Source of the DNA: Candidatus Omnitrophota bacterium
GTDB lineage: Bacteria > Omnitrophota > Gorgyraeia > Duberdicusellales > 4484-171
Assembly: GCA_014729775.1 (NCBI GenBank)
Contig: WJJJ01000007.1
Coordinates: 94,302-158,301 of the forward strand
Length of the DNA: 64,000 nucleotides
Direction of reading: 5' to 3'
In this document: positions 1 to 64,000 of the stretch, piece after piece
Layout of the letters: each line of letters starts with the position of its first letter
How positions within the stretch are numbered: position 1 is the first letter of the stretch
Program-made: the position numbers and the translations under genes
Notes under the pieces: model-generated
What the model was told of the DNA's origin: nothing
Seen by the model: the letters and a program-made list of their open reading frames with translations, nothing else
The model's database searches: none

Positions 1-1
1 T

Positions 2-562
2 CGTTACGACCGACAGGATGCCAATCATTACGATACTATTTCGGCTTTTATCAAGTCGATTCGGGGAAGTGATCCCGACAGCGCCTTATACTGGTTGGCC
101 AAAATGATACACGGGGGAGAGGATCCCCGTTTTATTGCCCGAAGGCTGGTCATTCTGGCCGCTGAAGACGTGGGCAACGCCGAGCCTTTCGCGCTTGTGC
201 TGGCAACGAACTGCTTTCGCGCGGTCGAGGTGATCGGGTATCCGGAAGCGAAATTGATTCTAGCGCAAGCCACGGTGTATCTGGCCTGTGCTCCGAAGTC
301 AAATGCCAGCTATCAGGCGATACTCGCGGCGATTGCCGATATAGAGCGGTCCCGCACGGTGGAAGTTCCTTCGCATCTGAAAACCCACGCCCGTACCTAC
401 CGCTATCCGCACCGAGTACGGCATGAGGGGATCGGCGGATTCGTCCCGCAAGAATACGGCGCGCCGCGGGACTATTTCTTTCCCTCGGATGCGGGATACG
501 AACGGAAAATGAAGGAATTTTTGGCGCGGATCGGCGAGCTGGAGAAAAGGGAAGAGGGCTGA
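2..562 (+). CDS. rarA: Replication-associated recombination protein A (RarA/MgsA), 3' end (5' part lies outside window)
   Basis: Open in-frame from nt 2. Translation (...HYDTISAFIKSIRGSDPDSALYWLAKMIHGGEDPRFIARRL...) matches the conserved MgsA/RarA C-terminal domain. Confidence 0.6.
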   Translation, partial: RYDRQDANHYDTISAFIKSIRGSDPDSALYWLAKMIHGGEDPRFIARRLVILAAEDVGNAEPFALVLATNCFRAVEVIGYPEAKLILAQATVYLACAPKSNASYQAILAAIADIERSRTVEVPSHLKTHARTYRYPHRVRHEGIGGFVPQEYGAPRDYFFPSDAGYERKMKEFLARIGELEKREEG

Positions 563-649
563 GGTCTCTTGGGAATGGGGCTTGAGTTTTACCGGTATTG
601 TGGTAAATTGAGATAATCTATCCAGCAAAATAAAGGAGGAGCATCTCTG

Positions 650-1624
650 ATGATTAAAGAAATATCTATTCCGAAAGTGAAGAACCCCATTTTTATCGCC
701 GCGTGGCCGGGGATGGGAGAGGTCGCGTATCGAACCGCGCTTTTTTTGAAAGAAGTGCTCAACTGCAAGATGTTCGCCAAGCTCGAGGCGCAAAAGTTCT
801 TTCGGCCCGCCGCGGTGACGGTGGATAAAGGGGTGATTGAACTGCCGAGAATGCCGGCGGGATTCTTTTATTACGGAAAGGGAAAAAATCTTCCGGACGT
901 GATTCTGTTCCTCGGCGAAGCCCAGCCTCCGCTTGAGTATGCCGAAGACCTCGCGCAAATGATCGTGACCTATGCCAAGAAATACAAAGCGCAGTTCTTG
1001 TACACGTTTGCCGCGAAACCCGAATCGATCGATCACAAGAGCGATCCGCGGGTATGGATTGCCGCGACTCATCAGGAAATTCTCGGCGAGTTCAAATCCG
1101 CTCCGCTCAAGCATCTTGAGGAAGGGCAGATCAGCGGATTGAACGGGATCGTGCTCGGCGCGGGCAAAAGGAAAGGGCTCAAGGGAGTGTGTCTGCTTGG
1201 GGAGGTCCCCTTCTATACGGTGCAGATAGAAAACCCCAAAACCTGTGCCAAGATACTGCAGATAATCGGCGATAAGCTGGATTTGCATTTGAACATCGCA
1301 CCGCTCATGGAACGCGCAAAATTCATCGAAGAAGAAGTGGATAAATTGATCAATTACATCAAGGGTGAAACTCCCTCACCCGCGCAGGGACCGATGCCTT
1401 TAAGCGAGGATGATATCGACCGTCTGAGGAAGGATCTGGCGACGTATTCCAAACTTCCCCAGTCGGCGAGAAACAAGATCGAATCTTTATTTCGACAGGC
1501 AAAAAAAGACGTCGCAAAGGCCGGTGAACTGAAATCACTGCTTGATCAGTGGAACGTGTACAAAGAGTACGAAGACCGTTTCCTTGATTTGTTCAAAAAA
1601 GGAAAGGGAGATCAGTCCAACTGA
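650..1624 (+). CDS. PAC2 (proteasome assembly chaperone 2-like) family protein
   Basis: 324 aa ORF with AAGGAGG 8-10 nt upstream of the ATG. N-terminal IFIAAWPGMGEVA motif resembles the PAC2/DUF75 family. Confidence 0.5.
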   Translation: MIKEISIPKVKNPIFIAAWPGMGEVAYRTALFLKEVLNCKMFAKLEAQKFFRPAAVTVDKGVIELPRMPAGFFYYGKGKNLPDVILFLGEAQPPLEYAEDLAQMIVTYAKKYKAQFLYTFAAKPESIDHKSDPRVWIAATHQEILGEFKSAPLKHLEEGQISGLNGIVLGAGKRKGLKGVCLLGEVPFYTVQIENPKTCAKILQIIGDKLDLHLNIAPLMERAKFIEEEVDKLINYIKGETPSPAQGPMPLSEDDIDRLRKDLATYSKLPQSARNKIESLFRQAKKDVAKAGELKSLLDQWNVYKEYEDRFLDLFKKGKGDQSN

Positions 1625-1663
1625 CTGCGCGGTGAATTAAGGCAAAGAAACAAAGATTTTTCC

Positions 1664-2380
1664 GTGTACGAGGAACGGAAATACCGGGGATGGGCACACG
1701 CGCCCTGGTGCGTGCCGCTTTGCTTTCGGGAGAGTGATGTGGTCGTGTATGCGGACCGCGCTCTCCCCCGGGAACCCCTTGATGATGCACTGCGCAACGT
1801 GTATCACGCGATTGGATCTTACGCGCAGCAAAAACCCGCATTTCACCATTCCCTGTCTTCTCTTCCCCCTGATGAGGACGCCCCCGCGATCGTACGGCAA
1901 ATGCTGAGTGTTTCCCGGCGAACAGGGATCGGTCCCTTTGCCGCCGTTGCCGGAGCGGTCGCGCAGGCCGTGGGCGAAACCGCGCGCACCCTGGGTGCGC
2001 GTGAAATCCTGGTGGAGAACGGCGGCGATGTCTATCTGTGGATCCAGATTCCCAAAACAGTCGGGGTATACGCGGGTGAGCAATTCCCGGTACCCTTGGA
2101 GATCCGCGTGCCTGCCCGAAAACGCCCGTTCGGTATTGCCTCCAGTTCCGCGCGCATCGGTCACAGCTTGAATTTGGGCCGGGCGGATTTGGTCACGGTG
2201 ATCGCCGCAAGCGCTCCGCTTGCCGACGGCTTCGCGACTGCCTATTCCAATCGGGTCAGGACGGCCGCGGACGCGCAAAAAGTGCTTGCGCGTGCAAAGG
2301 CGCGACCGGACGTATACGGGATTCTGGTGTGCGTTGAAGACCGGCTGTTTCTGCAGGGGGAAATAGAGCTTTCCGGATAG
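1664..2380 (+). CDS. UPF0280/ApbE-like family protein (hypothetical)
   Basis: 238 aa ORF. Motifs IGPFAAVAGAVAQ and ILVENGGDVYLW recall the UPF0280/ApbE-like family. The overlapping minus-strand ORF is judged an antisense artefact. Confidence 0.4.
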   Translation: MYEERKYRGWAHAPWCVPLCFRESDVVVYADRALPREPLDDALRNVYHAIGSYAQQKPAFHHSLSSLPPDEDAPAIVRQMLSVSRRTGIGPFAAVAGAVAQAVGETARTLGAREILVENGGDVYLWIQIPKTVGVYAGEQFPVPLEIRVPARKRPFGIASSSARIGHSLNLGRADLVTVIAASAPLADGFATAYSNRVRTAADAQKVLARAKARPDVYGILVCVEDRLFLQGEIELSG

Positions 2381-2390
2381 CGCCTTCCGG

Positions 2391-3152
2391 CTATATCCGT
2401 ATCGTGTCAAAATCGGCGGGAAACACCATCCGGGGAATGGGGTCGAGTTCTCTGCGGATGCGTGTTTCTTCTTTGCCATCCAGCAGTAAAAAATGCACGG
2501 GAATCAGCGTCAGCCGGGGCCGGGAGCGCATAAACCCGGCAAGTTGTGCCGAGTTAGTGTGGAGCCGGAACAGGCGCGGATATCGGGAAAAATACGTAGA
2601 GGATGCGGTGCATTCGTGGATAAGTATTCGGTAAGGCTCGGCCGCTTCGAGTAATTCGGGACGGTAGGCCGTGTCTGAAGAATAGAAGAACGATTTTTTC
2701 CCGCAGGTAAGTTTTACTCCGAACGATTCGGGCGTGTGTACGTTGGGAATAGCTTCCAGGCGTACGCCGTGGGTGGCAAACGAAACAGTTTCCCCGCGCA
2801 CATCTCTGTATTCGAGTTTGGGAAATTGCGGACGATCGAGCCGGAACGCGGCGCGGAGCCGGTCGACGAGGGCGAATACTGAAGGAGTCGAGTAGAGGAT
2901 TATTTTACGATTCAGGTATGCCTGGGTATGGATAAGCGATATGATGCCGTAGACGTGATCGGGGTGCAGGTGAGTGATCACGATGCGCCGAAGAGACTGG
3001 AAGGGCACCCCCGTCCGGTTCAGTTTTTGGCTGATGCTCCCGGGACAGTCGATGAGCAGGGTGAACTTTCTATGACGGATGAGCAAAGAGGTGTTATCTC
3101 TCGTCGCGGTAGGAACGCTTGCAGCGGTGCCTAAAAACGTGATCCGGGCCAT
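2391..3152 (-). CDS. MBL-fold metallo-hydrolase (RNase Z-like)
   Basis: 253 aa. ITHLHPDH metal-binding motif typical of the metallo-beta-lactamase fold. Convergent with the upstream plus-strand ORF. Confidence 0.6.
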   Translation of the reverse strand: MARITFLGTAASVPTATRDNTSLLIRHRKFTLLIDCPGSISQKLNRTGVPFQSLRRIVITHLHPDHVYGIISLIHTQAYLNRKIILYSTPSVFALVDRLRAAFRLDRPQFPKLEYRDVRGETVSFATHGVRLEAIPNVHTPESFGVKLTCGKKSFFYSSDTAYRPELLEAAEPYRILIHECTASSTYFSRYPRLFRLHTNSAQLAGFMRSRPRLTLIPVHFLLLDGKEETRIRRELDPIPRMVFPADFDTIRI

Positions 3153-3203
3153 GTGTGTGCTCTTTTTGTTCCGGGAGCGAAAAATCGGCGCGGGGAGAAA
3201 TTA

Positions 3204-3287
<84 letters not shown>

Positions 3288-3310
3288 AGTTTCACCTTCT
3301 CTATTTTTCC

Positions 3311-3345
3311 CGGCAGACAAGTCTGCTAATTCCGCCATTCTCGCA
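3311..3345 (-). repeat. Degenerate copy of the tRNA-Leu 5' portion (acceptor/D-arm-like), about 22/25 identical
   Basis: gtctgctaattccgccattctcgca (3321-3345) resembles gtctgccaattccgccaccctcgca (3263-3287). It is preceded by the small hairpin cggcagac-aa-gtctgc. Confidence 0.4.
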
Positions 3346-3414
3346 TCAAAAGGCGCTCCAGGCAGCCGGAAATTGTTTCTTTTATACCACAGATTCTGAA
3401 TTGATGCAACGATA

Positions 3415-4347
3415 TTACGAAGAGCGGGTATCAAAAATATACTTGCTCCCCGGGAATTTTTTTGCGTACGCTTTCATTTCCGCCCCCAGAGAGCTTATTT
3501 CCGCGGTGTGACTAAAGCGGTGTGTGTGGTTGGTGAGGATTCCGATAGACACGGAAAGAAAGCCGAATGCATGAATTTCCCCGTCTCTCCCCTGCGTTTC
3601 GATGCTCTTTTTTTTCCGGTCTTTTTCCTCGAAAAAAGAGGGGGAGGTGCCGTCGAATTGAAGGATGATTTCTTTGGCGATCGCTTCCGCTTTGTCCGGT
3701 TCCGTGATTACGACGAAATCGTCTCCCCCGATATGCCCGATAAAGTCGTTGACGGTGCCTTTCTTTTGCACGGCGGAAATGATGAGACGTCCCGTTTTTC
3801 TGATAACTTCGTCTCCTTTTTCGAATCCGTAATAATCATTGAGAGCCTTAAAATGGTCGATGTCGAGATAGAGTACCGCGAAAGGTTCTTTTTTTCGAAT
3901 TTTTGCTTCCAGTTCACGGTTAATGGAAGCATTCCCCGGGAGTCTCGTGAGCGGATTGGCGTCGAGGTTGATATTGGAGCGGCGGATCAGCATTCTGATC
4001 CGCGCTTCAAGTTCTTCGGGGTTGAACGGTTTCACCATGTAATCGTCAGCGCCTGATTCAAGGCCTTTCACTTTGTCTTCCGTTTCCCCTTTTCCGGTCA
4101 GCATGAGCACCGGCAGGTGAAGCAGCAAAGGGTCGCGTCTGAGCGCCTGACAGATTTCCGTTCCGTTCGTGTCGGGAAGCATATAATCCAGAATTACGAG
4201 ATCCGGTGATTCCTTTTTCAGCGCGCGCATTGCCTCTTCTCCGGTGGCCGCCGTGGCGACCTGGAAATCCCCCTCCAAGCACGCCAGGATCAGGTCGCGA
4301 ATATCGGGATCGTCGTCCACCACTAAAATTTTTATTTTCAGCATCAT
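3415..4347 (-). CDS. Response regulator with REC domain and GGDEF-type (GGDDF) diguanylate cyclase domain
   Basis: N-terminal LVVDDDPDIRDL...ILDYMLPDTNG receiver motifs. C-terminal GGDEF-domain motifs (YLDIDHFKALND, GHIGGDDFVV). Start codon overlaps the HK gene by 4 nt. Confidence 0.8.
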   Translation of the reverse strand: MMLKIKILVVDDDPDIRDLILACLEGDFQVATAATGEEAMRALKKESPDLVILDYMLPDTNGTEICQALRRDPLLLHLPVLMLTGKGETEDKVKGLESGADDYMVKPFNPEELEARIRMLIRRSNINLDANPLTRLPGNASINRELEAKIRKKEPFAVLYLDIDHFKALNDYYGFEKGDEVIRKTGRLIISAVQKKGTVNDFIGHIGGDDFVVITEPDKAEAIAKEIILQFDGTSPSFFEEKDRKKKSIETQGRDGEIHAFGFLSVSIGILTNHTHRFSHTAEISSLGAEMKAYAKKFPGSKYIFDTRSS

Positions 4348-5819
4348 TCCGCCTTCTTTAACGTAAAAGAAAAAGTCGTTCCCTGTTCCGGTTGTGATTC
4401 CAGCCAGAGATTCTGCTTGTGGCTGTCGATGATCCTTTTCACCAGTGAAAGACCGAGACCACTTCCCCGGATTTGCCGGTTGACCGGATTATCGACGCGG
4501 TAGAATTCCTGAAATATTTTTTCCTGGCTTTCTTCATCCATCCCGTAACCGGTATCTTTGACCGTAATAACGGCCGCGTCGTCATTCGCGCTGCAGGAAA
4601 GAGTAATCGTGCCTCCTTCGGGGGTGAATTTTATCGCGTTATTCGTTAAGTTGATCAATACCCGTTCGATTAATGAGCGGTCCATGAACACCCGGCAGGT
4701 TTCAGGCGCGGTGACCTGCAGGGTCTGGCGCTTCGCCTGTGCCTGGAGAAGCAGGAGATCGGCAACTTCGGAAATGAGCGGAGCAATATCATCGGGGACG
4801 ATGTTGATCTCCATTTTTCCGGACTCAATGCGGGAAATGTCGAGCAGCGTATTGACCATTTTTACGAGCTTATCTACATTCTCGTCAATTTTTTCAAGAC
4901 GCGCTTTGGCTTTTTCCGGCAGTTTCCCGAATTTTTCTTTTACTAACAGTGAAGAGAATCCTTTTACCGAAGTGAGAGGGGTGCGAAGTTCGTGGGATAC
5001 GCTCGAAATAAAATTGGATTTCATCCGGCTTACGGTCTCCACCTTTCTCAAACTTTTTACCAGTTCATTGGTCCGTTCGTTTACTTTCTTCTCCAGGTCG
5101 TCTTTCGCCTGATAAAGCTCCTCGAAAAGGTTGATATTGTCCAGACACTGTCCCAGGTACATGCACACGATAGAGAATATTTCCTTTTCTCCCCGCTGCA
5201 CCTCTGATGCGGACAGTAGATCCGAAACCAGGAATATTCCGTACACGTGTGACCGGGCCTTGATCGGGGCCAGCAGATAATCATCACGCTCGAGGAGCGT
5301 TTTGAGCTCTTTTACCGTGTTCATTTCCGAGGAAAACAGATAGGTGGTCTTTAAAAGTTCTTTCTTCGCCGAAAGAAACCGAATGATCCCGTCGATCTCT
5401 TCCTGCGAGAAACCGATATTCGTTTTTACCTCAAGGGCCTCCGTCGTGACCATCAGTCCCTTTTTGAAGCCCAGGACCTGAATGAGATGCTCGTCGATCT
5501 GCCGGAAAAGATGCTCCCGATCCATGATTTGCAGTGAAGAAAGAATGATGTTCTTCAGCAGCACAAGTTTATCGAGTTTGTCCTCTACTTCTTCCTGGTA
5601 AAGTTTTAGTTCCATGTCGCTTTTGATGATCAGTTTCGCTTCCTGGTCGAGCGACTGCACTGTTTGATTCAGGTAGTCGATGTTCTTTTTAAGAATTCCG
5701 ATGGTTTGCAGTTTATTCACCAGATACAGGACGAGCACGATAATTGCGGAGCCGGCGAGGAAAAAAGTGGCCAGGAGAGGATCGAGAGAACGCAAAAAAT
5801 GCTGAAAATTCATTTCCAT
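4344..5819 (-). CDS. Sensor histidine kinase (membrane anchored, HisKA + HATPase_c)
   Basis: Hydrophobic N-terminus, H-box SHELRTPLTSVKGF, N/G-box motifs (NLTNNAIKF, DTGYGM, GSGLGLSL). Overlaps the upstream FIST gene by 10 nt. Confidence 0.8.
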   Translation of the reverse strand: MEMNFQHFLRSLDPLLATFFLAGSAIIVLVLYLVNKLQTIGILKKNIDYLNQTVQSLDQEAKLIIKSDMELKLYQEEVEDKLDKLVLLKNIILSSLQIMDREHLFRQIDEHLIQVLGFKKGLMVTTEALEVKTNIGFSQEEIDGIIRFLSAKKELLKTTYLFSSEMNTVKELKTLLERDDYLLAPIKARSHVYGIFLVSDLLSASEVQRGEKEIFSIVCMYLGQCLDNINLFEELYQAKDDLEKKVNERTNELVKSLRKVETVSRMKSNFISSVSHELRTPLTSVKGFSSLLVKEKFGKLPEKAKARLEKIDENVDKLVKMVNTLLDISRIESGKMEINIVPDDIAPLISEVADLLLLQAQAKRQTLQVTAPETCRVFMDRSLIERVLINLTNNAIKFTPEGGTITLSCSANDDAAVITVKDTGYGMDEESQEKIFQEFYRVDNPVNRQIRGSGLGLSLVKRIIDSHKQNLWLESQPEQGTTFSFTLKKAE

Positions 5820-6940
5820 AACATCGAAAAAATATTTCCCACGTTCCAGTCGATTCTTTGTGCCTGTGTGTCAGGGAAAAGAGCGTAATCCGAATAAAAA
5901 CCAATCATGCGAAACGCAGGTCCCAATGCGTTTTTGATCGTTTTTATTTCTTCGTGGGCGTGGTCTTTCAGTATCCTTTTTCTCAATAAAGAGTTTACCA
6001 CAAAAAGAACCCCGCCCCCATGTTTTTTTATCGGAGAGAGCGCTCCCGGGATGATTTCGAAATCGGTCGACGGGTCGAGGAACATGAGGTGTCCCCGGCA
6101 CCGGGAGGCAACGTTGCCGACGCACACCAGGGAACCGTCATCGAGGATGTCAGCAACGTGGAGAAGTTTTGTGGCGCCATGGGCGTTGATTCCGAGAGGA
6201 TAAAGTTTGAAGAGGCGGTGTTGTTTGAATGCTTCGAATTTTTCTTCCAGATAATGTTCGTATAATTTTTCGGCCGGTTCCCCGTTAATTTCGATAATGA
6301 CGTTTTTCTCCTGTATGGTCCGGGTAACCGTAAAAGGCTTGCCCAGAGGGAAGAACCCCTGGATGGTATGGGGAACGATTTCCTGCCCGCGAAAAAAAAG
6401 ATGCTGGATGCCTTCCTGGTAACTGCCGCCCATGCATTTGCAGTGTTTCGTGAGCAGGGTGGAAACATATCCTGCGCCGTACAGAGGGGAAAATCGTCCC
6501 AGCGCCAGTTCCGCCCCGCGCAGATAACTCCGCGGAGAAAACTGGGAAGGGAGAAAGGCCAGCAGCGGCCGTTTCTCCCCAACCGCGGGGGTGGCGCGGG
6601 TGAGTTCCCGAAGAGAGGTCTCCACTCTCTGCGGCTCGTCGGAGGTGATGATCTGTTCGCGGCGCTGGACGGTTTCGCTGTTGACGCAGAATGCGGCGAT
6701 TCCGCGGGGAATGATCCGGTCTTCGTAGATCAGGGCCGGCGACTGGATGCCTACCATTGCTTCGGGGTGCAGGGTGAAGTTGATGGTTTTGAGCACGGTA
6801 TGGGCGTTGAAACCGGGGGTGAAGAAAGTGAACAGGAATCGGATGTGTTTGGGAAAGAAGGTTTTAATTCGCAGCGAAAGGTCCTTGATTCCCTGTTCGC
6901 CTTGTTTTTCGCTGAGCGCAATTGCGTATCGGTCGGCCAT
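5810..6940 (-). CDS. FIST-domain signal transduction protein
   Basis: 376 aa with the N/C organisation of the FIST sensory domain family. First gene of a 3-gene minus-strand operon with the HK and REC-GGDEF. Confidence 0.6.
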   Translation of the reverse strand: MADRYAIALSEKQGEQGIKDLSLRIKTFFPKHIRFLFTFFTPGFNAHTVLKTINFTLHPEAMVGIQSPALIYEDRIIPRGIAAFCVNSETVQRREQIITSDEPQRVETSLRELTRATPAVGEKRPLLAFLPSQFSPRSYLRGAELALGRFSPLYGAGYVSTLLTKHCKCMGGSYQEGIQHLFFRGQEIVPHTIQGFFPLGKPFTVTRTIQEKNVIIEINGEPAEKLYEHYLEEKFEAFKQHRLFKLYPLGINAHGATKLLHVADILDDGSLVCVGNVASRCRGHLMFLDPSTDFEIIPGALSPIKKHGGGVLFVVNSLLRKRILKDHAHEEIKTIKNALGPAFRMIGFYSDYALFPDTQAQRIDWNVGNIFSMLWK

Positions 6941-7093
6941 TGAACATTGTGCGCGGTCTGTCCGCCGCGTTCAGAATGAAATAGTGGGCTCCTGTCCTGC
7001 GATTACCTTACCATATTGGACCTGACAAATCAACTGCTTCCGGCGTGTCTCCTCCGTGAGGCGGATCTTTGCCGGCTCACTGTAAACGTTTTC

Positions 7094-7122
7094 TTGACAA
7101 CCGCCGGTGAATATGTTATATA
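7094..7122 (+). promoter_or_regulatory. Sigma70-like promoter (TTGACA-17-TATATA) for cvpA, in the divergent intergenic region
   Basis: TTGACA at 7094-7099, 17-nt spacer, TATATA at 7117-7122, about 18 nt before the cvpA ATG. No SD is visible. Confidence 0.45.
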
Positions 7123-7140
7123 CTAATCAAATTACCTCTA

Positions 7141-7713
7141 ATGGAGAAATTTGCGCGGCTCAGTTTTATAGATTTTTTCTTTCTCATTGTCTGTATCCGT
7201 CTGCTGTGGAACGCCTTCCGGGACGGAGTGGTGCTCGAAAGTATTTCGCTTGCAGGTCTTCTTGTCCAAACAATACTCTCTTTTCATTTTTATCCCGTGC
7301 TTACGCAAAGGATACTCGCAAAGGCGGAATTTATTCCACGCCAGCTTTGTGAAGGGATCTCGTTTGCCGTTCTCTTTTTTGGGATCGGCGTCTTATTTTT
7401 TTTTATCCGGAAAGCCGCGGCAGTCGGGCGGAGAAAAGACCAGCGTCCCTGGGGGCAGCGCTTTGCGGGAGCGGGGATCGGCGCGGTCCGGGGAAGTATT
7501 GTGGTGAGTGTTTTTCTCTTTCTTTTTTCACTCTTCTCTTTTCCGGAAAGGAGCTTCGCCGGAAGCCGTCTTTGGCTGAAGGAGATCGCCCCGGTCCTGT
7601 ACGCGGTGGCGGGTCAGGGAATCCGGATCTGGGATGAAAGTTTTGAATTAAATCCCAAAGTAGCCTCCTATTCTTCGGTGGTGAAACAGGCGCAAGGCGA
7701 GAAAGGAGAATAG
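7141..7713 (+). CDS. cvpA: CvpA family membrane protein
   Basis: 190 aa with four hydrophobic helices. Sequence is typical of CvpA (colicin V production protein) family members. Confidence 0.55.
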   Translation: MEKFARLSFIDFFFLIVCIRLLWNAFRDGVVLESISLAGLLVQTILSFHFYPVLTQRILAKAEFIPRQLCEGISFAVLFFGIGVLFFFIRKAAAVGRRKDQRPWGQRFAGAGIGAVRGSIVVSVFLFLFSLFSFPERSFAGSRLWLKEIAPVLYAVAGQGIRIWDESFELNPKVASYSSVVKQAQGEKGE

Positions 7714-7717
7714 TGCG

Positions 7718-8686
7718 ATGAAATTAGGCGAGCTTTATCAAATGGTGATCCAAAAAGGTCTTGAGGCCGATGTCCGGCCCCAGGAGCAGATATCTCGAGC
7801 ACGGGAAGCAAGACGCGCCGTGTATGACCGCCTTCCCCCATGGCAAAAAAAATGTGTCGATCAGAAGGAGTGGATGAATCCGTTCTCCGATTCCCGTATT
7901 TTGTGGGGGGAGGAAGAACAGGAAATCCGCAGTGCATTGGTGGGAATCGACATCTCCGGTGAAGAATTGCTCCTGATCGACCGCATGCGGGAGAAAGGAC
8001 GCGCGCTTGACCTGGCGATATCTCACCATCCGGCCGGGAGCGCGTACGCGAATTTTTACGAAGTCATGGATCTTCAGGTGGACATGTTTTCTCAACAAGG
8101 GGTGAGCGTTGCGGTTTCGGAAAATCTCGTGGGGGAGCGGAAATCCCAGATCGCGCGGAAGGTGAGCGCGGTGAATCATCAGCGGGCGGTCGATGTCGCG
8201 AAGTTGCTGGGGATCCCTTTTCTGTGCATGCATACTCCCTGCGATAATCTCGCCTATCGGCACGTGCACGCGCTTATGGAGCATCATGCGCCGGCAACGC
8301 TGGGGGGGGTGGTCGAATTGCTCTATTCGGTGCCCGAATACGAAACTGCCGCCAAAGAGAATAATCCTCCAAAAATTATCATCGGGAAAAACTCTTCAAG
8401 GGTGCGCAAGATCCACGTGGAATTTACCGGAGGAACGGAAGGTCCGCAGAGCATTTATTCCCGGCTTGCTTCTCAAGGGGTCGATACGATCATCGCGATG
8501 CATCAATCCGAGGCGCATTTTAAGAAATGTAAAGAAGCAAATATCAACGTGATTTTTGCGTCGCACATTGCCTCCGATACCCTCGGGGTTAATCTTATGC
8601 TGGACCATTTGGAACAAAAAGAAACACTGGAAATCATGGAATGTTCGGGATTCCGGCGGGTTTCCCGCAACGGAACGCAGAAGTGA
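7718..8686 (+). CDS. Nif3-like dinuclear metal centre protein (YqfO/GTP cyclohydrolase 1 type 2 family)
   Basis: 322 aa. Sits immediately upstream of dnaG, the conserved position of NIF3/yqfO. His-rich motifs (ISHHPAG, MHTPCDN, ASHIASD). Confidence 0.65.
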   Translation: MKLGELYQMVIQKGLEADVRPQEQISRAREARRAVYDRLPPWQKKCVDQKEWMNPFSDSRILWGEEEQEIRSALVGIDISGEELLLIDRMREKGRALDLAISHHPAGSAYANFYEVMDLQVDMFSQQGVSVAVSENLVGERKSQIARKVSAVNHQRAVDVAKLLGIPFLCMHTPCDNLAYRHVHALMEHHAPATLGGVVELLYSVPEYETAAKENNPPKIIIGKNSSRVRKIHVEFTGGTEGPQSIYSRLASQGVDTIIAMHQSEAHFKKCKEANINVIFASHIASDTLGVNLMLDHLEQKETLEIMECSGFRRVSRNGTQK

Positions 8687-8693
8687 ACGAACT

Positions 8694-10421
8694 ATGATCC
8701 CGCAGGAATTTATTGATGAAGTGCAGAACCGTACCGATATCGTCGAGGTGGTCAGTCAGTATATCCCCTTAAAACGGGCCGGGAGAAATTATAAGGCAGT
8801 CTGTCCGTTTCATAACGAGAAGACGCCTTCGTTCTTTGTGAATCCGCAAAAACAAATATTTCACTGCTTCGGTTGCGGAGAAGGCGGCGGCGCGGTTCAG
8901 TTCCTGATGCAGTATGAAAAAGTAGGGTTTGTAGAGGCGATGGAGATTCTGGCCCAGCGGCTGGGGATGACCGTACCCACGGAAAAAGGGGTCAAACACG
9001 CACGCAAAGCGGTGCTCTATGACATTATGTACGAAGCTGCCCGGTTTTATCATGAGCAGCTCACGCAGCATCAGGACGTCCGCCGGTATCTGCGGCACCG
9101 GGGGGTAGGAGAGCGGACCATCGAAACGTTTCAGCTGGGATATGCGCCCGGAGAAGCGGTACTTACCGCCTCTCTGCGCAAGAAAGGGTTTTCCCTGGAA
9201 ATGATCGAAAAAGTCTCTCTTTGTCAATTTGCGCGCGGGAGATACAGGGATATGTTTCGTGACCGGGTGATGTTTCCTGTCCGGGACGCGCGGGGACGCG
9301 TCGTGGGATTCGGAGGCCGTCTCTGGCGGAAAGACTCCTTCGGTCCCAAATACATTAATTCCGTGGAAAACGTCCTTTACCAGAAACGAGTACATTTGTT
9401 CGGTCTTCATGTGGCGAAGGAGCATATTACCGCGCAAGATTCGGTGATCGTGTCGGAAGGATATCTGGACATGATATCTCCTTTTATGCGCGGAATAAAA
9501 AATATCGTGGCGTCTTTGGGTACGGCATTGACCCACGAACAGGTTCGTCTGTTGAAACGGTACGCATCGGAGTTCATTCTGCTGTTTGATTCCGATAGTG
9601 CCGGAAAAAACGCGGCGATGAGAGCGATCGACGTACTGCTGGAGCATGAACTGCAAATATCGATCGTAGTCCTGCCCCCGGGGGCTGATCCCGACTCGCT
9701 TGTCCGGCAGGAAGGCAGGGAGGGGTTTTCCCGGCTTCTGGAAGGAAAAAGGGGTTTTTTCCCTTATAAAATGGAATGCCTCAAAGAACAGTGGGATATG
9801 CAGAGCGTACACGGGAAATCACGGATCGTACATGAGATGCTGGCGTCACTGCACCGGATTCCGAGTGAGGTGGAAAAACATGAATATATGAAGAAACTCG
9901 CAGCGGAAGCGATGGTCCGGGAAGAAGTCATCTTTGCCGAATACGCGCAAAAATACGGCCGCGGGCGGCAGGCCGCGGCCTCAAAGCCGGATTCGCAGGA
10001 TATTCCCTTTTCTCTTACGGAAAAGATATTGCTGAAATGCGTCTGTATGAATCCTCAAGCGGGTGAAATGTTGTGCCGGAATGTGCGCAGCGACGATTTC
10101 TCTTATCCCTTGGCGCGCCGGGCGGTCGAAAAACTTTGTGAACAAAAAAGTGTCCGGGGCGCACCGTTTTCGGATCTGCTGTCGAAAATGGGCGAGCGGG
10201 AGATATCCGGTTTCTTAAGCGGTATTGTGTGCGACGACACTATCCCGTATAATAAAGAACTTTTCAGGGAAAGCATGGAGAAGCTGCGGCAAAAACGGAT
10301 TAAAAAAATGAAGGCCGAAATGAAAGCGAAAATCCAGGATGCCGAAAGAAGAGGCGATCACGAAATGGTACGAACACTTATGAATAATTACGGAAAAATA
10401 AGCGGGGTAAGCAATGGGTAA
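8694..10421 (+). CDS. dnaG: DNA primase
   Basis: Zinc-ribbon [11 protein letters not shown]...[14 protein letters not shown] motifs ([23 protein letters not shown]). ATG at 8694 follows the NIF3 stop. The ORF-track N-terminal extension is rejected. Confidence 0.9.
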
Positions 10422-11970
10422 GAAAAAACTGTTGGAGAGAAGCATCGAACAGTTGGTGACTCTGGGAAAAAAGAAAGGATATCTCACCTACGACGAGATT
10501 AATCACTTTCTTTCGGAAGACATTATAAACGCGCAGGAACTTGATGCGATCTTTAGCCGTCTCGATACTCAAAAGATATCCATTCTGGAAACAAGGGAAG
10601 TGCAGGAATGGGAGAAAGAGAAGGAAAAGAAGACGTCTTCCGAAGTGTCGCTGCCCATGGATGACCCGGTGAAAATGTACCTTAAGCAAATGGGACAGAT
10701 TCCTCTGTTGAGCCGGGAAGAGGAAGTGCGGCTGGCCCAGGAGATCGAAGAACGGGAGGAGGCTCTGCGTCAGGAGGTTTTTTCCACCGGGATCGCGCGG
10801 AACGCGTTTCTTGAAATCTCGCAAAAAATCATCCGGGAAGAATTGAATCCCGATGATTTCGTAAAGGGGGAGATCAAGAGCAAGGAAAAAGAGGTGCAGC
10901 GAATCCGGAAGTTGTATCAAAAACTGGTAAGAACGAAAAGGATCCCGCACCAGAAGAAAATCCTTCAGGAATACAACTTTACGATAGGGATTATCGATGA
11001 GATCATCCAGCTGATGAACCGTCTTTCTTCGGAAGCGGAACGGCTTCAAAGAAAGAGGAATCGTTTATTGTCGAACAACCGGAAAAGTAAAAAGCGTGAC
11101 CGGGAAGACCGGGCGCTCAGGAAACAGAGAAGGGAGCTTGCCAGAAAACTGGGATTCGGCACCGATGACGTGAAGAGCAAAATGAAGCTCGTGCACGACC
11201 GGCAGGGAGAGTATAACCGGGCGAAAAAGACGCTGGTCGAAGCAAATTTGCGGCTGGTGGTAAGTATTGCCAAGAAGTATGTCAACCGCGGTCTGTCTTT
11301 TCTCGATTTGATCCAGGAAGGGAACATCGGGTTGATCAAGGCGGTGGAAAAATTCGAATACAAACGGGGATATAAATTTTCCACGTACGCGACCTGGTGG
11401 ATCAGGCAGGCGATTACCCGAGCGATCGCGGACCAGGCGCGGACAATCAGGATCCCGGTGCATATGACCGAAACAATCAACAAGATCATCCGGATTTCCC
11501 GTCTGTTCATACAGGAAAAGGGGCGGGAGCCGACGCCGGATGAGTTATCCAAAGAGCTGAAACTGCCGATTAGCAAGATCAAAGACATTTTGAAGGTTTC
11601 CCAGCAGCCCATCTCGATCCATACGCCGATCGGAGATGACGGGGATACGTATTTCGGGGATTTTCTCGAAGACAAGAAAGCGGTCTCTCCGGCAAATGCC
11701 ACGGTGTTTTCAATGTTGAAGGAGGAGCTCGAGCAGGCGATGGACAGTCTTACCGATAGGGAACGCAAGATCCTTACGCTGAGATTCGGGCTCGAAGACG
11801 GAGCGCCCAAAACTCTCGAGGAAGTGGGCAGTATTTTTAAGGTGACGCGCGAACGGATCCGGCAGATAGAATCAAAGGCGTTGAAGAAACTGCGCCATCC
11901 CAGTCGATCCCGGCGGCTCCAGGCATTTTTGGAGCTTACGCTGTTTAAAGGGAAATACCGTCCTTCCTGA
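10414..11970 (+). CDS. rpoD: RNA polymerase primary sigma factor (sigma-70)
   Basis: Regions 1.1-4 recognisable ([11 protein letters not shown], region 2 [42 protein letters not shown], region 4 TLEEVG...TRERIRQIE). 8-nt overlap with dnaG. Confidence 0.95.
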
Positions 11971-12000
11971 TCATACCCTGTATCTTCTCCTGCGCGAAAT

Positions 12001-12024
12001 CCGCGGCCCGCGGACGGGTTTTTC
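12001..12024 (+). terminator. Weak intrinsic-terminator-like hairpin after rpoD
   Basis: ccgcg-gcc-cgcgg stem followed by acgggTTTTTcc. Short stem and short U-tract, so marginal. Confidence 0.25.
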
Positions 12025-12026
12025 CT

Positions 12027-12054
12027 TTGCATTGGATTTTTTTTGAATTATAAT
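12027..12054 (+). promoter_or_regulatory. Sigma70-like promoter TTGCAT-16-TATAAT, 7 nt upstream of the TrpB2 ATG (candidate leaderless start)
   Basis: TTGCAT at 12027-12032, TATAAT at 12049-12054, ATG at 12062. No SD is possible in the 7-nt gap. Confidence 0.4.
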
Positions 12055-12061
12055 AAATTTT

Positions 12062-13411
12062 ATGAATGAATACACAATTCCTCTTTCGGAACGGGAACTT
12101 CCGCGTGAATGGTATAACATCCAGGCCGATCTTCCCTTTGAGGTTCCCCGTCCGGTGCATCCCCTGACGCATATGCCGTTGAAGAAAGAGGATTTGCGCC
12201 CTCTGTTCCCCGATGTCCTCATTGACCAGGAATTTACCGGAAAAAAATGGGTCCGGATACCCGCGCCGGTGCGCGATGCCTACCGGTTATGGCGGCCCAC
12301 GCCGTTGAAACGCGCCCGCCGGCTGGAAAAGCAGCTGAAAACGACATGCCGGATCTATTACAAGGACGAGAGTGTGTCTCCGACCGGAAGCCATAAAACG
12401 AATACGGCGGTGGCACAGGCGTATTTCAACATGCGGCAGGGAGTGAAACGGCTTACTACTGAAACCGGAGCCGGTCAGTGGGGGGCGGCGCTCAGTTTTG
12501 CCTGCAACGTCTTTTCTCTGAAGTGCAGAGTGTTCATGGTGAAGGTGAGTTTTCATCAAAAACCGTTCCGAAAGTCACTGATGCATATTTGGGGATCGGA
12601 AGTATTCCCTTCTCCGTCACATTTGACGGCCAGCGGGAGAAAGATTCTGCAGGCTGACCCGCACTGTCAGGGGAGTTTAGGCATGGCGATCTCGGAAGCG
12701 GTGGAGGAAGCGGTGCATCACCGTGCGACGAAATATTCGTTGGGGAGCGTGCTCAATCACGTGTTGCTGCATCAGACGGTAATCGGGATGGAAGCGAAAA
12801 AACAGCTCAAGCGAGCCGGGGAAACGCCTGATTATCTTATCGGGTGCGTAGGCGGAGGAAGTAACTTCGGGGGATTTGTGTTCCCTTTCCTGGCGGAGGT
12901 GCTCAGGAAGAAAAAAATTCGGGTGATCGCCACTGAGCCGACCGCTTGTCCCACGCTCACTAAGGGGCTCTATAAATATGATTTCGGCGATACCTCCTGT
13001 CTGACCCCGCTGATCAAAATGTACACGCTCGGGCATGGATTCGTGCCGCCGGGAATTCATTCCGGAGGGCTGCGGTATCACGGCTGTTCTTCCCTGGTGA
13101 GCGCGCTGCGGTCTCATAAAATCATTGAAGCGCGGGCGTTCCATCAAACCGCGGTTTTCAAAGCGGCGGTCTTGTTCGCCAAAACTGAAGGGATCGTCCC
13201 CGCGCCTGAGTCCGCACACGCGGTGAAAGCCGCCGTTGACGTGGCGCGGAAAGAAAAGAATAAAACGATCGTATTTAATCTCAGCGGGCACGGATTTTTG
13301 GACTTGTCTTCGTATGACAAATTTCTGAAAGGGGAATTAAAGGATTTTGCCTATCCGGTCAGTAAAATAAAGAAGGCATTGAAAGAGGTTCCCGCTTCCG
13401 AAAATGGATAA
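12062..13411 (+). CDS. TrpB-like PLP-dependent enzyme, TrpB2 subfamily (tryptophan synthase beta-like)
   Basis: 449 aa. PLP-lysine context [16 protein letters not shown] glycine loop, and TrpB2-type N-terminal extension. Distinct from the canonical trpB at 62.6 kb. Confidence 0.75.
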
Positions 13412-13700
13412 CAAAGATCAGGCACAGCACAAAGTGGAACAGATCGCCCGCCTTGCGCGCATCGAGATCACGGAAGATGAGCGCCGGTCCTTGGGCGGGC
13501 AGTTTGCGCAGATACTCGAGTATGTCGATGCACTGAAGCAGGTGCCGGTAGAGGGAGTGCCCCCGATGCGCGGTCTGCATAAAAATGACGCGGCGACTCG
13601 AGAGGATCGCGTGGTTCCCAGCGCGCTGCCTCCGGAAATTCTACGCAATGCTCCTGCCCGGAAAGACGGAATGTTCAAAATCCCGAAAGTGATCGAATAG
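13404..13700 (+). CDS. gatC: Asp/Glu-tRNA amidotransferase subunit C
   Basis: 98 aa with GatC-like sequence ([16 protein letters not shown]...[11 protein letters not shown]). Lies upstream of gatA-gatB and overlaps the TrpB2 gene by 8 nt. Confidence 0.8.
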
Positions 13701-13710
13701 ACCAAAGAGA

Positions 13711-15153
13711 ATGAAAGAGTTTACCGAAATGTCCGGGGTTAAACTAGCCCGGTTGATCGCTGAGCACGAACTTGATGAGGTCCAAGTGGGAACAGCCAGT
13801 GCCGCCCGTAGCCGCGCGATGGACGCGGACTTGAATTGTTTTATTTCCGTGTATCCCCAGCCGATAAAGGGCGAGGGGGATTCTGCCCTTCGCGGGGTTC
13901 CCGTTGCCCTGAAGGATAATATCAGTGTCCGGGGCAAGCCGCTTACCTGCGCCTCAAAGATTTTGTCCGGATATACGGCACCTTACGACGCGACCGTGAC
14001 CGTCCGTTTAAAACAGGCCGGGCTGCAGATTATCGGATCCACGAACATGGATGAATTTGCGTTCGGCTCATCCACGGAGAATTCTTGTTACGGTCCGACT
14101 GCAAATCCCTGGGATACGGGGCGCGTGCCCGGCGGGTCCAGCGGCGGTTCTGCGGCGGCGGTCGCGGCGCGGCTGGTTCCCTGCGCGCTGGGTTCGGATA
14201 CCGGCGGATCGATCCGTCAGCCGGCCGCCTTATGCGGAGTGGTGGGAATGAAACCGACCTACGGAAGGGTATCCCGCTATGGACTGGTGGCGTTTGGTTC
14301 CAGCCTGGACCAGATCGGGCCTTTTACGACTAATTTCGAGGACTGTGCTCATTTGCTGAATGTGCTTTGCGGTGCTGATCCGCGGGATTCTACCTGCGCT
14401 TCCGTCGCGGTTCCGGACTTTACCGCGGTGCTGAATTCAGGGGTAAAGGGATTGACAATAGGGATTCCCCGCGAATACTATGCCGACGGTCTGGATTCGC
14501 AGGTGCGTGCTGCGCTGGAGGAAGTGCAAGAGGTATTCGCCGCGCAGGGCGCGCGGTGCGTTCCGGTCAGCCTTCCCCATACGCGATATGCGGTCGCGGC
14601 GTATTATATTATCGCCTCTTCGGAAGCGAGTTCCAATTTGCAGCGGTTTGACGGGATTCGCTACGGCCGCCGCGTTCCCAGGGATTCACTGGGAGAGGTG
14701 TACGGATATTCCCGCGGGAGCGGGTTCGGAGCAGAATCAAAACGCCGGATATTCCTCGGTACGTACTGTCTTTCCAGCGGCTACTATGACGCCTATTATA
14801 TACGGGCGCTCAAAGTGCGGACCTTGATCCGCCGGGATTTCGAACAGGCGTTTACCCAGGCGGACGTACTGCTTACTCCCACTACGCCCGCGCCCGCGTT
14901 CCTCCGCGGGGAAAAAACCGGTGATCCTCTGCAGATGTATTTATCCGATGTCTTCACCAGTTCCGCCAATCTTGCCGGTGTGCCCGCGGTTTCGTTTCCC
15001 TGCGGATATACGCGGGAAGGGTTGCCTGTCGGCGCGCAGTTGATCGGCAGGGCATTTGACGAAGAAACGCTGATCCGCGCCGGGAACGCGTATCAGCAGC
15101 ACACCGCGTTTCATGCGCGGATTCCGGAGAAATATGGACCAGAATCAGTTTGA
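13711..15153 (+). CDS. gatA: Asp/Glu-tRNA amidotransferase subunit A (amidase signature)
   Basis: Amidase signature [13 protein letters not shown]...[13 protein letters not shown]. 480 aa. Confidence 0.9.
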
Positions 15154-16567
15154 GACCGTTATAGGACTTGAGGTTCACGTGCAGTTGCGCACCGAATCTA
15201 AGATATTCTGCGCCTGCTCTACGGAGTTCGCCCAGCCGCCGAACACGAATGTGTGTCCGGTATGCGCGGGGTATCCGGGAGTACTGCCGGTGTTGAACCG
15301 CGCGGTATTGGCGCTCGCGGTACGCGTGGCTTCCGCCTTTGGCTGTACCGTGCAGGAATCGATATATTTCGAACGGAAAAATTATTTTTATCCGGATCTC
15401 CCAAAAAATTACCAGATCTCTCAATATAAAGTTCCCTTGGGGAAAAACGGCGGGGTGGAACTTGAAACCGGCCGCACGATTTGTGTCGAACGGGTGCATC
15501 TGGAAGAAGACGCGGGGAAGCTTACGCATAAAGAAGGGGGTTCTCTGGTGGATTTAAACCGGGCCGGGACCCCTCTTCTGGAAATCGTCTCCATGCCCGA
15601 TATCCGGTCTCCCCGGGAAGCGTTCGAGTATTTACGGACTCTGAAAATGATTTTACAGTATATCGAAGCGTCGGATTGTGATATGGAAAAGGGTTCGCTT
15701 CGCTGTGACGCCAATATCTCATTGCGCCGGAGAGGAGAAGAACGGCTGGGAACGAAAGTCGAATTAAAGAACATGAATTCTTTTCGGGGGGTTCGGGATG
15801 CGCTTACGCATGAACAGGAACGGCAGAAAGAGGTGCTGTGCGCCGGACGAACAGTGGTCCAGGAAACGCGGTTATGGAATGTGGACCGTCAGCGCACAGA
15901 GTCGATGCGTACCAAGGAAGAAGCACATGATTACCGGTATTTTCCCGATCCCGATCTTCCCGATTTTTCCGTTCCGGATGAGCTCATCGCCAGGGAAGCG
16001 GCCCGGGTCGGCGAATTGCCGTTGGCGAGAAAGAAGCGGTTTGCCGAGCGTTATTCCCTTGACGAGGGGCAGCTCGAAGTGTTGGTCGGACAGAAAGCGC
16101 TGGGAGATTTCTTCGAAGCCGCGCTTAAATATTATTCACAGCCGCGCGAAATCGCGAAATGGATTATCGGTCCGTTCCTGGAACAGGTCAATGCTCTCCC
16201 ACAGGGGATGCGAGGGGTAAGTATTTCTTCCCAAAACTTCGCAAAGATAGTACAATACTTCTCTGAAGGGAAATTGAATAATCTCGCGGCCAAGAAAGTC
16301 CTTGCGACCGCGGTCCTGTCGACGCAAGACGTCGATGAGATTATCCGGGAACAGGGACTCGAACAAATTTCCGGCGAGGACGAACTTGCCGGATATGTGC
16401 GGGATATTATCAGTGAGCAGCAGGAGGCGGTTTCCCAGTATTTATCGGGAAAAACTCAAGCAGTCATGTTTTTGGTCGGACAAGTGATGAAAAAAACGCG
16501 GGGAAACGCCAATCCCAAAAAAGTAAAAGCTTTATTCGAAAAAGAACTGGAGAAAAAACGGTCCTGA
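15134..16567 (+). CDS. gatB: Asp/Glu-tRNA amidotransferase subunit B
   Basis: N-terminus [18 protein letters not shown] is typical of GatB. The internal ATG at 15134 is preferred over the ORF-track start at 15113. Overlaps gatA by 20 nt. Confidence 0.9.
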   Translation: MDQNQFETVIGLEVHVQLRTESKIFCACSTEFAQPPNTNVCPVCAGYPGVLPVLNRAVLALAVRVASAFGCTVQESIYFERKNYFYPDLPKNYQISQYKVPLGKNGGVELETGRTICVERVHLEEDAGKLTHKEGGSLVDLNRAGTPLLEIVSMPDIRSPREAFEYLRTLKMILQYIEASDCDMEKGSLRCDANISLRRRGEERLGTKVELKNMNSFRGVRDALTHEQERQKEVLCAGRTVVQETRLWNVDRQRTESMRTKEEAHDYRYFPDPDLPDFSVPDELIAREAARVGELPLARKKRFAERYSLDEGQLEVLVGQKALGDFFEAALKYYSQPREIAKWIIGPFLEQVNALPQGMRGVSISSQNFAKIVQYFSEGKLNNLAAKKVLATAVLSTQDVDEIIREQGLEQISGEDELAGYVRDIISEQQEAVSQYLSGKTQAVMFLVGQVMKKTRGNANPKKVKALFEKELEKKRS

Positions 16568-16637
16568 GGAGGAGACGCTTCACTGTCTTCAAAAGAAGTG
16601 CGGGGGAAGTTGCGGAAATCAAAGGAGGAGCGCGCGC

Positions 16638-17849
16638 ATGAAAAGAAAAATAATCGCAGGGTTAGCTATAGTGACGGTTCTGTCTTCCTATTGGATAGGG
16701 TTTTCTCTCGGGACCGAGCAGGAAGACATATACGAAAAACTCGATATCTTCGCGGAAAGCATCGCGGTGATCGAGCGTAAATACGTGGAAGATAAGCAGA
16801 TGGAGGAATTGATTTACGGCGCGCTCGACGGCATGCTGCTGTCGCTCGATCCCTACAGTCAGTTTCTTACTCCCGACGATTATAAGGAATTGTTGGTGGA
16901 AACCGAAGGGAAATTCGGCGGGCTTGGAATAGAAATTACGATTCGCGACGGACTGCTTACCATTGTGTCCCCCATGGAAGGAACACCGGCCTGGGACGCC
17001 GGGCTGAAAGCCGGTGATGTCATCGTCAAAATCGAAGAGGAAGTGACGAAGGGGATTACCCTGTTGGATGCCGTAAAGAAACTGCGCGGGGAACCGGGCA
17101 CGGAAGTGACGATTACCGTTTTACGGGAGAAAACGCGCAATGTCGAAGACGTGACGATCACCCGCGGGATTATTAAAATTCAGGATATCAAAGGGGGGCA
17201 GATTCTGGAGGACGGCATCGGATACCTGAGGATCGCCGAGTTCCGGGAAACTACCCATAGAGATCTGGATAAAGTGCTGTCCCGTCTCGATCAAAAGGAA
17301 TTGAGAGGACTTATCGTGGATGTCCGCAACAATCCCGGAGGATTGCTGGATTCGGCGGTAAGGGTGTCCAGCCGGTTTCTTGAGGCCGGAGCGCGGATCG
17401 TATCCACGAAAGCCCGCGGAGAAAAAGAACGGACCTATGATGCGGTCAGCGGCGGCTCGAAGATATTGGGGGTGCCGATGGTCGTGCTGATCAATAAAGG
17501 AAGCGCATCCGGCAGTGAGATCCTCGCCGCGGCACTGCGTGACCATAACCGGGCGGTACTGCTCGGCGAAACCACCTTTGGGAAAGGTTCGGTGCAGACC
17601 ATTGTCCCTTTAAGCGACGGATCCGCCTTGCGCCTCACGACGGCAAAGTATTATACTCCGGCGGGAATCAGCATCCACGATAAAGGAATAGAGCCGGATA
17701 TTACCGTTGAAGAGAAGGAAATGGAAAGCGCCGAAGACGTGTTTAAAAAACTCCAGGAACAAAAGAATGATTTCGACTACAAAAAAGATTACCAGATTAT
17801 CCGCGCGCTTGATCTGATCAGGGGTATGCTGGTGCTCTCGCAACGATAA
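16638..17849 (+). CDS. ctpA: Carboxyl-terminal processing protease (S41 family) with PDZ domain
   Basis: Signal anchor, PDZ (GLKAGDVIVKIEE) and S41 catalytic region (LINKGSASGSEIL...GETTFGKGSVQ). Confidence 0.85.
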   Translation: MKRKIIAGLAIVTVLSSYWIGFSLGTEQEDIYEKLDIFAESIAVIERKYVEDKQMEELIYGALDGMLLSLDPYSQFLTPDDYKELLVETEGKFGGLGIEITIRDGLLTIVSPMEGTPAWDAGLKAGDVIVKIEEEVTKGITLLDAVKKLRGEPGTEVTITVLREKTRNVEDVTITRGIIKIQDIKGGQILEDGIGYLRIAEFRETTHRDLDKVLSRLDQKELRGLIVDVRNNPGGLLDSAVRVSSRFLEAGARIVSTKARGEKERTYDAVSGGSKILGVPMVVLINKGSASGSEILAAALRDHNRAVLLGETTFGKGSVQTIVPLSDGSALRLTTAKYYTPAGISIHDKGIEPDITVEEKEMESAEDVFKKLQEQKNDFDYKKDYQIIRALDLIRGMLVLSQR

Positions 17850-17851
17850 CG

Positions 17852-18841
17852 ATGTACGTGCTCGGCATCGAGACTTCTTGTGATGAGACTTCGTGCGGAG
17901 TCGTCCGGGGCCGGCATCTTTGTTCCCTGGTAACCCGTTCCTCTCTGCCCGCGCACAGGCAGTTCGGCGGGGTAGTGCCGGAAATCGCCACGCGCGCGCA
18001 TGTGCGGGTGATCGACCGGGTGTGCGCCGCAGCGATCGAGGACTGGGGCGGATCCCTCAATCAACTTTCCGCGATTGCGGCAACCGTCCGTCCCGGACTG
18101 ATCGGGTCCCTGGTCGTCGGAGTCAATTTCGCCAAGGCCCTGGCCCTGGCGCTTCGAAAACCATTCATCGGCGTGAATCATTTACACGCCCATCTTTTTG
18201 CTCCGTTCATCAACGCGCCTGAGCCTCCCGAATTTCCCTTTCTGGGGATCGTCGTTTCCGGGGGGCATACCGATATTTACCGGGTGGATGATTTTGACCG
18301 CATTCAGCTCCTTGGCGGAACCGTTGACGATGCCTGCGGGGAGGTGTACGACAAAGTCGCGCGGACGTTCGGATTAGGGTATCCCGGCGGGCCGGTGATC
18401 GACAGACTTTTTGATCCCGCGGAAAAAAACGCCTTTCAGTTTAAATGCGGGCGTTCGGGGCTGGAGGTGAGTTTCAGCGGGATCAAGACCGCGCTGGTGT
18501 ACGCGCACCGGGAATATGCGGACCGGGGCGGGTTGGACCAGAAGACGGTGGTGCGGCTGATGTCTTCTTTTCAGGAATCCCTCGTATCCACGCTCGTCGA
18601 AGTGCTTCGGGAAGCGGTCCGCCGCAGCGGGCTCTCGACTGTGGTCTGTGGGGGGGGCGTGACGGCCAACCGCTATTTAAGAACGCGGCTGAAAGAATGC
18701 GCTTCTGAATTCAAGGCGGTATTGCCTCCTATGGAGTATACCGCCGATAACGCTGCGGGAGTTGCAGGATTAGGATTTTACCTGTATAATGAGAAAAATT
18801 ACGTTTCTCCGCTGTCATTAGAGGCGGAGAGCCGGGGGTAA
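17852..18841 (+). CDS. tsaD: tRNA N6-adenosine threonylcarbamoyltransferase
   Basis: MYVLGIETSCDETS N-terminus and Kae1/TsaD His motif (VNHLHAHL...GGHTD). Confidence 0.9.
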   Translation: MYVLGIETSCDETSCGVVRGRHLCSLVTRSSLPAHRQFGGVVPEIATRAHVRVIDRVCAAAIEDWGGSLNQLSAIAATVRPGLIGSLVVGVNFAKALALALRKPFIGVNHLHAHLFAPFINAPEPPEFPFLGIVVSGGHTDIYRVDDFDRIQLLGGTVDDACGEVYDKVARTFGLGYPGGPVIDRLFDPAEKNAFQFKCGRSGLEVSFSGIKTALVYAHREYADRGGLDQKTVVRLMSSFQESLVSTLVEVLREAVRRSGLSTVVCGGGVTANRYLRTRLKECASEFKAVLPPMEYTADNAAGVAGLGFYLYNEKNYVSPLSLEAESRG

Positions 18842-18842
18842 T

Positions 18843-19268
18843 ATGGGGGTAGTATCGACCGCGATTCGTCTCATAGTGGCGTTTCTCTGCGGTTCTCTTC
18901 TCGGATTTGAACGGGAACGGAAATCGCGGGAAGCGGGATTGAGGACGCATATTCTGGTATGTGTCGGGTCCGCGCTTTTTATGCTGATTTCGCTCCATGT
19001 CTATGAAGCATATCCGGAAGCCGACTCTCTCGACCCATCCCGGATCGCGGCCGGGGTGGTGACCGGGATCGGTTTCCTGGGAGCGGGGACCATCATCCGC
19101 AGTCAGGAAGGGATCCGCGGACTCACGACCGCGGCAAGTGTGTGGATGAGTTCGGCGATCGGTCTCGCCGTCGGGTCCGGGTATTACATTGCCGCGATCA
19201 TCGCTACGGTTATCGCCTATCTGTGTTTGTCTTCATTAAAGCGGGTTGAAAAGAGATTCGAACGATAA
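18843..19268 (+). CDS. MgtC/SapB family membrane protein
   Basis: 141 aa. LGFERERKSREAGLRTH motif and hydrophobic helices typical of MgtC/SapB. Confidence 0.7.
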   Translation: MGVVSTAIRLIVAFLCGSLLGFERERKSREAGLRTHILVCVGSALFMLISLHVYEAYPEADSLDPSRIAAGVVTGIGFLGAGTIIRSQEGIRGLTTAASVWMSSAIGLAVGSGYYIAAIIATVIAYLCLSSLKRVEKRFER

Positions 19269-19330
19269 AAGGAAACGAAGAGAAGGGGCTTTACAAGGCG
19301 AAGTTCCCGTGTAATTGAGGAGGTGGAGCG

Positions 19331-19819
19331 GTGGCGCGAAAAAGAGAAGAGAAGATCCTGGACGTCAATGCCACGATGCAGGGAAGTTTGGTGTTTTCCG
19401 ACCCGGTAAATTTACGGATAAACGGCCAGTTTGAAGGGACGCTTACCACCCGCGGAAATTTAATCATCGGAAAAAGCGCGCGGGTAACCGCAAACATCCG
19501 GGGAGAGAATATCGTGATCGGCGGTAAGGTGAAAGGGGATATTCAATCGACGAAAACCGTCGCGTTGACCGCAACCGCTCAGATATTCGGAGATATTATG
19601 ACTCCCAAGATCGCGATTGAAGAAGGCGCGGTGTTCAACGGAAATTGTTCCATGCGGGAAGGGAAAATCACGTTGGTCGAACTTTCCGATTATCTTTCCG
19701 TTGATGAGTCAAAGATCATGGAATGGGTGAATAACGGACGGATTCCCGTGGAGAGTTCTTCCGACGGACTGCTGTTTGACCGCCATGAAGTAGAATCCTG
19801 GATAAGCCAAAATTCATGA
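19331..19819 (+). CDS. Bactofilin-domain protein with C-terminal helix-turn-helix (HTH_17/excisionase-like) domain; GTG start
   Basis: Beta-helical bactofilin repeats (NLRINGQFEGTLTTRGNLIIGKSARVTANIRGENIVIGGKVKGDI...) followed by an MerR/excisionase-like HTH. GAGGAGG RBS before the GTG start. Confidence 0.6.
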   Translation: MARKREEKILDVNATMQGSLVFSDPVNLRINGQFEGTLTTRGNLIIGKSARVTANIRGENIVIGGKVKGDIQSTKTVALTATAQIFGDIMTPKIAIEEGAVFNGNCSMREGKITLVELSDYLSVDESKIMEWVNNGRIPVESSSDGLLFDRHEVESWISQNS

Positions 19820-20142
19820 TTTCCGCAAAGAGGTCCGCGATGAAAGAGAAGTTGTTAACTACACGCGAAGCGTCGCAGCAACTGAAGCTTTCGGAAAAAG
19901 AACTGATTGATCTGGCCCGTACGGGTTTAATCCCTCATTTTAAACTCGGCGGGGAATTCCTGCGGTTCAAGCAACAGGACATTGTCCGGATCCGCCGGGA
20001 GATCAAAAAATACAATCTGCCGCACAGAAAAGTGCAGAGATGGGAAAGAATAAAAGAATTTCTCTATTTTCACGATTTCTATCTTATTGCCTCGGCGCTG
20101 ATCATCGGCTTGCTGTGGATTTTGATCCGGGATTTTTCCTAA
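19816..20142 (+). CDS. HTH_17-type DNA-binding protein with C-terminal transmembrane anchor
   Basis: N-terminal HTH (LLTTREASQQLKLSEKELIDLARTG). C-terminal hydrophobic segment FYLIASALIIGLLWILI. 4-nt ATGA overlap with the upstream gene. Confidence 0.5.
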   Translation: MISAKRSAMKEKLLTTREASQQLKLSEKELIDLARTGLIPHFKLGGEFLRFKQQDIVRIRREIKKYNLPHRKVQRWERIKEFLYFHDFYLIASALIIGLLWILIRDFS

Positions 20143-20369
20143 TGCCTCCTTATGCGATCCTGCTTTTTCTCTGGAAATTTATTCCCGCAATGGTATAATA
20201 ACCACTTGATTTTTCCGGCAGGAGACGACACGAATCCCTGATGATTTCGAGAAAGAAGATCGCGTGTCAGACGGTGAGACTGTCCGTGCGCGGTACGCTC
20301 ATTGAACAAACGGTCCCCTTGGCAGGTGCCGGTATTTTGCGGCGGGGGGCCTGGTCGTTTTCTTTTTGC

Positions 20370-20443
20370 GGCGGTGTAGCTCAGGCTGGCAGAGCAAACG
20401 GCTCATACCCGTTTTGTCGGTGGTTCAAGTCCACTCGCCGCCA
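20370..20443 (+). tRNA. tRNA with CAT anticodon (elongator tRNA-Met or tRNA-Ile2-lysidine type; not initiator-like)
   Basis: Manual fold: acceptor GGCGGTG/CGCCGCC with a G1-C72 pair, D-arm GCTC/GAGC, anticodon loop CTCATAC, T-arm GGTGG-TTCAAGT-CCACT. 74 nt, no encoded CCA. Confidence 0.85.
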
Positions 20444-20498
20444 CGTTTTTTTCCGGAGGAAGGGAGCGGTGAAAGCGAAGAGGAAAAGGAGGGAATAA

Positions 20499-20768
20499 AT
20501 GGAAGTCCGTGTGGAAAAACCCGATCAAAACACGCTTGCGCAGTTGAACGTATCAGCCTGGCCTATTTGGGAGAAGCAAGAGAGTACCTTTGAGTGGAGT
20601 TACCCCCAGCAGGAAATCTGTTATCTGCTTGAAGGACGCGCCGAAGTCACCTTGCCTTCAGGAGAAAAGGTTGCCTTTGGGGAGGGCGACCTGGTCACAT
20701 TCCCCCAGGGGCTTGACTGTACCTGGCATATCATTCAAAAGGTCCGCAAGCATTATCAGCTTGGCTGA
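20499..20768 (+). CDS. Small cupin-domain protein (DUF861/cupin_3-like)
   Basis: 89 aa with a good GGAGGG RBS. Sequence resembles single-domain cupins. Confidence 0.5.
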   Translation: MEVRVEKPDQNTLAQLNVSAWPIWEKQESTFEWSYPQQEICYLLEGRAEVTLPSGEKVAFGEGDLVTFPQGLDCTWHIIQKVRKHYQLG

Positions 20769-20817
20769 CCGGACCGCATATCTCGCAAATCCTGCTTAGT
20801 GATGACCTCATTCCCTA

Positions 20818-20845
20818 TTGACTTTTTTTTAAATGTTAGTAAAAT
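20818..20845 (+). promoter_or_regulatory. Sigma70-like promoter (TTGACT-16-TAAAAT) in the AT-rich region upstream of the biosynthetic cluster
   Basis: TTGACT at 20818-20823, TAAAAT at 20840-20845. Followed by a ~110-nt leader that contains a perfect 12-bp palindrome. Confidence 0.4.
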
Positions 20846-20869
20846 TTTAATAATCAAATTTTATCTTCC

Positions 20870-20881
20870 CTCTCGAGAGAG
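20870..20881. promoter_or_regulatory. Perfect 12-bp palindrome CTCTCGAGAGAG in the cluster leader (candidate operator)
   Basis: Read directly from the sequence. Located about +25 relative to the predicted -10, upstream of the AMP-ligase start. Confidence 0.3.
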
Positions 20882-20957
20882 CCTCTTCTTTTGCAGTTTC
20901 CCCTGTGGAGGCAATGTTCACGGGAAGAAAAGCACTTTTTAGGAATATTGTACTGGT

Positions 20958-22478
20958 ATGGACATCGCTTCTCTTCTTTCTTCTCATGCCGCCGATCGGC
21001 CGGGAAAAACCGCGGTACAGACCCGCGGCCGGTCGATGTCGTTCCGTGAACTGGCGCGCCGGGCGTTTCAGGTAAGCGAGTTTCTCGAACGCCGGGGCGT
21101 GGTGAAGGGAACGCACGTCGGGATATTTCTCCCCAACAGCGTTGAGTCGGTGTGGATTCAGCTGGGAATCTTATGCCGGGGCGCAGTCTTGGTACCGCTG
21201 GACTATATGTTATCGCAGGAGGAAGTTATCGCCTTTCTTCATCACAGCGGCGCCGCGCTTCTTTTCTTCCAGCCGAAAAAGGGGATCGATGCCGCCGAGG
21301 TGCGGGCGCGTTGTCCGCACCTGCAGAGTGTGGTGCGCTGCGGCGATTCTCCGGGAGAGGAGCGAGGCGGTGATCTTGACGAGCTTGTTTCGTACAGCGG
21401 TCGGGAGCCGAAAGGTTCCGTGTCTCCGGATGATCCGGCGGCGCTGTTTTATACTTCGGGTTCGACGGGGCGGCCCAAAGGGGTGGTACTCAGTTTTGGA
21501 CATCTGGATAATCCCGTTGAAACGATAGGAAAATATTTGCAGGTGGAGGAGACAGACGTGTTTTTGTGCGGAGGAGTTCCGTTTTCTCATGTGGGCGGTC
21601 TCGATTATCTTCTTCTGACAGCCTCGTTCGGCACGACGCTGGTGCTCATGGAGCGTTTTCATCCTTTGGAATTCCTGAGAAACATCGCGGAGTTCGGCGT
21701 GACGATATTTTGCATTGTTCCGGCGATGTATGTCGCGATCCTTGCCCTGAAAGAGTACGAACGGTTTGATCTGTCTTCTCTGCGCTACGCCGTAGTATTC
21801 GGCGCTCCTTCTTCTCCGGCGTTATTGTGCAGGTTTCACCGGATGTGTCCCAATGCCGGAGTGCTCAACGGATGGGGCATGACCGAAACCGCCGCACCGA
21901 ACACGTTTTCTCCCCGGGACGAGGAAAAATTAAGCACGATCGGACGGTTTGAGCTCGGCACTGAAGCGCGGTTGAGCGATGATGCCGGACGGGAAATCTC
22001 CGGCCCGGGAGAAGGCGAGTTATGGGTGCGGGGGCCGGCGGTGATGAAGGAATATTTTAAGGACCTGGAACTTACCCGGCAGACAATCACGCCAGAGGGA
22101 TGGCTGAAAACAGGAGATATCGCCCGTCGCGACCGGGAAGGCATCTATACTATTGTAGGAAGAAAAAAGGATATGTTAAAGGTTGCCGGAGAGATCGTGT
22201 TTTGCGCCGAGGTCGAAGAGGCGCTCCAGATGCATCCGGAGGTGCGGGAAGCCGCCGTGATCGGCGTTCCCGACCGTTTCCGCGGAGAGGTGCCCAAGGC
22301 TTTTGTGGTTTTACGGGACGAGGCGGCGCATGGTGGCGAACATCTGCGGGAGTTCCTTCGCGCGCGCCTGGCCCATTTCAAAATTCCGCATTTTTTCCAG
22401 GTGTGCGGTTCATTGCCGAAAAACAGAACAGGGAAGATCGATAAACGGCTGTTAAGGAAAACAGAAGAATCCGTATAA
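20958..22478 (+). CDS. AMP-dependent synthetase/ligase (acyl-CoA or aryl-CoA ligase, ANL superfamily)
   Basis: AMP-binding motif YTSGSTGRPKGV, A8/A10-like motifs (GWLKTGD..., PKNRTGKIDKRLL). 506 aa. Confidence 0.85.
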   Translation: MDIASLLSSHAADRPGKTAVQTRGRSMSFRELARRAFQVSEFLERRGVVKGTHVGIFLPNSVESVWIQLGILCRGAVLVPLDYMLSQEEVIAFLHHSGAALLFFQPKKGIDAAEVRARCPHLQSVVRCGDSPGEERGGDLDELVSYSGREPKGSVSPDDPAALFYTSGSTGRPKGVVLSFGHLDNPVETIGKYLQVEETDVFLCGGVPFSHVGGLDYLLLTASFGTTLVLMERFHPLEFLRNIAEFGVTIFCIVPAMYVAILALKEYERFDLSSLRYAVVFGAPSSPALLCRFHRMCPNAGVLNGWGMTETAAPNTFSPRDEEKLSTIGRFELGTEARLSDDAGREISGPGEGELWVRGPAVMKEYFKDLELTRQTITPEGWLKTGDIARRDREGIYTIVGRKKDMLKVAGEIVFCAEVEEALQMHPEVREAAVIGVPDRFRGEVPKAFVVLRDEAAHGGEHLREFLRARLAHFKIPHFFQVCGSLPKNRTGKIDKRLLRKTEESV

Positions 22479-22499
22479 ACCGTTAAGGAGGAATACGTT

Positions 22500-23249
22500 A
22501 TGATGCAGCGGGACGTGCATATGAAACCCGGAGATTTACTCGAGTCGCTCCAGTTTCAGCCTGGTGATTTCGGTCCGGTCGCACTGGTGAGCGGACAGCC
22601 CCACCGGGCAAAAATGTGCCTTAAGAAGCTTGAGAACCCGGTGAAAAATTTTACCTTTTTGGGGTATACGTTTTGGACCGGGACCTACCAGGGGCAGAAG
22701 GTTACCGTAGGCAATGGAGGATTTTATGCGCCTGATTCGGCTTTTGTCACCGAACTGCTCTGTTTCGGCGGAGTCGACATATTAATCCGGCTGGGATCTT
22801 GCGGAGCGCTGCAGGAACAAATTGAGATCGGGGATTTTATCGTCGCGGATAAGATTCTTCGCGGAGACGGCGCGACCCGGTACTATGTGGATGATTCCTT
22901 TGTGCCCCGCGTGGACAGTGCACTTGCGAATTCCCTGTGTGCGCTTTTCCGCGGAGTGGGCACGGTGCACCAGGGCGGGATCTGGACCACGGATGCATTA
23001 TTCAAGGAAACCAAAGAGATCGTCAATCCTTATATTGAACGCGGCGCGATCGCCGTTGATATGGTGACTTCTCCGTTCGTGACCGTGGCCAATCAATACG
23101 GGAAGAAATGCGCGGCCGTGCTGTCGGTTTCGGACAATCTCATTACGGGCCGGCTCGGATTCACGGATTTTCGGTTTTATGAAGCGGAATTGAAGATGAC
23201 CGACGCGGTTTTTCAGCTCGTTGCGCAGAGCGAGGGAGCAAAAAAATGA
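22500..23249 (+). CDS. Nucleoside phosphorylase, PNP/UDP (phosphorylase-1) family; possible MTA/5'-deoxyadenosine phosphorylase
   Basis: 249 aa. Fold motifs (VTVGNGGFYAP, GSCGAL, DMVTSPF). AAGGAGG RBS. Confidence 0.65.
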   Translation: MMQRDVHMKPGDLLESLQFQPGDFGPVALVSGQPHRAKMCLKKLENPVKNFTFLGYTFWTGTYQGQKVTVGNGGFYAPDSAFVTELLCFGGVDILIRLGSCGALQEQIEIGDFIVADKILRGDGATRYYVDDSFVPRVDSALANSLCALFRGVGTVHQGGIWTTDALFKETKEIVNPYIERGAIAVDMVTSPFVTVANQYGKKCAAVLSVSDNLITGRLGFTDFRFYEAELKMTDAVFQLVAQSEGAKK

Positions 23250-23536
23250 ACATTGAATGGAGGCCCGATGCCGAGCAGGTGTTTCAGCAGGTCGTTTCTC
23301 ATTTGCCGCAGTTCCACCGGAGTATCGCGGAGCGGCTGGTAAGAGAAAAAGCCCCGGAACTCGCGCGGTCCCGCCAGGCGGAAAGAGTCACCCGGGAAGA
23401 CGTGATAGGCGCCTTCATGCAGGAAGTTCCCCCGGCTTTCAAAGAGATGCTTGAGCGGTTGCTTCACAAGCTGCGCATTCCCTGGGACGGTTCCCAAAAT
23501 GATCGAGCACAGACAGCAGATCAGGATACGGACTAG
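23246..23536 (+). CDS. PCP_red-like small protein (protochlorophyllide reductase C-terminal-domain-like)
   Basis: 96 aa, ATGA-coupled to the upstream gene. N-terminal W..DAEQVFQQV..LPQFHRSIAERLVREKA resembles standalone PCP_red domain proteins. Confidence 0.4.
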   Translation: MNIEWRPDAEQVFQQVVSHLPQFHRSIAERLVREKAPELARSRQAERVTREDVIGAFMQEVPPAFKEMLERLLHKLRIPWDGSQNDRAQTADQDTD

Positions 23537-23939
23537 CGCGGATCTCGTTTTTGATGAATGCGTCCGCTGGTGGAGAAGTCCGTGGTGGCCGCCGGTTCCG
23601 GTGGAGTTCCGGGAACTACAGCGTCACGCGGGAGAATGGGTATACGAACAGAAAATCAACATGCCCTGCGGTCCCCGATGGCGGGTGCGGCAGGTGCGCG
23701 CCGACCGCGGAGCGAAACGCGTCGAACGGAGATTTACCCGGGGAGTTTTTTCCGGCGGCGGGGAGCTGATAGATCTTCTGCCGGAGGAGGCGTCAACGAA
23801 AATTTCGTACGAGTTTTCTTTCCCTTCCCGGAATCCGGCGGTGGTATGCGCCTGGTACGCGGTGGCGAAATATTTTCACCGGCAAAGCGTGCAGAGAGTA
23901 TTCCATGCGATGAAAACCTATCTGGAGGCGGATGAATGA
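23499..23939 (+). CDS. SRPBCC-fold protein (polyketide cyclase/dehydrase-like), Trp/Arg-rich
   Basis: About 146 aa from the internal Met. Start is uncertain and it overlaps the previous gene out of frame. Fold assignment is by similarity pattern only. Confidence 0.4.
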   Translation: MIEHRQQIRIRTSADLVFDECVRWWRSPWWPPVPVEFRELQRHAGEWVYEQKINMPCGPRWRVRQVRADRGAKRVERRFTRGVFSGGGELIDLLPEEASTKISYEFSFPSRNPAVVCAWYAVAKYFHRQSVQRVFHAMKTYLEADE

Positions 23940-24946
23940 AAATTGCGGTGATCGGATGCGGCGCCATCGGAGGAACTCTTCTCGCCTATTTGTCCCGCGC
24001 GGGCGCAGACGTTAGGGGCGTAATGAAATCCTCTCAGCTCGCCGATGTGAGCGGAAAGGGCTTGCGGCTGGAAGGTGCGCGCGGCGCGGAGCAGGTCAAG
24101 GTGCGCGGGGTTGAACGTCTTGGGGAACCGGTGGATCTGGCGGTGTGCGCGACAAAAATCCCCGATCTGGAAGAAGCGTTGGAACGCGCCGCGCCGTTTC
24201 TGCGGGACGCGGTTACGGTGACGACTCAGAACGGGGTGGCGGCCGACGCGATTGCGCAGAGGTTCGTTCCCCGGGAGCGGATACTCAGCGGCGTGGTGAT
24301 GTTCGGGGCAACGTACCTGCCGCCTGCGAAGATCGTGCATCATTTTGAAGGTCCTCTTTTGCTGGGGAATCCCTGGGAAAAGAAGGTTCCCCGCGCCGAA
24401 GAGATCAAAAGGGAGTTGTCCCGGGCGGTGGAAATTTCTTTCTGTCCCGACATCCTTGGTGCAAAATATTTGAAATTATTCGTGAACCTGAATAACTGTG
24501 TTCCGGCAGTGCTGGGCTGTTCTTTGCAGGAGGCGTTTTCCTCTCCCGAAATTGCGGAAATCGCCGTTCGGTTAAACCGCGAAGCCTACCGGGTAGTGGC
24601 CGCGCGGGGGATCGTCCTGCAGAGTTTACCCACCTATCCCAAGGAACGGTTGGAAAAATTGGTGTCACTGCCGGTAAAAGAGGCCGCGGGAATTTTTTCT
24701 CGTATTATGCAGTCTTTGAGCGAAACTCCGGTGTACGGTTCGGTTTTGCAGAGTATCCGCCGTGGACGCAGGTCGGAGATCGATTATTTAAACGGAGAAA
24801 TAGTGCGGCTGGCCGCACAGGGTTCTCAGCCGGCGTTCTATAACCGGACTATCGTGGACATGGTGCATTCCGTGGAACAATCGGGACGCTTTTTCTCCCG
24901 GGAGGAATTAGTGAAAAAAATGGAGCAAGAAAAGGAGGCGGCATGA
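23936..24946 (+). CDS. Ketopantoate reductase-like (ApbA/PanE family) NAD(P)-dependent oxidoreductase
   Basis: N-terminal Rossmann motif MKIAVIGCGAIGG. 336 aa. ATGA overlap with the upstream gene. Confidence 0.75.
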   Translation: MKIAVIGCGAIGGTLLAYLSRAGADVRGVMKSSQLADVSGKGLRLEGARGAEQVKVRGVERLGEPVDLAVCATKIPDLEEALERAAPFLRDAVTVTTQNGVAADAIAQRFVPRERILSGVVMFGATYLPPAKIVHHFEGPLLLGNPWEKKVPRAEEIKRELSRAVEISFCPDILGAKYLKLFVNLNNCVPAVLGCSLQEAFSSPEIAEIAVRLNREAYRVVAARGIVLQSLPTYPKERLEKLVSLPVKEAAGIFSRIMQSLSETPVYGSVLQSIRRGRRSEIDYLNGEIVRLAAQGSQPAFYNRTIVDMVHSVEQSGRFFSREELVKKMEQEKEAA

Positions 24947-25542
24947 GCGCAGATCCGCAGCCCAAGATCGTATTTCCCAAAATAAAACTCACGGTCATTA
25001 AGAAAGAAGGGCATTGTTATCATCATTATGAGGTGGGTGACGAATTCATCCTGGACGACTTCACCCATCCGCCGAAGCATTTTTGCGCCGGTATTGTGAA
25101 ATCCGCGTTTCCCTGTTTTTATGCGCTTACCTTCGGGTCTGAATTCAAATTCATGGACAATACCAAATCGATTACGACTACTTGTCCCGATAACGGGAAG
25201 CTCACCTTTAAAATCGAACTGCTCGACGAACAGGGCGGGGTAATCGAAAAACCTAAGGAGAAGCCGCCGAAACCGAATCCGAAGCAGCTGGAGATTGAGG
25301 TGGAGGAAGTCCGCGGGCATTGTTTTTTCGGATACAAAAAGGGGGATACGTTTCGTACTACCGGGTTGAAAACCCCCGTGGACTTCTGCGGCGCGGCGTA
25401 CAGCGTGCTGTTCCCGGTATTGTTCGCGCTGAATTTCGGCGCCGAATTCCCGTTCGAAAAAAACCCGGTGTGCAAAACAGGAATCACCTGTCCCGATGGC
25501 GGCAACATCAAATTTAAAATTACAAGAGTGGAGGACCGATGA
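24943..25542 (+). CDS. Tandem-duplicated TIGR04076-like protein (two Cys/His-rich repeats)
   Basis: Two homologous halves of about 90 aa, each with EGHC/RGHC ... GDEF/GDTF ... FCxxxxxxxFP ... ALxFGxEF ... CPD(N/G)G ... FKI motifs. 4-nt overlaps with both neighbouring genes. Confidence 0.55.
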   Translation: MSADPQPKIVFPKIKLTVIKKEGHCYHHYEVGDEFILDDFTHPPKHFCAGIVKSAFPCFYALTFGSEFKFMDNTKSITTTCPDNGKLTFKIELLDEQGGVIEKPKEKPPKPNPKQLEIEVEEVRGHCFFGYKKGDTFRTTGLKTPVDFCGAAYSVLFPVLFALNFGAEFPFEKNPVCKTGITCPDGGNIKFKITRVEDR

Positions 25543-26792
25543 GAAGAGTCGTGATTACCGGACTCGGCGTGATCTGCGCCGCCGGAGAGGATAAAGACCG
25601 GTTTTATCAGAATTTGATCGACGGGGTGCCCTGCATTGAACGGGTTGAGAATTTTGACGTGAGTTTGTTTAATTCCAAAATTGCCTCTCAGGCGGCGGAT
25701 TTCGATCCGCGCAAATTTGATATTCCGGATTTTCAGCGCATGGACCGTTACGTCCAGATGTCACTGGCGTCGGCGAAACAGGCCGTGGACGATTCCGGGA
25801 TCGATTTTTCCCGGACCGACCGGCGCCGGTGCGGCGTGGTGCTCGCCAACGCGATCTGCGGCACGCGTTTCATGGAGGAAGAATTTTTGCTGGTGACCGA
25901 CTGGGGAAAAAATCCCATTGATCCGCGCAAAGGGCGTCCCTACCTGTATGACGCGGCCATGTTTAATACTCCCAGCGCGGAAATCGCGGCGCGTTACCGC
26001 ACACAGGGGATCAACTGTACGATTTCGACCGGGTGTACCGCCGGCACGGATTCGATCGGGTTTGCCTACGAGTTGATTCGGGAGGGCCGGCAGGAGTGCG
26101 TGCTCGCCGGCGCGGGAGAAGCGCCGATCACGCCGATCACCTTCGGCGCGTTCGATGTGGTAAACGTATTATCCAAAAGAAACGACGATCCCCATCGCGC
26201 GTCAAGACCGTTTGATCACCAGCGGGACGGATTCGTCATTTCCGAGGGCGCGGGAATTCTGATGCTGGAGGAATTAAATCATGCCCGGGAACGCGGCGCG
26301 CAGATCTATGCCGAAATCACCGGATACGGAACCAGTTGTAACGCCTATCATATGACGGATCTGCCGCCGGACGGGGAACCTATGGCCAGGTGCATGCGTG
26401 ATGCGCTTGCCGAAGCCGGCATTCCTCCGGATAAAATCGGATATGTGAACGCCCACGGCTCTTCCACCCGGCAGAACGACGCTTTTGAAACCGACGCGTA
26501 TAAAAAGGTATTTCAGGAGTATGCGTATCACGTACCCATTAGTTCCATAAAGTCCATGATCGGACATCCTTTGGCGGCGGCGAACGCGGTGGAAAGCGTA
26601 CTGTGCTGCATGGTGTTCCGGCACGGGTATCTTCCGCCGACGATTAATCATGAAGAGCCGGATCCGAAATGTGATCTCGATTACATACCGAACACGAAAC
26701 GAGAGGGTGCGCCGGAGTACATCCTGAAAACGAGCAGCGGGTTTTCCGGCATTCATTCTTCGATCGTTTTCAAAAGATGGAGCGCGCGATGA
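25539..26792 (+). CDS. Beta-ketoacyl synthase, type II PKS KS-alpha-like (FabF family), catalytically complete
   Basis: Active-site Cys in ISTGCTAGTDS. His residues in VNAHGSSTRQND and KSMIGHPLAAAN. 417 aa. Confidence 0.9.
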   Translation: MRRVVITGLGVICAAGEDKDRFYQNLIDGVPCIERVENFDVSLFNSKIASQAADFDPRKFDIPDFQRMDRYVQMSLASAKQAVDDSGIDFSRTDRRRCGVVLANAICGTRFMEEEFLLVTDWGKNPIDPRKGRPYLYDAAMFNTPSAEIAARYRTQGINCTISTGCTAGTDSIGFAYELIREGRQECVLAGAGEAPITPITFGAFDVVNVLSKRNDDPHRASRPFDHQRDGFVISEGAGILMLEELNHARERGAQIYAEITGYGTSCNAYHMTDLPPDGEPMARCMRDALAEAGIPPDKIGYVNAHGSSTRQNDAFETDAYKKVFQEYAYHVPISSIKSMIGHPLAAANAVESVLCCMVFRHGYLPPTINHEEPDPKCDLDYIPNTKREGAPEYILKTSSGFSGIHSSIVFKRWSAR

Positions 26793-28024
26793 AGGAACGA
26801 GTAGCCATTACGGGAATGGGAATAGTATCGCCCTGCGGTCTGAAAAAGGAAACGTTCTGGGCGAATTTGAAGCGGGCCGGATCGTACGTGGAAACCGTCA
26901 CACGATTCGACACGTCACTGTATCCGAGCCGGATCGCCGGACAGGTGCATGATCTTGATCCCTACACCCACCTTTCCGGCCGGTTGATCAAAAAAATCGA
27001 TGTGTTTTCTCATATGGCGCTGGTCGCCAGCGAACAGGCGCTTCAGGATGCCGGAGTGGATCCTGCCTCGGTGGACAAGAACCGGGTGGGGGTTTTCATG
27101 GGAAATGCTCTCGGTGGATGGCTGTTCGCGGAAACCGAGCTCAGAGACATGTATATCGAGGGTCGGGAAGGAATTTCGCCGTATATGGCCAGCGCGTGGT
27201 TTCCCGCGGCTCCGCAGGGACAGATTACGATTTATTATGGATTCAAGGGGTACAGCAAAACGATAGTCGCCGATCGAGCTTCTTCCGGACTCGCGTTATG
27301 GTACGGCGCAAGGACGATCAGGCAGAAAAAGAACGATTACGTATTGGCCGGAGGGATGGAAGCGCCTATTACCCCGTATGCCTTGCTGTGTGCCAATACC
27401 ATGGGCGGGTTATCGAAACAAAACCTCACGCCTGCCTCGGCGTATAAACCGTATGATTTATACCGCGACGGATTCGCCCTCGCAGAGGGCGCGGGCACCC
27501 TGATGCTGGAAAGCGAGACACAGGCGCGCCGGCGCGCGCGGCAGATTTACGGGTATCTTCAGGGGATCGGCTTTGCCTCGGACGGATACCATTACGCCCG
27601 GAGCGCTCCGGATTCGAGCGCGCTTGAATACGCGATCACCCAGTGCCTTGAAGATGCCGGATGGAAGACCGGCGAGGTCGATTACGTGTGTTTGGACGCG
27701 GAAGCGAGTCAGGTCGGCGACTGGTTGGAGTCCCGGGCGTTGAGAGAGGTGTTCGGCGCACATTGCGACCGGATGGCCATGAGCGCACCGAAATCGATGT
27801 TCGGTAATCTGTTGGGCGCGCAGACCGCGGTTGATCTGATTCTCACGTTGCTCTCGATGGAGCACGAGACGGTCCTGCCGACGATCAACTATCAAATGCA
27901 TGATCCTTACTGCGGGCTTGATTACACGCCGAACGTTCCCCGCCGCAGATCCATGCAAAAAGCGCTGCTGCTGTCCCGGGGCCGGGGCGGAATCCATGTG
28001 GTGGTGGCGGTCGAGAAAGCCTGA
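26777..28024 (+). CDS. KS-beta / chain-length-factor-like ketosynthase paralog lacking the Cys-His-His triad
   Basis: Thiolase fold, but the Cys position reads IVADRASSG and both His motifs are replaced (LDAEASQVGD, SMFGNLLGAQ). Overlaps KS-alpha by 16 nt. Confidence 0.8.
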   Translation: MERAMKERVAITGMGIVSPCGLKKETFWANLKRAGSYVETVTRFDTSLYPSRIAGQVHDLDPYTHLSGRLIKKIDVFSHMALVASEQALQDAGVDPASVDKNRVGVFMGNALGGWLFAETELRDMYIEGREGISPYMASAWFPAAPQGQITIYYGFKGYSKTIVADRASSGLALWYGARTIRQKKNDYVLAGGMEAPITPYALLCANTMGGLSKQNLTPASAYKPYDLYRDGFALAEGAGTLMLESETQARRRARQIYGYLQGIGFASDGYHYARSAPDSSALEYAITQCLEDAGWKTGEVDYVCLDAEASQVGDWLESRALREVFGAHCDRMAMSAPKSMFGNLLGAQTAVDLILTLLSMEHETVLPTINYQMHDPYCGLDYTPNVPRRRSMQKALLLSRGRGGIHVVVAVEKA

Positions 28025-28041
28025 GAAACAAAGGAGGGAGA

Positions 28042-28275
28042 ATGGAACTTTCCGAAGAAGTCCTTCAGACGATTTGTGAAACCTTGGAAGTAAAAAAGGA
28101 AGAGTGTCCGCCGGAACAGAAATTATACGATTCGATCGGGGTGGATTCCACGGAGATGGTCGAGCTGGTAGTCGCGCTCAATAAACGGTTCGGCATCAAA
28201 ATCGAAACGAACGAAATTACTAAGTTTTCGACGCCCTCTCAGATTTGTGAAATCGTCGCGAACAAGAAGGCATGA
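28042..28275 (+). CDS. Acyl carrier protein
   Basis: 77 aa. Phosphopantetheine-attachment context YDSIGVDSTEMVELVV. Confidence 0.8.
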   Translation: MELSEEVLQTICETLEVKKEECPPEQKLYDSIGVDSTEMVELVVALNKRFGIKIETNEITKFSTPSQICEIVANKKA

Positions 28276-28279
28276 TCCG

Positions 28280-29086
28280 ATGCGAATGGTGGATTTAAGC
28301 CTTCCTATCGACGATACCGCTTTTGAAGTGCACCCGTTGCGTATCGAGCGTACCGGACACAAGGAGGGGATCGAAAAGCTTAATAAAGTCATGATGTCAC
28401 GGATGCCGGGAGGAGCCGAACGCTTCAAGGCCGGTGAGCGCATCATCCGGCCTTCGGACGTGCCGGGTCAAGAGTTTCTTTCGCTGGAAATGGTCTACTC
28501 ATCCGTGCACAGCGGGACGCATTTGGATTATTCTTATCATTACGGAAGCCGGTCCGAGGGCCGGGCGTCGAAGCCGGCTTCGGAGATTCCCCTGGAATGG
28601 TGCGCCGGGCCGGGTGTGAAGCTGTCTTTGCGGGATGCGCAGCCGGGCGGGGCGATCACCGCAGACGACCTTCGGGCGGAACTGGACCGGATCGGGTATG
28701 GACTTAAGCCTTATGATATTGTGCTCATTTCCACCGGCTGCGACCGCTTGTTCGGCGGATCAGAATATTTCTCAGAATATCCGGGGATTGATCCCGGCGC
28801 GATCGATTTTCTTTTGGATTCCGGGATAAAAATTTTCGGGGTTGATACCATGGGAATTGACCGGCCGTATAAGTATATGATGAAGGAGTTCCTTGAGGAG
28901 AAAAACACGCAGGCGCTTTGGCCGGCGCATTTTCACGGCCGCAAAAGGGAATTCGTCCACATTGAACGTCTGGCGAATTTGGCGGCGCTTCCCGATTATG
29001 GATTTACCGTGTTCTGTTTTCCGGTGAAAATCCGTAATACCGGAGGAGCCTGGGCCAGGGTCGTGGCGCGGGTGCAAGAGCAGTGA
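28280..29086 (+). CDS. Cyclase-family protein (kynurenine formamidase-like fold, PF04199-type)
   Basis: About 268 aa from the ATG at 28280, just after the ACP stop. Metal-binding H-x-GTHxD-like motif (SSVHSGTHLD). Confidence 0.65.
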   Translation: MRMVDLSLPIDDTAFEVHPLRIERTGHKEGIEKLNKVMMSRMPGGAERFKAGERIIRPSDVPGQEFLSLEMVYSSVHSGTHLDYSYHYGSRSEGRASKPASEIPLEWCAGPGVKLSLRDAQPGGAITADDLRAELDRIGYGLKPYDIVLISTGCDRLFGGSEYFSEYPGIDPGAIDFLLDSGIKIFGVDTMGIDRPYKYMMKEFLEEKNTQALWPAHFHGRKREFVHIERLANLAALPDYGFTVFCFPVKIRNTGGAWARVVARVQEQ

Positions 29087-29118
29087 AAACAGGACGATGA
29101 AACGAAAGGAGGTTGTTC

Positions 29119-29547
29119 ATGGCGCATACGGTGAACAGAATCGTCATTGATGCCGATTACGAGAAAGTGTTCGAGATGAGCAACGATATCGGCCGCTGGA
29201 AAGAATTTTTTAATGAATATACCGATTCCAAAGTGCTCAAAAAGGAAGGGAAGAAAATTACCTTTGAATTAACCCATCAGAAAGGAACCCGCTGGACATC
29301 ATACCGGATATTGGCGAAAGAGGAGAGGTTCGCCTACGCGTCCCGGATGGAACCGATGGCTCCTTTTCAGTACATGAAAATCATATGGCTCTACCGGGAA
29401 ACCGAAGGGGGAACGGAGATGACATGGATTCAGGATTTCTCCATGGCGCCGGACGCGAAGGTGGATGATTCCCGGGCCGAACAGATGATTAACGAGCATT
29501 CCAAAGAAAATCTGAAGCGGTTTAAAGAGATCATCGAAAATTCCTAA
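29119..29547 (+). CDS. SRPBCC-fold protein (aromatase/cyclase-like, polyketide_cyc2-type)
   Basis: About 142 aa. AAGGAGG RBS 6 nt before the ATG at 29119. Confidence 0.6.
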   Translation: MAHTVNRIVIDADYEKVFEMSNDIGRWKEFFNEYTDSKVLKKEGKKITFELTHQKGTRWTSYRILAKEERFAYASRMEPMAPFQYMKIIWLYRETEGGTEMTWIQDFSMAPDAKVDDSRAEQMINEHSKENLKRFKEIIENS

Positions 29548-29552
29548 AGATC

Positions 29553-30686
29553 ATGCCGCGGAAACACTTTTGGGTATTCTGTCTGCTTTTTTTTACTCTT
29601 TCGTTCGGGGTCGCCGCGACGGCTGCGCTGGTTCCGTCGATCGCGGAGTATTTCGGACGGCCGAAAGAGGAGGCGATCAGGCTTACCTGGTTGTATATGC
29701 TTCCTTACGGCATTTTCGCGTTGTTCTGGGCTCCCCTCACCCGGGTAGTGAGAATAAAGACGCTGCTGACCTGCGCAACCGCGGGGTTTTCCGTCGCGGC
29801 GTTCCTGTTCAGTTTTGCGCCGACGTTGCCTCACGCGTTTCTCTACCGGTTTCTCATGGGGAGTTTCGGGTGCAGTTTTGTGCCGTTGTCGCTGATCGCG
29901 GTCGGCAAAACGGTCGATTCCGGCAAAAAAGGGAAATACATCGGAACGTTTTTTTCTCTTTCCTGGGTGTCGACGCTGATCAGCGTGTTCCTCAGCGGGT
30001 TCATTCCCTGGAGAATGATTTATCTTGTGCCTGCGGTGCTGGCGCTGTGCGCCTGTCTGTTGGTCCGCCTGTGGCTGGAAGATCTGGATTTCCGCCAGAA
30101 AGGGGTCGGGGTCAGTTATCTGAGGACTTTGCGCGATCCGGCGGCGTTTTCTTTCTTTCTGGTGATCATGGCCGGAAGTTTCTTGTATCACGGGGTGCAG
30201 CAGCGCCTGGGGATGTTTTTTGCGGACGCGTTTTCATTACGCCAGGTGGTGATCAGCAGTATTTATACGCTGGCTACGCTGAGCGCGATCGTGTTTGAAT
30301 TTACCGGAGGGCACCTGTGCAGTCGGTTCGGGAATATCCCGGTCACCCGCGTCGGGTTTTTCGTCATGAGCGGATTTATTCTGCTTTTGTTGTGTTCGCG
30401 GCAAATGCCGGTGCTGATCTGGAGCATTCCTCTTTGGGGCGCGGGATGGGCGTTGACCCACGTGGGGATCTCGTCGCGGTTGACCGATTTTCCCGATCAG
30501 GTGATGCGTGACGCGTCGAGTTTGAACAGTTCCCTGCGGTTTACCTTCGGGGGGCTGGGCGCGTTCGCCGGCGGGCTGTTATTGAACATAGTGGGATTCG
30601 GTTTTCTTTTTCTGATAATGGGAACGGGGATTGTTCTGTTAGGCGCAGTGCTGCCCAAAATGTTAGGGAGGAGAGGTGCAACATGA
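29553..30686 (+). CDS. MFS transporter (likely exporter)
   Basis: 377 aa, about 10-12 hydrophobic helices, MFS-like loop motifs. Confidence 0.8.
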   Translation: MPRKHFWVFCLLFFTLSFGVAATAALVPSIAEYFGRPKEEAIRLTWLYMLPYGIFALFWAPLTRVVRIKTLLTCATAGFSVAAFLFSFAPTLPHAFLYRFLMGSFGCSFVPLSLIAVGKTVDSGKKGKYIGTFFSLSWVSTLISVFLSGFIPWRMIYLVPAVLALCACLLVRLWLEDLDFRQKGVGVSYLRTLRDPAAFSFFLVIMAGSFLYHGVQQRLGMFFADAFSLRQVVISSIYTLATLSAIVFEFTGGHLCSRFGNIPVTRVGFFVMSGFILLLLCSRQMPVLIWSIPLWGAGWALTHVGISSRLTDFPDQVMRDASSLNSSLRFTFGGLGAFAGGLLLNIVGFGFLFLIMGTGIVLLGAVLPKMLGRRGAT

Positions 30687-31450
30687 AATCATTGGAAGGA
30701 AAAACGGCGATCGTGACCGGCGCCAGCGGCGGAATCGGACAGCAAATCGTGCGCAGGCTCGCGGCGCAGAAGATGAAAATCGTACTGGCCGCGCGGCGGA
30801 TGGAAGTACTTGAGGAGCTCAAATCCGGTCTCCCCGTGCCGGAAGACGCGGTATGCGTCAAATGCGACGTGACCGATCAGCGGAATCTGGAGGAACTTGT
30901 CGCCGCCGCGGTACGTTCCTTCGGGAAGATCGATGCCCTGATAAACGGCGCCGGCGTATCCAGTCAGCATCCGTTCTGGGAACAGCCGCTCGAAGATATC
31001 GGAAAGATTATGTATACCAACTATTACAGTTATGTCATGCTTGCCCGTCTGGTGGTGAATCATATGAAAGACGCCGGCAGCGGACATATCGTAAACATTA
31101 CCAGCGGGTCGGTAATGGTGGACCCGCCGCCGCGTAATTTTATCGTGTATACCTCGCTGAAGGTCGCGCTGCGGGCGTTCGCCAAGGGGCTGTTCTGGGA
31201 AATGAGAGATTTCGGTATCAAGGTGACTTCTATTTTCCCCGGAGTGACCAAAACGCCTTTAACCGGAAAATTGAAAGAGGTCTCGAAAACACAGGAGAGA
31301 CTTATTGATCCGGCGGTCGTTGCCGATACCGTGGTGTTCGCGCTCCGGCAGCCGGCCAATGCCTGTCCTTTGGAGCTGGCGGTGATCAACCAGCAGACTC
31401 CCTGGACCAAGCCGGTCATTCCGTTTTCGCAGGACCATCCGGAAGAATAA
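30683..31450 (+). CDS. Short-chain dehydrogenase/reductase (SDR) family oxidoreductase
   Basis: TGASGGIGQ Rossmann motif, NAG, and YxxxK (YTSLK). 255 aa. ATGA overlap with the MFS gene. Confidence 0.85.
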   Translation: MKSLEGKTAIVTGASGGIGQQIVRRLAAQKMKIVLAARRMEVLEELKSGLPVPEDAVCVKCDVTDQRNLEELVAAAVRSFGKIDALINGAGVSSQHPFWEQPLEDIGKIMYTNYYSYVMLARLVVNHMKDAGSGHIVNITSGSVMVDPPPRNFIVYTSLKVALRAFAKGLFWEMRDFGIKVTSIFPGVTKTPLTGKLKEVSKTQERLIDPAVVADTVVFALRQPANACPLELAVINQQTPWTKPVIPFSQDHPEE

Positions 31451-31521
31451 AGAAGGAAGAGGCTGAGAGGGGAAGGAACAAAAGTGCAGAGATATCAAAG
31501 TATCGCGTTTGATTTTTTGCG

Positions 31522-31550
31522 TGCCGGCGGCCCGGCAGGAAGTTTTCGTT
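31522..31550 (+). terminator. Terminator-like hairpin (TGCCGG-cggc-CCGGCA) plus T-rich tract after the SDR gene
   Basis: 6-bp GC stem with 4-nt loop, followed within 5 nt by TTTTCGTTT. Suggests a transcription-unit break inside the cluster. Confidence 0.3.
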
Positions 31551-31587
31551 TGATGTGCTCACAGAAGAAAAAATAAAAAAGGAGGAG

Positions 31588-33051
31588 ATGATGAAGGTTT
31601 TATTCGTTTCACCGAAACTCGGTGCATGGGCTACTCACGGAGAACACCGGGCGCCGAACCAGCTCTACGCGCAATGGGCCGCGTATATCCGGCAGCAGGG
31701 CTATGAAGATCTGGAAGTGCTGGATTGTAAGGCCTGGGATATTCCCATGGACGCAATGGTGGAAGAGGTCAAAAAAAAGAAACCGGATGCGGTGGTGTTG
31801 GGCGACATGCTGCATTCCTACGGAGGATTCGCGATCTTGTGGTATTTCAACGAAACCGCTTCGCGGATCAAGCATGCGCTGCCGCAGACCAGGATTATTG
31901 TCGGAGGGCTTTGGTATTCATCGATGCCGACGGAAACACTAAAGCAGAATCCCGCGATTGATTACGTGGTGATGGGAGAAGAGGAAGCGTTCTGCGAATT
32001 GATCGACGCGCTGGCAAAGGAGAAGTCAACCGAAGCGATTCCCGGGGTGACTTCGAGGATTGACGGGAAAGTCGTGCTGGGGCCGCACCGTCCTCTGCGG
32101 ATGGATCTGGATTCTCTTCCTTTGCCGGCCTATGATTTGTTTCCGATGGACAAATACGTCGGCCATACGCACTGGAAGCCGTTCGTGGAAATGGTAACCT
32201 CACGGGGCTGTCCCTCGGCCTGTACGTTTTGCTACGAGTGGGACCAGTATGATCCCCGGCACCCGGAAGATTTCCTCAAATGGCGGGCCAAGTCCCCGGA
32301 ACGGGTGATCGAGGAGCTGGAGTTACTGCACACGAAGTTCGGCACTAAGGTGGTGGTCATCCAGGACGATAACTTTAACGTGAATCCCGACCGCGTGAAG
32401 CGGTTTTGCGAATTGAAGAAAGAGCGGAATATTCCGGTCAAATGGGTGTCACTGGGCCGTGCAGTGGATTGGATCAACTGCGAGAAAATTCTTCCGCTCA
32501 TGAAAGAAACCGGGATGTTTATCGGAGTGTTCGGGATCGAAGTGACGACTCCCGAAGAATTAAAGCAGATCGCCAAAGGGATCACGGTTGAGCAGATCCA
32601 GAAAACCGTGGAAATTCTTCGCGCCAATGATATCGCGATCGTTGCCGATATCATGATGGGGTTTGACGACGATACCGAACAGCGGATTAAACAACGTTAC
32701 GAATTTACCGACAAAGTCGATCCCGACATTCTTTGGATCGGATACGTCACGCCCGCGCCGAATTCGCCGATTTGGCGGCAGCGGGTGAAACGGGGGGAGA
32801 TCGATCCGTCCAAGATCGATTTCCTGAAGTGGGATTTTCTCCATCCGGTAATGGATACCCCGCATCTGACGGTGGATGATTACGGCCGGTTGGGCGCATG
32901 GTGCATGCGGGAATTTTATTCGAAACCCGGGCGCATCCAGCGGATCATGACCAGTGATTTTGACGAACTCGCGAAACTGTGTTTCCAGGACGTGATGCGC
33001 GGAGTTTCGAAATGGGAAGAAGGAGCAGTGAAGGGAGAGAAACACATCTGA
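31588..33051 (+). CDS. B12-binding domain radical SAM enzyme (class B rSAM)
   Basis: N-terminal B12-binding-like region. CxxxCxxC radical-SAM cluster motif in GCPSACTFCYEWDQ. GGAGG RBS. Start is the first or second ATG of MMKV. Confidence 0.85.
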   Translation: MMKVLFVSPKLGAWATHGEHRAPNQLYAQWAAYIRQQGYEDLEVLDCKAWDIPMDAMVEEVKKKKPDAVVLGDMLHSYGGFAILWYFNETASRIKHALPQTRIIVGGLWYSSMPTETLKQNPAIDYVVMGEEEAFCELIDALAKEKSTEAIPGVTSRIDGKVVLGPHRPLRMDLDSLPLPAYDLFPMDKYVGHTHWKPFVEMVTSRGCPSACTFCYEWDQYDPRHPEDFLKWRAKSPERVIEELELLHTKFGTKVVVIQDDNFNVNPDRVKRFCELKKERNIPVKWVSLGRAVDWINCEKILPLMKETGMFIGVFGIEVTTPEELKQIAKGITVEQIQKTVEILRANDIAIVADIMMGFDDDTEQRIKQRYEFTDKVDPDILWIGYVTPAPNSPIWRQRVKRGEIDPSKIDFLKWDFLHPVMDTPHLTVDDYGRLGAWCMREFYSKPGRIQRIMTSDFDELAKLCFQDVMRGVSKWEEGAVKGEKHI

Positions 33052-33062
33052 CGAATCGTGAA

Positions 33063-33101
33063 GATCCTTGATTCCTGATCCAGGATCCCGAATCAAGGAT
33101 C
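33063..33101. repeat. Near-perfect 39-nt palindrome (GATCCTTGATTCCTGATCC-A-GGATCCCGAATCAAGGATC) between the rSAM and amidohydrolase genes
   Basis: Read directly from the sequence. Outer 12-bp arms are perfect inverted repeats. A related 13-mer CTCGATCCTTGAT recurs at 41541-41553. Confidence 0.6.
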
Positions 33102-33116
33102 GAGCATCTATTTATT

Positions 33117-34034
33117 ATGATTTGCGACGCGCACATTCATTACATTCCGCAAGAGCTTTCCGAGCATACTTCGTTTTACCGCGGAGTATGGACGCGCAGG
33201 GATGCGTTGTACCGTTATCTGGAGGAGGAAGGGATCGAACGGGCCCTGCTGGTATATCCTTCCACCGACGCTCATCTCAAGATCGGGATTCGGGACACCG
33301 TGCGGATGTATAACTCCGCGGCCGAACGGGTGATGCGGGATAATCCCAAAGTGCTCGCGGCGGCCTTGGTAAATCCGCACGAACGGGATTCTCTGGAGGT
33401 GCAGATTGATTCCCTTGCGCGGCGGGGATTCCGGGCGGTCAGCCTGAGTTCAAGTTACGAGGGCAAGTTTCTGGTGCGGGAACTGTTTCCGCTTTTTGAC
33501 GCCGCCGCCCGGCATCAAATGGCGGTGTACATTCATCCTCAGACCATTAACCCGATCGGTTTTGAACGGGTCAAAGATCCGCTGCTGATGCCGGTTCTTG
33601 AATACAGCTTTGACCTTTCGATGTGCATGGGATTAATGATGATGGAAGGGGTGTTTTCCCGCTTTCCCCTGCCGTTTGTGTTTTCCTCGCTGGGCGGAGT
33701 GATTCCCCTGCTCGCCGGCCGTTTCGATCGGGTGTATGCGATGCTGCGCGCGCGGGGATACGTGAAGGATTTAGGCCGGCCGCCCACGGAAATCCTGGGC
33801 ACGGTGTATGTTGATATTTCCGGAGCGACGCCCGCGACGCTGGCGTTGGCCCGAGATCTTTACGGGGATGACCGTCTTCTCTGGGGTTCCGATTATCCGG
33901 TACACGCCGATGCGGACCGGCGCGGTGCGTTACTGGCGGATGTTCCCGCGGCCGCCAGGCGTAAAATTCAGCGGGAGAATTTTTTTGCGGTGTTCGGTAT
34001 GACGATTCCGCCGGGAAAAAAGGAGCGGGAATGA
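33117..34034 (+). CDS. Amidohydrolase family protein (amidohydrolase_2/TIM-barrel metal-dependent hydrolase)
   Basis: N-terminal MICDAHIHY metal-binding motif. 305 aa. No SD is visible upstream. Confidence 0.75.
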   Translation: MICDAHIHYIPQELSEHTSFYRGVWTRRDALYRYLEEEGIERALLVYPSTDAHLKIGIRDTVRMYNSAAERVMRDNPKVLAAALVNPHERDSLEVQIDSLARRGFRAVSLSSSYEGKFLVRELFPLFDAAARHQMAVYIHPQTINPIGFERVKDPLLMPVLEYSFDLSMCMGLMMMEGVFSRFPLPFVFSSLGGVIPLLAGRFDRVYAMLRARGYVKDLGRPPTEILGTVYVDISGATPATLALARDLYGDDRLLWGSDYPVHADADRRGALLADVPAAARRKIQRENFFAVFGMTIPPGKKERE

Positions 34035-34837
34035 TCGTATACGTGAACGGCTCTTTTCGCGATCAAAGTGCCTGCGGAGAAGTGTATGAACCCGGCTTTC
34101 TTTTCGGATGGGGATTGTTTGAAACCATGCGGGTCTACGGCGGCAAGCTTCCTTTTCTCCATCTGCATCTGGAGCGGTTGAAACGCGGCATGGGCCTGGT
34201 GCGTCTGGAACCGGTTTCATGTGAATGGGAACATACGCTGCAGGAAACACTGCGGCGCAACGAGATAGACGAAGGATACGTGCGTATTTCTGTGTATAAA
34301 CGGAAGGAAGGAACCGGGGTAAGCATATATGCGGCGCCGTTTCGATATTACGGTCCGCAGATGTATGAACGCGGGGTTGATCTTTTCTTTTCTCCCTGTA
34401 CGAGGCATCCCGGCGAGATTGCGTCGCGGGTCAAGTCGATGAGTTATCTGCAGAACCGTCTTGCCTGGCTCCAGGCCCAGGAACAGGGATGCGCTGAGGC
34501 GCTCATGGCCGGTCCCTGCAGAACACTGCTCGGCGGCGCCCGGAGTAATGTGTTTATCGTCCGTCACGGGGAAACAGTTACCCCGGCGGCCCGGGACGGG
34601 GCGTTTGAAGGGGTGACCAGGAAAGTCGTGCTGGATATGCTGAGCGATTTAAAGATACCGTTTCGGGAAGGGAAGGTATCTGCCGGCGATGTGTATGCCG
34701 CCGACGAGGTATTTCTTACCAGCGCGCTCATGGAGATCATGCCGGTCGCCCGCTGCGGACGGCTTGAGGTAGGAACGCGGGAGAAAACCGTGATCCCGGC
34801 ATTGCGCGCCCGGTATCGGGAGATTGTGTATGAGTAA
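34031..34837 (+). CDS. Class IV aminotransferase (branched-chain aminotransferase/ADC lyase family), PLP-dependent
   Basis: 268 aa with fold-type IV motifs (ETMRVYGGK, ...NVFIV..G...TP). ATGA overlap with the amidohydrolase. Confidence 0.75.
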   Translation: MIVYVNGSFRDQSACGEVYEPGFLFGWGLFETMRVYGGKLPFLHLHLERLKRGMGLVRLEPVSCEWEHTLQETLRRNEIDEGYVRISVYKRKEGTGVSIYAAPFRYYGPQMYERGVDLFFSPCTRHPGEIASRVKSMSYLQNRLAWLQAQEQGCAEALMAGPCRTLLGGARSNVFIVRHGETVTPAARDGAFEGVTRKVVLDMLSDLKIPFREGKVSAGDVYAADEVFLTSALMEIMPVARCGRLEVGTREKTVIPALRARYREIVYE

Positions 34838-35765
34838 TCCGTCCGGGAAGTTCCAAAGTCCGTTGCTGTTTCCGGTACGGCTCAACCGGGATTCTCTCAC
34901 GGTGCTGGACGAGACCGCCCTGCCGTTTGAGGAAAAATATCATGAGGTGAGGGACCTTGCCGCGGCCGAGAAACTCGTGCGCGAGATGAAAACCCGGTCG
35001 TTAGGACAGGTGCTGTTGTTCTTCGGCTGCGCGGTGTTGTGGGAAAACCGGGTTTCACCCGAGGAGATCGCCCGGCGCATGCACCGGGCGCGGCCTACGT
35101 TCGATTTCGAGTATCTGGCCCGGCTCCTGCGTGCATGGCAGCGGCGGGGAGTTCCCTACCGGACCGCAACGGAGCGGTTCCTCGCCGGATTCGACGCTGC
35201 CCGAAAAGCGCGGGCCGACGAGCTTGCTTCCCTGCTTCCTTCGCCGGCGAATGTGCTGACAATCTGCAACGTGAACGGAGAACTTCTCTATTTGGCGCAG
35301 GCACTGAGCACGCGCAGTGTTCCCGTGCATGTGTATGTGGCAGAAACCAGGCCTTATTTGCAGGGTAGTCGTCTTACCTTTTGGGAGCTTCAGCGTGCCG
35401 GCGTGCCCTCGACACTGTTGTGCCAGTCGCAGGCGGCGGAGATAATGCAGCAGGACACGGTGAATGCCGTCGTGACCGGAGCCGATCGCGCGACTGTCCG
35501 GGGCGATATTATGAACAAGATCGGCACGTACGCGCTGGCCCGCTGCGCGCGGTATTTTAATATTCCGGTGTATGCGTTAACGCAGTATCCCCGGGACGTT
35601 GATATCGACCGGATCCCTCTGGAAGAGCGTCCGCCGGAAGAGGCGTTTCTCTTTTTACCGGATTCCTATCCCCGGGTAGATGCCGTGTATCCGGCGTTCG
35701 ATGTGACCAAAAAGGAATATCTCACCCGGTCTGTCGAATTGAAGGTGTCCAGTGAAATTAGCTGA
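34830..35765 (+). CDS. eIF-2B alpha/beta/delta-family isomerase, MtnA-like (S-methyl-5-thioribose-1-P / 5-deoxyribose-1-P isomerase-like)
   Basis: Conserved C-terminal motif VVTGADRATVRGDIMNKIGTYALA is equivalent to MtnA GADRIAANGDTANKIGTY. 8-nt overlap with the upstream gene. Confidence 0.75.
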   Translation: MSNPSGKFQSPLLFPVRLNRDSLTVLDETALPFEEKYHEVRDLAAAEKLVREMKTRSLGQVLLFFGCAVLWENRVSPEEIARRMHRARPTFDFEYLARLLRAWQRRGVPYRTATERFLAGFDAARKARADELASLLPSPANVLTICNVNGELLYLAQALSTRSVPVHVYVAETRPYLQGSRLTFWELQRAGVPSTLLCQSQAAEIMQQDTVNAVVTGADRATVRGDIMNKIGTYALARCARYFNIPVYALTQYPRDVDIDRIPLEERPPEEAFLFLPDSYPRVDAVYPAFDVTKKEYLTRSVELKVSSEIS

Positions 35766-36222
35766 TATCGATCAGGGAATATTGGTGTGGGGTCCCGTAT
35801 CGGAGGAAGGTCTCGATCGTCTCCAGGCCGAAGGCCGGCTGGCGGTGGCGGCTGAATGCCGGCCTTTTCTGGTGGGACTCAGGTATAATGTTCCGCGGTT
35901 GCAGGCCCGGGGAATCCGGTTCGTGTATTGTCCGGATGAAGCGGTCGGGCTGCTTTGCGGACAGGGACGGCTTGGAAAAACATTTTTGTTTCTCCGGCGC
36001 TTCGATCGGGATACGTTGACGGGGTTAAGCGGCGTGGGGCTGGCGTATGTGCTCAGCCGGCTCCACGGAATTACGATCGAGGAATTTCTTCAGGGACCGC
36101 TTCCGGCGGAGAACTGGGATCCGGACGCGGCAACGCTCGCGAACAAGCCGGTACTTCCCTCCATCGTCCCCCCGGGCAAGGTGAGAAGCCGTGAGACGGA
36201 AATGGTAAGGAGAATCCGATGA
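35752..36222 (+). CDS. Hypothetical protein; possible degenerate paralog of the MtnA-like C-terminal segment
   Basis: GTG start. LQARGIRFVYCPDEAVGLLCGQGRLGKTFLFLRRFDRDTLTGLSGVG parallels LQRAGVPSTLLCQSQAAEIM...VVTGADRATVRGDIMNKIGT of the upstream gene. Could still be non-coding. Confidence 0.3.
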   Translation: MKLADIDQGILVWGPVSEEGLDRLQAEGRLAVAAECRPFLVGLRYNVPRLQARGIRFVYCPDEAVGLLCGQGRLGKTFLFLRRFDRDTLTGLSGVGLAYVLSRLHGITIEEFLQGPLPAENWDPDAATLANKPVLPSIVPPGKVRSRETEMVRRIR

Positions 36223-37211
36223 CCGAAGAAAAGAAAAAGACCGAGATCATCCGCTGGGCCGAACGGCTCAACCAACGAGGACTGGTAAGCGCGCGCAGCG
36301 GGAACCTGTCCTGTAAAGACGGACGGGGAAATCTTTTCGTGACCGCGCACGACAGTTATTTGGGGGATCTTTCTCCGCAGGAGATTGTGCGGATAGATCT
36401 TGCCGGGAAAAAAATCGAGGGAGGACCCGATCCGACCAGCGAGAGTTCCCTGCACTGCGGTATCCACCGGAGATTTCCGGAAATGGATGCGGTAGTGCAC
36501 GCCCATTCTCCGTGGACGACGGCGTTCTTTCATTATTACCGGACACTGGAGATTTTTTCGTTCGAAGCCCGTTTCTACCTGGGACAGCTTCCCGTGATCG
36601 CGCAGGAAACCCCTACCGTGACCGATCCCGAGCCGGTACTGAACGCGCTGGACACGGCGAATATCGTGGTGTTACAGCATCACGGAGTAGTCACCGCGGG
36701 GAAAGACTTCCGGGAAGCCGCAAGTCTCGTCGAGTTGCTCGAAGAGCAGGCACGGGTAAACCTGATGCTTCGTCGTCCTTTTGCCGATGCGGAGAAAGAG
36801 GATTCGCCGGACCGGGAGGAGGCCGTGCAGAAAAAAACGTACCCCATGCTTTCGGTTGCGCACCGTGAGCGGCTCGCGGAAATCGTGAATGGGGACGAAG
36901 AGGTGCAGCGGCTCGGCCGGAAGTACGGTCTTACCTGTACCCTGGCGGTTAGAAATCAGGAAAACGGGAAAACGATGAGGTTTCAATATCAACGGGGGCG
37001 GATTATCAGCGTCGATGAAGCGCGGGACGCCGAATTCGTCATCATAGGGAATGAACCGGTGTTGAAAAAAGTGTTTAACCGGCAGCTGGATCCATTTGTC
37101 GCGTTGACCCAGGGGAAGGTAAAAACAAAAGGTGATTTTTCCAAGATGAGCCGGTGGTATCCGGTGATGGTGCGGACCTTCCAGTTATGGGAGCAGGCAC
37201 CGGTTGAATAA
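36219..37211 (+). CDS. Class II aldolase/adducin-domain protein fused to a C-terminal SCP2 sterol-carrier-like domain
   Basis: N-terminal about 190 aa class II aldolase fold (metal-binding His motifs HAHSPW, LQHHGVV). C-terminal about 110 aa SCP2-like (...GKVKTKGDFSKMSRW...). AAGGAG RBS. Confidence 0.7.
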   Translation: MTEEKKKTEIIRWAERLNQRGLVSARSGNLSCKDGRGNLFVTAHDSYLGDLSPQEIVRIDLAGKKIEGGPDPTSESSLHCGIHRRFPEMDAVVHAHSPWTTAFFHYYRTLEIFSFEARFYLGQLPVIAQETPTVTDPEPVLNALDTANIVVLQHHGVVTAGKDFREAASLVELLEEQARVNLMLRRPFADAEKEDSPDREEAVQKKTYPMLSVAHRERLAEIVNGDEEVQRLGRKYGLTCTLAVRNQENGKTMRFQYQRGRIISVDEARDAEFVIIGNEPVLKKVFNRQLDPFVALTQGKVKTKGDFSKMSRWYPVMVRTFQLWEQAPVE

Positions 37212-37244
37212 AGAGCGGAGAAATCAGCCAAAGGAGTCGAGACC

Positions 37245-38681
37245 ATGAATATATTTCCTTATTATATTGACGGCGAGGCGCGCCGCAGCGGGCAGGAAAA
37301 AGAAATAAGAAATCCGGCGAGCGGCGAAGTATTCGCACGGTGCTGGCATGCCCGGCCCGAGGATGTTAAAGACGCGGTGATCGCGGGCAGGCGCGCTTCG
37401 GCCGAATGGGGAGAAGCAACATTTCAGGAACGCGCGATTTTACTGCGAGAGATCGCCCGGGTGCTGCGGGAACACGTGCACGAACTGGCAGAGCTTGAAT
37501 CCAGGGAAATCGGGAAACTGCTCAAGGAATCATTGTTTGTCGATATCCCGCTTGCTGCGGAAGTATTTGAATACTATGCGTCTTTCCTGGAGACGCTCGA
37601 ACAAAAAACAATGGAGAGCGCGTTTGGACGTGAAGAAGTGCTTTTTGATCCCTACGGCGTGTGCGGGATTTTCCTGCCGTACAACGTGCCCCTGATGATT
37701 TTCGGGTACAGCGCCGCCGCCGCGCTCGCGGCCGGAAACGCCGTGATTCTCAAACCCTCGGAGTACGGGCAGTTGTCGGTTTTGCGGCTTATGGGATTGA
37801 TCCGGTCCTTCGATATGCCCAGGGGGCTGGTGCAGGTAGTGACCGGCGAAGGGGGCGTGATCGGGGACTGCCTCTCCAGGAGCGAGGTCGATCTTATTTC
37901 GTTTACCGGATCAAGAAAAACCGCGCAAAGGATTATCCGGAATTCGGCCGATGCCCCCAAGAAGATTATGTGTGAATTGGGCGGAGCGAACGTGACCGCG
38001 GTATGGGAAGATGCGAATCAGGACGCGGCGGTGCAAAATTTACTGGCCTCGTCTTTTCTCAAACAAGGACAGATATGTATCGGTACCAGTATTGCTTTGA
38101 TCGAAGAAAAGATCTATGATCGCTTCATAGAGGAGTTCTGCCGACGGATAGATTTGATTCCTCAGGGAGATCCGTTTTTGCCTGAGACCGGATTGGGCCC
38201 TCTTCCGTCTTCCGAATACGCCGCGGCCGTGGACCGCCGTGTTCGGGAATGCCTGCGCCGGCATGGGGGGCGGCTGCTGCGCGGAGGAGTCTGGGAGAAA
38301 GAATCCGGTCTTGTGTATCCTCCCACGGTTATCGAAGTGCCCCATGTGGTCTATGAAGAATTTTTCGCACCGGTGGTATTGGTCAAGAGATGCAGCCGGC
38401 AGGAGATCGAACCCGCGATTCAGGCGAATCCGTCCGGTCTGGTACTGCAGTTGTGGACGGCGGATGCCGGGCGGGCCCGGTGTATCGCCCGCCGGGCGCG
38501 GTACGGAACGGTGTGGATCAACACCTTCGCCCAGATGAATGCCCAGACTCCGTTCGGAGGACAACGGACGAGCGGGTGGGGCCGGAACCTCGGAAAAGCG
38601 GGGTTTTTTGAGTATGTTCAGCTCAAGCACATAGGGTACGGCAGGCAGTCCAGTCCGGTGGAAGGCTGGTTCGGGGTGTAA
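37245..38681 (+). CDS. Aldehyde dehydrogenase family protein
   Basis: 478 aa. ALDH Glu/Cys motifs (ELGGAN; catalytic-Cys context GQICIGTS). AAGGAG RBS. Confidence 0.9.
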   Translation: MNIFPYYIDGEARRSGQEKEIRNPASGEVFARCWHARPEDVKDAVIAGRRASAEWGEATFQERAILLREIARVLREHVHELAELESREIGKLLKESLFVDIPLAAEVFEYYASFLETLEQKTMESAFGREEVLFDPYGVCGIFLPYNVPLMIFGYSAAAALAAGNAVILKPSEYGQLSVLRLMGLIRSFDMPRGLVQVVTGEGGVIGDCLSRSEVDLISFTGSRKTAQRIIRNSADAPKKIMCELGGANVTAVWEDANQDAAVQNLLASSFLKQGQICIGTSIALIEEKIYDRFIEEFCRRIDLIPQGDPFLPETGLGPLPSSEYAAAVDRRVRECLRRHGGRLLRGGVWEKESGLVYPPTVIEVPHVVYEEFFAPVVLVKRCSRQEIEPAIQANPSGLVLQLWTADAGRARCIARRARYGTVWINTFAQMNAQTPFGGQRTSGWGRNLGKAGFFEYVQLKHIGYGRQSSPVEGWFGV

Positions 38682-38714
38682 GGCCGCGCCGGGCGGCCGC
38701 GGGCACAAAAAGGG

Positions 38715-38743
38715 TTGACAGATGAAAAAGAGTGTGCTATTAT
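38715..38743 (+). promoter_or_regulatory. Consensus sigma70 promoter TTGACA-17-TATTAT ending 8 nt before the rplU ATG (candidate leaderless start)
   Basis: TTGACA at 38715-38720, TATTAT at 38738-38743, rplU ATG at 38752. The ORF-track upstream ATG at 38722 lies inside the promoter. Confidence 0.5.
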
Positions 38744-38751
38744 CACGCCCT

Positions 38752-39069
38752 ATGTGGGCAGTAGTGGAAATCGGAAAAAAACAGTATATGGTGTCTCCCG
38801 GGGAACAGGTCCAGGTCCAGCGCCTGAAAACCGATGAATCCAATATCGTTTTTGATAAGGTGTTGCTGGTGTCCGACAGCGGTAAGGTTTCCGTCGGCAC
38901 TCCCTATGTCGAAAAGGCAAAAGTAAAAGCCAAAATCCTGGGTGAGGAAAAAGGGAAAAAGGTCCGGGTGTATAAATTCAAACGCCGGAAAAAGTATCGT
39001 AAAACACAGGGACACCGTCAGCGTTATTCCCGCATCGAAATTTCGGATATTTCGACACCCTCCCGTTAA
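38752..39069 (+). CDS. rplU: 50S ribosomal protein L21
   Basis: MWAVVEIGKKQYMVSPGEQVQV aligns with the L21 N-terminus (MYAV..GGKQ..V). 105 aa. Confidence 0.85.
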   Translation: MWAVVEIGKKQYMVSPGEQVQVQRLKTDESNIVFDKVLLVSDSGKVSVGTPYVEKAKVKAKILGEEKGKKVRVYKFKRRKKYRKTQGHRQRYSRIEISDISTPSR

Positions 39070-39186
39070 CTTCTTCTTCGTGGATGTGATCCCAAATTCT
39101 TTTCCCGCGGAAATTTATTTTTCGGTCCGGTCTCTTACAAACGCCGGGAAATATGATACAATAAAGGCTTCTTAACGGGGTTTTCA

Positions 39187-40269
39187 ATGAAAAAAATCGT
39201 GGTAAAAGTAGGCAGCAGCGTGATTGCTCCGCAGGGGCGGTTGGACACTGCGCTTGTCGGTAGGCTCCTCGTCGATATTCACGAAGCCGAACGGCAGGGT
39301 TTCCGGATGATCCTGGTGAGTTCGGGAGCGATCGCCTGCGGGATGCACGCGCTGGGATATCGGGAGAAACCGCGGGATACTGCCTCATTAATGGCGATTT
39401 CTTCCTGCGGGCAAATCGCGTTAATGGATGTATTCAATGCGAAGTGTAAGCGCCTCAAGCGTTCCTGCGCGCAGCTTTTGCTCACTTGGGAAGATTTCGA
39501 TCATCGTGCGCGGTTTAAGAACGTGCGCAAGACGATCGAAAAACTGCTCTCTTTCGGAGTGCTCCCGGTGATCAATGAGAACGACGTGGTGTCGTTTGAA
39601 GAGATCCGGTTTGGGGATAACGACCGCTTATCGGCGCTGGTGGCGGATTTAATAACCGCGCAAAAGCTTATTATCCTTTCCGACGTGCACGGTCTATACG
39701 ACGGAGAAACGTTAGTGAAGGAAGTCGTGAAAATGGAGTCAAAGATTCCGGCAATGGTGCGCCGGTCCCGATCGGGGCATACCAGCGGTGGAATGCAGAC
39801 CAAATTACAGGCGGCGGCGATCGCAATGTCGTCGGGGATCCCCACCCATATCGCATACGGCAGGGAAAAGAACGTCATTTCCCGCATCGTCGGCGGAGAG
39901 CATATCGGCACGCTGTTCGCTCCGCTGGAGAAGATCGGCAAGGCGCGTAAGCGCTGGATTGCCTTCGGAAAAAAGCCGAAAGGGAAACTGTATGTGGACG
40001 AGGGAGCGGCGGAGGCGGTGTTGCACAAAGGGAAAAGTCTTCTGGCGGTGGGTATCCGCCGCGTCGAGGGGCGGTTTGCGCGCGGGGATGCGGTGCATGT
40101 GCTGGACGAACAGGGAACGCTTCTCGGGTACGGAATCGTAAACTACGACGCCGCGGTCTTGCGGGAAAACGGGGATCAGCGGCTGGAAAAAGCCGTAATT
40201 CACAGAGACGATTTTGTCCGCGCCTGGGAAGAGGGATGGTATTGCAATCCCTGTATTGTCAGGAAATAA
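39187..40269 (+). CDS. proB: Glutamate 5-kinase with PUA domain
   Basis: Amino-acid-kinase N-terminus KIVVKVGSSVIA and C-terminal PUA domain. 360 aa. Confidence 0.9.
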   Translation: MKKIVVKVGSSVIAPQGRLDTALVGRLLVDIHEAERQGFRMILVSSGAIACGMHALGYREKPRDTASLMAISSCGQIALMDVFNAKCKRLKRSCAQLLLTWEDFDHRARFKNVRKTIEKLLSFGVLPVINENDVVSFEEIRFGDNDRLSALVADLITAQKLIILSDVHGLYDGETLVKEVVKMESKIPAMVRRSRSGHTSGGMQTKLQAAAIAMSSGIPTHIAYGREKNVISRIVGGEHIGTLFAPLEKIGKARKRWIAFGKKPKGKLYVDEGAAEAVLHKGKSLLAVGIRRVEGRFARGDAVHVLDEQGTLLGYGIVNYDAAVLRENGDQRLEKAVIHRDDFVRAWEEGWYCNPCIVRK

Positions 40270-40279
40270 GGAGTGGAAG

Positions 40280-41530
40280 ATGAGCCGTTACGTAAATAAA
40301 CTGGTACGCGAAGCGAAAGAGGCCAGTTATCAGCTTGCGCAGCTGAGTACCGCCGAAAAAAACCGGGCGTTGCGCGCAATGGCCGGGGCCGTGCGCCGGT
40401 CGAAAAAATTTATCATTGAGGAGAACCGGAAGGATCTTCGCGCGGCCCAAAAGAACGGTCTCGCGAAAAGCATGATTGACCGCCTCGCGCTTACCGAAAA
40501 ACGCGTTGCCGCGATCGCCCAGTCGCTGAAAGAGGTTGCTTCACTTCCAGACCCTCTCGGGAAGACCATTGCCGCCTGGCGCCGTCCGAACGGACTCCGG
40601 CTGAAAAAGGTCCGCGTTCCGCTGGGCGTAGTGCTGATTATATACGAAGCCCGGCCGAACGTGACGAGCGACTGTGTGGGATTATTGTTTAAAACCGGAA
40701 ATGTAGGGATACTCCGGGGAGGAAGAAATGCCCTGCGATCGAACCAGGCGCTGGGCCGGGTGCTCTCCGAGGCGCTGGCCTCAAGCGGAATTCCTTTTCC
40801 CGCTTTTTTTGTGGTGGAAAAGCCCCAGCGTACCTACGTGGATGAGCTCCTCCGGCAAGAGGGAAGCATTGATTTGGTAATTCCCCGCGGAGGAGAGTCA
40901 TTAATTCGTACCGTGGTGGAGAAATCCCGCGTACCGGTGATCAAGCATTATAAAGGCATTTGTCATCTTTTTATCGACGAAAGCGCCGATATCAAACAGG
41001 CGTTATCGATATGCGTCAACGCCAAGGTCCAGCGACCCTCGGTGTGCAACGCCGTCGAGACGATTTTAGTCCATAAGGAGATCGCGAAAGAATTTCTCCC
41101 CCGGCTAAAAAAAGAATTTTCTCCCTTACAGGTACAGATGCGCGGTGATCCTGCCGTCTGCAGAATGCTGCCCGGAACAAGAAAAGCGACGGAAAAAGAC
41201 TGGCGTACTGAGTATTTGGATTTGATTGTTTCTCTCCGGGTGGTAAAGAATGTGGAAGAGGCGATCGCCCACATTAATCGATACGGGTCGCATCATACCG
41301 ACAGCATTCTTACCCGGAACAGAAGCAACGCGAAACGGTTCGTTCGGGAGATCGATTCGGCCTGTTGCTTTGTGAACGCCTCGACCAGGTTTAGTGACGG
41401 ATTTCAGTTTGGGCTCGGCGCAGAAATCGGTATTTCGACCGATAAGCTTCATGCCCGGGGACCGATGGGGCTGGAGGAACTCACGACGTACAAATATATT
41501 GTGGAAGGACAGGGGCAGGTGAGGGCGTAG
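40280..41530 (+). CDS. proA: Gamma-glutamyl phosphate reductase
   Basis: ALDH-like fold with ProA motifs. AAGGAG RBS. Internal ATG at 40280 chosen just after the proB stop. Confidence 0.9.
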   Translation: MSRYVNKLVREAKEASYQLAQLSTAEKNRALRAMAGAVRRSKKFIIEENRKDLRAAQKNGLAKSMIDRLALTEKRVAAIAQSLKEVASLPDPLGKTIAAWRRPNGLRLKKVRVPLGVVLIIYEARPNVTSDCVGLLFKTGNVGILRGGRNALRSNQALGRVLSEALASSGIPFPAFFVVEKPQRTYVDELLRQEGSIDLVIPRGGESLIRTVVEKSRVPVIKHYKGICHLFIDESADIKQALSICVNAKVQRPSVCNAVETILVHKEIAKEFLPRLKKEFSPLQVQMRGDPAVCRMLPGTRKATEKDWRTEYLDLIVSLRVVKNVEEAIAHINRYGSHHTDSILTRNRSNAKRFVREIDSACCFVNASTRFSDGFQFGLGAEIGISTDKLHARGPMGLEELTTYKYIVEGQGQVRA

Positions 41531-41619
41531 ATCGTTAATTCTCGATCCTTGATACTCGCTCCTTGATGTGCGAGAGGGGAGGATCGAAGATCGGCGTATC
41601 AGCCGTGGGAAAAAAAGAA

Positions 41620-42186
41620 ATGAAAACCGGGATTCTAGGAGGAACGTTTAACCCGCCGCATATCGGACATTTTGTGCTGGCGTCGGAAGTGAAATACCGG
41701 CTGGAGCTGGACCGGGTGATTTTTATGCCGGCACATGTTTCTCCGCTCAAGGGGGAAGAAGAAACCGCGGACCCCGGGCACCGGTTTCGAATGCTGGAAG
41801 AAGCGCTTCCCGGTGAAGGATACGAAGTGTCGGATCTGGAGATCTCGCGGGGCGGCATTTCCTATACCATTGATACGGTAAAAGAGCTCCAGCGGCGCCG
41901 GCTTGATGAGGAAATGTATCTGATCATCGGAGCGGATCAGGCTGCGGCATTTGATTCATGGAAAGCGCACCGGGAATTGACCGAGCGGACGACGGTGGTG
42001 GTGGCGAAACGAAAGACGTTTCCCCTGCCCGATGACAGCCGTTTCCGGATAGTCGAAATCCCCCAGCTGGAAGTGTCCTCTTCGGAAATACGGCGGAGGG
42101 TAAAGCGGGGGGAGCCTGTCCGGTATTTGGTGCCGGAAACGGTCCGCCGCTATATGATGCGGCACCGGCTTTATATGCACACCTAA
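41620..42186 (+). CDS. nadD: Nicotinate-nucleotide adenylyltransferase
   Basis: GGTFNPPHIGH nucleotidyltransferase motif. Conserved position after proBA. Confidence 0.85.
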   Translation: MKTGILGGTFNPPHIGHFVLASEVKYRLELDRVIFMPAHVSPLKGEEETADPGHRFRMLEEALPGEGYEVSDLEISRGGISYTIDTVKELQRRRLDEEMYLIIGADQAAAFDSWKAHRELTERTTVVVAKRKTFPLPDDSRFRIVEIPQLEVSSSEIRRRVKRGEPVRYLVPETVRRYMMRHRLYMHT

Positions 42187-42215
42187 AAAGCGAGCGCCAA
42201 ACGAAAGGAGCGAAT

Positions 42216-43607
42216 ATGATCAAATTCGGAACGGATGGATGGCGGGCGGTAATCGCGGAAGATTTTACTTTTGAGAATCTGCGTGTCGTGAGCCAGGCGA
42301 TCGCCGATTATGCGAAAAAAAATAAAAAGGGAGGAAAGCGCATTGTGGTCGGCTACGATTGCCGGTTCTTGTCCCGGGAGTTCGCGCAAACCTGCTGTGA
42401 AGTGTTTGCCGGAAACGGAATGAAAACCGTCTTGTCCGACCAGGCCATTCCCACTCCCACGGTAAGTTTTCATTGTCTTCATCGCAAATACGACTTGGGG
42501 ATCATGATGACCGCTTCGCACAATCCCGCGCACTTCAACGGGTTAAAAATCAAAACGCGCGACGGAGGCGCGGCGGACAATACGGTGACCAGCGCGGTCG
42601 AAAAACTTCTCGGACAGCGCAAGCCGAAGACGCTCTCACTGGATAAAGCGAAAAAGAAGGCGTTGTTCCGCACCGCTGATCTCACGCGGGATTACGTGTC
42701 TTTTTTACGCGGATTCGTCGACGTAAAAAAAATAAGAAAACTGAAAGCCAGAGTGCTGGTGGATACCATGTACGGTGCCGGCGATACGTTCGTCGAAAAA
42801 ATTCTGGGAAAAACATCACTGGAAATAAACTATCTTCATAATGAGTACAATCCTTCGTTCGGCGGGATGCACCCGGAGCCGGTGCCGGTAAATCTGCAGG
42901 CGTTGATCAAAGGCGTTCGCAAGGGAGGGTACGATCTCGGTGTTGCGCTTGACGGCGACGCGGACCGGATCGCGATCATCGACAGCAAAGGGAATTTTAT
43001 CAGCGCCCAGACCTTACTGCCTTTGCTGGCCGTGCACATGGTGAAAAACAGGCATGCATCCGGGGGGATCGGCAAAACCGTGGTAGGAAGCAATTTAATT
43101 GATCAAGTTGCGTCGATGCTGAACGTCGCCTGTTACGAAACCCCGGTTGGATTTAAGTATATTTCGAATTTGTTCAAGGAGAAAGTGATTTGTATCGGCG
43201 GAGAGGAAGCCGGCGGGATCGGCGTGAAAGGGTACGTGCCCGAACGCGACGGGTCCGCCTCGTTTCTCTTACTGCTGGAAATGCTCGCCGTGGAAAAGAA
43301 AAGTTTTCAGGAGCTTCTCACGCTTCTGTACCGCCAATGCGGGCGGTGGTACTACCGGCGCGAATCCATTCCCGTGGCCAGCGTGAAGAAGAGCCTGGAA
43401 CAGATGAAACTGCCCGCCGAAATTCTGGGGAAGGAAATTCTGCGGGTGAATACGCTCGACGGGGTAAAGTTAATTACCAAAAATTCATGGTTGATGTTCC
43501 GTAAATCGGGGACCGAACCGATTGTCCGGGTGTACGCGGAAGCGAAAACCAACAAGGAAGTCGGTCAGCTGCTGAAGCTGGGTAAGAAGATGATCTATGC
43601 TTTATAA
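42216..43607 (+). CDS. Phosphomannomutase/phosphoglucomutase family (alpha-D-phosphohexomutase)
   Basis: Active-site phosphoserine loop TASHNP, metal-binding DGDADR, and sugar-binding GEEAGG. Confidence 0.85.
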   Translation: MIKFGTDGWRAVIAEDFTFENLRVVSQAIADYAKKNKKGGKRIVVGYDCRFLSREFAQTCCEVFAGNGMKTVLSDQAIPTPTVSFHCLHRKYDLGIMMTASHNPAHFNGLKIKTRDGGAADNTVTSAVEKLLGQRKPKTLSLDKAKKKALFRTADLTRDYVSFLRGFVDVKKIRKLKARVLVDTMYGAGDTFVEKILGKTSLEINYLHNEYNPSFGGMHPEPVPVNLQALIKGVRKGGYDLGVALDGDADRIAIIDSKGNFISAQTLLPLLAVHMVKNRHASGGIGKTVVGSNLIDQVASMLNVACYETPVGFKYISNLFKEKVICIGGEEAGGIGVKGYVPERDGSASFLLLLEMLAVEKKSFQELLTLLYRQCGRWYYRRESIPVASVKKSLEQMKLPAEILGKEILRVNTLDGVKLITKNSWLMFRKSGTEPIVRVYAEAKTNKEVGQLLKLGKKMIYAL

Positions 43608-44190
43608 ATTTTCCACGCTGCTGGCCCGCGCCATTTTGATACTCGGCTTTGATCTCAAAATTCGGGGGAGAGAATCAATTCCCCCGGCCGGTCCTTTTTT
43701 GCTGGTCGCTAATCACGAGAGTAATTTTGATCCCCCGGTGCTCGCCGCCGCGTGTCCCCGCGAAATATATTTTTTGGCCAAAGAAGAATTGTTTACGGTT
43801 CATCCGTTATTGGGGATCTATCTGAGGAAAGTGAACGCGCTGCCTCTCAGGCGCGGCCGGACCGACATTTCCAGCGTGCGCAGTGCCGTCAAAGTCCTGA
43901 AGAACGATCCCTTGCTGGTGTTCCCTCAAGGACGGCGGGGAGTGAGTCTGGCCGAGGTCAAGCCCGGGGTTGGGTTCCTGCACCGGAAAACGAGAGTGCC
44001 GGTCGTTGCCGCCGCGGTGAAAGGCACGGGGCAGGTGCTGCCCAGAGGAGCGAAGATGGTGCGCCGCGGGAAAATCTCCGTACGGTTTTCTCCGGTAGGG
44101 GCGCTTCACCCCGGGGATTCGGCTGAGGAAGCCGCCGGAAAGATCATGAGTCGAATTATCGCTCTGCTGGACGCTCCCGAAAGTGTGTGA
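43597..44190 (+). CDS. plsC: 1-acyl-sn-glycerol-3-phosphate acyltransferase
   Basis: HxxxxD acyltransferase motif in LVANHESNFDPP, plus FPQGRR motif. Confidence 0.8.
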   Translation: MLYKFSTLLARAILILGFDLKIRGRESIPPAGPFLLVANHESNFDPPVLAAACPREIYFLAKEELFTVHPLLGIYLRKVNALPLRRGRTDISSVRSAVKVLKNDPLLVFPQGRRGVSLAEVKPGVGFLHRKTRVPVVAAAVKGTGQVLPRGAKMVRRGKISVRFSPVGALHPGDSAEEAAGKIMSRIIALLDAPESV

Positions 44191-44207
44191 TTTCTTCTGT
44201 TTTTATG

Positions 44208-44236
44208 TTGACAAGGCTGTCTATTTAGGAGATAAT
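44208..44236 (+). promoter_or_regulatory. Sigma70-like promoter TTGACA-17-GATAAT upstream of rpsA
   Basis: TTGACA at 44208-44213, GATAAT at 44231-44236. AAGGAGG RBS precedes the rpsA ATG at 44270. Confidence 0.45.
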
Positions 44237-44269
44237 CTAAAAAATTTTTACTAAGGAGGAATTTCTTTT

Positions 44270-45820
44270 ATGGAAATGGTATCGAGTGAACTGCAAAACG
44301 CATATTTTGAGACGATCAAAGAACTTCGGGAGGGCGAAATCGTCACCGGCAAGCTTGTCGGCAGCACTCCCAAAGAAGTAATCGTTGATGTCGGGTATAA
44401 ATCCGAAGGGATTATTCCCCGGGAAGAATTTGAAGACGTGAATTTAGACGATCTGGATGAATTTGACGTGTTCGTGGAAAACGTCGAAGACGAGGAAGGC
44501 AAGATCATTCTTTCGTTTAAACGGGCGAAAGAGGTCAAGGGATGGCAGACGCTTATCCAGGAGCATTCCGAAGGAGACATCGTTGAAGGGGCGATTTCCC
44601 GCAGAGTAAAGGGAGGATACATGGTCGCGGTATTTGGGGTCGAAGGATTTCTGCCGAAGAGCCTTTCCGCTCTGCGTCACGTAAAAGAGAATGTGATCGG
44701 GAAAAAGTTTCATTTCCAGATCGTGAAAATGAGCAAAGCGAAAGGGAATTTCATTCTTTCCCGCAGGGACGCGATCCGTGTGGAGCGGGAAATCATGCGG
44801 AAAAAGATATGGGAAGAGATCGAAGTAGACAAAGTTCTCGAAGGTCGGGTGAAAAGCATTACCAATTTCGGCGCGTTTATTGATCTCGGCGGCGTGGACG
44901 GCCTGCTTCACATCGGAGATATGAGCTGGAAAAAGATCACCCATCCTTCTGAAGTGGTGGCAGTGGGAGATCAGATCCAGGTGCTGGTATTGGGTTTTGA
45001 CCGGGAGAAAGGCAAGATATCACTTGGGTTGAAACAAATGACGCCCGATCCCTGGAAGGAAATAGACAAGAAATTCCCCGTCGGTACCGTGGTGAAAGGA
45101 CGCATTACCAATATTCAGAATTACGGTATTTTCGTGGAACTTGAAAAGGGAATCGAGGGACTGGTTCACATAAGTGAAATATCGTGGACGAAAAGATTCG
45201 TGAATCTCCAGGAAATGTTCGCCATCGGCGACGCCGTGGAAGCAAAAGTGATCGGTGTCGAGCCGGAAGAGAAAAAAATATCGCTGAGCGTCAAGCAGAC
45301 CGAAAAGGATCCGTGGGAGGAAGTGGAGAATTTAGTTTCCATTGATTCCGTGGTGAAAGGCGTGATCCTCGGATACGGCGACGGATGCGCTTACGTGGAG
45401 GTTGAGAACGGACTGGAAGGAGTGATCTACAACGAGGATATTTCCTGGACGAAACGCATCACCAAAACCCAGGACGTGCTCAAGCGCGGATCCTCGCATA
45501 AAATGAAAGTGCTGGGCATCGACCGCGATCAGCGTAAAGTGCTGCTCGGGATCAAACAGCTCAGCGAGGATCCCTGGCCGCAAATTCTGCAGGAATATCC
45601 CGTGGGAACCGTAGTTGAGGGAGAGGTCGTGAAGATTACCAATTTCGGTGTGTTTGTGAAGATATCCGAAGAACTCGAAGGATTGGTGTTTTCCGGAGAA
45701 ATTGATTCGGAACGGATGGAATCCCTCAACCCGCGGGATAAACTCATGGTGAAGATCATCAGGATCGACCCCGGCTCCGCAAAAATAGGTCTCTCGGCTC
45801 GTACCGAAGAGACTGAATAA
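44270..45820 (+). CDS. rpsA: 30S ribosomal protein S1 (six S1 domains)
   Basis: Repeated S1 OB-fold units (G.V..I...G.FV.L..G..GL.H.SE). 516 aa. Confidence 0.9.
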   Translation: MEMVSSELQNAYFETIKELREGEIVTGKLVGSTPKEVIVDVGYKSEGIIPREEFEDVNLDDLDEFDVFVENVEDEEGKIILSFKRAKEVKGWQTLIQEHSEGDIVEGAISRRVKGGYMVAVFGVEGFLPKSLSALRHVKENVIGKKFHFQIVKMSKAKGNFILSRRDAIRVEREIMRKKIWEEIEVDKVLEGRVKSITNFGAFIDLGGVDGLLHIGDMSWKKITHPSEVVAVGDQIQVLVLGFDREKGKISLGLKQMTPDPWKEIDKKFPVGTVVKGRITNIQNYGIFVELEKGIEGLVHISEISWTKRFVNLQEMFAIGDAVEAKVIGVEPEEKKISLSVKQTEKDPWEEVENLVSIDSVVKGVILGYGDGCAYVEVENGLEGVIYNEDISWTKRITKTQDVLKRGSSHKMKVLGIDRDQRKVLLGIKQLSEDPWPQILQEYPVGTVVEGEVVKITNFGVFVKISEELEGLVFSGEIDSERMESLNPRDKLMVKIIRIDPGSAKIGLSARTEETE

Positions 45821-45917
45821 CCCCAACATACCGCAAATCGTCCGGATTTCCCGGGAGCTGTGAGCGAATGCCGGGGAAATGCCGAAAGAGGATTCCTGAT
45901 CCGGCCGCGGAGAAACG

Positions 45918-47114
45918 ATGAATAAAGGACTGGTGCAGAAGCAGTTGGCGGCTTTTCGCGAACACGCGGTAGAGGTGCTTCCCGAGGAAGCGCTTACCGA
46001 AAAAATCACAAAAGCCGTCCGGGAAGAGAAACCGCTGAAGCTCAAAATCGGCTTGGATCCTACCGCGAGCGATATTCATTTTGGTCATACCGTCGTCTTA
46101 AGAAAGCTCCGGAAATTGCAGGATTTCGGGCATCAGGTATACCTTATAATAGGGGATTTTACGGCGCGGGTCGGTGATCCTTCCGGCCGGACGCAGCTGC
46201 GGCCGGTATTAAGCGAGGAGGAAATACGCCGGAACGCCGAAACCTATACCAGCCAGGCGTTCAAAGTTCTTGACCGGAATCGTACCTGCGTGCGGTGGAA
46301 CAGCGAATGGTTTTCTTCGATGTTGCTGTCCGATTTTTTCCCTTTGCTGGGAGTGTCCACCGTGGCGAGGATGCTTGAACGCGATGATTTCGCTCAGCGG
46401 ATGGATCAAAAGAAACCGTTGTCGTTATCGGAGCTGGTATACCCTCTTATCCAGGGGTATGATTCCGTGAAAATCCAAGCCGACGTAGAATTCGGCGGGA
46501 CTGATCAGACCTTCAATCTGTTCATGGGAAGGCAGATGCAGGAATATTTCGGCCAGGTTCCTCAGGCCGTGATTACCATGCCGTTGCTCGTCGGGCTGGA
46601 CGGGAAAAATAAAATGTCGAAGTCGCTCGATAATTATATCGGGATTACTGAAGAGCCCGGCACCATGTTCGGAAAAACAATGAGCGTTTCCGATGAGGTG
46701 ATGGAGGAATACGCGCGTCTGTTGACCGATTTCCCGGAAGAGGAATTGAGATCAATGCATCCCAAAGAAGCAAAACTCGCACTTGCCGGGAAACTGGTGG
46801 CACAGTATCATTCGGACGCGGAGGCGGCTGCTGCGCGAAAGGAGTTTGAACGGGTATTCTCGGCACGCGGACTGCCGCAGGATATCCCGGTGTATGAGAG
46901 CGGAGCAAGGCGGGTGGATTTGATCGAAGCGTTGTCCCTCAGCGGGACCGTACCTTCCAAAAATGAAGCCCGGCGTCTATTTGCGCAGAAGAGTGTCTCT
47001 CTGCTGGCCGGCGACGCGGCGGTTACTTTGGAGGATCCGGTACAGGAGCTCCCGCCTGAAGGGGTTACCCTGAAAATTGGCAAAAAACGCTTCCTGCGGA
47101 TTGTCCCAAAATAA
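45918..47114 (+). CDS. tyrS: Tyrosine--tRNA ligase
   Basis: HIGH-type motif HFGHT, KMSKS motif, and C-terminal S4-like domain. Confidence 0.9.
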   Translation: MNKGLVQKQLAAFREHAVEVLPEEALTEKITKAVREEKPLKLKIGLDPTASDIHFGHTVVLRKLRKLQDFGHQVYLIIGDFTARVGDPSGRTQLRPVLSEEEIRRNAETYTSQAFKVLDRNRTCVRWNSEWFSSMLLSDFFPLLGVSTVARMLERDDFAQRMDQKKPLSLSELVYPLIQGYDSVKIQADVEFGGTDQTFNLFMGRQMQEYFGQVPQAVITMPLLVGLDGKNKMSKSLDNYIGITEEPGTMFGKTMSVSDEVMEEYARLLTDFPEEELRSMHPKEAKLALAGKLVAQYHSDAEAAAARKEFERVFSARGLPQDIPVYESGARRVDLIEALSLSGTVPSKNEARRLFAQKSVSLLAGDAAVTLEDPVQELPPEGVTLKIGKKRFLRIVPK

Positions 47115-47118
47115 ATTC

Positions 47119-47146
47119 TTGAAATATAAATAAGGATTGATATAAT
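47119..47146 (+). promoter_or_regulatory. Sigma70-like promoter TTGAAA-16-TATAAT upstream of gap-pgk-tpiA-secG
   Basis: TTGAAA at 47119-47124, TATAAT at 47141-47146. About 90-nt leader with a GGGAGG RBS before the gap ATG. Confidence 0.45.
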
Positions 47147-47238
47147 AAACGGCCAATAGGGGAGGTCTTCACGCGAACTCGCCGTATCAGGAACGTCTCA
47201 CACAAGGCGCAGGAAATACACACAAAAAGGGAGGAACA

Positions 47239-48240
47239 ATGGCAGTAAAAGTAGGAATTAACGGGTTTGGACGTATCGGAAGACTGGTGTTTCGGGCTGC
47301 GATGGAGCAGGGCATTTCTGATATCGAGATCGTTGCGGTCAACGATTTGACCGACTCGGCGACGCTGGCGCATCTTCTTAAATATGATTCGAATTTCGGT
47401 ATTTTTCCCTACGAGATCAAAGAGGAATCCGACGGATTTTCAGTCAACGGCAAAAAGATTAAAGTTTTGTCCGAGAAAAACCCGGCCGATCTTCCGTGGA
47501 AAGATCTCGGCGTGGAAGTAGTAGTGGAATCGACCGGACTCTTCCGCGACGCGGAAAAGGCCGGCGCGCATCTGAAGGGCGGCGCCCAGAAAGTGATCAT
47601 TTCCGCTCCGGCCAAAGGCGGGGTCCCCACCTTCGTGCTGGGAGTGAACGAAGACTCTTTTGACGCGTCCAAGGATACGATCGTGTCCAACGCTTCCTGT
47701 ACGACGAATTGTATCGCTCCCGTGGTGAAGGTGATTCAGGATACGCTGGGAGTCGAACGGGGATTAATGACGACCATACATTCCTACACGAACGATCAGA
47801 AAATATTGGATTTGCCGCATAAAGATCTGCGCCGCGCCCGCGCCGCCGCGATTTCCATGATTCCCACGACGACCGGAGCGGCGAAGGCGGTCGGGTTGGT
47901 CATGCCGGAACTGAAAGGGAAAATGGACGGCTTGGCGATTCGCGTGCCCACGCCTACGGTTTCTCTCGTTGACGTGGTACTGCAGGTGAAAAAGGAAGCA
48001 ACGAAGGACGAAGTCAATTCATTGCTGGAAGAGGCGGCAAACGGAAAGCTGAAGGGAATCCTGGGAGTGAGCCGGGAAGAACTGGTTTCGGTTGATTACA
48101 AGAAGAATCCCTTATCTTCGATCGTCGACGCCGGCCAGACGTTCAGTTCCGGGAGTATGGTAAAGATCCTTTCGTGGTACGATAACGAATGGGGCTATTC
48201 GTGCCGCATCCTGGATTTGATTAAGTACATGAATAAATAA
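47239..48240 (+). CDS. gap: Type I glyceraldehyde-3-phosphate dehydrogenase
   Basis: NGFGRIGR Rossmann motif and catalytic SNASCTTNC motif. Confidence 0.95.
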
Positions 48241-48258
48241 CGCCGATTCGGAGGACGT

Positions 48259-49440
48259 ATGAAAAAAAGAACACTCAAGGATATCGAGCTGAACGGGAAA
48301 CGGGTAATTGCGCGCGTTGATTTCAATGTGCCCTTACAGGAAGACGGATCGATCAGCGATGATGCCCGTATCCAGGCGGCGCTGCCGACTATTCGCTATA
48401 TTCTTGAGCAGAATCCGGCTAAGCTCATTTTAATGAGCCACCTGGGCCGGCCGAAAGGGAAAGCGGATGATTCTCTGCGGATGGATCCGGTTGCCCGGCG
48501 TCTTTCCGAACTTTTGGGAGAAAAAGTAGAAAAGACCGAGGATTGTGTCGGTCCCGAGGCGGAGAAAAAAATACGGGAAACAGGTGCGCGGGTCGTGGTG
48601 CTTGAGAATCTCCGGTTCCATCCGGAGGAAAAAGCGGGGGACAAGGAGTTCGCGCAGAAGCTGGCGTCCTACGCGGACGTCTACGTCAACGACGCATTCG
48701 GAACGGCGCACCGGGCCCACGCGTCCACCACGATCATTGCCCAGTACCTGCCTTCGTGTCTCGGGTTCCTGATGGAAAAGGAAGTAAAATTCCTTTCCTC
48801 CGCGCTCAATCCTCAAAAACCTTACGTGGTGATCCTCGGCGGAGCGAAAGTGTCGGACAAAATCGAAGTGATTTCTCAGCTTATGAAGAGCGCGGACACG
48901 ATTCTGATCGGCGGGGCGATGGCCTATACTTTTTTGAAAGCAAAAGGTGAATCCGTGGGCGCCTCGCGGGTGGAAAATGAAAAACTCGAGGTTGCGGCGC
49001 ATATCTTGCAGGAGGCCGGACAGAAGGGCGTGAAGATCGTGCTTCCGGTCGATCACCTGGTCGTGGAAAAGCTTGATGCGCCGGCAAGTGCCAAGACCGT
49101 TGAGAGCATTCCCGAACAGACAATGGGGGTGGATGTGGGCCCGAAGACGGTGGAGCTGTTTGAAGCCGAACTGAGAAATGCGAAAACAGTACTGTGGAAC
49201 GGGCCGTTAGGAATATTTGAAACTGCCGAATACGCCGCCGGAACGGAAAAAATTGCCGGATTCTTAGGGAAATTGAAAGAGGCGGTAGTGATCGTCGGCG
49301 GAGGAGATTCAGCCTCGGCGGCGAAACAGTTTCGGGTGGCTCACCAATTGAATCACGTGTCGACCGGCGGCGGGGCATCACTTGAATTCCTTGAGGGGAA
49401 AACGCTTCCCGGGATTGCCGCGGTCGCGGAAAAAGAATAA
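48259..49440 (+). CDS. pgk: Phosphoglycerate kinase
   Basis: Conserved PGK motifs (RVDFNVP, ILMSHLGRP, GGGASLE). Confidence 0.95.
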   Translation: MKKRTLKDIELNGKRVIARVDFNVPLQEDGSISDDARIQAALPTIRYILEQNPAKLILMSHLGRPKGKADDSLRMDPVARRLSELLGEKVEKTEDCVGPEAEKKIRETGARVVVLENLRFHPEEKAGDKEFAQKLASYADVYVNDAFGTAHRAHASTTIIAQYLPSCLGFLMEKEVKFLSSALNPQKPYVVILGGAKVSDKIEVISQLMKSADTILIGGAMAYTFLKAKGESVGASRVENEKLEVAAHILQEAGQKGVKIVLPVDHLVVEKLDAPASAKTVESIPEQTMGVDVGPKTVELFEAELRNAKTVLWNGPLGIFETAEYAAGTEKIAGFLGKLKEAVVIVGGGDSASAAKQFRVAHQLNHVSTGGGASLEFLEGKTLPGIAAVAEKE

Positions 49441-49461
49441 CGCGAAAGGGAAGGGAATAAA

Positions 49462-50220
49462 ATGAGAAAACCGCTGATTGCAGGAAACTGGAAAATGCAT
49501 AAGATCGTATCGGAAGCGGTTGAATTAACGAAGAATATCGTTCAGGGGGTTGCGGATGTTTCCGCGGCGGATGTGCTGGTGTGTCCTCCGTTTACCGCGC
49601 TGGCCCCGGTATATAAAGAGCTTGAATCAAGTTCGGTGCAGCTGGGTGCGCAGAACGTGCACTGGGAAACACAAGGCGCATTTACCGGGGAAGTTTCTCC
49701 TCTTATGGTGAAAGATGCCGGGTGTGAGTATGTGATTGTCGGGCATTCCGAACGCAGACAGTACTTCGGGGAGACTGATCAGACGGTCAATAAAAGGCTT
49801 AATGCCGTGCTGGGCGTCGGACTCATTCCCGTGCTTTGTATCGGGGAGAGTTTGCAGGAACGCGAAGCGGAGCAAACCTCTACCGTGATTGAAAAACAGC
49901 TCCGGGACGGGTTGAACGGTATTTCGGAAGAGGACGCGCGGCAGATGGTCATTGCCTATGAGCCGGTGTGGGCGATCGGTACCGGGAAAACCGCGACGCC
50001 GGAGCAGGCCGGAGAAGTGCATCACGCGATACGCGCCTGGCTGAGCGAAGCGTATTCCCAGGAATGCGCGGCGGGCATCCGGATCCTTTACGGAGGCAGC
50101 GTCAAACCCGGGAATATCGGGGAGTTGATGACAAAAGAAGATATCGACGGTGCGCTTGTCGGCGGAGCTTCGCTGACCGCCGATTCGTTCGTGGGAATCG
50201 TAAAGAACGCGATACAATAG
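49462..50220 (+). CDS. tpiA: Triose-phosphate isomerase
   Basis: IAGNWKMH, VGHSERR, and AYEPVWAIGTG motifs. Confidence 0.95.
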   Translation: MRKPLIAGNWKMHKIVSEAVELTKNIVQGVADVSAADVLVCPPFTALAPVYKELESSSVQLGAQNVHWETQGAFTGEVSPLMVKDAGCEYVIVGHSERRQYFGETDQTVNKRLNAVLGVGLIPVLCIGESLQEREAEQTSTVIEKQLRDGLNGISEEDARQMVIAYEPVWAIGTGKTATPEQAGEVHHAIRAWLSEAYSQECAAGIRILYGGSVKPGNIGELMTKEDIDGALVGGASLTADSFVGIVKNAIQ

Positions 50221-50222
50221 CC

Positions 50223-50621
50223 ATGTATACTTTTTTCTTTTTCCTTCACATTCTGGTAGTGATTTGCCTGTTGGCTGTGATTTTAGTTCAGCGCGGCCGA
50301 AGCGGCGGCCTGGTCGAGGCGCTTGGGGGCGTAGAATCGATATTCGGTACCAAGACCAGCAGTTTTTTCGTCAAGGCGACCGTGATTTTGGCAATTCTTT
50401 TTTTTGGAACCTCGATTACGCTGGCGTATCTTTCCAAAGAGCGGGGCCGGTCACTGATGAATCGGGTTCCGGCGTCGGTGTCTCCGGGCGAGAAAACCGG
50501 CCAAATTCCCGCAGCCGAAGAAGAAACTTTTCCTTCGACCACTTCCGGCACAGGCGCCCCAGAGGATACGGCAAATGAGGTCCGGCAACACCAGGAAAAT
50601 TCTGCATCCGAAGCTGAGTGA
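50223..50621 (+). CDS. secG: Preprotein translocase subunit SecG (with polar C-terminal extension)
   Basis: Internal ATG 2 nt after the tpiA stop. N-terminus FFLHILVVICLLAVILVQRGRSGGL...LFFGTSITLAYL matches SecG. The ORF-track N-terminal extension is rejected. Confidence 0.75.
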   Translation: MYTFFFFLHILVVICLLAVILVQRGRSGGLVEALGGVESIFGTKTSSFFVKATVILAILFFGTSITLAYLSKERGRSLMNRVPASVSPGEKTGQIPAAEEETFPSTTSGTGAPEDTANEVRQHQENSASEAE

Positions 50622-50644
50622 ATTCCGGGACCGGTGAAATATTC

Positions 50645-50673
50645 TTGACATAATTTCTTCCCTATGTTAAATT
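50645..50673 (+). promoter_or_regulatory. Possible sigma70-like promoter TTGACA-17-TAAATT upstream of the TPR gene
   Basis: TTGACA at 50645-50650, TAAATT at 50668-50673. Confidence 0.3.
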
Positions 50674-50681
50674 AAGAAAAA

Positions 50682-51515
50682 ATGAAAAGGTTTCTGGCAA
50701 TTCTTTTCTTCTCCGTTTTTCTTTCCTTACCCGCCGCGCACGGGCAGACCAGTGATGCGATGCAGGAACAGGCCCGTCAATACCGCGAGGCAGGATATCG
50801 TCATCAAAGCGCAGGGGACCTTCAGCGGGCGCTTCAGTACTATCAGAAAGCAGTGCAGATGGATCCCACCTACGCGGAAGTCGTGAATGATTTGGGCGTG
50901 GTCTATGAGGCGATGGGGGATCTGGGACGCGCGGAAGAATTATACAAAAAGACATTAACTATTGATTCTTCGTATTTACCCGCTTACACGAACTTGGCGT
51001 TTCTTTACGAGAAAAAGGGAGATGTGACCGAAGCGACGTACTATTGGAAAAAACGTTACGAACTGGGGAATAAAGGCGAATATTGGCGTGAGGTCGCCCG
51101 GCAGCATCTTCTCCGGCTCGGCACATATCCCCAGATCCGGCAGGAAATGCTCGAGAAAAAGGCGGCTCGTCTCTCGAAAGAGATGGTGTATCAGCGTGAA
51201 CAAAAACGCTTACAGAGGAACCAGGAAGCGAAATTACATTATGACATCGGCACCAATCTCGTGATCAACGGCGATTATTCGCAGGCGCTCAAAGAATTTC
51301 GAACCGCTCTCGCCACCAACCCTCCGGATAAGGAATTGATGGAAAAGATCACCGATGCTTATCAAAAAACGGAACGGATCTATATCCGGGAACAGGCGCT
51401 TCACGATACGGAGGAAGCGTTGAATTCGATAAAAGACGAAGATTTCCTTGCGGCAGGAGAAAAACTCAAGGATGCGCTTTCAGCCGTGTTCCGTATTGCC
51501 CGAGAAGAACAATAA
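50682..51515 (+). CDS. TPR-repeat protein with signal peptide
   Basis: Signal peptide MKRFLAILFFSVFLSLPAAHG and several TPR-like repeats (ALQYYQKAVQMDP..., AYTNLAFLYEKKGD). Confidence 0.65.
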   Translation: MKRFLAILFFSVFLSLPAAHGQTSDAMQEQARQYREAGYRHQSAGDLQRALQYYQKAVQMDPTYAEVVNDLGVVYEAMGDLGRAEELYKKTLTIDSSYLPAYTNLAFLYEKKGDVTEATYYWKKRYELGNKGEYWREVARQHLLRLGTYPQIRQEMLEKKAARLSKEMVYQREQKRLQRNQEAKLHYDIGTNLVINGDYSQALKEFRTALATNPPDKELMEKITDAYQKTERIYIREQALHDTEEALNSIKDEDFLAAGEKLKDALSAVFRIAREEQ

Positions 51516-51650
51516 TATACCAGCCTTTTTCACTTTTAAATCAAATGGTTTTCTTTCTTCAGGCAGCGTAATGTAAAGGAGGCCCTTAACCGTAGCGGAT
51601 TCTTTCTCTTCTGCGCGACGTTCGCGTGTCCCTGAGTATTTCTGACCTCC

Positions 51651-54158
51651 ATGTCAAAACAAAAAACCATTTATCTCCTCGACGGGACTTCGTTATGTTA
51701 TCGTGCGTTTTACGCGCTCCGGCTTTCAAATTCAAGGGGGTTTCCCACCGGAGCCGTATACGGGATGTATCAAACGCTCAAAAAAATAATCGATAAATAT
51801 CATCCGGAGTATCTCGCGGTCTGCTTCGATGTGTCCCGCAAAACGTTCCGTACGGAAAGATACGAGCAGTATAAAATTCAGCGGCCTCCCTTGCCCGATG
51901 AATTCAAAATGCAGATTCCGATAATTAAAAAAATGATTTCACTGTTGGGTTTGCGGATCGTAGAGAGGGAAGGATTTGAGGCCGATGACGTGATCGCTTC
52001 TCTTGCCGAAACGGGCAGGGAGCAGGGAGGCAAGGTGGTAATCGTCAGTTCGGATAAGGACATGTACCAGCTTCTGGATAATGAAAAGGTCATTATTTAC
52101 TCGCATCAGAAGGATGAATTTATTTCCGAAGGTTCATTCAGAAAAAAATGGGGATTCGCACCGGTGCGGATGATCGACTATCTGTCACTGGTCGGTGACA
52201 GCTCCGATAACGTTCCCGGGGCGAAAGGGATCGGGAAAGTCGGTGCGAAAAAACTGCTGAAAGAGTATTCTACGATCGAGGATATTTTCGCCAGGATTGA
52301 TCAGGTGCCGGCGAGGACTCGGACCCTGCTGGAAGAGAGCAGGGACGATATTCTGCTCAGTAAAGAATTGATCACCCTTCAGCCGTGTGAAATGAAGCTT
52401 ACGCTTAAGGATCTGCGCGTACAGGATCCCGACGCGGAGGAATTGTTTCACTTGTTTCAGGAAATGGAGTTCAAAAAACTGCTTAAGGATCTGCCGCGGA
52501 CCGGGAAGGCTTTTGTACCGGAAGTGAAGTCGGGTGTTCCGGAAACGCTGTTTTCCCGCGTCGGGACCATTGCCTTGTATTTCACGCGGGAAAAAGGATT
52601 CGTGTACGATCCCGCGGATGAGTGCGTACGGGAAGATTCCCGTCTTTCCGTGGAGAAAGCGGTGCTGCGGACGCGGCGGGGAAGCCTCTCATCCTACGGG
52701 GTAAAAGAACAAATGAAATTCCTTGATGCTGCCTGCGCCGAGCGGGTGAGTTTCGACGTGAAGATCGCCGCCTATCTGCTTTCGCCCGAATCGGGCGGGT
52801 ACGACCTTTCAAGTCTCGCGGCGCGCTATCTTGAAATGCAGACGGGGGAACTGCCCCCGGCACACTATCCCTATTTTATCGGGCGGCTTACGTCTGTTTT
52901 TCAAGATGAACTGAAGAAACAGGGGCTAGATGAATTGTTTTCCGAAGTGGAAATGCCGCTGGTCGGCGTGCTCGCGCGCATGGAATCCCACGGGATTTCC
53001 GTCGATATTTCGATGCTGAAAAAACTTGAGACAAAGGTGAGTACGCGGGCACGGGTTCTGGAAGAAGAGATCTTCTCCGCCGCCGGACATGAATTTAATT
53101 TGAATTCTCCGGCTCAGGTGCAAAAAGTTTTTTTCGAAGAGCTGGGCATCCCTCCGGTCAAAAAGACAAAAACCGGGTATTCCACCAATGAGGAGGTCCT
53201 TACTAAACTCTCTCCGTCTTTTCCCATCGCGGAGTCCCTGCTGGAATTCCGCCAGTTGAATAAATTGCGTTCCGCGTATCTTCAGCCGTTAATCCGGCAG
53301 GTAAAAGAAGGGAAGGGGAAGCTGCACACGACTTTTCATCAGACTTCCACCCAGACCGGCAGGCTCTCCTCGGCGTCGCCGAACCTGCAGAATATACCTG
53401 TAAGGGGCGAGTTCTCCTTTCTCTTGAGAAAGGCTTTCGTCCCCTCGTTTCCTGAAGGCTATTTACTTTCCTGCGATTATTCGCAGATCGAACTCAGAAT
53501 TCTCGCCCATTTTTCGCAGGATCAGCGGCTGATGGATGCCTTTCGTACCGGTGCGGATATTCACCGGTATACGGCGTCGTTGCTGTTCGGGAAGCCGCAG
53601 GAAAAGGTTACCGCCCAACAGCGGGGAGTTGCCAAGCGGGTGAATTTCGGTATTCTTTACGGGATGAGTTCCTTCGGCCTCTCCCGGGAATTGAAGATCA
53701 GTCCTCAGGAGGCACAGCGGTTCATTGATGAGTATTTTGCCCGCTATCCCGGAGTGCAGGAGTTTATTGACCGTATTTACGCCGAAACGGAAACGCGGGG
53801 GTATGTGCGTACGCTGAGAGGGAGGAGACGCGCGCTGCCGGATATTACGCATCGCAATCCGCACGTACGGGATTTCGCCAGACGACAGGCAGTAAATACC
53901 CCGATTCAGGGCACCTCCGCGGATCTCATCAAATGTGCGATGGTGAATATCGACCGGCAGATGCGGCAGCGCCGGCTCACGGGAAAATTAGCGATTCAAA
54001 TACACGATGAATTGGTGTTTGATATTCCGAAGGAAGAACTTCGGGAAACTGCCCGGCTCGCGCGTACCTGCATGGAAGAAGGGCTGCAGTTACGGGTTCC
54101 GGTAGTCGCGAATGTGAAATACGGGCATAATTGGGCCGACATGGAAACACTGAAATGA
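51651..54158 (+). CDS. polA: DNA polymerase I
   Basis: N-terminal 5'-3' exonuclease motifs (LLDGTSLCYRAFYA, DDVIASLA). C-terminal family A polymerase motifs (DYSQIELRILAH, RRQAVNTPIQGTSADL, QIHDELVF). Confidence 0.9.
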   Translation: MSKQKTIYLLDGTSLCYRAFYALRLSNSRGFPTGAVYGMYQTLKKIIDKYHPEYLAVCFDVSRKTFRTERYEQYKIQRPPLPDEFKMQIPIIKKMISLLGLRIVEREGFEADDVIASLAETGREQGGKVVIVSSDKDMYQLLDNEKVIIYSHQKDEFISEGSFRKKWGFAPVRMIDYLSLVGDSSDNVPGAKGIGKVGAKKLLKEYSTIEDIFARIDQVPARTRTLLEESRDDILLSKELITLQPCEMKLTLKDLRVQDPDAEELFHLFQEMEFKKLLKDLPRTGKAFVPEVKSGVPETLFSRVGTIALYFTREKGFVYDPADECVREDSRLSVEKAVLRTRRGSLSSYGVKEQMKFLDAACAERVSFDVKIAAYLLSPESGGYDLSSLAARYLEMQTGELPPAHYPYFIGRLTSVFQDELKKQGLDELFSEVEMPLVGVLARMESHGISVDISMLKKLETKVSTRARVLEEEIFSAAGHEFNLNSPAQVQKVFFEELGIPPVKKTKTGYSTNEEVLTKLSPSFPIAESLLEFRQLNKLRSAYLQPLIRQVKEGKGKLHTTFHQTSTQTGRLSSASPNLQNIPVRGEFSFLLRKAFVPSFPEGYLLSCDYSQIELRILAHFSQDQRLMDAFRTGADIHRYTASLLFGKPQEKVTAQQRGVAKRVNFGILYGMSSFGLSRELKISPQEAQRFIDEYFARYPGVQEFIDRIYAETETRGYVRTLRGRRRALPDITHRNPHVRDFARRQAVNTPIQGTSADLIKCAMVNIDRQMRQRRLTGKLAIQIHDELVFDIPKEELRETARLARTCMEEGLQLRVPVVANVKYGHNWADMETLK

Positions 54159-54201
54159 GGACGCCGCTTCCATATGATGCCGGAGAAGGAGTGTGCGGGC
54201 G

Positions 54202-54795
54202 ATGACGGTAGTCGGTCTTACCGGCAGTATGGCTTCCGGGAAAAGTAAGGTCGCGGCGCAGTGGGCGCGGCGGGGAGCCGCCGTGTTCGATGCCGATGAT
54301 TGCGTGCATCGGCTGTATGCCGCATCCGGAAGCGAAGTGATGAAACAAATTGCGCAAGTATTTCCGCAGGCCTGCCACAAGGCAATAATTGACCGGGATA
54401 TCCTGAGGAAACTGGTCTTTGACCGGCCGGAAAATATGAAAAAGCTGGAAGAAATCGTGCATCCGGCGGTGCGCGCGGAGTTATGCCTGTGGATACGGCA
54501 ACAGAGAGCGCAGGCGCGCACGGCGGTGGCTGAAGTCGCGTTGCTGTATGAAAAAGATTGGCAGGGGTTGTTCGATAAAGTCGTAGTGGTGTGCGCGGAT
54601 CGTCCGCGGCAGCTGGAGCGTATCCGGAATATGCTGAACTGTTCCCGGGAAGATGCCCGCCGCCGCTTAAGTTTTTTTCTGTCCGATGATGAGAAAAGGA
54701 CTCTTGCGGATTATGTGATCGAGAATGACGGAAATGAACAGGATTTGCTGCACAAAGCGGATACTGTATGGGAACAAATAAAAATCAATGCGTAA
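54202..54795 (+). CDS. coaE: Dephospho-CoA kinase
   Basis: P-loop VGLTGSMASGKS. ATG at 54202 preferred over GTG at 54193 on RBS spacing. Confidence 0.85.
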   Translation: MTVVGLTGSMASGKSKVAAQWARRGAAVFDADDCVHRLYAASGSEVMKQIAQVFPQACHKAIIDRDILRKLVFDRPENMKKLEEIVHPAVRAELCLWIRQQRAQARTAVAEVALLYEKDWQGLFDKVVVVCADRPRQLERIRNMLNCSREDARRRLSFFLSDDEKRTLADYVIENDGNEQDLLHKADTVWEQIKINA

Positions 54796-54848
54796 GTGTT
54801 TCCTTCGGCGTGAGATCCGCGGGGACACGAATTTAAGGAGGAGCTCGT

Positions 54849-56114
54849 ATGAGTACAAGTATTGATCTTGCGAAGTTGAAAGGGATGAAGATCTCGGAAC
54901 TGGCGAAGATGGCGAAAGACCTGAAGGTGAACGGGATCAGCGGATTAAAAAAACAGGAGCTGATTTTTAAGGTTCTGCAGGCGCAGGTAGAAAAAGAGGG
55001 GCTTATGTTCGGCAGCGGTGTGCTGGAGGTCTTACCGGAAGGGTTCGGCTTTTTGCGCTCTACCAACTACAATTATCTGCCGTCGCCCGATGATATTTAC
55101 GTGTCGCCTTCGCAGATTAGAAAATTTTCATTGCGCACGGGTGACACGGTCAGCGGCCAGATACGTCCGCCGAAAGACAATGAAAAGTATTTCGCCCTGC
55201 TCAAAGTCGAGGCGGTAAATTTTGAGCATTCGGAAGAAGCGCGCAACCGTGTTCTTTTCGATAACCTTACGCCGATCTATCCCAAAGAACGGTTTATTCT
55301 GGAGACTACGCCGGAGGAGATGTCGAGTCGGATTCTCGACTTGCTTTGTCCCATCGGCAAAGGACAGCGGGGATTGATCGTTGCGCCGCCCTACAGCGGG
55401 AAAACCGTCCTTCTTCAGCGGGTGGCCAACGCCATTATGAAAAATTATCCGGATGTGATCCTCATGGTGTTATTGATTGACGAGCGGCCCGAAGAAGTGA
55501 CGGAAATGAAGGTGACCGTGAACGGAGAAGTGATGAGTTCGACCTTTGACGAGCCGGCTCAGCGCCATGTGCAGGTCGCCGAAATGGTGCTGGAAAAAGC
55601 CAAACGTCTGACCGAACATAAAAAGGATGTGGTCATTCTCCTTGACAGTATTACCCGTCTCGCCCGGGCCTACAATCTGGTCGAGCCTCATTCGGGCCGG
55701 ATTCTTTCCGGGGGAATTGATTCCAACGCCCTGCATAAGCCGAAAAGGTTTTTCGGCGCGGCCCGCGCCCTCGAAGAGGGCGGGTCTCTGACGATCCTTG
55801 CCACCGCCCTGATCGATACCGGATCGAGAATGGATGACGTGATTTTCGAGGAGTTTAAAGGGACCGGAAATATGGAAATTACCCTTGACAGAAGCATATT
55901 TCAGAGGAGAATATACCCTTCGATTGACATCAAAAGGTCGAACACCAGAAGGGAAGAATTGCTCATTCATCCCGATGAACTGCAGCGGATTTGGGTGCTC
56001 CGTAAAGCCCTGAATGAGCTGAACTCGACGGAGGCGCTGGAGTTGCTGATCGAAAAGCTGTCCAAAACCAAGAATAACGTGGAGTTTCTGCTTACGTTGA
56101 ACAAAAGCAAATAA
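54849..56114 (+). CDS. rho: Transcription termination factor Rho
   Basis: N-terminal Rho_N, OB-fold RNA-binding region (FGFLR), P-loop PPYSGKT, and RecA-like ATPase. Confidence 0.95.
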
Positions 56115-56166
56115 GCGGCAGTGCCCGGTGCCGATCAGGTACGCGGAAATAGAGGAGGTGAACGCA

Positions 56167-56370
56167 GTGAAAGAGAAAGGACATCCGAAATATGAACAGG
56201 CGACGATTGTATGTGCCTGCGGGAATTCAGTGCATACAAGATCGACGAAAAAATCCATTCACGTCGAGATATGTGCAAAATGCCATCCTTTTTTTACGGG
56301 AAAACAGAAATTTGTCGATACCGAAGGGCGTGTTGATAAATTCCTTAAGAAATACGGCAAGAAAAAATGA
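56167..56370 (+). CDS. rpmE: 50S ribosomal protein L31 (Zn-ribbon type)
   Basis: GTG start 8 nt after AGGAGG. HPKY...CACGN...[12 protein letters not shown] matches L31. The ORF-track upstream start is rejected. Confidence 0.8.
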
Positions 56371-56532
56371 GGTCATTTTTTGTCCCGTGCGAAGAAAATA
56401 CGGATCTGCACCGGGGGAGAATAACCGGAGAGACCCGGATGTCCGCGGGGGGAGTCTTCCGGAGATAATCCGGAGATGCGTTGCGGGCGAATTTCTGTGT
56501 AGAGTATGTTTCGCATCTTTGGAGTATGAAGG

Positions 56533-57603
56533 ATGATAAACTTCGGCAAGTTCCGCGAAGAATATGAAGTTCTTGCCCAAGAACTTGCGGCCGAAGAGGT
56601 ATTTAAAGACCGCGAACGGTACGTAAGCCTTTCCAAACGCTTCTCTTTCCTTGAGCGCGTTCTCCAGCTCGTCGACGAACGCGAACGGATGCTGCGAGAG
56701 CAGGATCAGCTGAAAAAGATGATTGCCGACGAAGGTGAGGACGAAGAAATGAAAACAATGGCAAAAGACGAACTGCCTCATCTGGAAGAAAAGGCAGCCG
56801 CATTGGAGGAGGATCTGGAGGAAATGATCTTTCAGCAGGATGAGCCGGAGCGGGATTTGATTTTCGAAATACGTGCCGCCGCCGGAGGAGACGAAGCCAC
56901 GCTCTTTGCGGGTGATTTATTCAAAATGTATTCCCGGTACATCGAAGGAAAAGGATGGAAACAGGAAGTCTTGAGTTCGCATGAAACAGAGGTCGGAGGC
57001 CTGAAAGAAATCAATTTCTCGGTGAAAGGGGAGGGGGTCTTCTCTCATTTGAAGTTTGAGAGCGGCGTGCACCGCGTGCAGCGGGTGCCGGCGACGGAGT
57101 CCGGAGGGCGTATCCATACTTCTACCGTGACCGTGGCAGTGCTCATTGAGCCCAAAGAGATCGAATTCCGTTTGAACCAGGAAGATTTGAAAATAGAAAC
57201 TTTCCGTGCTTCGGGACGGGGCGGGCAGCACGTGAACGTGACCGATTCGGCGGTGCGCATCACCCATTTGCCGACGCACACGACGGTCAGCTGTCAAGAT
57301 GAACGTTCGCAGATTAAGAACAGGGAAAAAGCGATGCGGGTGATCAAGGCGCGGGTGCTGGAGAAAAAAGAGCGCGAGGAAGGGAAAAAGCGGGGCGATA
57401 TCCGGCGGACGCAGATCGGGAGCGGTGAACGGAGTGAGAAAATACGCACGTATAATTTCCCCGAACGGCGCGTGACCGATCACCGGATTAATTTTACTCT
57501 GTATCGGCTGGAGGCCGTGCTTGAAGGCGATCTCGACGAAATCATAAAGAAACTGAGGAAAGCGGACCGGCGCAAGAAATATGAATCTAAAGGACTGGCT
57601 TAA
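56533..57603 (+). CDS. prfA: Peptide chain release factor 1
   Basis: GGQ motif SGRGGQHVN and PxT-region (RVPATESGGRIHTSTV). Confidence 0.95.
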   Translation: MINFGKFREEYEVLAQELAAEEVFKDRERYVSLSKRFSFLERVLQLVDERERMLREQDQLKKMIADEGEDEEMKTMAKDELPHLEEKAAALEEDLEEMIFQQDEPERDLIFEIRAAAGGDEATLFAGDLFKMYSRYIEGKGWKQEVLSSHETEVGGLKEINFSVKGEGVFSHLKFESGVHRVQRVPATESGGRIHTSTVTVAVLIEPKEIEFRLNQEDLKIETFRASGRGGQHVNVTDSAVRITHLPTHTTVSCQDERSQIKNREKAMRVIKARVLEKKEREEGKKRGDIRRTQIGSGERSEKIRTYNFPERRVTDHRINFTLYRLEAVLEGDLDEIIKKLRKADRRKKYESKGLA

Positions 57604-58396
57604 AGCCCAGCGGGGCGCGTTGTGTGAGAATGAGGTGCGGTTTGTATGGGATGTGCGTTTCCCGGAGGAGGCGCTGCCGGTTCTCGGCGATGTTTCCCTG
57701 AGCCGGATACAACTGGACGTGTGCAACGAGATTGTCCGGAGGAAGCGGGCAGGGACGCCTCTGCCTTATATTTTGGGAAGGGAAATGTTTTATGGTTTGA
57801 TGTTCGAGGTGAACTCTTCCGTTTTGATCCCGCGTCCCGAAACGGAAAGGATCACCGAACGGGCGCTGGCCTGCGCGGGTGACGGAATGCAGGTGCTCGA
57901 TCTGTGTTCCGGTTGCGGCAATATCGCCGTCGTGCTCAAGACCCATCTTCCCGGCCTGCGGGTGTACGGTGCGGACAGTTCTGCGGAAGCCCTGGAGGTT
58001 GCCGCGGCAAATGCGCGCCGGCACGGGGTGTCGATCGACTGGATACATGCCGATTTGTTTTCCGGTGTGCGCGGGAGGAGGTTCGATCTCATTGTGTCCA
58101 ATCCTCCTTACGTGGCTCCGGAGGAAATCAGGGGGACGTTATGCGCCGAGCCCAGGAGCGCGCTCGACGGCGGCCGGGAAGGAACAGCGATGATCGACCG
58201 CATACTGCGGGATGCCCCGGCCTTTTTGAAAAAAAAGGGACACCTTATCCTTGAAATCGGGTATAATCATAAAGAGTATGTGGCCCGGCAGGTTTCGCGA
58301 GCAGGATGTTATTCCGTGAAAGAATGGATCGTGGATTATGCCGGTATTTCTCGCGGAGTAGTCCTCCAGCATCACCAAGAGAGGAAATATGGATAA
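57581..58396 (+). CDS. prmC: Release factor glutamine N5-methyltransferase (PrmC/HemK)
   Basis: SAM-binding DLCSGCGNIA and NPPY motif IVSNPPYVA. 23-nt overlap with prfA. Confidence 0.85.
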   Translation: MNLKDWLKAQRGALCENEVRFVWDVRFPEEALPVLGDVSLSRIQLDVCNEIVRRKRAGTPLPYILGREMFYGLMFEVNSSVLIPRPETERITERALACAGDGMQVLDLCSGCGNIAVVLKTHLPGLRVYGADSSAEALEVAAANARRHGVSIDWIHADLFSGVRGRRFDLIVSNPPYVAPEEIRGTLCAEPRSALDGGREGTAMIDRILRDAPAFLKKKGHLILEIGYNHKEYVARQVSRAGCYSVKEWIVDYAGISRGVVLQHHQERKYG

Positions 58397-59654
58397 ATTT
58401 ATCGTGCAGAATTCTTCTTTACGCGGTACCGTTTCCATCAGCGGCTCCAAGAATGCCGCGCTGCCGATGATGGCGGCTTCATTGTTAACCGACAAAACAT
58501 GCGAGTTCCACCGGGTACCGGATTTGATGGATATCAGGACGATGGGTAGAATACTCGAAGTGCTGGGGAAAAAGGTGGAATTCCGGGCCAAAAAGCTTGT
58601 GATCCGGCCGGGAAGCGGAGCGCTTCGTTCGAGCGGTCTGGCTCCCTATCAATTGGTGCGCACCATGAGGGCTTCTTTTTGTTGTTTGGGGCCGCTGCTC
58701 GCCAAAAACAAAAAGGCGAAAGTCGCCCTGCCGGGCGGGTGCGCGATCGGCGTGCGGCCGGTCGATCTGCATCTGAAAGGATTACGAGAGCTCAACGCCC
58801 GCATCGAAGTGCAAAAAGGGTACTGTTTCGGTGACGGCAGTCAATTGAAGGGTGCGCGTATTTATTTAGGCGGTCCGTTCGGCTCCTCGGTGCTGGCCAC
58901 CGCAAACGTGCTGATGGCTGCGGTGTTGGCGCGGGGCCGCACGGTAATCGAATACGCCGCCTGTGAACCGGAAATCAAAGCCTTGGCCGAAGTCCTGAAA
59001 AAAATGGGTGCCCGCCTCGAGGGAGCAGGAACGCCTCGTATCGAGATCGAAGGAGTGAGAACCCTTTGCGGCGTAGTGCATGAGGTGCCGCCGGACAGGA
59101 TCGAAGCGGGGACGTTTATCGCCGCGGCGCTGGGAACGAAGTCGTCCATTGAACTGCAGGGAGTCGACGCGTCTCATCTTACTTCCGTGACGGAAGTCGT
59201 GAAAACGATGGGAGGAGCGCTTCAGTTCCGGGACGACCGCTGCCGGGTGCGGGCTCCCCGGACGCTTCGGCCGGTAAATATTACCACCCTGCCTTATCCC
59301 GGGTTCCCTACCGATCTGCAGGCCCAGTTTACGGTATGCTTGACTCTGGCCAAGGGTATTTCCCTGATTACCGAGAAGATCTATCCCGACCGTTTTATGC
59401 ATGTGCAGGAGTTGAACCGGATGGACGCCAAGATTCAGCGGACCGGACCTTATGCGATTATTGAAGGCCGGCGCCGGCTATACGGAGCTGAAGTGATGGC
59501 GTCGGATCTGCGGGCCTCGGCGGCGTTGGTGATTGCCGGGCTCGCGGCTGAAGGGACGACTGAGATACTCCGCGTGTACCATATAGACCGCGGATATGAG
59601 CACATCGAACGGAAATTGAGGAAACTGGGAGCGAAGATCCGCCGGATAAAGTGA
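58389..59654 (+). CDS. murA: UDP-N-acetylglucosamine 1-carboxyvinyltransferase
   Basis: EPT-fold. MurA motifs (ISGSKNAALP, catalytic Cys in LPGGCAIGVRPVD). Confidence 0.95.
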   Translation: MDKFIVQNSSLRGTVSISGSKNAALPMMAASLLTDKTCEFHRVPDLMDIRTMGRILEVLGKKVEFRAKKLVIRPGSGALRSSGLAPYQLVRTMRASFCCLGPLLAKNKKAKVALPGGCAIGVRPVDLHLKGLRELNARIEVQKGYCFGDGSQLKGARIYLGGPFGSSVLATANVLMAAVLARGRTVIEYAACEPEIKALAEVLKKMGARLEGAGTPRIEIEGVRTLCGVVHEVPPDRIEAGTFIAAALGTKSSIELQGVDASHLTSVTEVVKTMGGALQFRDDRCRVRAPRTLRPVNITTLPYPGFPTDLQAQFTVCLTLAKGISLITEKIYPDRFMHVQELNRMDAKIQRTGPYAIIEGRRRLYGAEVMASDLRASAALVIAGLAAEGTTEILRVYHIDRGYEHIERKLRKLGAKIRRIK

Positions 59655-59655
59655 T

Positions 59656-60222
59656 ATGAAAATTCTGGTCATTGATAATTATGATTCTTTTACCTACAAC
59701 CTTGTGCAGTATCTGCAGGAGCTCGGCGCACGCACCGTCGTGTACAGGAACGATGAGGTTTCCGTGGAGCAGGCCCGAAAAAAAAGAATCGATAAAATCG
59801 TGATTTCCCCGGGTCCGGGCCGTCCTGAAAGTGCGGGGATTAGCTGTGCGCTCATAAAGGAAATGTATTCACATATTCCGATATTAGGAGTCTGTTTAGG
59901 GCATCAGTGCATTGGGCAGGTATTCGGCGGAGAAATCGTAAAATCGGGTAAAATAATGCACGGCAAGACGTCCCAGGTATTTCATCACGGCCGGGGGCTT
60001 TTTCACGGAATTCCCAGTCCCTTTACCGCGACCCGTTATCATTCCCTGGTGATTTCCCGCAATAATTTTCCGGTCAATTTAACCGTGACTGCGCGGACGA
60101 AGGACGATACAATAATGGGAGTGAAAGAAAAGACCAATCCTTTATTCGGAGTCCAGTTTCATCCGGAGTCCATCCTCACGGGTGAAGGAAAAACTCTCCT
60201 GAATAATTTTCTGAAAATATGA
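59656..60222 (+). CDS. trpG: Anthranilate/aminodeoxychorismate synthase glutamine amidotransferase component II
   Basis: Class I GATase triad context LGVCLGHQ, plus GVQFHPES. Confidence 0.85.
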   Translation: MKILVIDNYDSFTYNLVQYLQELGARTVVYRNDEVSVEQARKKRIDKIVISPGPGRPESAGISCALIKEMYSHIPILGVCLGHQCIGQVFGGEIVKSGKIMHGKTSQVFHHGRGLFHGIPSPFTATRYHSLVISRNNFPVNLTVTARTKDDTIMGVKEKTNPLFGVQFHPESILTGEGKTLLNNFLKI

Positions 60223-61262
60223 TACGAGAAGCATTGCATCGTCTGGCGGAAGGAAAATCTCTCTCTTACGAGAAGACGCGGGAAGTGTTCGAGGAAATAT
60301 TTGAAAAGAGGGCCTCGGCCGCGCAGATTGCCGCGTTTTTGTTCGGATTGAAACGGAAAGGCGAAACCGAACAGGAAATCGCCGCCGCGGCCGCCGTGGT
60401 GCGGAGTAAAGCCAGGAAAATTCTGATACGGGACAATTTGGTCGAGATCGACACGGAAGATGAATTCCTTGTCGACACCTGCGGAACCGGAGGTTCCGGA
60501 GTGGCCAAAGCGAATATCTCCACCGGGGTGGCCTTTGTGGTAAGTGCGGCCGGCGTGCGGGTCGCGAAGCACGGGAACCGGGCGATGTCTTCCGGATGCG
60601 GCAGCGCCGACGTGCTGGAAGCGCTGGGTGTCGATGTCAACGTGCCGCCCGAAATCATGGCCGATGCGATCCGTGCCACGGGAATCGGATTTCTTTATGC
60701 GCCGTTGTATCATCCTGCGTTAAAGGAAGTCGCCGGGATACGCCGGGAGATGGGCATCAGGACTATTTTCAATATTCTCGGTCCGTTGTGCAACCCGGCA
60801 CAGGCAACGCATCAGCTGTTAGGGGTGTATCGAAAAGATCTTGTGCCGGTCATGGCCAGGGTGTTGAGACGGCTGGGGACAAAGAACGCGCTAATCGTAT
60901 GGAGTGAGGATTTGAAAGATGAGGTGTCTCTTTCCCGGCCGACCTACGCGGCGCTGCTGCGCAACAAAAGAGTCCGCCAGTTTCTTATCCGTCCCGGTGA
61001 TTTTAAATTAAAAAGAATGCGCAAGGTCCCTCCGGCGGTCAACGATGTCCGGACCAGCGCGCGGTTGCTGAGAGAAGTCTTTCGCGGGGAGCATAATCCG
61101 GCAAGGGATCTGATCCTGGCGAACACGGCAGCTTGTTTTCTTATGATGGGGAAGGTAAAAGAGTTGAAAGCCGGCGTGGATATGGCCGCCGAACTGATCG
61201 ATTCCGGGGCGGCGGGGAAGAAGTTAAAGGAACTGAAAATATTCGTGGCGGATCATGCATAA
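60219..61262 (+). CDS. trpD: Anthranilate phosphoribosyltransferase
   Basis: Motifs DTCGTGGSG and KHGNRAMSS. Confidence 0.9.
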   Translation: MIREALHRLAEGKSLSYEKTREVFEEIFEKRASAAQIAAFLFGLKRKGETEQEIAAAAAVVRSKARKILIRDNLVEIDTEDEFLVDTCGTGGSGVAKANISTGVAFVVSAAGVRVAKHGNRAMSSGCGSADVLEALGVDVNVPPEIMADAIRATGIGFLYAPLYHPALKEVAGIRREMGIRTIFNILGPLCNPAQATHQLLGVYRKDLVPVMARVLRRLGTKNALIVWSEDLKDEVSLSRPTYAALLRNKRVRQFLIRPGDFKLKRMRKVPPAVNDVRTSARLLREVFRGEHNPARDLILANTAACFLMMGKVKELKAGVDMAAELIDSGAAGKKLKELKIFVADHA

Positions 61263-62037
61263 CGTATTGTCTCTTATTCTGGATGCGAAAAAGAAAAAGG
61301 TGGCGGTCTTGAAAAAGAACCGCCAGGCACTGAGGTCTTTAGTGAAAAAAGCGCCTGCTCCGCGATCTTTCAGCAAAGCGCTTCGCCGGGATAAAAAAAT
61401 CTCTTTGATCGGGGAAATAAAGCAGGCGTCTCCGTCAGAGGGCATTCTGAGAAAAGAGTTCGATCCGTTCAAGATCGCCCAGGCATACGCAAAAGCGAAA
61501 GTGAACGCGATCTCCGTGCTCACCGAAGAGGAATTCTTTTTAGGGAAGCTCAGCTATATCGAGTCCATCAAGAAAAAGATGAACATTCCCGTCCTGCGAA
61601 AGGATTTCATCATTGACGAAGCGCAAATTCTGGAAGCCCGCGCGGCAGGCGCGGATTCCGTGTTGCTGATCATGTCGATTCTCAAAGAGGAGCAGTTTAA
61701 GAAGCTTTATGCGTTGGCAAAAGAATTGAAAATGGAACCACTGGTGGAGGTGCATACTGAAAAAGAGCTGAAGAAGGTCCTCCAGGTCGGGGTAGAGATC
61801 GTGGGAGTAAACAACCGGAACCTGCATACTCTGCAAGTTGATCTGAAAAAGACGGAAAAGCTCATGCCGTTTATCCCAGCTGATGTCGTCAAGGTAAGTG
61901 AGAGCGGAATTCATTCTTTGAAAGACGTACTGTTGCTCAAAGGGTTGGGAGTCAACGCGGTATTAATCGGCACCGCGTTTATGAAAGCCGATCAGATTGA
62001 AGAGAAAGTACGGGAACTCCATCCGGATAGAGAATAA
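61255..62037 (+). CDS. trpC: Indole-3-glycerol phosphate synthase
   Basis: IGEIKQASPS, DFIID, and VNNRNL motifs. Confidence 0.9.
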   Translation: MHNVLSLILDAKKKKVAVLKKNRQALRSLVKKAPAPRSFSKALRRDKKISLIGEIKQASPSEGILRKEFDPFKIAQAYAKAKVNAISVLTEEEFFLGKLSYIESIKKKMNIPVLRKDFIIDEAQILEARAAGADSVLLIMSILKEEQFKKLYALAKELKMEPLVEVHTEKELKKVLQVGVEIVGVNNRNLHTLQVDLKKTEKLMPFIPADVVKVSESGIHSLKDVLLLKGLGVNAVLIGTAFMKADQIEEKVRELHPDRE

Positions 62038-62654
62038 TGAAGGTCAAAATTTGCGGGATCACCAACGAACGGGACGCGCGCGCGGCAGCCTCCGAAGGAG
62101 CCGATGCCCTCGGATTTATCTTCGTGGAAAAAAGCCCGCGCTATATCTCTCCGGATGACGCCGCTTCGGTTATCCGGCAGATCGGTCCCTATGTGACCAC
62201 GGTCGGGGTATTCGGGGATCATCCGGCCGAACAGGTGCGCGTGATTGCCGGGCGGACGGGGGTGTCAGTACTGCAATTTCACGGAAGCGAGAGCGCGGAT
62301 TTTTGCCGCGGGTTTTCGCCCCGATGGAAGGTCGTGAAAACGGTATTTCCCCATCAGCGGCCTTACCGGCCGGCGGTTGCCGGGTATTCCGCGGACGCTT
62401 ATCTGTGTGACGTGTTGTTCGAACAGAAAACGCGGGGTGTTTCCCGTCTTGCGCCGGATGCCTTGGAAGAGATCAAGGAGCTCATACGGGACGGGGTGCG
62501 GATCGTGATTTCCGGAGGGATTACTCCCGCGAACGTGGAAGAAATTCTTCCTCTACGCCCTTACGGGATTGATGTGTGCAGCGGAGTCGAACATGGTCCG
62601 GGGCAGAAAGATCCGGATAAGATGAAATGTTTGCTGAGCAAGGCGAGGCAATGA
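62037..62654 (+). CDS. trpF: Phosphoribosylanthranilate isomerase
   Basis: [10 protein letters not shown]-terminus, QFHGSE, and SGGI motifs. Confidence 0.85.
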
Positions 62655-63829
62655 CTATTCCCGACAAGAAAGGATATTTCGGACAGTTCGGCGGCCGGTT
62701 TATTCCGGAAACACTCTCCTGCTGCGTCGACGAATTGAACGAAGCTTATCGCGAAATAAAGAAGAACAAGGAATTCCGCGGTGAGCTGAAAAATCTGCTA
62801 CATACGTTCGCCGGGCGTCCCACCCCGCTTTATTTCGCCGGCAAATTAAGCCGTCTGTTCGGTATCAAGGTGTATCTGAAACGGGAGGACCTGCTGCATA
62901 CCGGCGCGCATAAAATTAACAACGCGCTGTCCCAGGCGCTGCTTGCGAAATATATGGGGAAAAAGAGGATCATTGCCGAAACAGGAGCCGGGCAGCACGG
63001 GGTAGCGGTAGCGACTGTCGCGGCGCTGTTCGGGTTCAAGTGCGACATTTTCATGGGGGAGGAGGATATCCGCCGCCAGAAAGTGAACGTGTCCCGGATG
63101 CGTATTCTGGGTGCCCGGGTGGTGCCGGTGTCGTCGGGGACAAGAACTCTGAAGGACGCCTGCAGTGAAGCGATGCGGGATTGGGTCACCCGCGTCAAAG
63201 ATACGTATTATCTGGTCGGGTCTACGTTCGGTCCCCATCCTTATCCGCTGCTCGTGCGCGATTTCCAATCCGTGATCGGGAAAGAAGCGCGGAAACAGAT
63301 CCTTCGCGAAACGGGACGTCTGCCCGAATATCTTATTGCCTGCGTCGGGGGCGGCAGTAACGCTATCGGCTTGTTTCATCCGTTCTTCAAAGACAAAAAG
63401 GTGGAATTTATCGGGGTGGAAGCCGGGGGGCTGGGCATCCGCCGGGAGAATTCGGCTTCGCTGGTAGCCGGGCACGTAGGCGTGTTGCACGGGACCAAGA
63501 CCTACGTGCTTCAGGATAAATTCGGGCAGGTGAAAAACGCCCATTCCGTCGCGCCGGGACTTGATTATCCCGGGGTCGGACCTGAACATGCCCATTACGC
63601 GAAAAGCGGCCGTGCCCGGTACGTGGCCGTTTTAGATCGGGAAGCGCTGGAGGGGTTTTCTTTACTCTCCCGGCAGGAGGGAATTATCCCGGCGTTGGAA
63701 TCGGCGCACGCAATTGCCTACCTGAAAAAAATAAAACCCAGACGGAAAAATGCCGTGGCGGTAGTCTGTTTGTCGGGGCGGGGGGATAAGGACCTCGATA
63801 TTCTTCAGGAATATGAGCATGACGATTGA
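62651..63829 (+). CDS. trpB: Tryptophan synthase beta chain (canonical TrpB1)
   Basis: [13 protein letters not shown]-lysine HTGAHKINN, and GGGSNAIG motifs. 4-nt ATGA overlap with trpF. Confidence 0.95.
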
Positions 63830-64000
63830 GGAAACGTTTCGTGTCCTAGCGGAAGAGAAAAAGCGGGCGTATATCCCGTATCTTCCCTGCGGATTTCCCA
63901 CGCTTGCCCATACCGAAAAACTGATTTTGGCTCTGCAGGATGCCGGCGCGCACGTCATTGAACTGGGAATGCCGTTTTCCGATCCTCTCGCCGACGGGAA
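63813..64000 (+). CDS. trpA: Tryptophan synthase alpha chain, 5' part (continues beyond window)
   Basis: [30 protein letters not shown]...[14 protein letters not shown] matches the TrpA N-terminus. Overlaps the trpB end out of frame. Confidence 0.7.

Follow-up and report, generated by a model that had tools for sequence, protein, structure and literature searches.

Within the window, that is, the whole stretch of 64,000 nucleotides analysed here, 20 genes running in the same direction occupy positions 20958-38681, and this 18-kb block is a real operon, predicted to direct the synthesis of an aromatic (type II) polyketide. The gene content was established from the ORF list combined with Pfam and NCBIfam profile searches. 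The genes and the features at their borders are as follows:

20370-20444: tRNA-Met, 514 nt before gene A
20499-20768: Cupin_3 ORF, between the tRNA-Met and the promoter candidate
20818-20845, plus strand: sigma-70-like promoter candidate TTGACT-16-TAAAAT upstream of A, with 10/12 consensus matches (a consensus match only, the count of such sites in the region being close to the shuffle expectation)
20958-22478, plus: A, AMP-dependent acyl ligase of the ANL family (Pfam AMP-binding and AMP-binding_C)
22500-23249, plus: B, hexameric PNP/MTA-phosphorylase-like nucleoside phosphorylase (Pfam PNP_UDP_1)
23246-23536, plus: C, small protein with weak PCP_red/DUF2621 similarity (both Pfam matches below the gathering scores)
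23499-23939, plus: D', 146-aa protein, second SRPBCC protein (Polyketide_cyc2-related) by transitive homology; NCBI GF333_02010
23936-24946, plus: E, ketopantoate-reductase-like NAD(P)H oxidoreductase of the ApbA family (Pfam ApbA and ApbA_C; TIGR00745 above cut-off)
24943-25542, plus: F, tandem TIGR04076 protein with three Cys conserved in each repeat, an accessory protein of this PKS clade
25539-26792, plus: G, KSα, catalytic ketosynthase (Cys-His-His intact; act KSα/AntD/ClrA clade in 200/200 bootstraps)
26777-28024, plus: H, KSβ, chain-length factor (CLF) with Cys/His/His replaced by Arg/Asp/Asn, an Asp-Arg ('DR')-type CLF
28042-28275, plus: I, acyl carrier protein, ACP (Pfam PP-binding; GVDS serine motif)
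28247-29086, plus: J, PF04199 'Cyclase' of the OxyN-type polyketide cyclase family (metal motif HSGTHLDYSYH)
29113-29547, plus: K, SRPBCC monodomain cyclase/aromatase, TcmN-type (Pfam Polyketide_cyc2 and Polyketide_cyc)
29553-30686, plus: L, MFS transporter, putative exporter (Pfam MFS_1)
30683-31450, plus: M, short-chain dehydrogenase/reductase, putative ketoreductase (Pfam adh_short and KR)
31555-33051, plus: N, B12-binding radical SAM enzyme, BchE/HpnJ-like (Pfam B12-binding and Radical_SAM; CxxxCxxC present)
33117-34034, plus: O, Amidohydro_2 protein of the ACMSD/LigW-type non-oxidative decarboxylase family (Pfam)
34031-34837, plus: P, class IV aminotransferase/lyase, optional member (Pfam Aminotran_4)
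34824-35765, plus: Q, MtnA-like (IF-2B family) sugar-1-phosphate isomerase (Pfam/NCBIfam)
35752-36222, plus: R, 156-aa protein, optional member (the ORF at the same position in Velamenicoccus matches IF-2B)
36219-37211, plus: S, class II (metal-dependent) aldolase fused to an SCP2 lipid-binding domain (Pfam Aldolase_II and SCP2)
37245-38681, plus: T, non-acylating NAD(P)-dependent aldehyde dehydrogenase (Pfam Aldedh, 378 bits)
38715-38743: sigma-70-like site before rplU

Nearly every gene named in the initial annotation was found again at the same coordinates by the ORF list and the profile searches, but their number is 20 instead of 18. A 125-aa ORF at 23558-23935 is spurious, being of low complexity and having no homologue among 80 related loci; the real gene there is D', in another frame. 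On the ORF starts used here, 12 of the 19 gene junctions overlap, seven of them by 4 nt (including junctions between modules, e.g., L/M, O/P, P/Q and R/S) and three by 14-16 nt; the overlaps of 4-16 nt described earlier are thus present at ten junctions, while C/D' (38 nt) and I/J (29 nt) exceed that range. The block begins about 500 nt past the tRNA-Met and extends from a promoter-like site to that of rplU, as first described. The host is indeed not actinobacterial but a Candidatus Omnitrophica MAG, and comparison of the block with its flanks indicated native codon usage (r = 0.93). With this composition and its phylum-wide inheritance the block is not an island. Whether it is core genome with a housekeeping role had also been raised: the block is inherited across the phylum, but no housekeeping role is known for it.

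Among solved structures, the closest relatives of KSα are actinorhodin KSα (358 bits) and AntD (356 bits), every FabF scoring 340 bits or less. In a neighbour-joining tree of 27 sequences, from which act CLF and AntE are absent, KSα grouped with the act, AntD and clostrubin-cluster KSα to the exclusion of the FabFs, and KSβ with CLFs of the Asp-Arg type, including that of Clostridium, both in 200/200 bootstraps. In place of the cysteine, KSβ shares an Asp-Arg motif with the CLFs of Clostridium, Ktedonobacter, Archangium and Paenibacillus, and KSβ is predicted to be the inactive partner of KSα. It is devoid of the canonical CLF glutamine, a residue that supports decarboxylative priming; many relatives sharing 66-75% identity occur in Omnitrophota. 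The initial annotation had proposed a type II PKS and had named clustering with FabF/FabB as part of an outcome that would speak against it; KSα grouped apart from the FabFs, and the cut-off of the NCBIfam fabF model was reached neither by KSα (457 bits) nor by KSβ (345 bits). Judged by its sequence, the PKS is an 'ancestral', non-actinobacterial type II PKS for an aromatic polyketide. As to the two SRPBCC proteins reported earlier, K is recognised by Pfam, whereas D', with no direct Pfam match of its own, is assigned only through its family HMM, which scores 132 bits against a Polyketide_cyc2 protein of a related locus, L085; D' relatives are conserved in 24 loci.

The nearest characterised relative is the clostrubin-type cluster of Clostridium beijerinckii/puniceum, whose PKS belongs to an 'ancestral' non-actinobacterial clade (PMC7693217); we infer from the species and gene content that the C. 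beijerinckii locus compared here (L082) is the published clr cluster (ClrA/ClrB). Only core genes are shared, at 29-44% identity, namely those for KSα (44%), the Asp-Arg-type CLF (38%), the PF04199 cyclase (43%), the SRPBCC cyclase (42%) and the Amidohydro_2 protein (29%), together with TIGR04076 domain(s) and an ACP, so the earlier view that no characterised cluster is a close match holds. Both hosts are anaerobic. The Clostridium cluster has a KSIII (FabH-like) enzyme where the Omnitrophota operon has the AMP-ligase, and it carries tailoring genes of its own (CMD, DUF362, DUF169 and hydrolases). Missing from it are the B12 radical SAM enzyme, the phosphorylase/isomerase/aldolase/dehydrogenase set, a ketopantoate-reductase-like gene and an MFS transporter. 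The closest relative outside Omnitrophota is metagenomic, represented by L084/L085 (GCA_021812725.1 and an ENA contig), with identities of 56% for KSα, 41% for CLF, 45% for the cyclase, 55% for SRPBCC and 36% for Amidohydro_2; J and K are thus 43-45% and 42-55% identical to their counterparts in the two clusters. L084/L085 additionally share reductase E (39% identity) and the ACP, and L085 adds C-like and D'-like proteins. The order is that of the window: C-like, D'-like SRPBCC, ketopantoate-reductase-like, KSα, CLF, ACP, cyclase, SRPBCC, Amidohydro_2. Two single TIGR04076 genes stand in place of the tandem F, and within the contigs the ligase, the radical SAM enzyme and the genes B, Q, S and T are missing; instead, an aldehyde:ferredoxin oxidoreductase, an FMN reductase and two amine-oxidase-like flavoproteins are encoded. 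Since the aldehyde:ferredoxin oxidoreductase of L085 occurs without those genes, aldehyde chemistry may be ancestral and independent of SAM. Several partners initially considered unusual, the TIGR04076, PCP_red-like and Amidohydro_2 proteins, are part of an accessory set common to this and other non-actinobacterial type II PKS clusters, to which the ketopantoate-reductase-like protein and the second SRPBCC also belong; C is kept in 62 of the 80 related loci mapped.

The remaining genes are the Omnitrophota additions to this core, ten in number: A, B, L, M, N, P, Q, R, S and T. Ligase A, a putative starter-acid-activating and ACP-loading enzyme, has as nearest solved relatives FadD5, feruloyl-CoA synthetase, FadD13 and MenE (about 200 bits), with acetyl-CoA synthetase at 178 bits, and is best classed as a general acyl/aryl ligase, not an acetyl-CoA-synthetase orthologue. 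N, the most conserved protein of the cluster (median identity 76%), scores 201.7 bits against the BchE model (cut-off 481).

Phosphorylase B (median identity across loci 68%) has its best solved relative in the Sulfolobus 5'-methylthioadenosine phosphorylase 1JDS (94.5 bits), and isomerase Q in methylthioribose-1-phosphate isomerases (about 100 bits); the ICN and GADR motifs of Q presumably hold the catalytic Cys and Asp of MtnA. R, itself without a Pfam match and with homologues in nine of the 80 related loci mapped, probably represents a shortened IF-2B-like protein that partners Q. The solved relatives of S include aldolases such as DrdA (6BTD), and T carries ELGG and QICIG motifs, which we take to contain the catalytic Glu and Cys of the ALDH family. 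A non-acylating dehydrogenase followed by an adenylating ligase is the two-step route expected for carrier-protein loading. None of the cluster proteins reached the NCBIfam equivalog cut-offs for MTAP, MtnA or MtnB/aldolase. The set first described as methionine-salvage-like fits better the combination of phosphorylase, isomerase and class II aldolase described as the hallmark of 5-deoxyribose disposal (PMC6079011), with the aldehyde dehydrogenase and the ligase in addition.

Omnitrophota, an uncultured nanobacterial phylum, have small chromosomes of 1.3-2.0 Mb. A relative of KSβ is present in 269 GTDB species genomes, the phylum having roughly 705 species representatives (10.64898/2026.06.07.730766). 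The 80 best loci served to map gene linkage, and presence was counted in 32 fully covered loci, where N and M are each found in 30, L in 29 and P in only 14. The operon appears to be vertically inherited across the phylum, and the recurrence of the same gene set in related genomes indicates that its clustering is more than chance. The linkage between additions and core persists through at least two gene orders, in both of which the A-B adjacency and the order Q-(R)-S-T are preserved, with T following S; N lies near the Q-S-T block in both, adjacent to it in one and separated by O (sometimes also P) in the other. At one locus (L054) A-B-Q-S-T form a single run. N and the genes B, Q, S and T occur together in 28 of the 32 fully covered loci and both are missing in two; in none of the 32 do the latter occur without N. 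In CP070807, a complete genome, the locus consists of E-L alone, so the PKS core may work without the additions, or these may lie elsewhere in that genome.

The following scheme would connect these parts. A would load a carboxylic-acid starter onto the ACP, KSα/CLF would elongate it with malonyl units, M and/or E would reduce the chain, J, K and D' would cyclise and aromatise it, and O would decarboxylate it; N, possibly with C, would perform oxygen-independent tailoring, either C-methylation or an anaerobic oxidation/C-C step, and L would export the product. B would phosphorolyse the 5'-deoxyadenosine-type product of N, Q (with R) would isomerise the sugar, S would cleave it to DHAP and an aldehyde, and T would oxidise the aldehyde to an acid (acetate in the case of unsubstituted 5'-deoxyadenosine), which would be the substrate of A.

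In the fluoroacetate pathway of Streptomyces cattleya, 5'-fluoro-5'-deoxyadenosine phosphorylase, an isomerase, an aldolase and fluoroacetaldehyde dehydrogenase follow the same logic in four steps, turning a 5'-substituted 5'-deoxyadenosine into a substituted acetic acid. Fluoroacetaldehyde is the common precursor there (PMC7162832). Here the SAM-cleaving enzyme is a radical SAM protein; none of the 20 proteins matched the fluorinase/chlorinase (SAM hydroxide adenosyltransferase) family in Pfam, and halogenation is not indicated. The trio of MTA-phosphorylase-like, MtnA-like and class II aldolase proteins also operates in 5-deoxyribose disposal, or the DHAP shunt (DrdK or phosphorylase, DrdI, DrdA; MtnP-MtnA-Ald2), and yields, where characterised, DHAP and acetaldehyde or methylthioacetaldehyde (PMC6079011; PMC12632272). 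The Omnitrophota operon differs in the SCP2 domain of its aldolase, in a possible second, small subunit of the isomerase, in the addition of an aldehyde dehydrogenase and an acyl ligase, and in the placement of the whole set within a PKS operon. That radical SAM enzymes can act on aromatic polyketides has a precedent in coelulatin, an anthraquinone whose type II PKS cluster encodes a HemN-like radical SAM methylase (PMC9714029); that enzyme is without a B12 domain, whereas N is BchE/HpnJ-like and B12-binding.

To the whole reading, an aromatic polyketide operon in which the acid derived from a SAM by-product is recycled as the PKS starter, we give roughly even chances. A rival account, somewhat unlikely but deserving serious consideration, accepts the type II PKS operon and regards B, Q, S and T as mere disposal of 5'-deoxyadenosine/MTA, placed near the radical SAM gene for co-expression, with A priming from an unrelated acid, endogenous or host-derived. 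It agrees with the described disposal clusters (PMC6079011), with the inhibition of radical SAM enzymes by 5'-deoxyadenosine (PMC8102628), with genomes so small that a single copy of the route inside an operon is plausible, and with the relatives of A, which use medium-chain or aromatic acids rather than acetate and count against an acetate starter. It is at odds with the A-B adjacency, which survives rearrangements, with the A-B-Q-S-T run of L054, with a non-acylating T following S in both gene orders and with the lack, among the 32 fully covered loci, of any having these genes without N; it also leaves unexplained the aldolase-SCP2 fusion, kept in 33 of 37 loci. A conserved SCP2 would have no role if the substrate of S were plain 5'-deoxyadenosine, which hints at a hydrophobic substituent. 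HpnH and MqnE perform adenosyl addition to an sp2 carbon, and N or its paralogue N' might do likewise, with a hydrophobic intermediate accepting the 5'-deoxyadenosyl radical at such a carbon; B would then remove adenine, Q/R would isomerise, S, with SCP2 holding the hydrophobic part, would cleave off DHAP, leaving a -CH2-CHO arm, T would oxidise it, and A would activate it for extension or ring closure. We consider this improbable, although it accounts for the SCP2 fusion, the aryl and medium-chain acid ligase character of A and the distance of N, BchE/HpnJ-like, from known methylases (NCBIfam). A PNP_UDP_1 enzyme acts next in both known adenosyl-addition pathways, and B does match HpnG (45 bits) and futalosine hydrolase (23 bits), but far below the cut-offs; T scores against phenylacetaldehyde dehydrogenase models (NCBIfam), but such matches are generic; and adenosyl-adding radical SAM enzymes are not known to carry the B12 domain that N has.

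That the KS pair is instead a specialised fatty-acid/lipid synthase, FabF-like, ladderane-like or polyene-like, of a cluster making an unusual membrane lipid is very unlikely. The fabF model scores, the FabFs as best solved relatives of KSβ, the lipid-binding nature of SCP2, a phylum-wide conservation resembling that of a primary function and antiSMASH 'ladderane' calls reported for Omnitrophota MAGs (PMC9902471) point in that direction; against them stand the unreached fabF cut-off, the separation of KSα from the FabFs in all bootstraps, the lack of a dehydratase or enoyl reductase among the cluster genes (Pfam), two cyclase types and a decarboxylase-like protein common to the Clostridium cluster, and a score of N against the ladderane-type radical SAM model of only 87 bits (cut-off 360). 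Hardly credible is a chance juxtaposition of two or three unrelated operons (PKS core, SAM salvage, radical SAM), which CP070807 and the optional P and R might suggest, since linkage is conserved in two rearranged orders and many species, with N and the genes B, Q, S and T beside the core in 28 of the 32 fully covered loci, and 4-nt overlaps join the modules.

The linkage of a type II PKS with enzymes breaking down SAM by-products is a combination without earlier description. If the preferred reading, with its roughly even chances, is true, a by-product of SAM would be recycled in these bacteria as the starter unit of a polyketide synthase.

At 20958–38681, 20 consecutive plus-strand genes, designated A to T, were recognized from the ORF list and from Pfam and NCBIfam matches; as judged from sequence, they very probably form an aromatic type II polyketide synthase (PKS) operon inherited across the Omnitrophota. 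The initial annotation was correct as to their common direction but counted 18 genes. Its description of the genes as mostly overlapping also holds, as 12 of the 19 junctions overlap, seven of them by 4 nt and three by 14–16 nt, while the longest overlaps, given the ORF starts used, are those of C/D' (38 nt) and I/J (29 nt).

Features of the operon and its immediate surroundings (genes A to T in order, all within 20958–38681)
20370–20444: tRNA-Met
20499–20768, plus strand: Cupin_3/EutQ-like ORF of 89 aa, between tRNA-Met and the cluster promoter
20818–20845: sigma-70-like site ahead of the first gene
A, plus strand: AMP-dependent ligase, adenylation motif STGRPKG
B, plus strand: PNP_UDP_1 phosphorylase
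C, plus strand: 96-aa protein, sub-threshold similarity to PCP_red/DUF2621
D', 23499–23939, plus strand: 146-aa protein
E, plus strand: ApbA/ketopantoate-reductase-like reductase
F, plus strand: tandem TIGR04076 protein, with a confident predicted model
G, plus strand: KSα, Cys-His-His intact, motifs TGC, NAHGSS, and GHPL
H, plus strand: KSβ/chain length factor (CLF), Cys, His, His replaced by Arg, Asp, Asn
I, plus strand: discrete ACP (Pfam PP-binding), GVDS motif
J, plus strand: PF04199 cyclase, OxyN-type (Pfam Cyclase), HxGTHxD motif
K, plus strand: SRPBCC protein, TcmN-type (Pfam Polyketide_cyc/cyc2)
L, plus strand: MFS transporter
M, plus strand: SDR
N, plus strand: B12-binding radical SAM enzyme, CxxxCxxC
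O, plus strand: Amidohydro_2 protein, HxH near the N-terminus and a later Asp
P, plus strand: class IV aminotransferase
Q, plus strand: IF-2B/MtnA-like isomerase, ICN and GADR motifs
R, plus strand: 156-aa protein with no Pfam match
S, plus strand: class II aldolase fused to SCP2, HAH and HH motifs with a preceding Glu
T, plus strand: non-acylating aldehyde dehydrogenase, ELGG and Cys
38715–38743: sigma-70-like site ahead of rplU

The motifs listed for the KSα, the ACP, N, J, O, S, Q, T, and A are presumed, from their families, to have the corresponding catalytic roles. The initial annotation is corrected at 23558–23935, where a 125-aa ORF was discarded as an artefact, being of low complexity and without a counterpart in any of 80 related loci; the real conserved gene, D', is read in another frame and corresponds to the NCBI annotation GF333_02010. 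The flanks are of a housekeeping nature, with gatB, an S41 protease gene, tsaD, mgtC, and a bactofilin gene upstream, and rplU and a glutamate-5-kinase-like gene (amino-acid kinase and PUA domains) downstream. The only Rfam matches in the window are two tRNAs, with no riboswitch or other RNA element. The Cupin_3/EutQ-like ORF is absent beside the cluster in other loci.

Among solved structures, those closest to the KSα are the actinorhodin KSα (1TQY_A, 358 bits) and Photorhabdus AntD (6SMO_B, 356 bits), every FabF in the same PDB ranking scoring 340 bits or less; the alignments of the two FabFs contain a gap of five residues, placed a few residues apart within one region, which those of the actinorhodin KSα and AntD do not have. 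In a neighbor-joining tree of 27 sequences, assembled without the actinorhodin CLF and AntE, the KSα proteins of the window, Velamenicoccus, the unplaced metagenomic locus L084, L086, and Clostridium grouped with AntD and the actinorhodin KSα in 200/200 bootstraps, the CLFs formed a second clade, also with 200/200, and the FabFs fell outside both. The type II PKS reading of the initial annotation, set against a grouping with FabF, is thus upheld. Neither protein reached the cut-off of the NCBIfam fabF equivalog (493.75 bits; KSα 457, KSβ 345), and the cluster contains neither a dehydratase nor an enoyl reductase according to Pfam. A housekeeping FabF or fatty acid synthase was rejected because of these scores, the separation in the tree, and the lack of these two enzymes, and a non-aromatic type II ketosynthase of the cispentacin type because KSα and KSβ scored 176.9 and 121.1 bits, respectively, against the AmcF equivalog cut-off of 325.

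In an exhaustive search against 50%-identity representatives, the Omnitrophota CLFs collapse to essentially one cluster, whose representative is 54% identical to H. The next relatives, at 38–42% identity, come from Clostridium beijerinckii/puniceum, Ktedonobacter, Archangium, Paenibacillus, and a Chitinivibrionales MAG, and most of them, including the first four, have an Asp-Arg motif at the Cys position. Gln, canonical in actinobacterial CLFs and used there for decarboxylative priming, was not seen in H. Clostridial CLFs have been described as an 'ancestral' non-actinobacterial group with a KS-CLF-ACP-TcmN-OxyN architecture (PMC7693217), and a catalogue of KS-CLF pairs names Candidatus Omnitrophica among the phyla possessing them, without describing them (PMC10132072). 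One subgroup of the Omnitrophota has one or two genes for esterase-like alpha/beta-hydrolases inserted between those of KSα, KSβ, and the ACP (L005 7856–9984, L006 2553–3548, L007 1810–2817); the Clostridium cluster likewise has two alpha/beta hydrolases, and the inserted ones could be release or editing thioesterases. In yet another locus, L087 (DAOTTL010000293.1, 8123–10732), KSα and KSβ are fused in a single 869-aa protein, accompanied by a UbiA prenyltransferase, a SnoaL-like protein, an FAD monooxygenase, and two methyltransferases; this looks like a cluster for a prenylated aromatic polyketide or a quinone.

The KSβ is 100% identical to GF333_02030 from a MAG labelled 'Candidatus Omnitrophica bacterium', in agreement with the non-actinobacterial host proposed initially. 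Look-ups with the exact sequences of the KSα and the KSβ gave no recorded contig. The comparison of GC content and codon usage that had been suggested at the same time gave a GC3 of 0.645 for the block versus 0.613 for its flanks and a codon-frequency correlation of r = 0.93, and a recent, horizontally acquired island was rejected on these values. When one genome per GTDB species was scanned with a sequence pattern, KSβ relatives turned up in at least 269 genomes, i.e., roughly 38% of the ~705 Omnitrophota species representatives of GTDB R232 (10.64898/2026.06.07.730766), a lower bound since the MAGs are incomplete and pattern matching is exact. The best 80 of these loci are nearly all labelled Omnitrophota, Ca. 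Velamenicoccus archaeovorus LiM being among them, and tblastn with the window proteins showed that the full gene set recurs in them in two orders: that of the window, A-B-C-(D')-E-F-G-H-I-J-K-L-M-N-O-(P)-Q-(R)-S-T, and that of the Velamenicoccus clade, (A)-B-Q-(R)-S-T-N-C-(D')-E-F-G-H-I-J-K-L-M-O-N', where N' is a paralogue of N. In locus L054, A-B-Q-S-T form a single run.

Gene frequencies were counted in those 32 loci whose 10-kb flanks are complete, a range that restricts co-occurrence to the locus itself. The core is nearly invariant, with E in 31/32 and each of F–K in 32/32; N, O, and M follow with 30/32, L with 29/32, and B, C, and Q with 28/32, while for S (24), T (14), and A (23) the counts are too low, as these genes sit at the ends of the retrieved stretch. 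The most conserved protein of the cluster is N, with a median identity of 76%. The genes flanking the operon in the window do not adjoin the cluster in other loci, and a conserved chromosomal position was accordingly rejected. In 16–19 other loci (e.g., L017 1121–4539) era, a nitroreductase gene, and a rumA-like RNA methyltransferase gene are located upstream, a neighborhood missing from the window. Two Omnitrophota chromosomes carry reduced loci, CP070807.1 (L042/L001) with E–L only and CP070684.1 (L003) without A, B, C, and E upstream of F. Omnitrophota-type clusters were also found on contigs binned as 'Methanosarcinales archaeon' and 'Deltaproteobacteria bacterium' (L038, JAIWAR010000044.1, and L076, MGQS01000119.1; proteins P0271–P0280), the KSβ being 71% and about 55% identical, respectively. 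These are probably cases of mis-binning; for the archaeal bin, the association of an epibiont with its prey, as between Ca. Velamenicoccus and methanogens, would fit.

Comparison with related PKS clusters separates an older gene set from later additions. The Clostridium beijerinckii/puniceum cluster (L082), inferred from species and gene content to be the clostrubin cluster, shares with the window the KSα, the CLF, the PF04199 cyclase, the SRPBCC protein, Amidohydro_2, and the ACP, its cyclases being 42–45% identical to those of the window. It also has a 175-aa ORF matched by both F and the ACP, which may be read as a TIGR04076-ACP fusion, and a second TIGR04076-like ORF. A closer relative, the unplaced metagenomic cluster L084/L085 (assembly GCA_021812725.1 and an ENA contig; KSα 56% and CLF 41% identical), shares, besides the ACP, cyclase, SRPBCC, and Amidohydro_2 proteins, the C-like, D'-like, and ketopantoate-reductase-like genes and two TIGR04076 genes, while an aldehyde:ferredoxin oxidoreductase, an FMN reductase, and two amine-oxidase-like proteins are its own. 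Since these clusters contain counterparts, C, D', E, F, and O belong to an older toolkit of the PKS clade, and A, B, L, M, N, P, Q, R, S, and T are, on gene content, the Omnitrophota-specific additions. The 'unusual partners' of the initial annotation are therefore to be divided: N, P, and the methionine-salvage-like set keep this status, while C, F, and O lose it. In L085, the closest relative outside Omnitrophota, the aldehyde:ferredoxin oxidoreductase gene (1222–3093) lies directly upstream of the ketopantoate-reductase-like gene, and an aldehyde-to-acid step may therefore be old and independent of the SAM-derived module.

The affiliation of D' was reached indirectly. Its homologue search returned D' itself as the sole match, its single-sequence AF2 model was unusable (pLDDT 44), and hhalign against the K family matched 23 N-terminal residues. 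The D' family profile matches the Polyketide_cyc2 protein of L085 with 132 bits, the sole route to SRPBCC, and D' is for that reason taken as a second SRPBCC protein by transitive homology.

The radical SAM enzyme N is related to BchE and HpnJ but was rejected as an orthologue of either, the scores lying far below the equivalog cut-offs (201.7 vs. 481.35 and 145.3 vs. 577.6, respectively). Calls of 'ladderane' by antiSMASH are on record for Omnitrophota MAGs (PMC9902471); a ladderane-type lipid cluster of the anammox kind was rejected since N scores 86.7 bits against TIGR04072, the B12 radical SAM family of lipid biosynthesis, with a cut-off of 360. In the Velamenicoccus clade the second B12 radical SAM paralogue, N' (~45% identical to N), follows O (L057 17436–20092, with equivalents in L058, L062, L067, L070, and L071) and itself precedes a HypF-C/Kae1-like gene and hypD; in this clade hydrogenase-maturation genes thus abut the cluster.

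Several of the remaining additions resemble a shunt for 5-deoxyribose. The protein nearest to B is the hexameric Sulfolobus MTA phosphorylase, those nearest to Q are methylthioribose-1-phosphate isomerases, and those nearest to S are class II aldolases, among them the 5-deoxyribulose-1-phosphate aldolase DrdA (6BTD; cf. PMC6079011). R probably represents a second, truncated protein of the IF-2B-like kind, because the Velamenicoccus ORF at its position matches IF-2B. A phosphorylase, an isomerase, and an aldolase of class II encoded together are the signature of 5'-deoxyadenosine/5-deoxyribose disposal to DHAP and acetaldehyde (PMC6079011), and the clustered B, Q, and S correspond to this trio, which gives substance to the methionine-salvage-like set noted initially. 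They differ from the characterized enzymes in missing the equivalog cut-offs of MTAP (17.5 vs. 274.85), MtnA (152 vs. 279), MtnB (58 vs. 137), and the PRK08333 aldolase (96 vs. 267); B was also rejected as an orthologue of HpnG or of futalosine hydrolase, its scores being far below the cut-offs. The ligase A, which always adjoins B, is a general acyl/aryl ligase and no orthologue of acetyl-CoA synthetase. With T included, the route B-Q-S-T has the four-step logic of the fluoroacetate pathway, ending in a carboxylic acid. Pfam and NCBIfam gave no SAM-dependent halogenase of the fluorinase/chlorinase family among the block proteins, and a fluorometabolite or chloroethylmalonyl-type pathway was rejected on this account.

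The absence from the Asp-Arg CLF of the glutamine known to serve decarboxylative priming suggests that priming needs another enzyme, which would be a KSIII in Clostridium and, in this operon, the ligase A. N, which resembles BchE and HpnJ though orthologous to neither, is proposed to carry out an oxygen-independent tailoring step, and because it is the operon's only SAM-cleaving enzyme, B, Q, S, and T plausibly act on its adenosine-containing product. N and Q/S occur together in 28/32 loci and are both missing in 2, no locus having Q/S without N; that the shunt genes are genuinely coupled in function to the pathway is considered rather probable. The by-product of N would be converted to DHAP and an acid by B, Q/R, S, and T, the last making the shunt end in a carboxylic acid, which A would load on the ACP. 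That this acid is the PKS starter is a tentative proposal, more doubtful than the coupling itself. If 5'-deoxyadenosine is released as such, the SCP2 domain of S, retained in fusion with the aldolase in 33/37 loci, is left unexplained, which keeps alive the alternative that N or its paralogue N' adds the 5'-deoxyadenosyl group to a hydrophobic intermediate and that B, Q/R, S, T, and A process the adduct. In either form, whether from 5'-deoxyadenosine or from a 5'-adenosylated intermediate made by N, the passage of SAM ribose carbon into a polyketide building block is somewhat unlikely; it would proceed by phosphorylase, isomerase, SCP2-aldolase, aldehyde dehydrogenase, and acyl ligase, and the ribose-derived unit would serve as a starter on the ACP or be kept as a carboxymethyl arm. 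If true, this would be a new way to prime or decorate a type II PKS.

Type II PKSs are usually viewed as patchy, horizontally moving accessory clusters, mostly of Actinobacteria, and non-actinobacterial systems of this kind are known already. New features are the vertical conservation throughout the phylum, a defined accessory set to which TIGR04076 belongs, and the fixed link of a PKS with both a B12 radical SAM enzyme and a module that resembles the DHAP shunt and is capped by a ligase. Full-text literature searches found no description of the operon; two Omnitrophota genome papers (PMC10066038, 10.64898/2026.06.07.730766) do not mention polyketide, ketoacyl, or ketosynthase, their passages on 'fatty acid' and 'quinone' being unrelated to the cluster, and the supplement of PMC12583861 holds no matching entries on expression of the Velamenicoccus copy. 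Experiments are feasible, as the genes are short and encode soluble proteins and as Ca. Velamenicoccus archaeovorus, which has been grown in enrichment culture, carries a relative. The ketopantoate-reductase-like protein, TIGR04076, the second SRPBCC, and Amidohydro_2 define an accessory set for a deep-branching, oxygen-independent type II PKS clade and give the uncharacterized TIGR04076 family its first functional context, and the fixed link that joins a radical SAM enzyme, a breakdown route for its by-product, and an acyl ligase points to a new, testable logic of priming or recycling. Omnitrophota are ultra-small and often host-dependent or predatory according to the abstract of PMC10066038. 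The operon takes up ~1% of genomes of 1.3–2.0 Mb, and this share, together with its retention in many species, speaks for a physiological function at the centre of the Omnitrophota lifestyle. If the ribose-carbon reading is true, the product of an operon kept across a genome-reduced, host-dependent nanobacterial phylum would be a lineage-defining metabolite, e.g., a redox shuttle, a signal, or a predation factor, and not an accessory antibiotic.

Follow-up and report, generated by a model that had tools for sequence, protein, structure and literature searches.

Which part does a small, cysteine-rich protein play when its gene is wedged between a reductase and the ketosynthase of a bacterial polyketide synthase? 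The type II polyketide synthase (PKS) is a textbook three-protein machine consisting of the ketosynthase (KS), the chain-length factor (CLF) and the acyl carrier protein (ACP), and strict anaerobes would have to tailor aromatic polyketides without oxygenases. The 64,000-nucleotide stretch of Candidatus Omnitrophota DNA analyzed here (the window) encodes such a protein, composed of two copies of the TIGR04076 domain. This family and its tandem form are already known; TIGR04076 itself is known but uncharacterised, in agreement with the statement in an earlier note on this DNA that no function had been assigned to it. The two papers in which a literature search found the family mentioned carry no functional data; no Pfam model, solved structure or published function was found for the family, nor any literature mention of the accessions of the fusion proteins described below.

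A duplicated TIGR04076 protein coupled to its flanking genes

Searches with the NCBIfam model of TIGR04076, whose curated cutoff is 33 bits, matched the protein twice (102.2 bits for the whole sequence; searched separately, the N and C halves score 59.8 and 47.5 bits), thereby placing each half in the family to which the earlier note had assigned it. Alignment of the two halves recovers 35% identity over 93 columns (E 9e-17), which is far beyond chance for an internal repeat and bears out the tandem duplication. Structure prediction with AF2 (pLDDT 93.5, pTM 0.88 for the tandem; pLDDT 89 for a single domain) yields a model in which the two halves are packed together, and each half is predicted to adopt a strand-strand-helix-strand-strand arrangement, i.e. 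two hairpins flanking one helix.

The cysteine motifs listed in the earlier note are real: across 49 orthologues no variation is seen at the GxC, FC or CPD cysteine of either half. The cysteine of the FPC motif (C58), which had been included with these, is not conserved. The conserved set of the N-terminal domain comprises C25-Y-H27, D39-F-T-H42, C48 and C81-P-D83. This domain is a diverged copy that has gained two extra invariant histidines, and Y26, H27, Y29, D39, T41 and H42 are invariant residues that this half of the PKS-linked tandem alone possesses. In the C-terminal domain C127 and C149 are invariant and C183-P-D185 is near-invariant; it is the half nearest to the single-domain and ACP-fused PKS-linked relatives.

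Both ATGA overlaps described earlier, with the reductase and with KS-alpha, are present: the ApbA frame ends at 24946 and the tandem gene starts at 24943, while the latter ends at 25542, past the KS start at 25539. Shine-Dalgarno-like GGAGG sites (24934-24938 and 25530-25534) lie 4 nt ahead of the two starts. The stoichiometric co-expression with the PKS core that the earlier note derived from the overlaps is putative. The features of the locus are collected in Table 1.

Table 1. The type II PKS cluster and the tandem TIGR04076 gene, in positions of the window
Feature	Position	Strand	Remarks
AMP-dependent acyl-CoA/ACP ligase	20958..22478	+	left end of syntenic block
PNP_UDP_1 nucleoside phosphorylase/nucleosidase (DeoD/MTAN-like)	22500..23249	+	
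96-aa protein with PCP_red / BchZ C-terminal-like domain	23246..23536	+	kept in most loci
ORF of ~146-162 aa, start uncertain	23451..23939	+	weakly conserved
ApbA/PanE-type NAD(P)H-dependent reductase (2-dehydropantoate 2-reductase family)	23936..24946	+	
GGAGG and ATGA stop/start overlap, ApbA/tandem gene	24934..24946	+	read from sequence
Tandem TIGR04076 gene	24943..25542	+	199 aa; identical to MBD3245766.1 (Candidatus Omnitrophica MAG)
N-terminal TIGR04076 domain	24979..25227	+	residues 13-95
Pro/Lys-rich inter-domain linker	25228..25281	+	residues 96-113; length varies among orthologues
C-terminal TIGR04076 domain	25282..25536	+	residues 114-198
GGAGG and ATGA stop/start overlap, tandem gene/KS-alpha	25530..25542	+	read from sequence
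KS-alpha, type II PKS	25539..26792	+	active-site Cys present (TGCTAG motif)
Chain-length factor (KS-beta, CLF)	26777..28024	+	Arg for catalytic Cys; catalytic His residues lost
Acyl carrier protein (PP-binding, DSTEMVEL motif)	28042..28275	+	
PF04199 'putative cyclase' (OxyN-type polyketide cyclase)	28247..29086	+	
SRPBCC polyketide cyclase/aromatase (TcmN-type; Polyketide_cyc2)	29113..29547	+	
MFS transporter	29553..30686	+	
Short-chain dehydrogenase / ketoreductase	30683..31450	+	
B12-binding radical SAM enzyme, BchE/HpnJ-like	31555..33051	+	below family cutoffs
Amidohydro_2 (PF04909), possible decarboxylase/hydrolase	33117..34034	+	right end of syntenic block

The surrounding genes form a type II PKS cluster: a KS-alpha with its catalytic cysteine, whose best solved relatives are the actinorhodin KS (1TQY_A) and Photorhabdus AntD (6SMO_B), is combined with a CLF lacking that residue and a discrete ACP, and genes for a TcmN-type SRPBCC protein and an OxyN-type PF04199 protein adjoin this minimal PKS. 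The small ORF preceding ApbA has no family match; its positional equivalent in one further locus (L004) shows a weak Polyketide_cyc2 match. The gene for the PCP_red-like protein adjoins the radical SAM gene in those loci that have the latter upstream. Genes coding for Cupin_3, HTH and bactofilin-like proteins further upstream in the window are not conserved along with the cluster.

Conservation across Omnitrophota

A large protein database contains 293 relatives of the tandem protein, nearly all of them Omnitrophota tandems of 190-215 aa; the tandem form is the standard one in this phylum and not unique to the window. When one genome was scanned for each GTDB species, a relative was found in 218 species, and 80 loci were taken for analysis of genomic context. 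Comparison of these loci with the cluster proteins of the window by tblastn reveals that the whole block is syntenic, in the order AMP-ligase, PNP, ApbA, tandem TIGR04076, KS, CLF, ACP, OxyN-type cyclase, TcmN-type cyclase, MFS, SDR, B12-radical SAM and amidohydrolase, and that this synteny is kept across deep divergence within Omnitrophota, down to 52% identity. KS and CLF genes lie directly 3' of the tandem gene in 68 of the 78 assessable species loci, which, along with the independent cases outside Omnitrophota given below, upholds the KS/CLF association anticipated by the earlier note. ApbA lies directly 5' in about 64 of the same 78. Junctions in the Omnitrophota loci are tight on both sides, with a median gap of 9 nt between ApbA and the tandem gene (14 junctions overlap) and of 14 nt between the tandem gene and KS (20 overlap). 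Thus, the tandem TIGR04076 protein is a constant and tightly coupled member of a phylum-conserved type II PKS cluster.

In 11-12 loci the tandem gene occurs without an adjacent ApbA or KS. These belong to one monophyletic Omnitrophota clade, which is sister to the clade of the window and nested among the PKS-linked proteins; given that the non-PKS loci form a single nested clade, the PKS linkage is ancestral, with a single loss. The sole recurrent neighbor in this clade is a B12-radical SAM gene, distantly related (23-29% identical) and present in 6 of the 12 loci. A B12-radical SAM gene is also found in every complete Omnitrophota cluster.

PKS clusters outside Omnitrophota and domain fusions

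Homologous clusters in other organisms (KS 45-52%, CLF 37-39% and cyclases 41-44% identical to those of the window) also contain TIGR04076 genes, in several distinct arrangements. Two proteins (P0151 and P0145) combine a single TIGR04076 domain, 44-51% identical to the C half of the window protein, with a PP-binding (ACP) domain. The first is encoded by a Bacillota MAG (L174) in the order KS, CLF, TIGR04076::ACP, PF04199 cyclase, SRPBCC cyclase, PPTase, CMD, DUF362 and DUF169; this locus further codes for a second, stand-alone TIGR04076 protein beside KSIII, and no radical SAM gene was found within 8 kb. The only further relative of the ACP fusion that was found is a 175-aa TIGR04076::ACP protein of C. 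beijerinckii (WP_077837154.1; P0375), whose annotations name both the TIGR04076 family and an acyl carrier protein. Elsewhere (L175) an 88-aa single-domain gene is placed between CLF and ACP, 10 nt ahead of the latter, and two B12-radical SAM genes come after the ACP. In another two loci (L177 and L178) one or more TIGR04076 genes precede a KS 52% identical to that of the window, the order in L177 being TIGR04076, a small ORF and KS. The PKS-type TIGR04076 subfamily thus recurs, variously arranged, in homologous clusters of other phyla.

Within Omnitrophota the fusions involve the reductase. In L053 a single 536-aa ORF comprises ApbA followed by two TIGR04076 domains and overlaps the succeeding KS by 8 nt; L049, from the MAG of L053, was likewise flagged as such a fusion, and P0126 is an ApbA::TIGR04076 protein truncated at a contig end. 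The most elaborate version (L011) is a single frame of 1165 aa that joins an aldehyde:ferredoxin oxidoreductase (AOR/AFOR) to ApbA and two TIGR04076 domains. The corresponding AOR, ApbA and tandem genes are separate but abutting in L012, AOR is directly upstream of ApbA in L056, and it recurs in L016; in all, AOR is present in 4 of the 80 loci and stands beside ApbA in 3. The tightest physical links of the domain, as shown by fusion, are accordingly with the ApbA reductase and the ACP and not with KS-alpha itself.

The wider TIGR04076 family and its fold

Profile searches recover 3,416 TIGR04076 proteins, mostly single domains of ~88 aa, and a full HMMER scan yields 215 representative clusters. 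Architectures with 2-4 repeats also exist; a 797-aa protein with 8 apparent stretches (P0164) proved to be a false positive made of SpaA repeats. An alignment of 57 diverse domains of the family shows that the invariant positions are a G-x-C motif, a glycine, a cysteine just before the helix and a C-P-D motif, the cysteines of GxC, C and CPD being the only invariant ones. The window protein carries this signature twice (C25/C48/C81 and C127/C149/C183), each in a domain of ~85-90 aa. In a tree of the domains the PKS-type subfamily is separate from the generic singles and divides into two branches, one with the Omnitrophota N halves and the other with the C halves, the singles of L175 and L177 and the ACP fusions. 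Generic members include fusions to Flavin_Reduct and to DUF362 plus Fer4 (4Fe-4S dicluster). In one subfamily of singles, the gene immediately upstream, in the same orientation, codes for a NarI-like/Fer4/2xCCG protein (HdrD/DsrK-like) in 19-20 of 44 assessable loci, and an AMP-ligase gene is convergent downstream in 15 of 39.

Pfam returned no match for either half or for the canonical singles, even at E<=10, searches of the PDB by sequence and by profile detected no solved relative, no Fe-S motif or family (e.g. Fer4, Fer2, Rieske or CDGSH) was recognised in the tandem protein, and structure searches produced no significant match to ferredoxins or any solved fold. The top Foldseek match of both models is to XdhC/CoxI proteins (3ON5 and 2WE7; TMq 0.52-0.58 over ~90 columns, with non-significant E of 0.2-1.4). 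The Pfam model XdhC_CoxI (PF02625) does not match TIGR04076 domains. A consensus bait was used to draw XdhC N-domain sequences from the PDB, and comparison of those of 2WE7 and 3ON5 with the TIGR04076 profile by hhalign gave a probability of 0.1%. XdhC was therefore dropped as evidence of homology, leaving a weak resemblance in fold.

Proposed function and alternatives

In light of the above contextual connections, we propose that the product of the tandem gene, a pseudo-dimer of TIGR04076 domains, is an accessory subunit dedicated to an anaerobe-type type II PKS and translated along with it, probably binding metal and with a putative redox or adaptor role, an explanation that, taken whole, we hold to be somewhat probable. 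Strong comparative evidence argues that the protein would be a dedicated accessory subunit working physically close to the ACP and ApbA, since its membership in the cluster is constant and the domain recurs elsewhere with ACP and ApbA fusions. It probably binds metal: the three invariant cysteines of each domain (in GxC, before the helix and in C-P-D) could hold a metal or iron-sulfur centre, which the aspartate of CPD may join as a ligand. Along with the ApbA NAD(P)H reductase, the protein might dock on machinery centred on the ACP, and there function as a small redox or electron-relay adaptor in the oxygen-independent tailoring of the ACP-bound polyketide. Such a relay might serve ApbA, the B12-radical SAM enzyme or, in the loci that encode it, aldehyde:ferredoxin oxidoreductase.

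The redox and metal part of this proposal draws on the observation that nearly all partners across the TIGR04076 family are redox proteins. Two points weaken it, namely that no known Fe-S motif or fold is present and that ApbA-type enzymes transfer hydride directly and have no flavin, so that a simple relay from NADPH to one-electron carriers by way of ApbA would be chemically awkward. Also counting against the explanation are the non-PKS clade, 11-12 loci of which keep the tandem gene, and the Bacillota cluster devoid of a radical SAM gene within 8 kb. The B12-radical SAM enzyme, a candidate constant partner, accompanies the domain in all complete Omnitrophota clusters but in only 6 of the 12 non-PKS loci, with none in that range in the Bacillota locus.

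The domain could instead be purely structural, an adaptor or scaffold devoid of redox function, in which the three cysteines hold a structural zinc and the protein recruits the ACP to ApbA, KS-CLF and the tailoring enzymes, perhaps by protein-protein contacts alone like the docking and recognition domains of other assembly lines. Fusion to both ACP and ApbA, the small size, the architectures of 2-4 copies, the confidently modeled pseudo-dimer packing and the absence of a recognisable catalytic or Fe-S motif would all suit such a role. We nonetheless consider it unlikely, because partners in the family that are almost exclusively redox proteins (Flavin_Reduct, DUF362 plus Fer4, NarI/Fer4/CCG, AOR and ApbA) would not be explained by a generic docking domain. 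Another alternative, suggested by analogy to DsrC, a thiol substrate of the CCG-domain protein DsrK, is that the cysteines cycle through disulfide, persulfide or acyl-thioester forms and that the protein is itself a substrate or shuttle. The co-transcription of generic singles with a DsrMK/HdrD-like NarI-Fer4-CCG protein, the fusion to another carrier, namely ACP, and the AhpD-like CMD gene of the Bacillota cluster are consistent with this; however, the PKS-linked and CCG-associated domains fall in separate subfamilies, the Omnitrophota cluster has no CCG-domain gene, and the distribution of three cysteines over 60 residues resembles a typical metal site more than a redox dithiol, making a carrier role quite unlikely.

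The gene adjoins KS and ACP, and the invariant His, Tyr and Asp residues peculiar to the N half could conceivably be catalytic, in which case the protein would be a small enzyme acting on the polyketide or thioester as a cyclase, a chain-release or acyl-transfer enzyme or a helper in malonyl loading. Given that the canonical single domains linked to PKS in L175 and L174 lack those histidines, that a domain of ~85 residues has no pocket-forming fold match, and that the clusters already carry two cyclases, a KR and a hydrolase, this appears improbable. Least probable is a general housekeeping redox or cofactor handler, for instance a chaperone that resembles XdhC and serves the tungsten/molybdenum cofactor of AOR, whose position in the PKS cluster would reflect history and not function. 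A whole clade keeping the gene away from PKS genes, the XdhC/CoxI proteins as top, albeit non-significant, fold matches and the AOR fused or adjacent in L011, L012 and L056 are what such a function might predict. The synteny across deep divergence and its re-creation in other phyla with new gene orders and ACP fusions speak against it, as do the rarity of AOR and the negative profile comparisons with XdhC.

A bolder extension of the accessory-subunit proposal, which we regard as doubtful, would make TIGR04076 a new ACP-partner domain, probably with an unusual Cys3(Asp) metal or Fe-S centre, and the integral fourth component of ancestral anaerobe type II PKSs, tethered to the ACP in Bacillota (possibly in the clostrubin system) and to ApbA in Omnitrophota. 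In this capacity it would enable the oxygen-independent redox tailoring of aromatic polyketides bound to the ACP. Were this true, the conservation of the cluster throughout the phylum would imply that Omnitrophota make a core polyketide metabolite, e.g. a quinone-like electron carrier, and not an occasional antibiotic. A domain that is present in the PKS clusters of at least two phyla and fused to ACP or a reductase is in any case a candidate missing component of these systems and offers a first clue to the function of a family that numbers more than 3,400 proteins. The cluster itself is nearly universal in Omnitrophota, whose ultra-small and possibly host-dependent members are still poorly understood.

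Comparison with known systems

The weak likeness to the XdhC/CoxI N-domain consists of a strand, a Gly-rich loop, a second strand, a cysteine and a helix, but XdhC has one conserved cysteine as against three in TIGR04076. Comparison with ferredoxins is suggested by the Pyrococcus [4Fe-4S] ferredoxins that serve AOR and are ligated by three cysteines and an aspartate: the TIGR04076 domain is ~90 aa long with three invariant cysteines and an invariant aspartate, and its partners are typically ferredoxin users (AOR, radical SAM, Fer4/CCG proteins and flavin reductase). It differs from them in lacking CxxCxxC and in its predicted fold of two hairpins flanking one helix. With the DsrC/DsrK pair the generic single-domain members share the setting of a small cysteine-containing protein beside a NarI/Fer4/CCG membrane complex, but DsrC has no relationship to TIGR04076 in sequence or fold and the PKS-linked subfamily is without a CCG partner.

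Tandem and multi-repeat members of NCBIfam TIGR04076 (JGI 'uncharacterized repeat protein') are already in the databases. The Omnitrophota protein differs from the generic members in being part of a separate, PKS-linked subfamily, and its N half has diverged and added invariant His and Tyr residues. In the literature searched we did not find descriptions of a systematic link of TIGR04076 to anaerobe-type type II PKSs, of the ACP and reductase fusions, of a PKS-specific TIGR04076 subfamily or of the phylum-wide conservation of the cluster. Omnitrophica KS-CLFs appear in a published catalogue of type II PKS clusters as entries only, without further analysis, and 'ladderane' calls by antiSMASH have been reported in Omnitrophota. 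The work on dendrubin considers a KS-CLF-ACP-TcmN-OxyN architecture to be ancestral for non-actinomycete anaerobes, and the Omnitrophota cluster has the same core of KS-alpha, CLF, ACP, SRPBCC (TcmN-type) and PF04199 (OxyN-type) proteins as the type II PKSs of those organisms. TIGR04076, which is not listed in published descriptions of the anaerobe systems, is a constant member in Omnitrophota, where the cluster further adds ApbA, a B12-radical SAM enzyme, a PCP_red-like protein, an AMP-ligase and a PNP-family enzyme.

Conservation of the PKS-like cluster

The type II PKS-like cluster retains its synteny over its whole length in most sampled Omnitrophota species genomes (loci L006-L085), among them that of a cultivated bacterium, Ca. 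Velamenicoccus archaeovorus LiM (L032). 'Secondary' metabolite clusters are not usually conserved so broadly, and this suggests that the product is a core metabolite of the phylum. A tRNA-Met gene lies just 5' of the cluster's left border, as does a Cupin_3 gene that is not conserved. Within the cluster, the chain-length factor (CLF) has an arginine in place of the usual glutamine where the ketosynthase (KS) has its catalytic cysteine, and both catalytic histidines are gone.

Many MAGs with an Omnitrophota-type cluster are labeled in their records as Planctomycetia, Deltaproteobacteria, Syntrophaceae or Pseudomonadota (those of L017, L020, L024, L027, L048, L056, L078 and others), probably as a result of outdated or mistaken taxonomy, or of mis-binning. 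The MAG JAMWCN01 encodes the ApbA::TIGR04076x2-KS arrangement twice, on separate contigs (L049 and L053), and these copies could represent either a duplicated cluster or strain heterogeneity.

Gene-neighborhoods of the TIGR04076 domains

In one monophyletic Omnitrophota clade (L002, L018-L024, L029, L030, L039 and L042) the gene for the tandem TIGR04076 protein is found apart from the ApbA-type reductase and KS genes, with variable neighbors: a TPR protein, PilZ and a distant B12-radical SAM enzyme. Some clusters show a tungsten/molybdenum-type aldehyde:ferredoxin oxidoreductase (AOR) inserted immediately 5' of ApbA. One subfamily of generic single-domain versions (L094-L173) is encoded directly 3' of a gene for a NarI-like/4Fe-4S/2xCCG (DsrMK/HdrD-like) membrane protein of roughly 700 aa, in loci often bordered by AMP-ligase, enoyl-CoA hydratases and CoA-transferases. 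DUF362 occurs both as a gene alongside CMD and DUF169 in a Bacillota cluster (L174) encoding a TIGR04076 domain fused to an acyl carrier protein, and fused to three TIGR04076 repeats and a ferredoxin domain in the family protein P0189; this dual occurrence hints at a recurrent DUF362-TIGR04076 partnership.

Coordinates of the cluster, its surroundings and related loci
Feature	Location	Remark
tRNA-Met gene	window 20370-20444
Cupin_3 gene	window 20499-20768
PKS-like cluster	window 20958-34034
PNP/MTAN-like gene	window 22500-23249
96-aa protein	window 23246-23536
CLF	window 26777-28024
B12-radical SAM enzyme	window 31555-33051
Isomerase, aldolase, dehydrogenase	window 34824-38681
AOR insertion	L011 7196-10693	single open frame with ApbA and tandem TIGR04076 domains
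AOR insertion	L012 7048-8931
AOR insertion	L056 1892-3760
AOR insertion	L016 18372-20240
Membrane protein (example)	L166 3834-5948
DUF362 gene, alongside CMD and DUF169	L174 10256-12378

Radical SAM partners and salvage-like genes

The 96-aa protein, with a PCP_red/BchZ C-terminal-like (also DUF2621-like) domain, co-occurs with a BchE/HpnJ-like B12-radical SAM enzyme; in many loci their genes adjoin, the pair lying just 5' of ApbA. The cluster also contains a PNP/MTAN-like gene, and further 3' are genes for an isomerase of the IF-2B (MtnA-like) type, a class II aldolase (+SCP2) and an aldehyde dehydrogenase. Together these genes resemble a set for 5'-deoxyadenosine/MTA salvage (the 'DHAP shunt'), a role that would fit disposal of radical-SAM by-products.

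Follow-up and report, generated by a model that had tools for sequence, protein, structure and literature searches.

A gene triad of an uncultured Omnitrophota bacterium, encoding an intact ketosynthase (KSα), a catalytically dead partner (KSβ) and an ACP, is the genuine KSα/chain-length factor (CLF)/ACP core of an aromatic (type II) polyketide synthase (PKS). Taken as one claim, our full explanation is that the triad is a minimal PKS of an early-branching, non-actinomycete lineage, and we put its probability at roughly 80%. The genes lie in a stretch of 64,000 nt, referred to here as the window (Candidatus Omnitrophota bacterium, GCA_014729775.1, contig WJJJ01000007.1, 94,302-158,301 of the forward strand; Table 1). 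The triad itself is ordinary, because the Arg that it has instead of the CLF Gln is normal in an old non-actinomycete branch of CLFs. The gene cluster that surrounds it is unusually widely conserved.

Table 1. Features of the gene cluster, with positions in the window, supporting matches and occurrence at related loci.
Feature	Position	Strand	Evidence	Occurrence and remarks
tRNA gene	20370..20443	+	Rfam RF00005, 60 bits	Upstream cluster edge
Cupin	20499-20768			Precedes AMP-forming acyl ligase
AMP-forming acyl ligase (AMP-ligase)	20958..22478	+	Pfam AMP-binding	Candidate starter-unit activator
PNP_UDP_1 nucleoside phosphorylase/nucleosidase-like protein	22500..23249	+	Pfam, 117 bits	58/67 loci; 64-73% identical in most Omnitrophota, 39-49% in a divergent subgroup; also L005
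Small DUF2621/PCP_red-like protein	23246..23536	+	Weak Pfam matches	69/71 loci; homologous to C-terminal domain of Peptidase_U32 protein in L087
Possible second SRPBCC-like protein	23451..23939	+	Weak, transitive evidence only	
ApbA/PanE-family NAD(P)H reductase	23936..24946	+	Pfam/NCBIfam	73/74 loci; also Desulfobacterota L005, Nitrospirota-type L087
Tandem Cys-rich TIGR04076 domain pair, function unassigned	24943..25542	+	NCBIfam TIGR04076, 102 bits, two stretches	54/74 loci, directly upstream of KSα; two separate genes in L087
KSα, catalytically intact ketosynthase	25539..26792	+	Pfam ketoacyl-synt N+C	
KSβ/chain-length factor, dead triad	26777 (longest ORF) or more likely 26789, to 28024	+	Pfam ketoacyl-synt N+C	
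ACP	28042..28275	+	Pfam PP-binding, 47.8 bits	
PF04199 'Cyclase' (OxyN-type polyketide cyclase family)	28247..29086	+	Pfam, 97 bits	Syntenic in 78/86 loci
Monodomain SRPBCC aromatase/cyclase, TcmN/WhiE type	29113..29547	+	PDB 2rez (TcmN), E 8e-29; WhiE 3tvr	
MFS transporter	29553..30686	+	Pfam MFS_1	57/64 loci with enough flank
SDR oxidoreductase (possible ketoreductase)	30683..31450	+	Pfam adh_short/KR	56/59 loci
B12-binding radical SAM enzyme, BchE/HpnJ-like	31555..33051	+	Pfam; NCBIfam BchE, 202 bits, below family cut-off	49/55 loci; 72-82% identity mostly, 47-54% in divergent subgroup
Amidohydro_2, non-oxidative (aromatic) decarboxylase family	33117..34034	+	Pfam	46/51 loci
Class IV aminotransferase/aminodeoxychorismate-lyase-like	34031..34837	+	Pfam Aminotran_4; all NCBIfam matches below cut-off	Detected in just 18 loci
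MtnA-like (IF-2B family) isomerase and small ORF (35752-36222)	34824..36222	+		Isomerase in 36/44 loci
Class II aldolase-SCP2 lipid-binding fusion	36219..37211	+	Pfam Aldolase_II + SCP2	28/40 loci; also Desulfobacterota L005
Aldehyde dehydrogenase	37245..38681	+	Pfam Aldedh, 378 bits	Last gene before rplU

Gene structure of the triad

All three ORFs were confirmed on the + strand at the positions in Table 1, and their Pfam domains bear out the preliminary description of the region as a triad of KS-alpha, dead KS-beta and ACP. That description also holds for the active sites of KSα and the ACP. KSα carries the motif ISTGCTAGTDS, and its catalytic set (Cys166, His306, His343 and Lys338), including the Cys and both His residues read from the sequence at the outset, is invariant across 80 loci. 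The ACP has a standard DS phosphopantetheine site (Ser36, within GVDS), which is invariant in 81 loci. With these residues unchanged in 80-81 loci, the pattern of the triad is far beyond chance. The closest solved relatives of KSα are the actinorhodin (act) KS (1tqy_A, 358 bits) and then AntD (6smo_B).

KSβ is a ketosynthase paralogue directly downstream of KSα and coupled to it. The two genes had been thought to overlap by 16 nt, which is true of the longest KSβ ORF, but not of the probable start at ATG 26789, where the overlap with the KSα stop is 4 nt (ATGA). As Met5 of the longest ORF, encoded by this ATG, is the first residue in 107 of 120 orthologs, and a GGAG precedes it at 26779-26782, the real KSβ is probably 411 aa long.

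The active site of KSβ

The motifs IVADRASSG, LDAEASQVGD and SMFGNLLGAQ are all present in KSβ, and alignment confirms that its three catalytic residues are gone: Arg167 occupies the Cys/Gln column, Asp307 the first His column and Asn344 the second. A CLF lacks the Cys and, in most cases, the His pair. The canonical Gln is missing, as first described, but the residue in its place is Arg and not Asp; the Asp, residue 166, directly precedes it and is aligned with Glu160 in act CLF. Pairwise HMMER alignment with FabF (1j3n), alignment of act CLF with FabF and a MAFFT alignment of 288 sequences all agree on Arg167, and put neither a Cys nor a Gln in this column. Nor is KSβ a decarboxylating ketosynthase of the KSQ type, which retains both His and has Gln in the Cys column: KSβ has Arg there, and both of its His are replaced.

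Among 120 KSβ orthologs (66-100% identical), Asp166 is found in 120/120, Lys or Arg at position 167 in 120/120 (78 Lys, 42 Arg), and Asp307 and Asn344 in 119/120 each. KSβ is under strong purifying selection, as this conservation shows. The gatekeepers of act CLF (F109/T112/F116) correspond to Trp115/Ala118/Leu122 in KSβ, which are invariant.

Phylogeny and distribution of the Asp-Arg/Lys pair

In a neighbour-joining (distance) tree of 42 sequences (411 columns, 100 bootstraps, rooted with FabF), all KSβ sequences and act CLF were monophyletic (bootstrap 82/100), KSα grouped with act KS (71/100) and FabF fell outside both clades. This places KSβ among the CLFs and apart from KSα and FabF. By bit score KSβ is closer to FabF (265) than to act CLF (208), a nearness to FabF that also holds for act CLF versus act KS. 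Some proteins are natural fusions of KSα and KSβ, one of which (P0133) has Asp-Arg in its C-terminal half.

The Asp-Arg/Lys pair is also present in CLFs of Clostridium beijerinckii/puniceum (where the CLF gene adjoins PF04199 and SRPBCC cyclases), Ktedonobacter racemifer, Archangium, Sorangium, Leptolyngbya and Bacillota, and such CLFs span Clostridium, Ktedonobacter, Myxococcota, Cyanobacteria and Desulfobacterota. In our sample, which is biased toward relatives of this KSβ, most CLFs, drawn from at least seven phyla, bear Asp-Lys/Arg at the site of the Gln. The pair characterises the non-actinomycete lineage and is no peculiarity of this window. The proposal of a divergent CLF lineage thus stands as far as divergence goes, but this is no new lineage. 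In terms of type II PKS enzymology, the textbook CLF Gln turns out to be an actinomycete trait.

Charge is compensated across the vestigial active site. Across the 288-sequence alignment, position 307 is acidic when position 167 is basic in about 240 of about 260 cases (~92%), a neutral residue at 167 (Ser, Ile, Met or Cys) pairs with Asn or Ala at 307, and Gln or Ala at 167 together with Asp307 pairs with Arg at 344, although few independent lineages lie behind these counts. Exceptions are the Ktedonobacter-type sequences, which have Asp-Arg with His/His, and five sequences that have Asp-Arg with Ala at 307. The role of Asp166-Arg/Lys167 is most likely structural, with a buried charge pair, presumably a salt bridge, to Asp307 filling the vestigial active site. 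Charge compensation suggests a structural over a catalytic role and is thus relevant to a long-standing dispute about whether the CLF primes the chain.

The surrounding gene cluster

The minimal PKS is flanked by a monomeric TcmN-type aromatase/cyclase (ARO/CYC), in which Arg65 and the aromatic pocket residues are invariant, and by an OxyN-type (PF04199) cyclase. Both adjoin the triad directly, and 74-78 of 86 loci retain them. This arrangement fits the KS-CLF-ACP-TcmN-OxyN layout described as 'ancestral' (PMC7693217), and Ca. Omnitrophica is among the phyla reported to have KS-CLF pairs (PMC10132072). Our literature search on Omnitrophota clusters returned this kind of catalogue mention only, and no product for any of them.

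Synteny of the 18-kb cluster extends over at least 80 Omnitrophota species, one of which has a genome of 1.28 Mb. It is largely common to a Desulfobacterota MAG (L005), and core genes are also present in a Nitrospirota-type contig (L087). Its most conserved gene encodes the B12-binding radical SAM enzyme. The nearest solved relatives of the Amidohydro_2 protein are the decarboxylases ACMSD and LigW, and the family is also represented in the Clostridium and Desulfobacterota clusters. ORF 35752-36222 gave no direct family match, and the gene at the same position in L002 and L005 matches IF-2B. Aldehyde:ferredoxin oxidoreductases (AFOR) occur in the clusters of L005, L087 and some Omnitrophota loci. 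The possible second SRPBCC-like protein gave no direct match in a Pfam search; a region of L087 (4596-5027) with a weak Polyketide_cyc2 match aligns by tblastn with window positions 23520-23924 (28% identity, E 1e-11). At the upstream edge, ORF 20241-20498 is spurious because it contains the tRNA gene.

These genes suggest how the product may be made. KSα would carry out all Claisen condensations on malonyl-ACP, and KSβ, its translationally coupled and non-catalytic partner, would form a heterodimer with it and shape the chain-length tunnel, as judged from sequence. The natural KSα-KSβ fusions, and an AF2 model of low confidence solely in the gatekeeper/interface segment, indirectly favour such pairing. 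The TcmN-type and PF04199 cyclases would then fold the poly-β-keto chain, and tailoring of what we infer to be an aromatic product could involve the co-conserved reductases, the B12-radical-SAM enzyme and the Amidohydro_2 protein. The MFS transporter may move the product or a precursor.

It is conceivable, but we consider it unlikely, that the triad is the heart of an ~18-kb cluster whose product is no optional antibiotic but a core aromatic polyketide with anaerobic tailoring, processing of a deoxyadenosyl adduct included. Such a product could be a quinone-like redox compound or a membrane phenolic; the cluster is kept even in genomes of 1.3-1.8 Mb. The PNP-like and MtnA-like proteins, the aldolase-SCP2 fusion and the aldehyde oxidiser would in that case process a 5'-deoxyadenosyl adduct of the polyketide, following a logic known from the futalosine and hopanoid side-chain pathways. 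Alternatively, these four might merely salvage a by-product of the radical SAM enzyme. With synteny in at least 80 species of a phylum that is largely uncultured and has small genomes, the aromatic PKS cluster offers a concrete target for cloning. Non-actinomycete KS/CLF pairs that are soluble in E. coli are in demand, and the cluster is a possible clue to host interaction or redox chemistry in Omnitrophota.

Priming and alternative readings

KSα could bring about priming by decarboxylating malonyl-ACP, or a non-acetate starter could be loaded in loci that have the AMP-ligase; if the Asp166-Arg/Lys167 pair is a structural trait of the lineage, neither route would depend on a CLF Gln. The missing Gln might instead be an adaptation to non-decarboxylative priming, with the ligase charging the ACP or KSα with a fatty or aryl acid so that the CLF could dispense with a decarboxylase-type residue, an idea that we regard as possible but doubtful. 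The ligase has an equivalent, syntenic place upstream of KSα in 47 of 64 Omnitrophota loci (median offset relative to the KSα start, -4480), so ligase priming, as first suggested, is plausible. An AMP-ligase and cupin pair also accompanies an Asp-Arg-type CLF and a chorismate-binding enzyme in Leptolyngbya, and the ligase has among its solved relatives the anthranilate-CoA ligase AuaEII, which we take to belong to a type II PKS (aurachin) pathway. However, the CLF motif is the same at L001, L002 and L005 (ligase absent within about 10 kb) and at L087, which also has no ligase nearby. The motif is equally unchanged in the Clostridium cluster, where a KSIII gene offers another device for non-acetate priming and no AMP-ligase was found in the retrieved ~8.7 kb upstream and 10 kb downstream. 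The ligase therefore does not explain the motif, and its family and structure matches do not resolve its substrate specificity. The need for the CLF Gln in priming is itself disputed in the act KS-CLF literature. The functional non-actinomycete CLF AntE lacks this Gln (PMC6638757), yet AntDE is reported to make the octaketide anthraquinone AQ-256, assembled from eight malonyl-CoA (PMC12538586). An aromatic type II PKS can therefore work without the Gln, contrary to the preliminary description, in which decarboxylative priming needed it.

Other readings concern the nature of the heterodimer and of KSβ. CLF-like partners without Gln are typical of the ishigamide (Iga11/12), aryl polyene and anammox systems, the cluster here co-conserves both an SDR and an ApbA-type reductase, and KSβ scores FabF above act CLF, all of which would suit a fatty-acid-like or highly reducing KS/CLF heterodimer that makes a reduced acyl or polyene chain. 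We nevertheless think this highly improbable: the cluster (20.4-38.7 kb) contains no FabZ/DH-type dehydratase or enoyl reductase to accompany a ketoreductase, two aromatic cyclase families adjoin the triad instead, the best solved relatives of KSα are act KS and AntD, and KSβ clusters with act CLF in the tree. The invariance of Asp166, Lys/Arg167, Asp307, Asn344 and Gln349 could reflect a retained binding or catalytic role. That KSβ has gained a new activity, or binds a ligand such as a carboxylate or phosphate of a starter or cofactor, through the first four of these residues would fit their near-invariance in the orthologs and the positive charge kept through Lys/Arg exchange. This is very unlikely in our view, as both His needed for malonyl decarboxylation are lost, the non-catalytic act CLF conserves the same columns too (as Glu-Gln/Asp/Arg) and charge compensation fits a structural ion pair. 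Loss of all three catalytic residues might also mark KSβ as a decaying duplicate of KSα or FabF, a pseudogene, which has a negligible chance of being right and is already refuted by conservation. The KSβ ORF has its full length and can be aligned with FabF from one end to the other, its AF2 model is confident (pLDDT 87.8, with low confidence confined to the gatekeeper/interface segment), and more than 200 intact, full-length relatives (52-100% identity, at least 80 species) keep Asp166, Lys/Arg167, Asp307 and Asn344.

Comparison with known systems

The actinorhodin KS-CLF (PDB 1TQY) shares with the triad its two-gene architecture, fold (TM about 0.9) and tree clade. Act CLF and KSβ both have an acidic residue before the Cys column, Asp at the first His column and alignable gatekeepers, but they are ~33% identical, and where KSβ has Asp166-Arg167 and, in the second His column, Asn344, act CLF, from an aerobic actinomycete, has Glu160-Gln161 and Arg. 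The AQ-256 anthraquinone PKS of Photorhabdus (AntD/AntE, PDB 6SMO) is likewise a non-actinomycete aromatic type II system whose CLF lacks Gln, and AntD ranks second among the solved relatives of KSα. For AntE, the Gln column is reported to hold Asp (PMC6638757), which may be the same Asp-Arg pair shifted by one column in the reading, and, in contrast to KSβ, its C-terminal third is reported to be unlike that of any other CLF. The anammox pair amxFabF2/amxFabFmut (PDB 9S5H) and Iga11/Iga12 resemble the triad in combining an active KS with a triad-less KS paralogue as a chain-length factor without Gln. They differ in making reduced chains with FabZ-type partners and no aromatic cyclases, and have Val or Thr at the Cys column, as reported for amxFabFmut (bioRxiv 10.64898/2026.05.19.726425), where the KSβ lineage has Arg/Lys.

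The clostrubin producers C. beijerinckii/C. puniceum (ClrA/ClrB) offer a further comparison. Their CLF (P0142, which from its organism and gene context is probably ClrB) is only ~38% identical to KSβ and, unlike it, retains His in the second His column (Asp-Arg/Glu/His), and their cluster has a KSIII, two PPTases and hydrolases while lacking the B12-radical-SAM, PNP, MtnA-like and aldolase-SCP2 genes. This PKS, from an anaerobe and put in the 'ancestral' clade by the literature, nonetheless has the same Asp-Arg pair (VADRASG) and, in common with the Omnitrophota cluster, a KSα, a KSβ, a PF04199 cyclase, a 145-aa SRPBCC protein and an Amidohydro_2 protein.

Organization of the KSα, KSβ and ACP genes

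[quoted passage not shown] This triad, as recognized in the preliminary description, was confirmed with two corrections, concerning the CLF residue at the active-site position (Arg, not Asp) and the KSβ start (probably of the 4-nt ATGA type). KSα retains Cys166 (ISTGCTAG), His306, His343 and Lys338. Neither these residues nor Ser36, the phosphopantetheine site of the ACP, vary across 80 related loci; the intact KSα active site (Cys and both His) and ACP Ser noted previously both hold. The solved structures nearest to KSα are actinorhodin KS (act KS, 1tqy_A, 358 bits) and Photorhabdus AntD (6smo_B).

KSβ, which is 100% identical to NCBI GF333_02030 by protein search, probably starts at ATG 26789 rather than at 26777, giving a protein of 411 aa, as in most orthologs. 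This fifth codon of the longest ORF is the start in 107 of 120 orthologs. It forms an ATGA overlap with the KSα stop and has GGAG 6 nt upstream, a junction that reads as classic translational coupling. The 16-nt overlap of KSα and KSβ described earlier therefore applies to the longest ORF but not to the start that most orthologs use. Downstream, the ORF called for the PF04199 cyclase begins at GTG 28247 and thereby shares 29 nt with the ACP gene (28247-28275); its true start may lie further downstream.

Genes of the co-directional cluster, in order, with their occurrence in the 80 Omnitrophota loci (tblastn; denominators are loci with enough flank)
Gene	Position	Loci	Remarks
Cupin
AMP-ligase		47/64
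PNP_UDP_1 (PNP)	22500-23249	58/67
DUF2621/PCP_red-like small protein	23246-23536	69/71
Possible second SRPBCC	23451-23939
ApbA-type reductase		73/74
Tandem TIGR04076 protein	24943-25542	54/74
KSα	25539-26792		417 aa; both KS halves (Pfam)
KSβ	26777-28024 (longest ORF)		415 aa; both KS halves (Pfam)
ACP	28042-28275		77 aa; PP-binding (Pfam)
PF04199 cyclase
SRPBCC	29113-29547
MFS		57/64
SDR		56/59
B12-radical SAM		49/55	72-82% identity in most loci
Amidohydro_2		46/51
Class IV aminotransferase
MtnA-like isomerase + small ORF	34824-36222	36/44 (MtnA-like)	Small ORF IF-2B-like by position only, without direct match
Class II aldolase fused to SCP2	36219-37211	28/40
Aldehyde dehydrogenase	37245-38681

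KSβ has Arg in place of the CLF Gln

KSβ had been described as lacking all three catalytic residues, and indeed Arg167, Asp307 and Asn344 occupy its Cys and two His columns. A HMMER alignment with Thermus FabF placed VADRASS opposite VTACATG, and hence Arg167 in the Cys column. The actinorhodin CLF (act CLF) sequence, confirmed by a PDB search as residues 10-415 of 1tqy_B, has Gln161 in the Cys column and Glu160 just before when aligned with FabF. We then compared the columns of window residues 166/167/307/344 after aligning act CLF with 288 KSβ-like proteins in MAFFT; here act CLF reads Glu-Gln-Asp-Arg and the window KSβ reads Asp-Arg-Asp-Asn. The two proteins share Asp in the first His column, but differ where act CLF has Gln (Arg in KSβ) and the preceding Glu (Asp in KSβ). 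From these three alignments, therefore, the original assignment of Asp instead of Gln was one residue off, and neither Cys nor Gln is found at the active-site column of KSβ.

KSβ belongs with the chain-length factors

KSβ scores higher against FabF (265 bits) than against act CLF (208 bits). This is not evidence against its being a CLF, because act CLF likewise favours FabF (200 bits) over act KS (134 bits). Nor does the fold discriminate between KS and CLF types, since a Foldseek search of the PDB with an AlphaFold2 model of KSβ returned FabF, act KS and act CLF all at TM ~0.9. In a neighbour-joining tree (42 sequences, 411 columns, 100 bootstraps), every protein without the catalytic triad fell in one clade (82), among them act CLF and, for two KSα-KSβ fusions, the C-terminal half. 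The window KSα clustered with act KS and with Clostridium and Desulfobacterota KSα (71), and FabF lay outside both groups. Natural single-chain KSα-KSβ fusions occur in other metagenomic organisms (P0122, 869 aa; P0133 and six more, 784-834 aa), and in both fusions examined the C-terminal half lacks Cys (Asp-Arg in P0133, Asp-Thr in P0122). Giant modular PKSs with summed scores headed the representative-library search, from which we used the ~410-aa and fused ~800-aa proteins.

That KSβ is a pseudogene or frameshifted gene was ruled out by its conservation among orthologs. A protein search gave 120 KSβ clusters at 66-100% identity; those with an organism name were all Omnitrophota/Omnitrophica, most being without one. 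All of them have Asp166, followed at 167 by Lys in 78 and by Arg in 42; Asp307 and Asn344 are each present in 119 of 120 and Gln349 in all 120. The AlphaFold2 model (31 sequences) had a pLDDT of 87.8 and a pTM of 0.90. Its sole low-confidence part, residues 109-136 in the 411-aa numbering, includes the gatekeeper positions; in KS-CLFs of known structure this segment is found at the dimer interface.

A scan of GTDB species, each represented by a single genome, gave 102 relatives, of which 80 loci were kept. These are MAGs labelled Omnitrophota, uncultured Planctomycetia/Planctomycetales (many loci in the range L013-L079) or 'bacterium', together with one contig binned as 'Methanosarcinales archaeon' (L043); three are complete chromosomes (1.28, 1.52 and 1.82 Mb). 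As the Planctomycetia/Planctomycetales-labelled loci and L043 have 52-73% identity to Omnitrophota KSβ, they are probably mislabelled or mis-binned.

The Asp-Arg/Lys pair in other lineages

The pair also occurs in representatives of 35-54% identity from a 50%-clustered library and in matches to a profile search seeded with them. At 166/167/307/344, Asp-Arg-Asp-Asn was found in 147 sequences, Asp-Lys-Asp-Asn in 77, Asp-Arg-His-His in 15 (the Ktedonobacter group), Asp-Ser-Asn-Asn in 12 (named members are Nitrospirota MAGs), Asp-Arg-Glu-His in nine (four of them Clostridium proteins), Asp-Arg-Asp-His in seven (Archangium, Bacillota) and Asp-Arg-Ala-Asn in five; true KS/FabF sequences read Ala-Cys-His-His. 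Exact-sequence look-up traced library protein P0142 to the clostrubin producers C. beijerinckii and C. puniceum, and P0168 to Archangium violaceum. It also placed K. racemifer in the P0160 cluster and showed the named members of the P0121 cluster to be Deltaproteobacteria MAGs (one partial sequence labelled Proteobacteria). The Clostridium locus runs KSα-KSβ-175 aa-PF04199 cyclase-SRPBCC...Amidohydro_2-ACP...KSIII.

Across these sequences, the Asp-Arg/Lys pair appears to be the rule outside actinomycetes. In functional AntE, the CLF of the Photorhabdus anthraquinone pair, Asp stands in for the Gln of act CLF, and CLFs from outside the actinomycetes fall into clades of their own (PMC6638757); Ca. 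Omnitrophica is among 14 phyla with KS-CLF pairs (PMC10132072). The earlier proposal of a divergent CLF lineage thus stands in that KSβ lacks the Gln and is of the non-actinomycete type, but the pair is common to Clostridium, Ktedonobacter and Archangium CLFs. We conclude that the triad is probably an aromatic type II minimal PKS of the 'ancestral' type, with a lineage-typical Asp-Arg/Lys pair in its CLF. We found no description of the CLF Arg/Lys itself in the literature searched; since the trait does not seem to have been described explicitly before, the finding is modestly useful to specialists.

In the 288-sequence alignment, a basic residue at 167 is accompanied by Asp/Glu at 307 in ~240 of ~260 cases. 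In lineages where 167 is neutral (Ser, Ile, Met, Cys), position 307 is Asn or Ala. In act CLF and P0217, which combine Gln/Ala at 167 with Asp307, position 344 is Arg. The pattern, which comes from few independent lineages and has the Asp-Arg-His-His and Asp-Arg-Ala-Asn groups as exceptions, looks like one conserved buried ion pair in a vestigial active site.

The AMP-ligase and priming

Could the absence of the CLF Gln reflect priming by the nearby AMP-ligase, as had been suggested? The offset of the ligase is the same in 73% of species, and an impression from three loci that it was not conserved was overturned by the 80-locus synteny matrix. Priming by the ligase is therefore reasonable, and in many species the ligase may determine the starter unit. 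It is not, however, the reason for the absent Gln, because loci lacking a nearby ligase have the same CLF motif. The NCBIfam and PDB neighbours of the ligase, all below family cut-offs, comprise ligases of the fatty-acyl, feruloyl, OSB, anthranilate and benzoate types and do not single out a substrate. In Leptolyngbya, a cluster whose CLF is of the Asp-Arg type also has an AMP-ligase and cupin pair, next to a chorismate-binding enzyme. The role of act CLF in priming has long been disputed. Given this dispute, and because AntDE works without Gln according to the literature, the assumption that priming requires the CLF Gln is less secure than was stated.

Content and spread of the gene cluster

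The core lies in one co-directional cluster between a tRNA (20370-20443; Rfam, 60 bits), which is its upstream edge, and rplU (38722). The mechanical ORF 20241-20498 is spurious because this tRNA overlaps it. An Rfam scan of the whole window returned two tRNAs only (the second at 3204-3287, minus strand) and no riboswitch in the cluster. The SRPBCC protein at 29113-29547 matches TcmN (2rez, E 8e-29) and WhiE ARO/CYC, and its Arg65 is invariant. The ORF at 23451-23939 had no direct Pfam match, but may be a second SRPBCC cyclase-like gene: it has 28% identity (E 1e-11) to a 143-aa protein, itself only weakly Polyketide_cyc2, of L087, a contig that is Nitrospirota-type by its closest named relatives. 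The 199-aa protein directly upstream of KSα has two Cys-rich TIGR04076 domains, which are separate genes in L087. A Peptidase_U32 protein of L087 (3151-4593) has a C-terminal domain homologous to the DUF2621/PCP_red-like protein. U32 proteins include the O2-independent hydroxylases UbiU/UbiV; the window cluster has no U32 gene.

Synteny of this ~18-kb cluster (window 20241-38681) extends over at least 80 species of Omnitrophota, among them complete chromosomes of 1.28-1.82 Mb, and the B12-radical-SAM gene is its most conserved member. A Desulfobacterota MAG (L005) and L087 share much of the cluster. L005 has the B12-radical-SAM, ApbA, PKS core, both cyclase, MFS, Amidohydro_2, PNP, both IF-2B and aldolase-SCP2 genes, and an unannotated 196-aa ORF matching the TIGR04076 protein (52%, tblastn), but aldehyde:ferredoxin oxidoreductases where the window has aldehyde dehydrogenase. 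L087, whose KSβ is of the Asp-Ser type, keeps the PKS core and has the Peptidase_U32 protein. Beyond a catalogue listing, we found no Omnitrophota type II PKS product in the literature. What most merits further study is the conservation of the cluster across a candidate phylum whose genomes are reduced, and its sharing with two other anaerobic lineages.

Taken together, four of the cluster genes, encoding PNP_UDP_1, the MtnA-like isomerase, the class II aldolase and the aldehyde dehydrogenase (in other loci, AFOR or ADH in place of the last), resemble a DHAP shunt for 5'-deoxyadenosine arising from the radical-SAM enzyme. The conserved aldolase-SCP2 fusion hints at a different substrate, perhaps a polyketide intermediate that is hydrophobic and possibly adenosylated.
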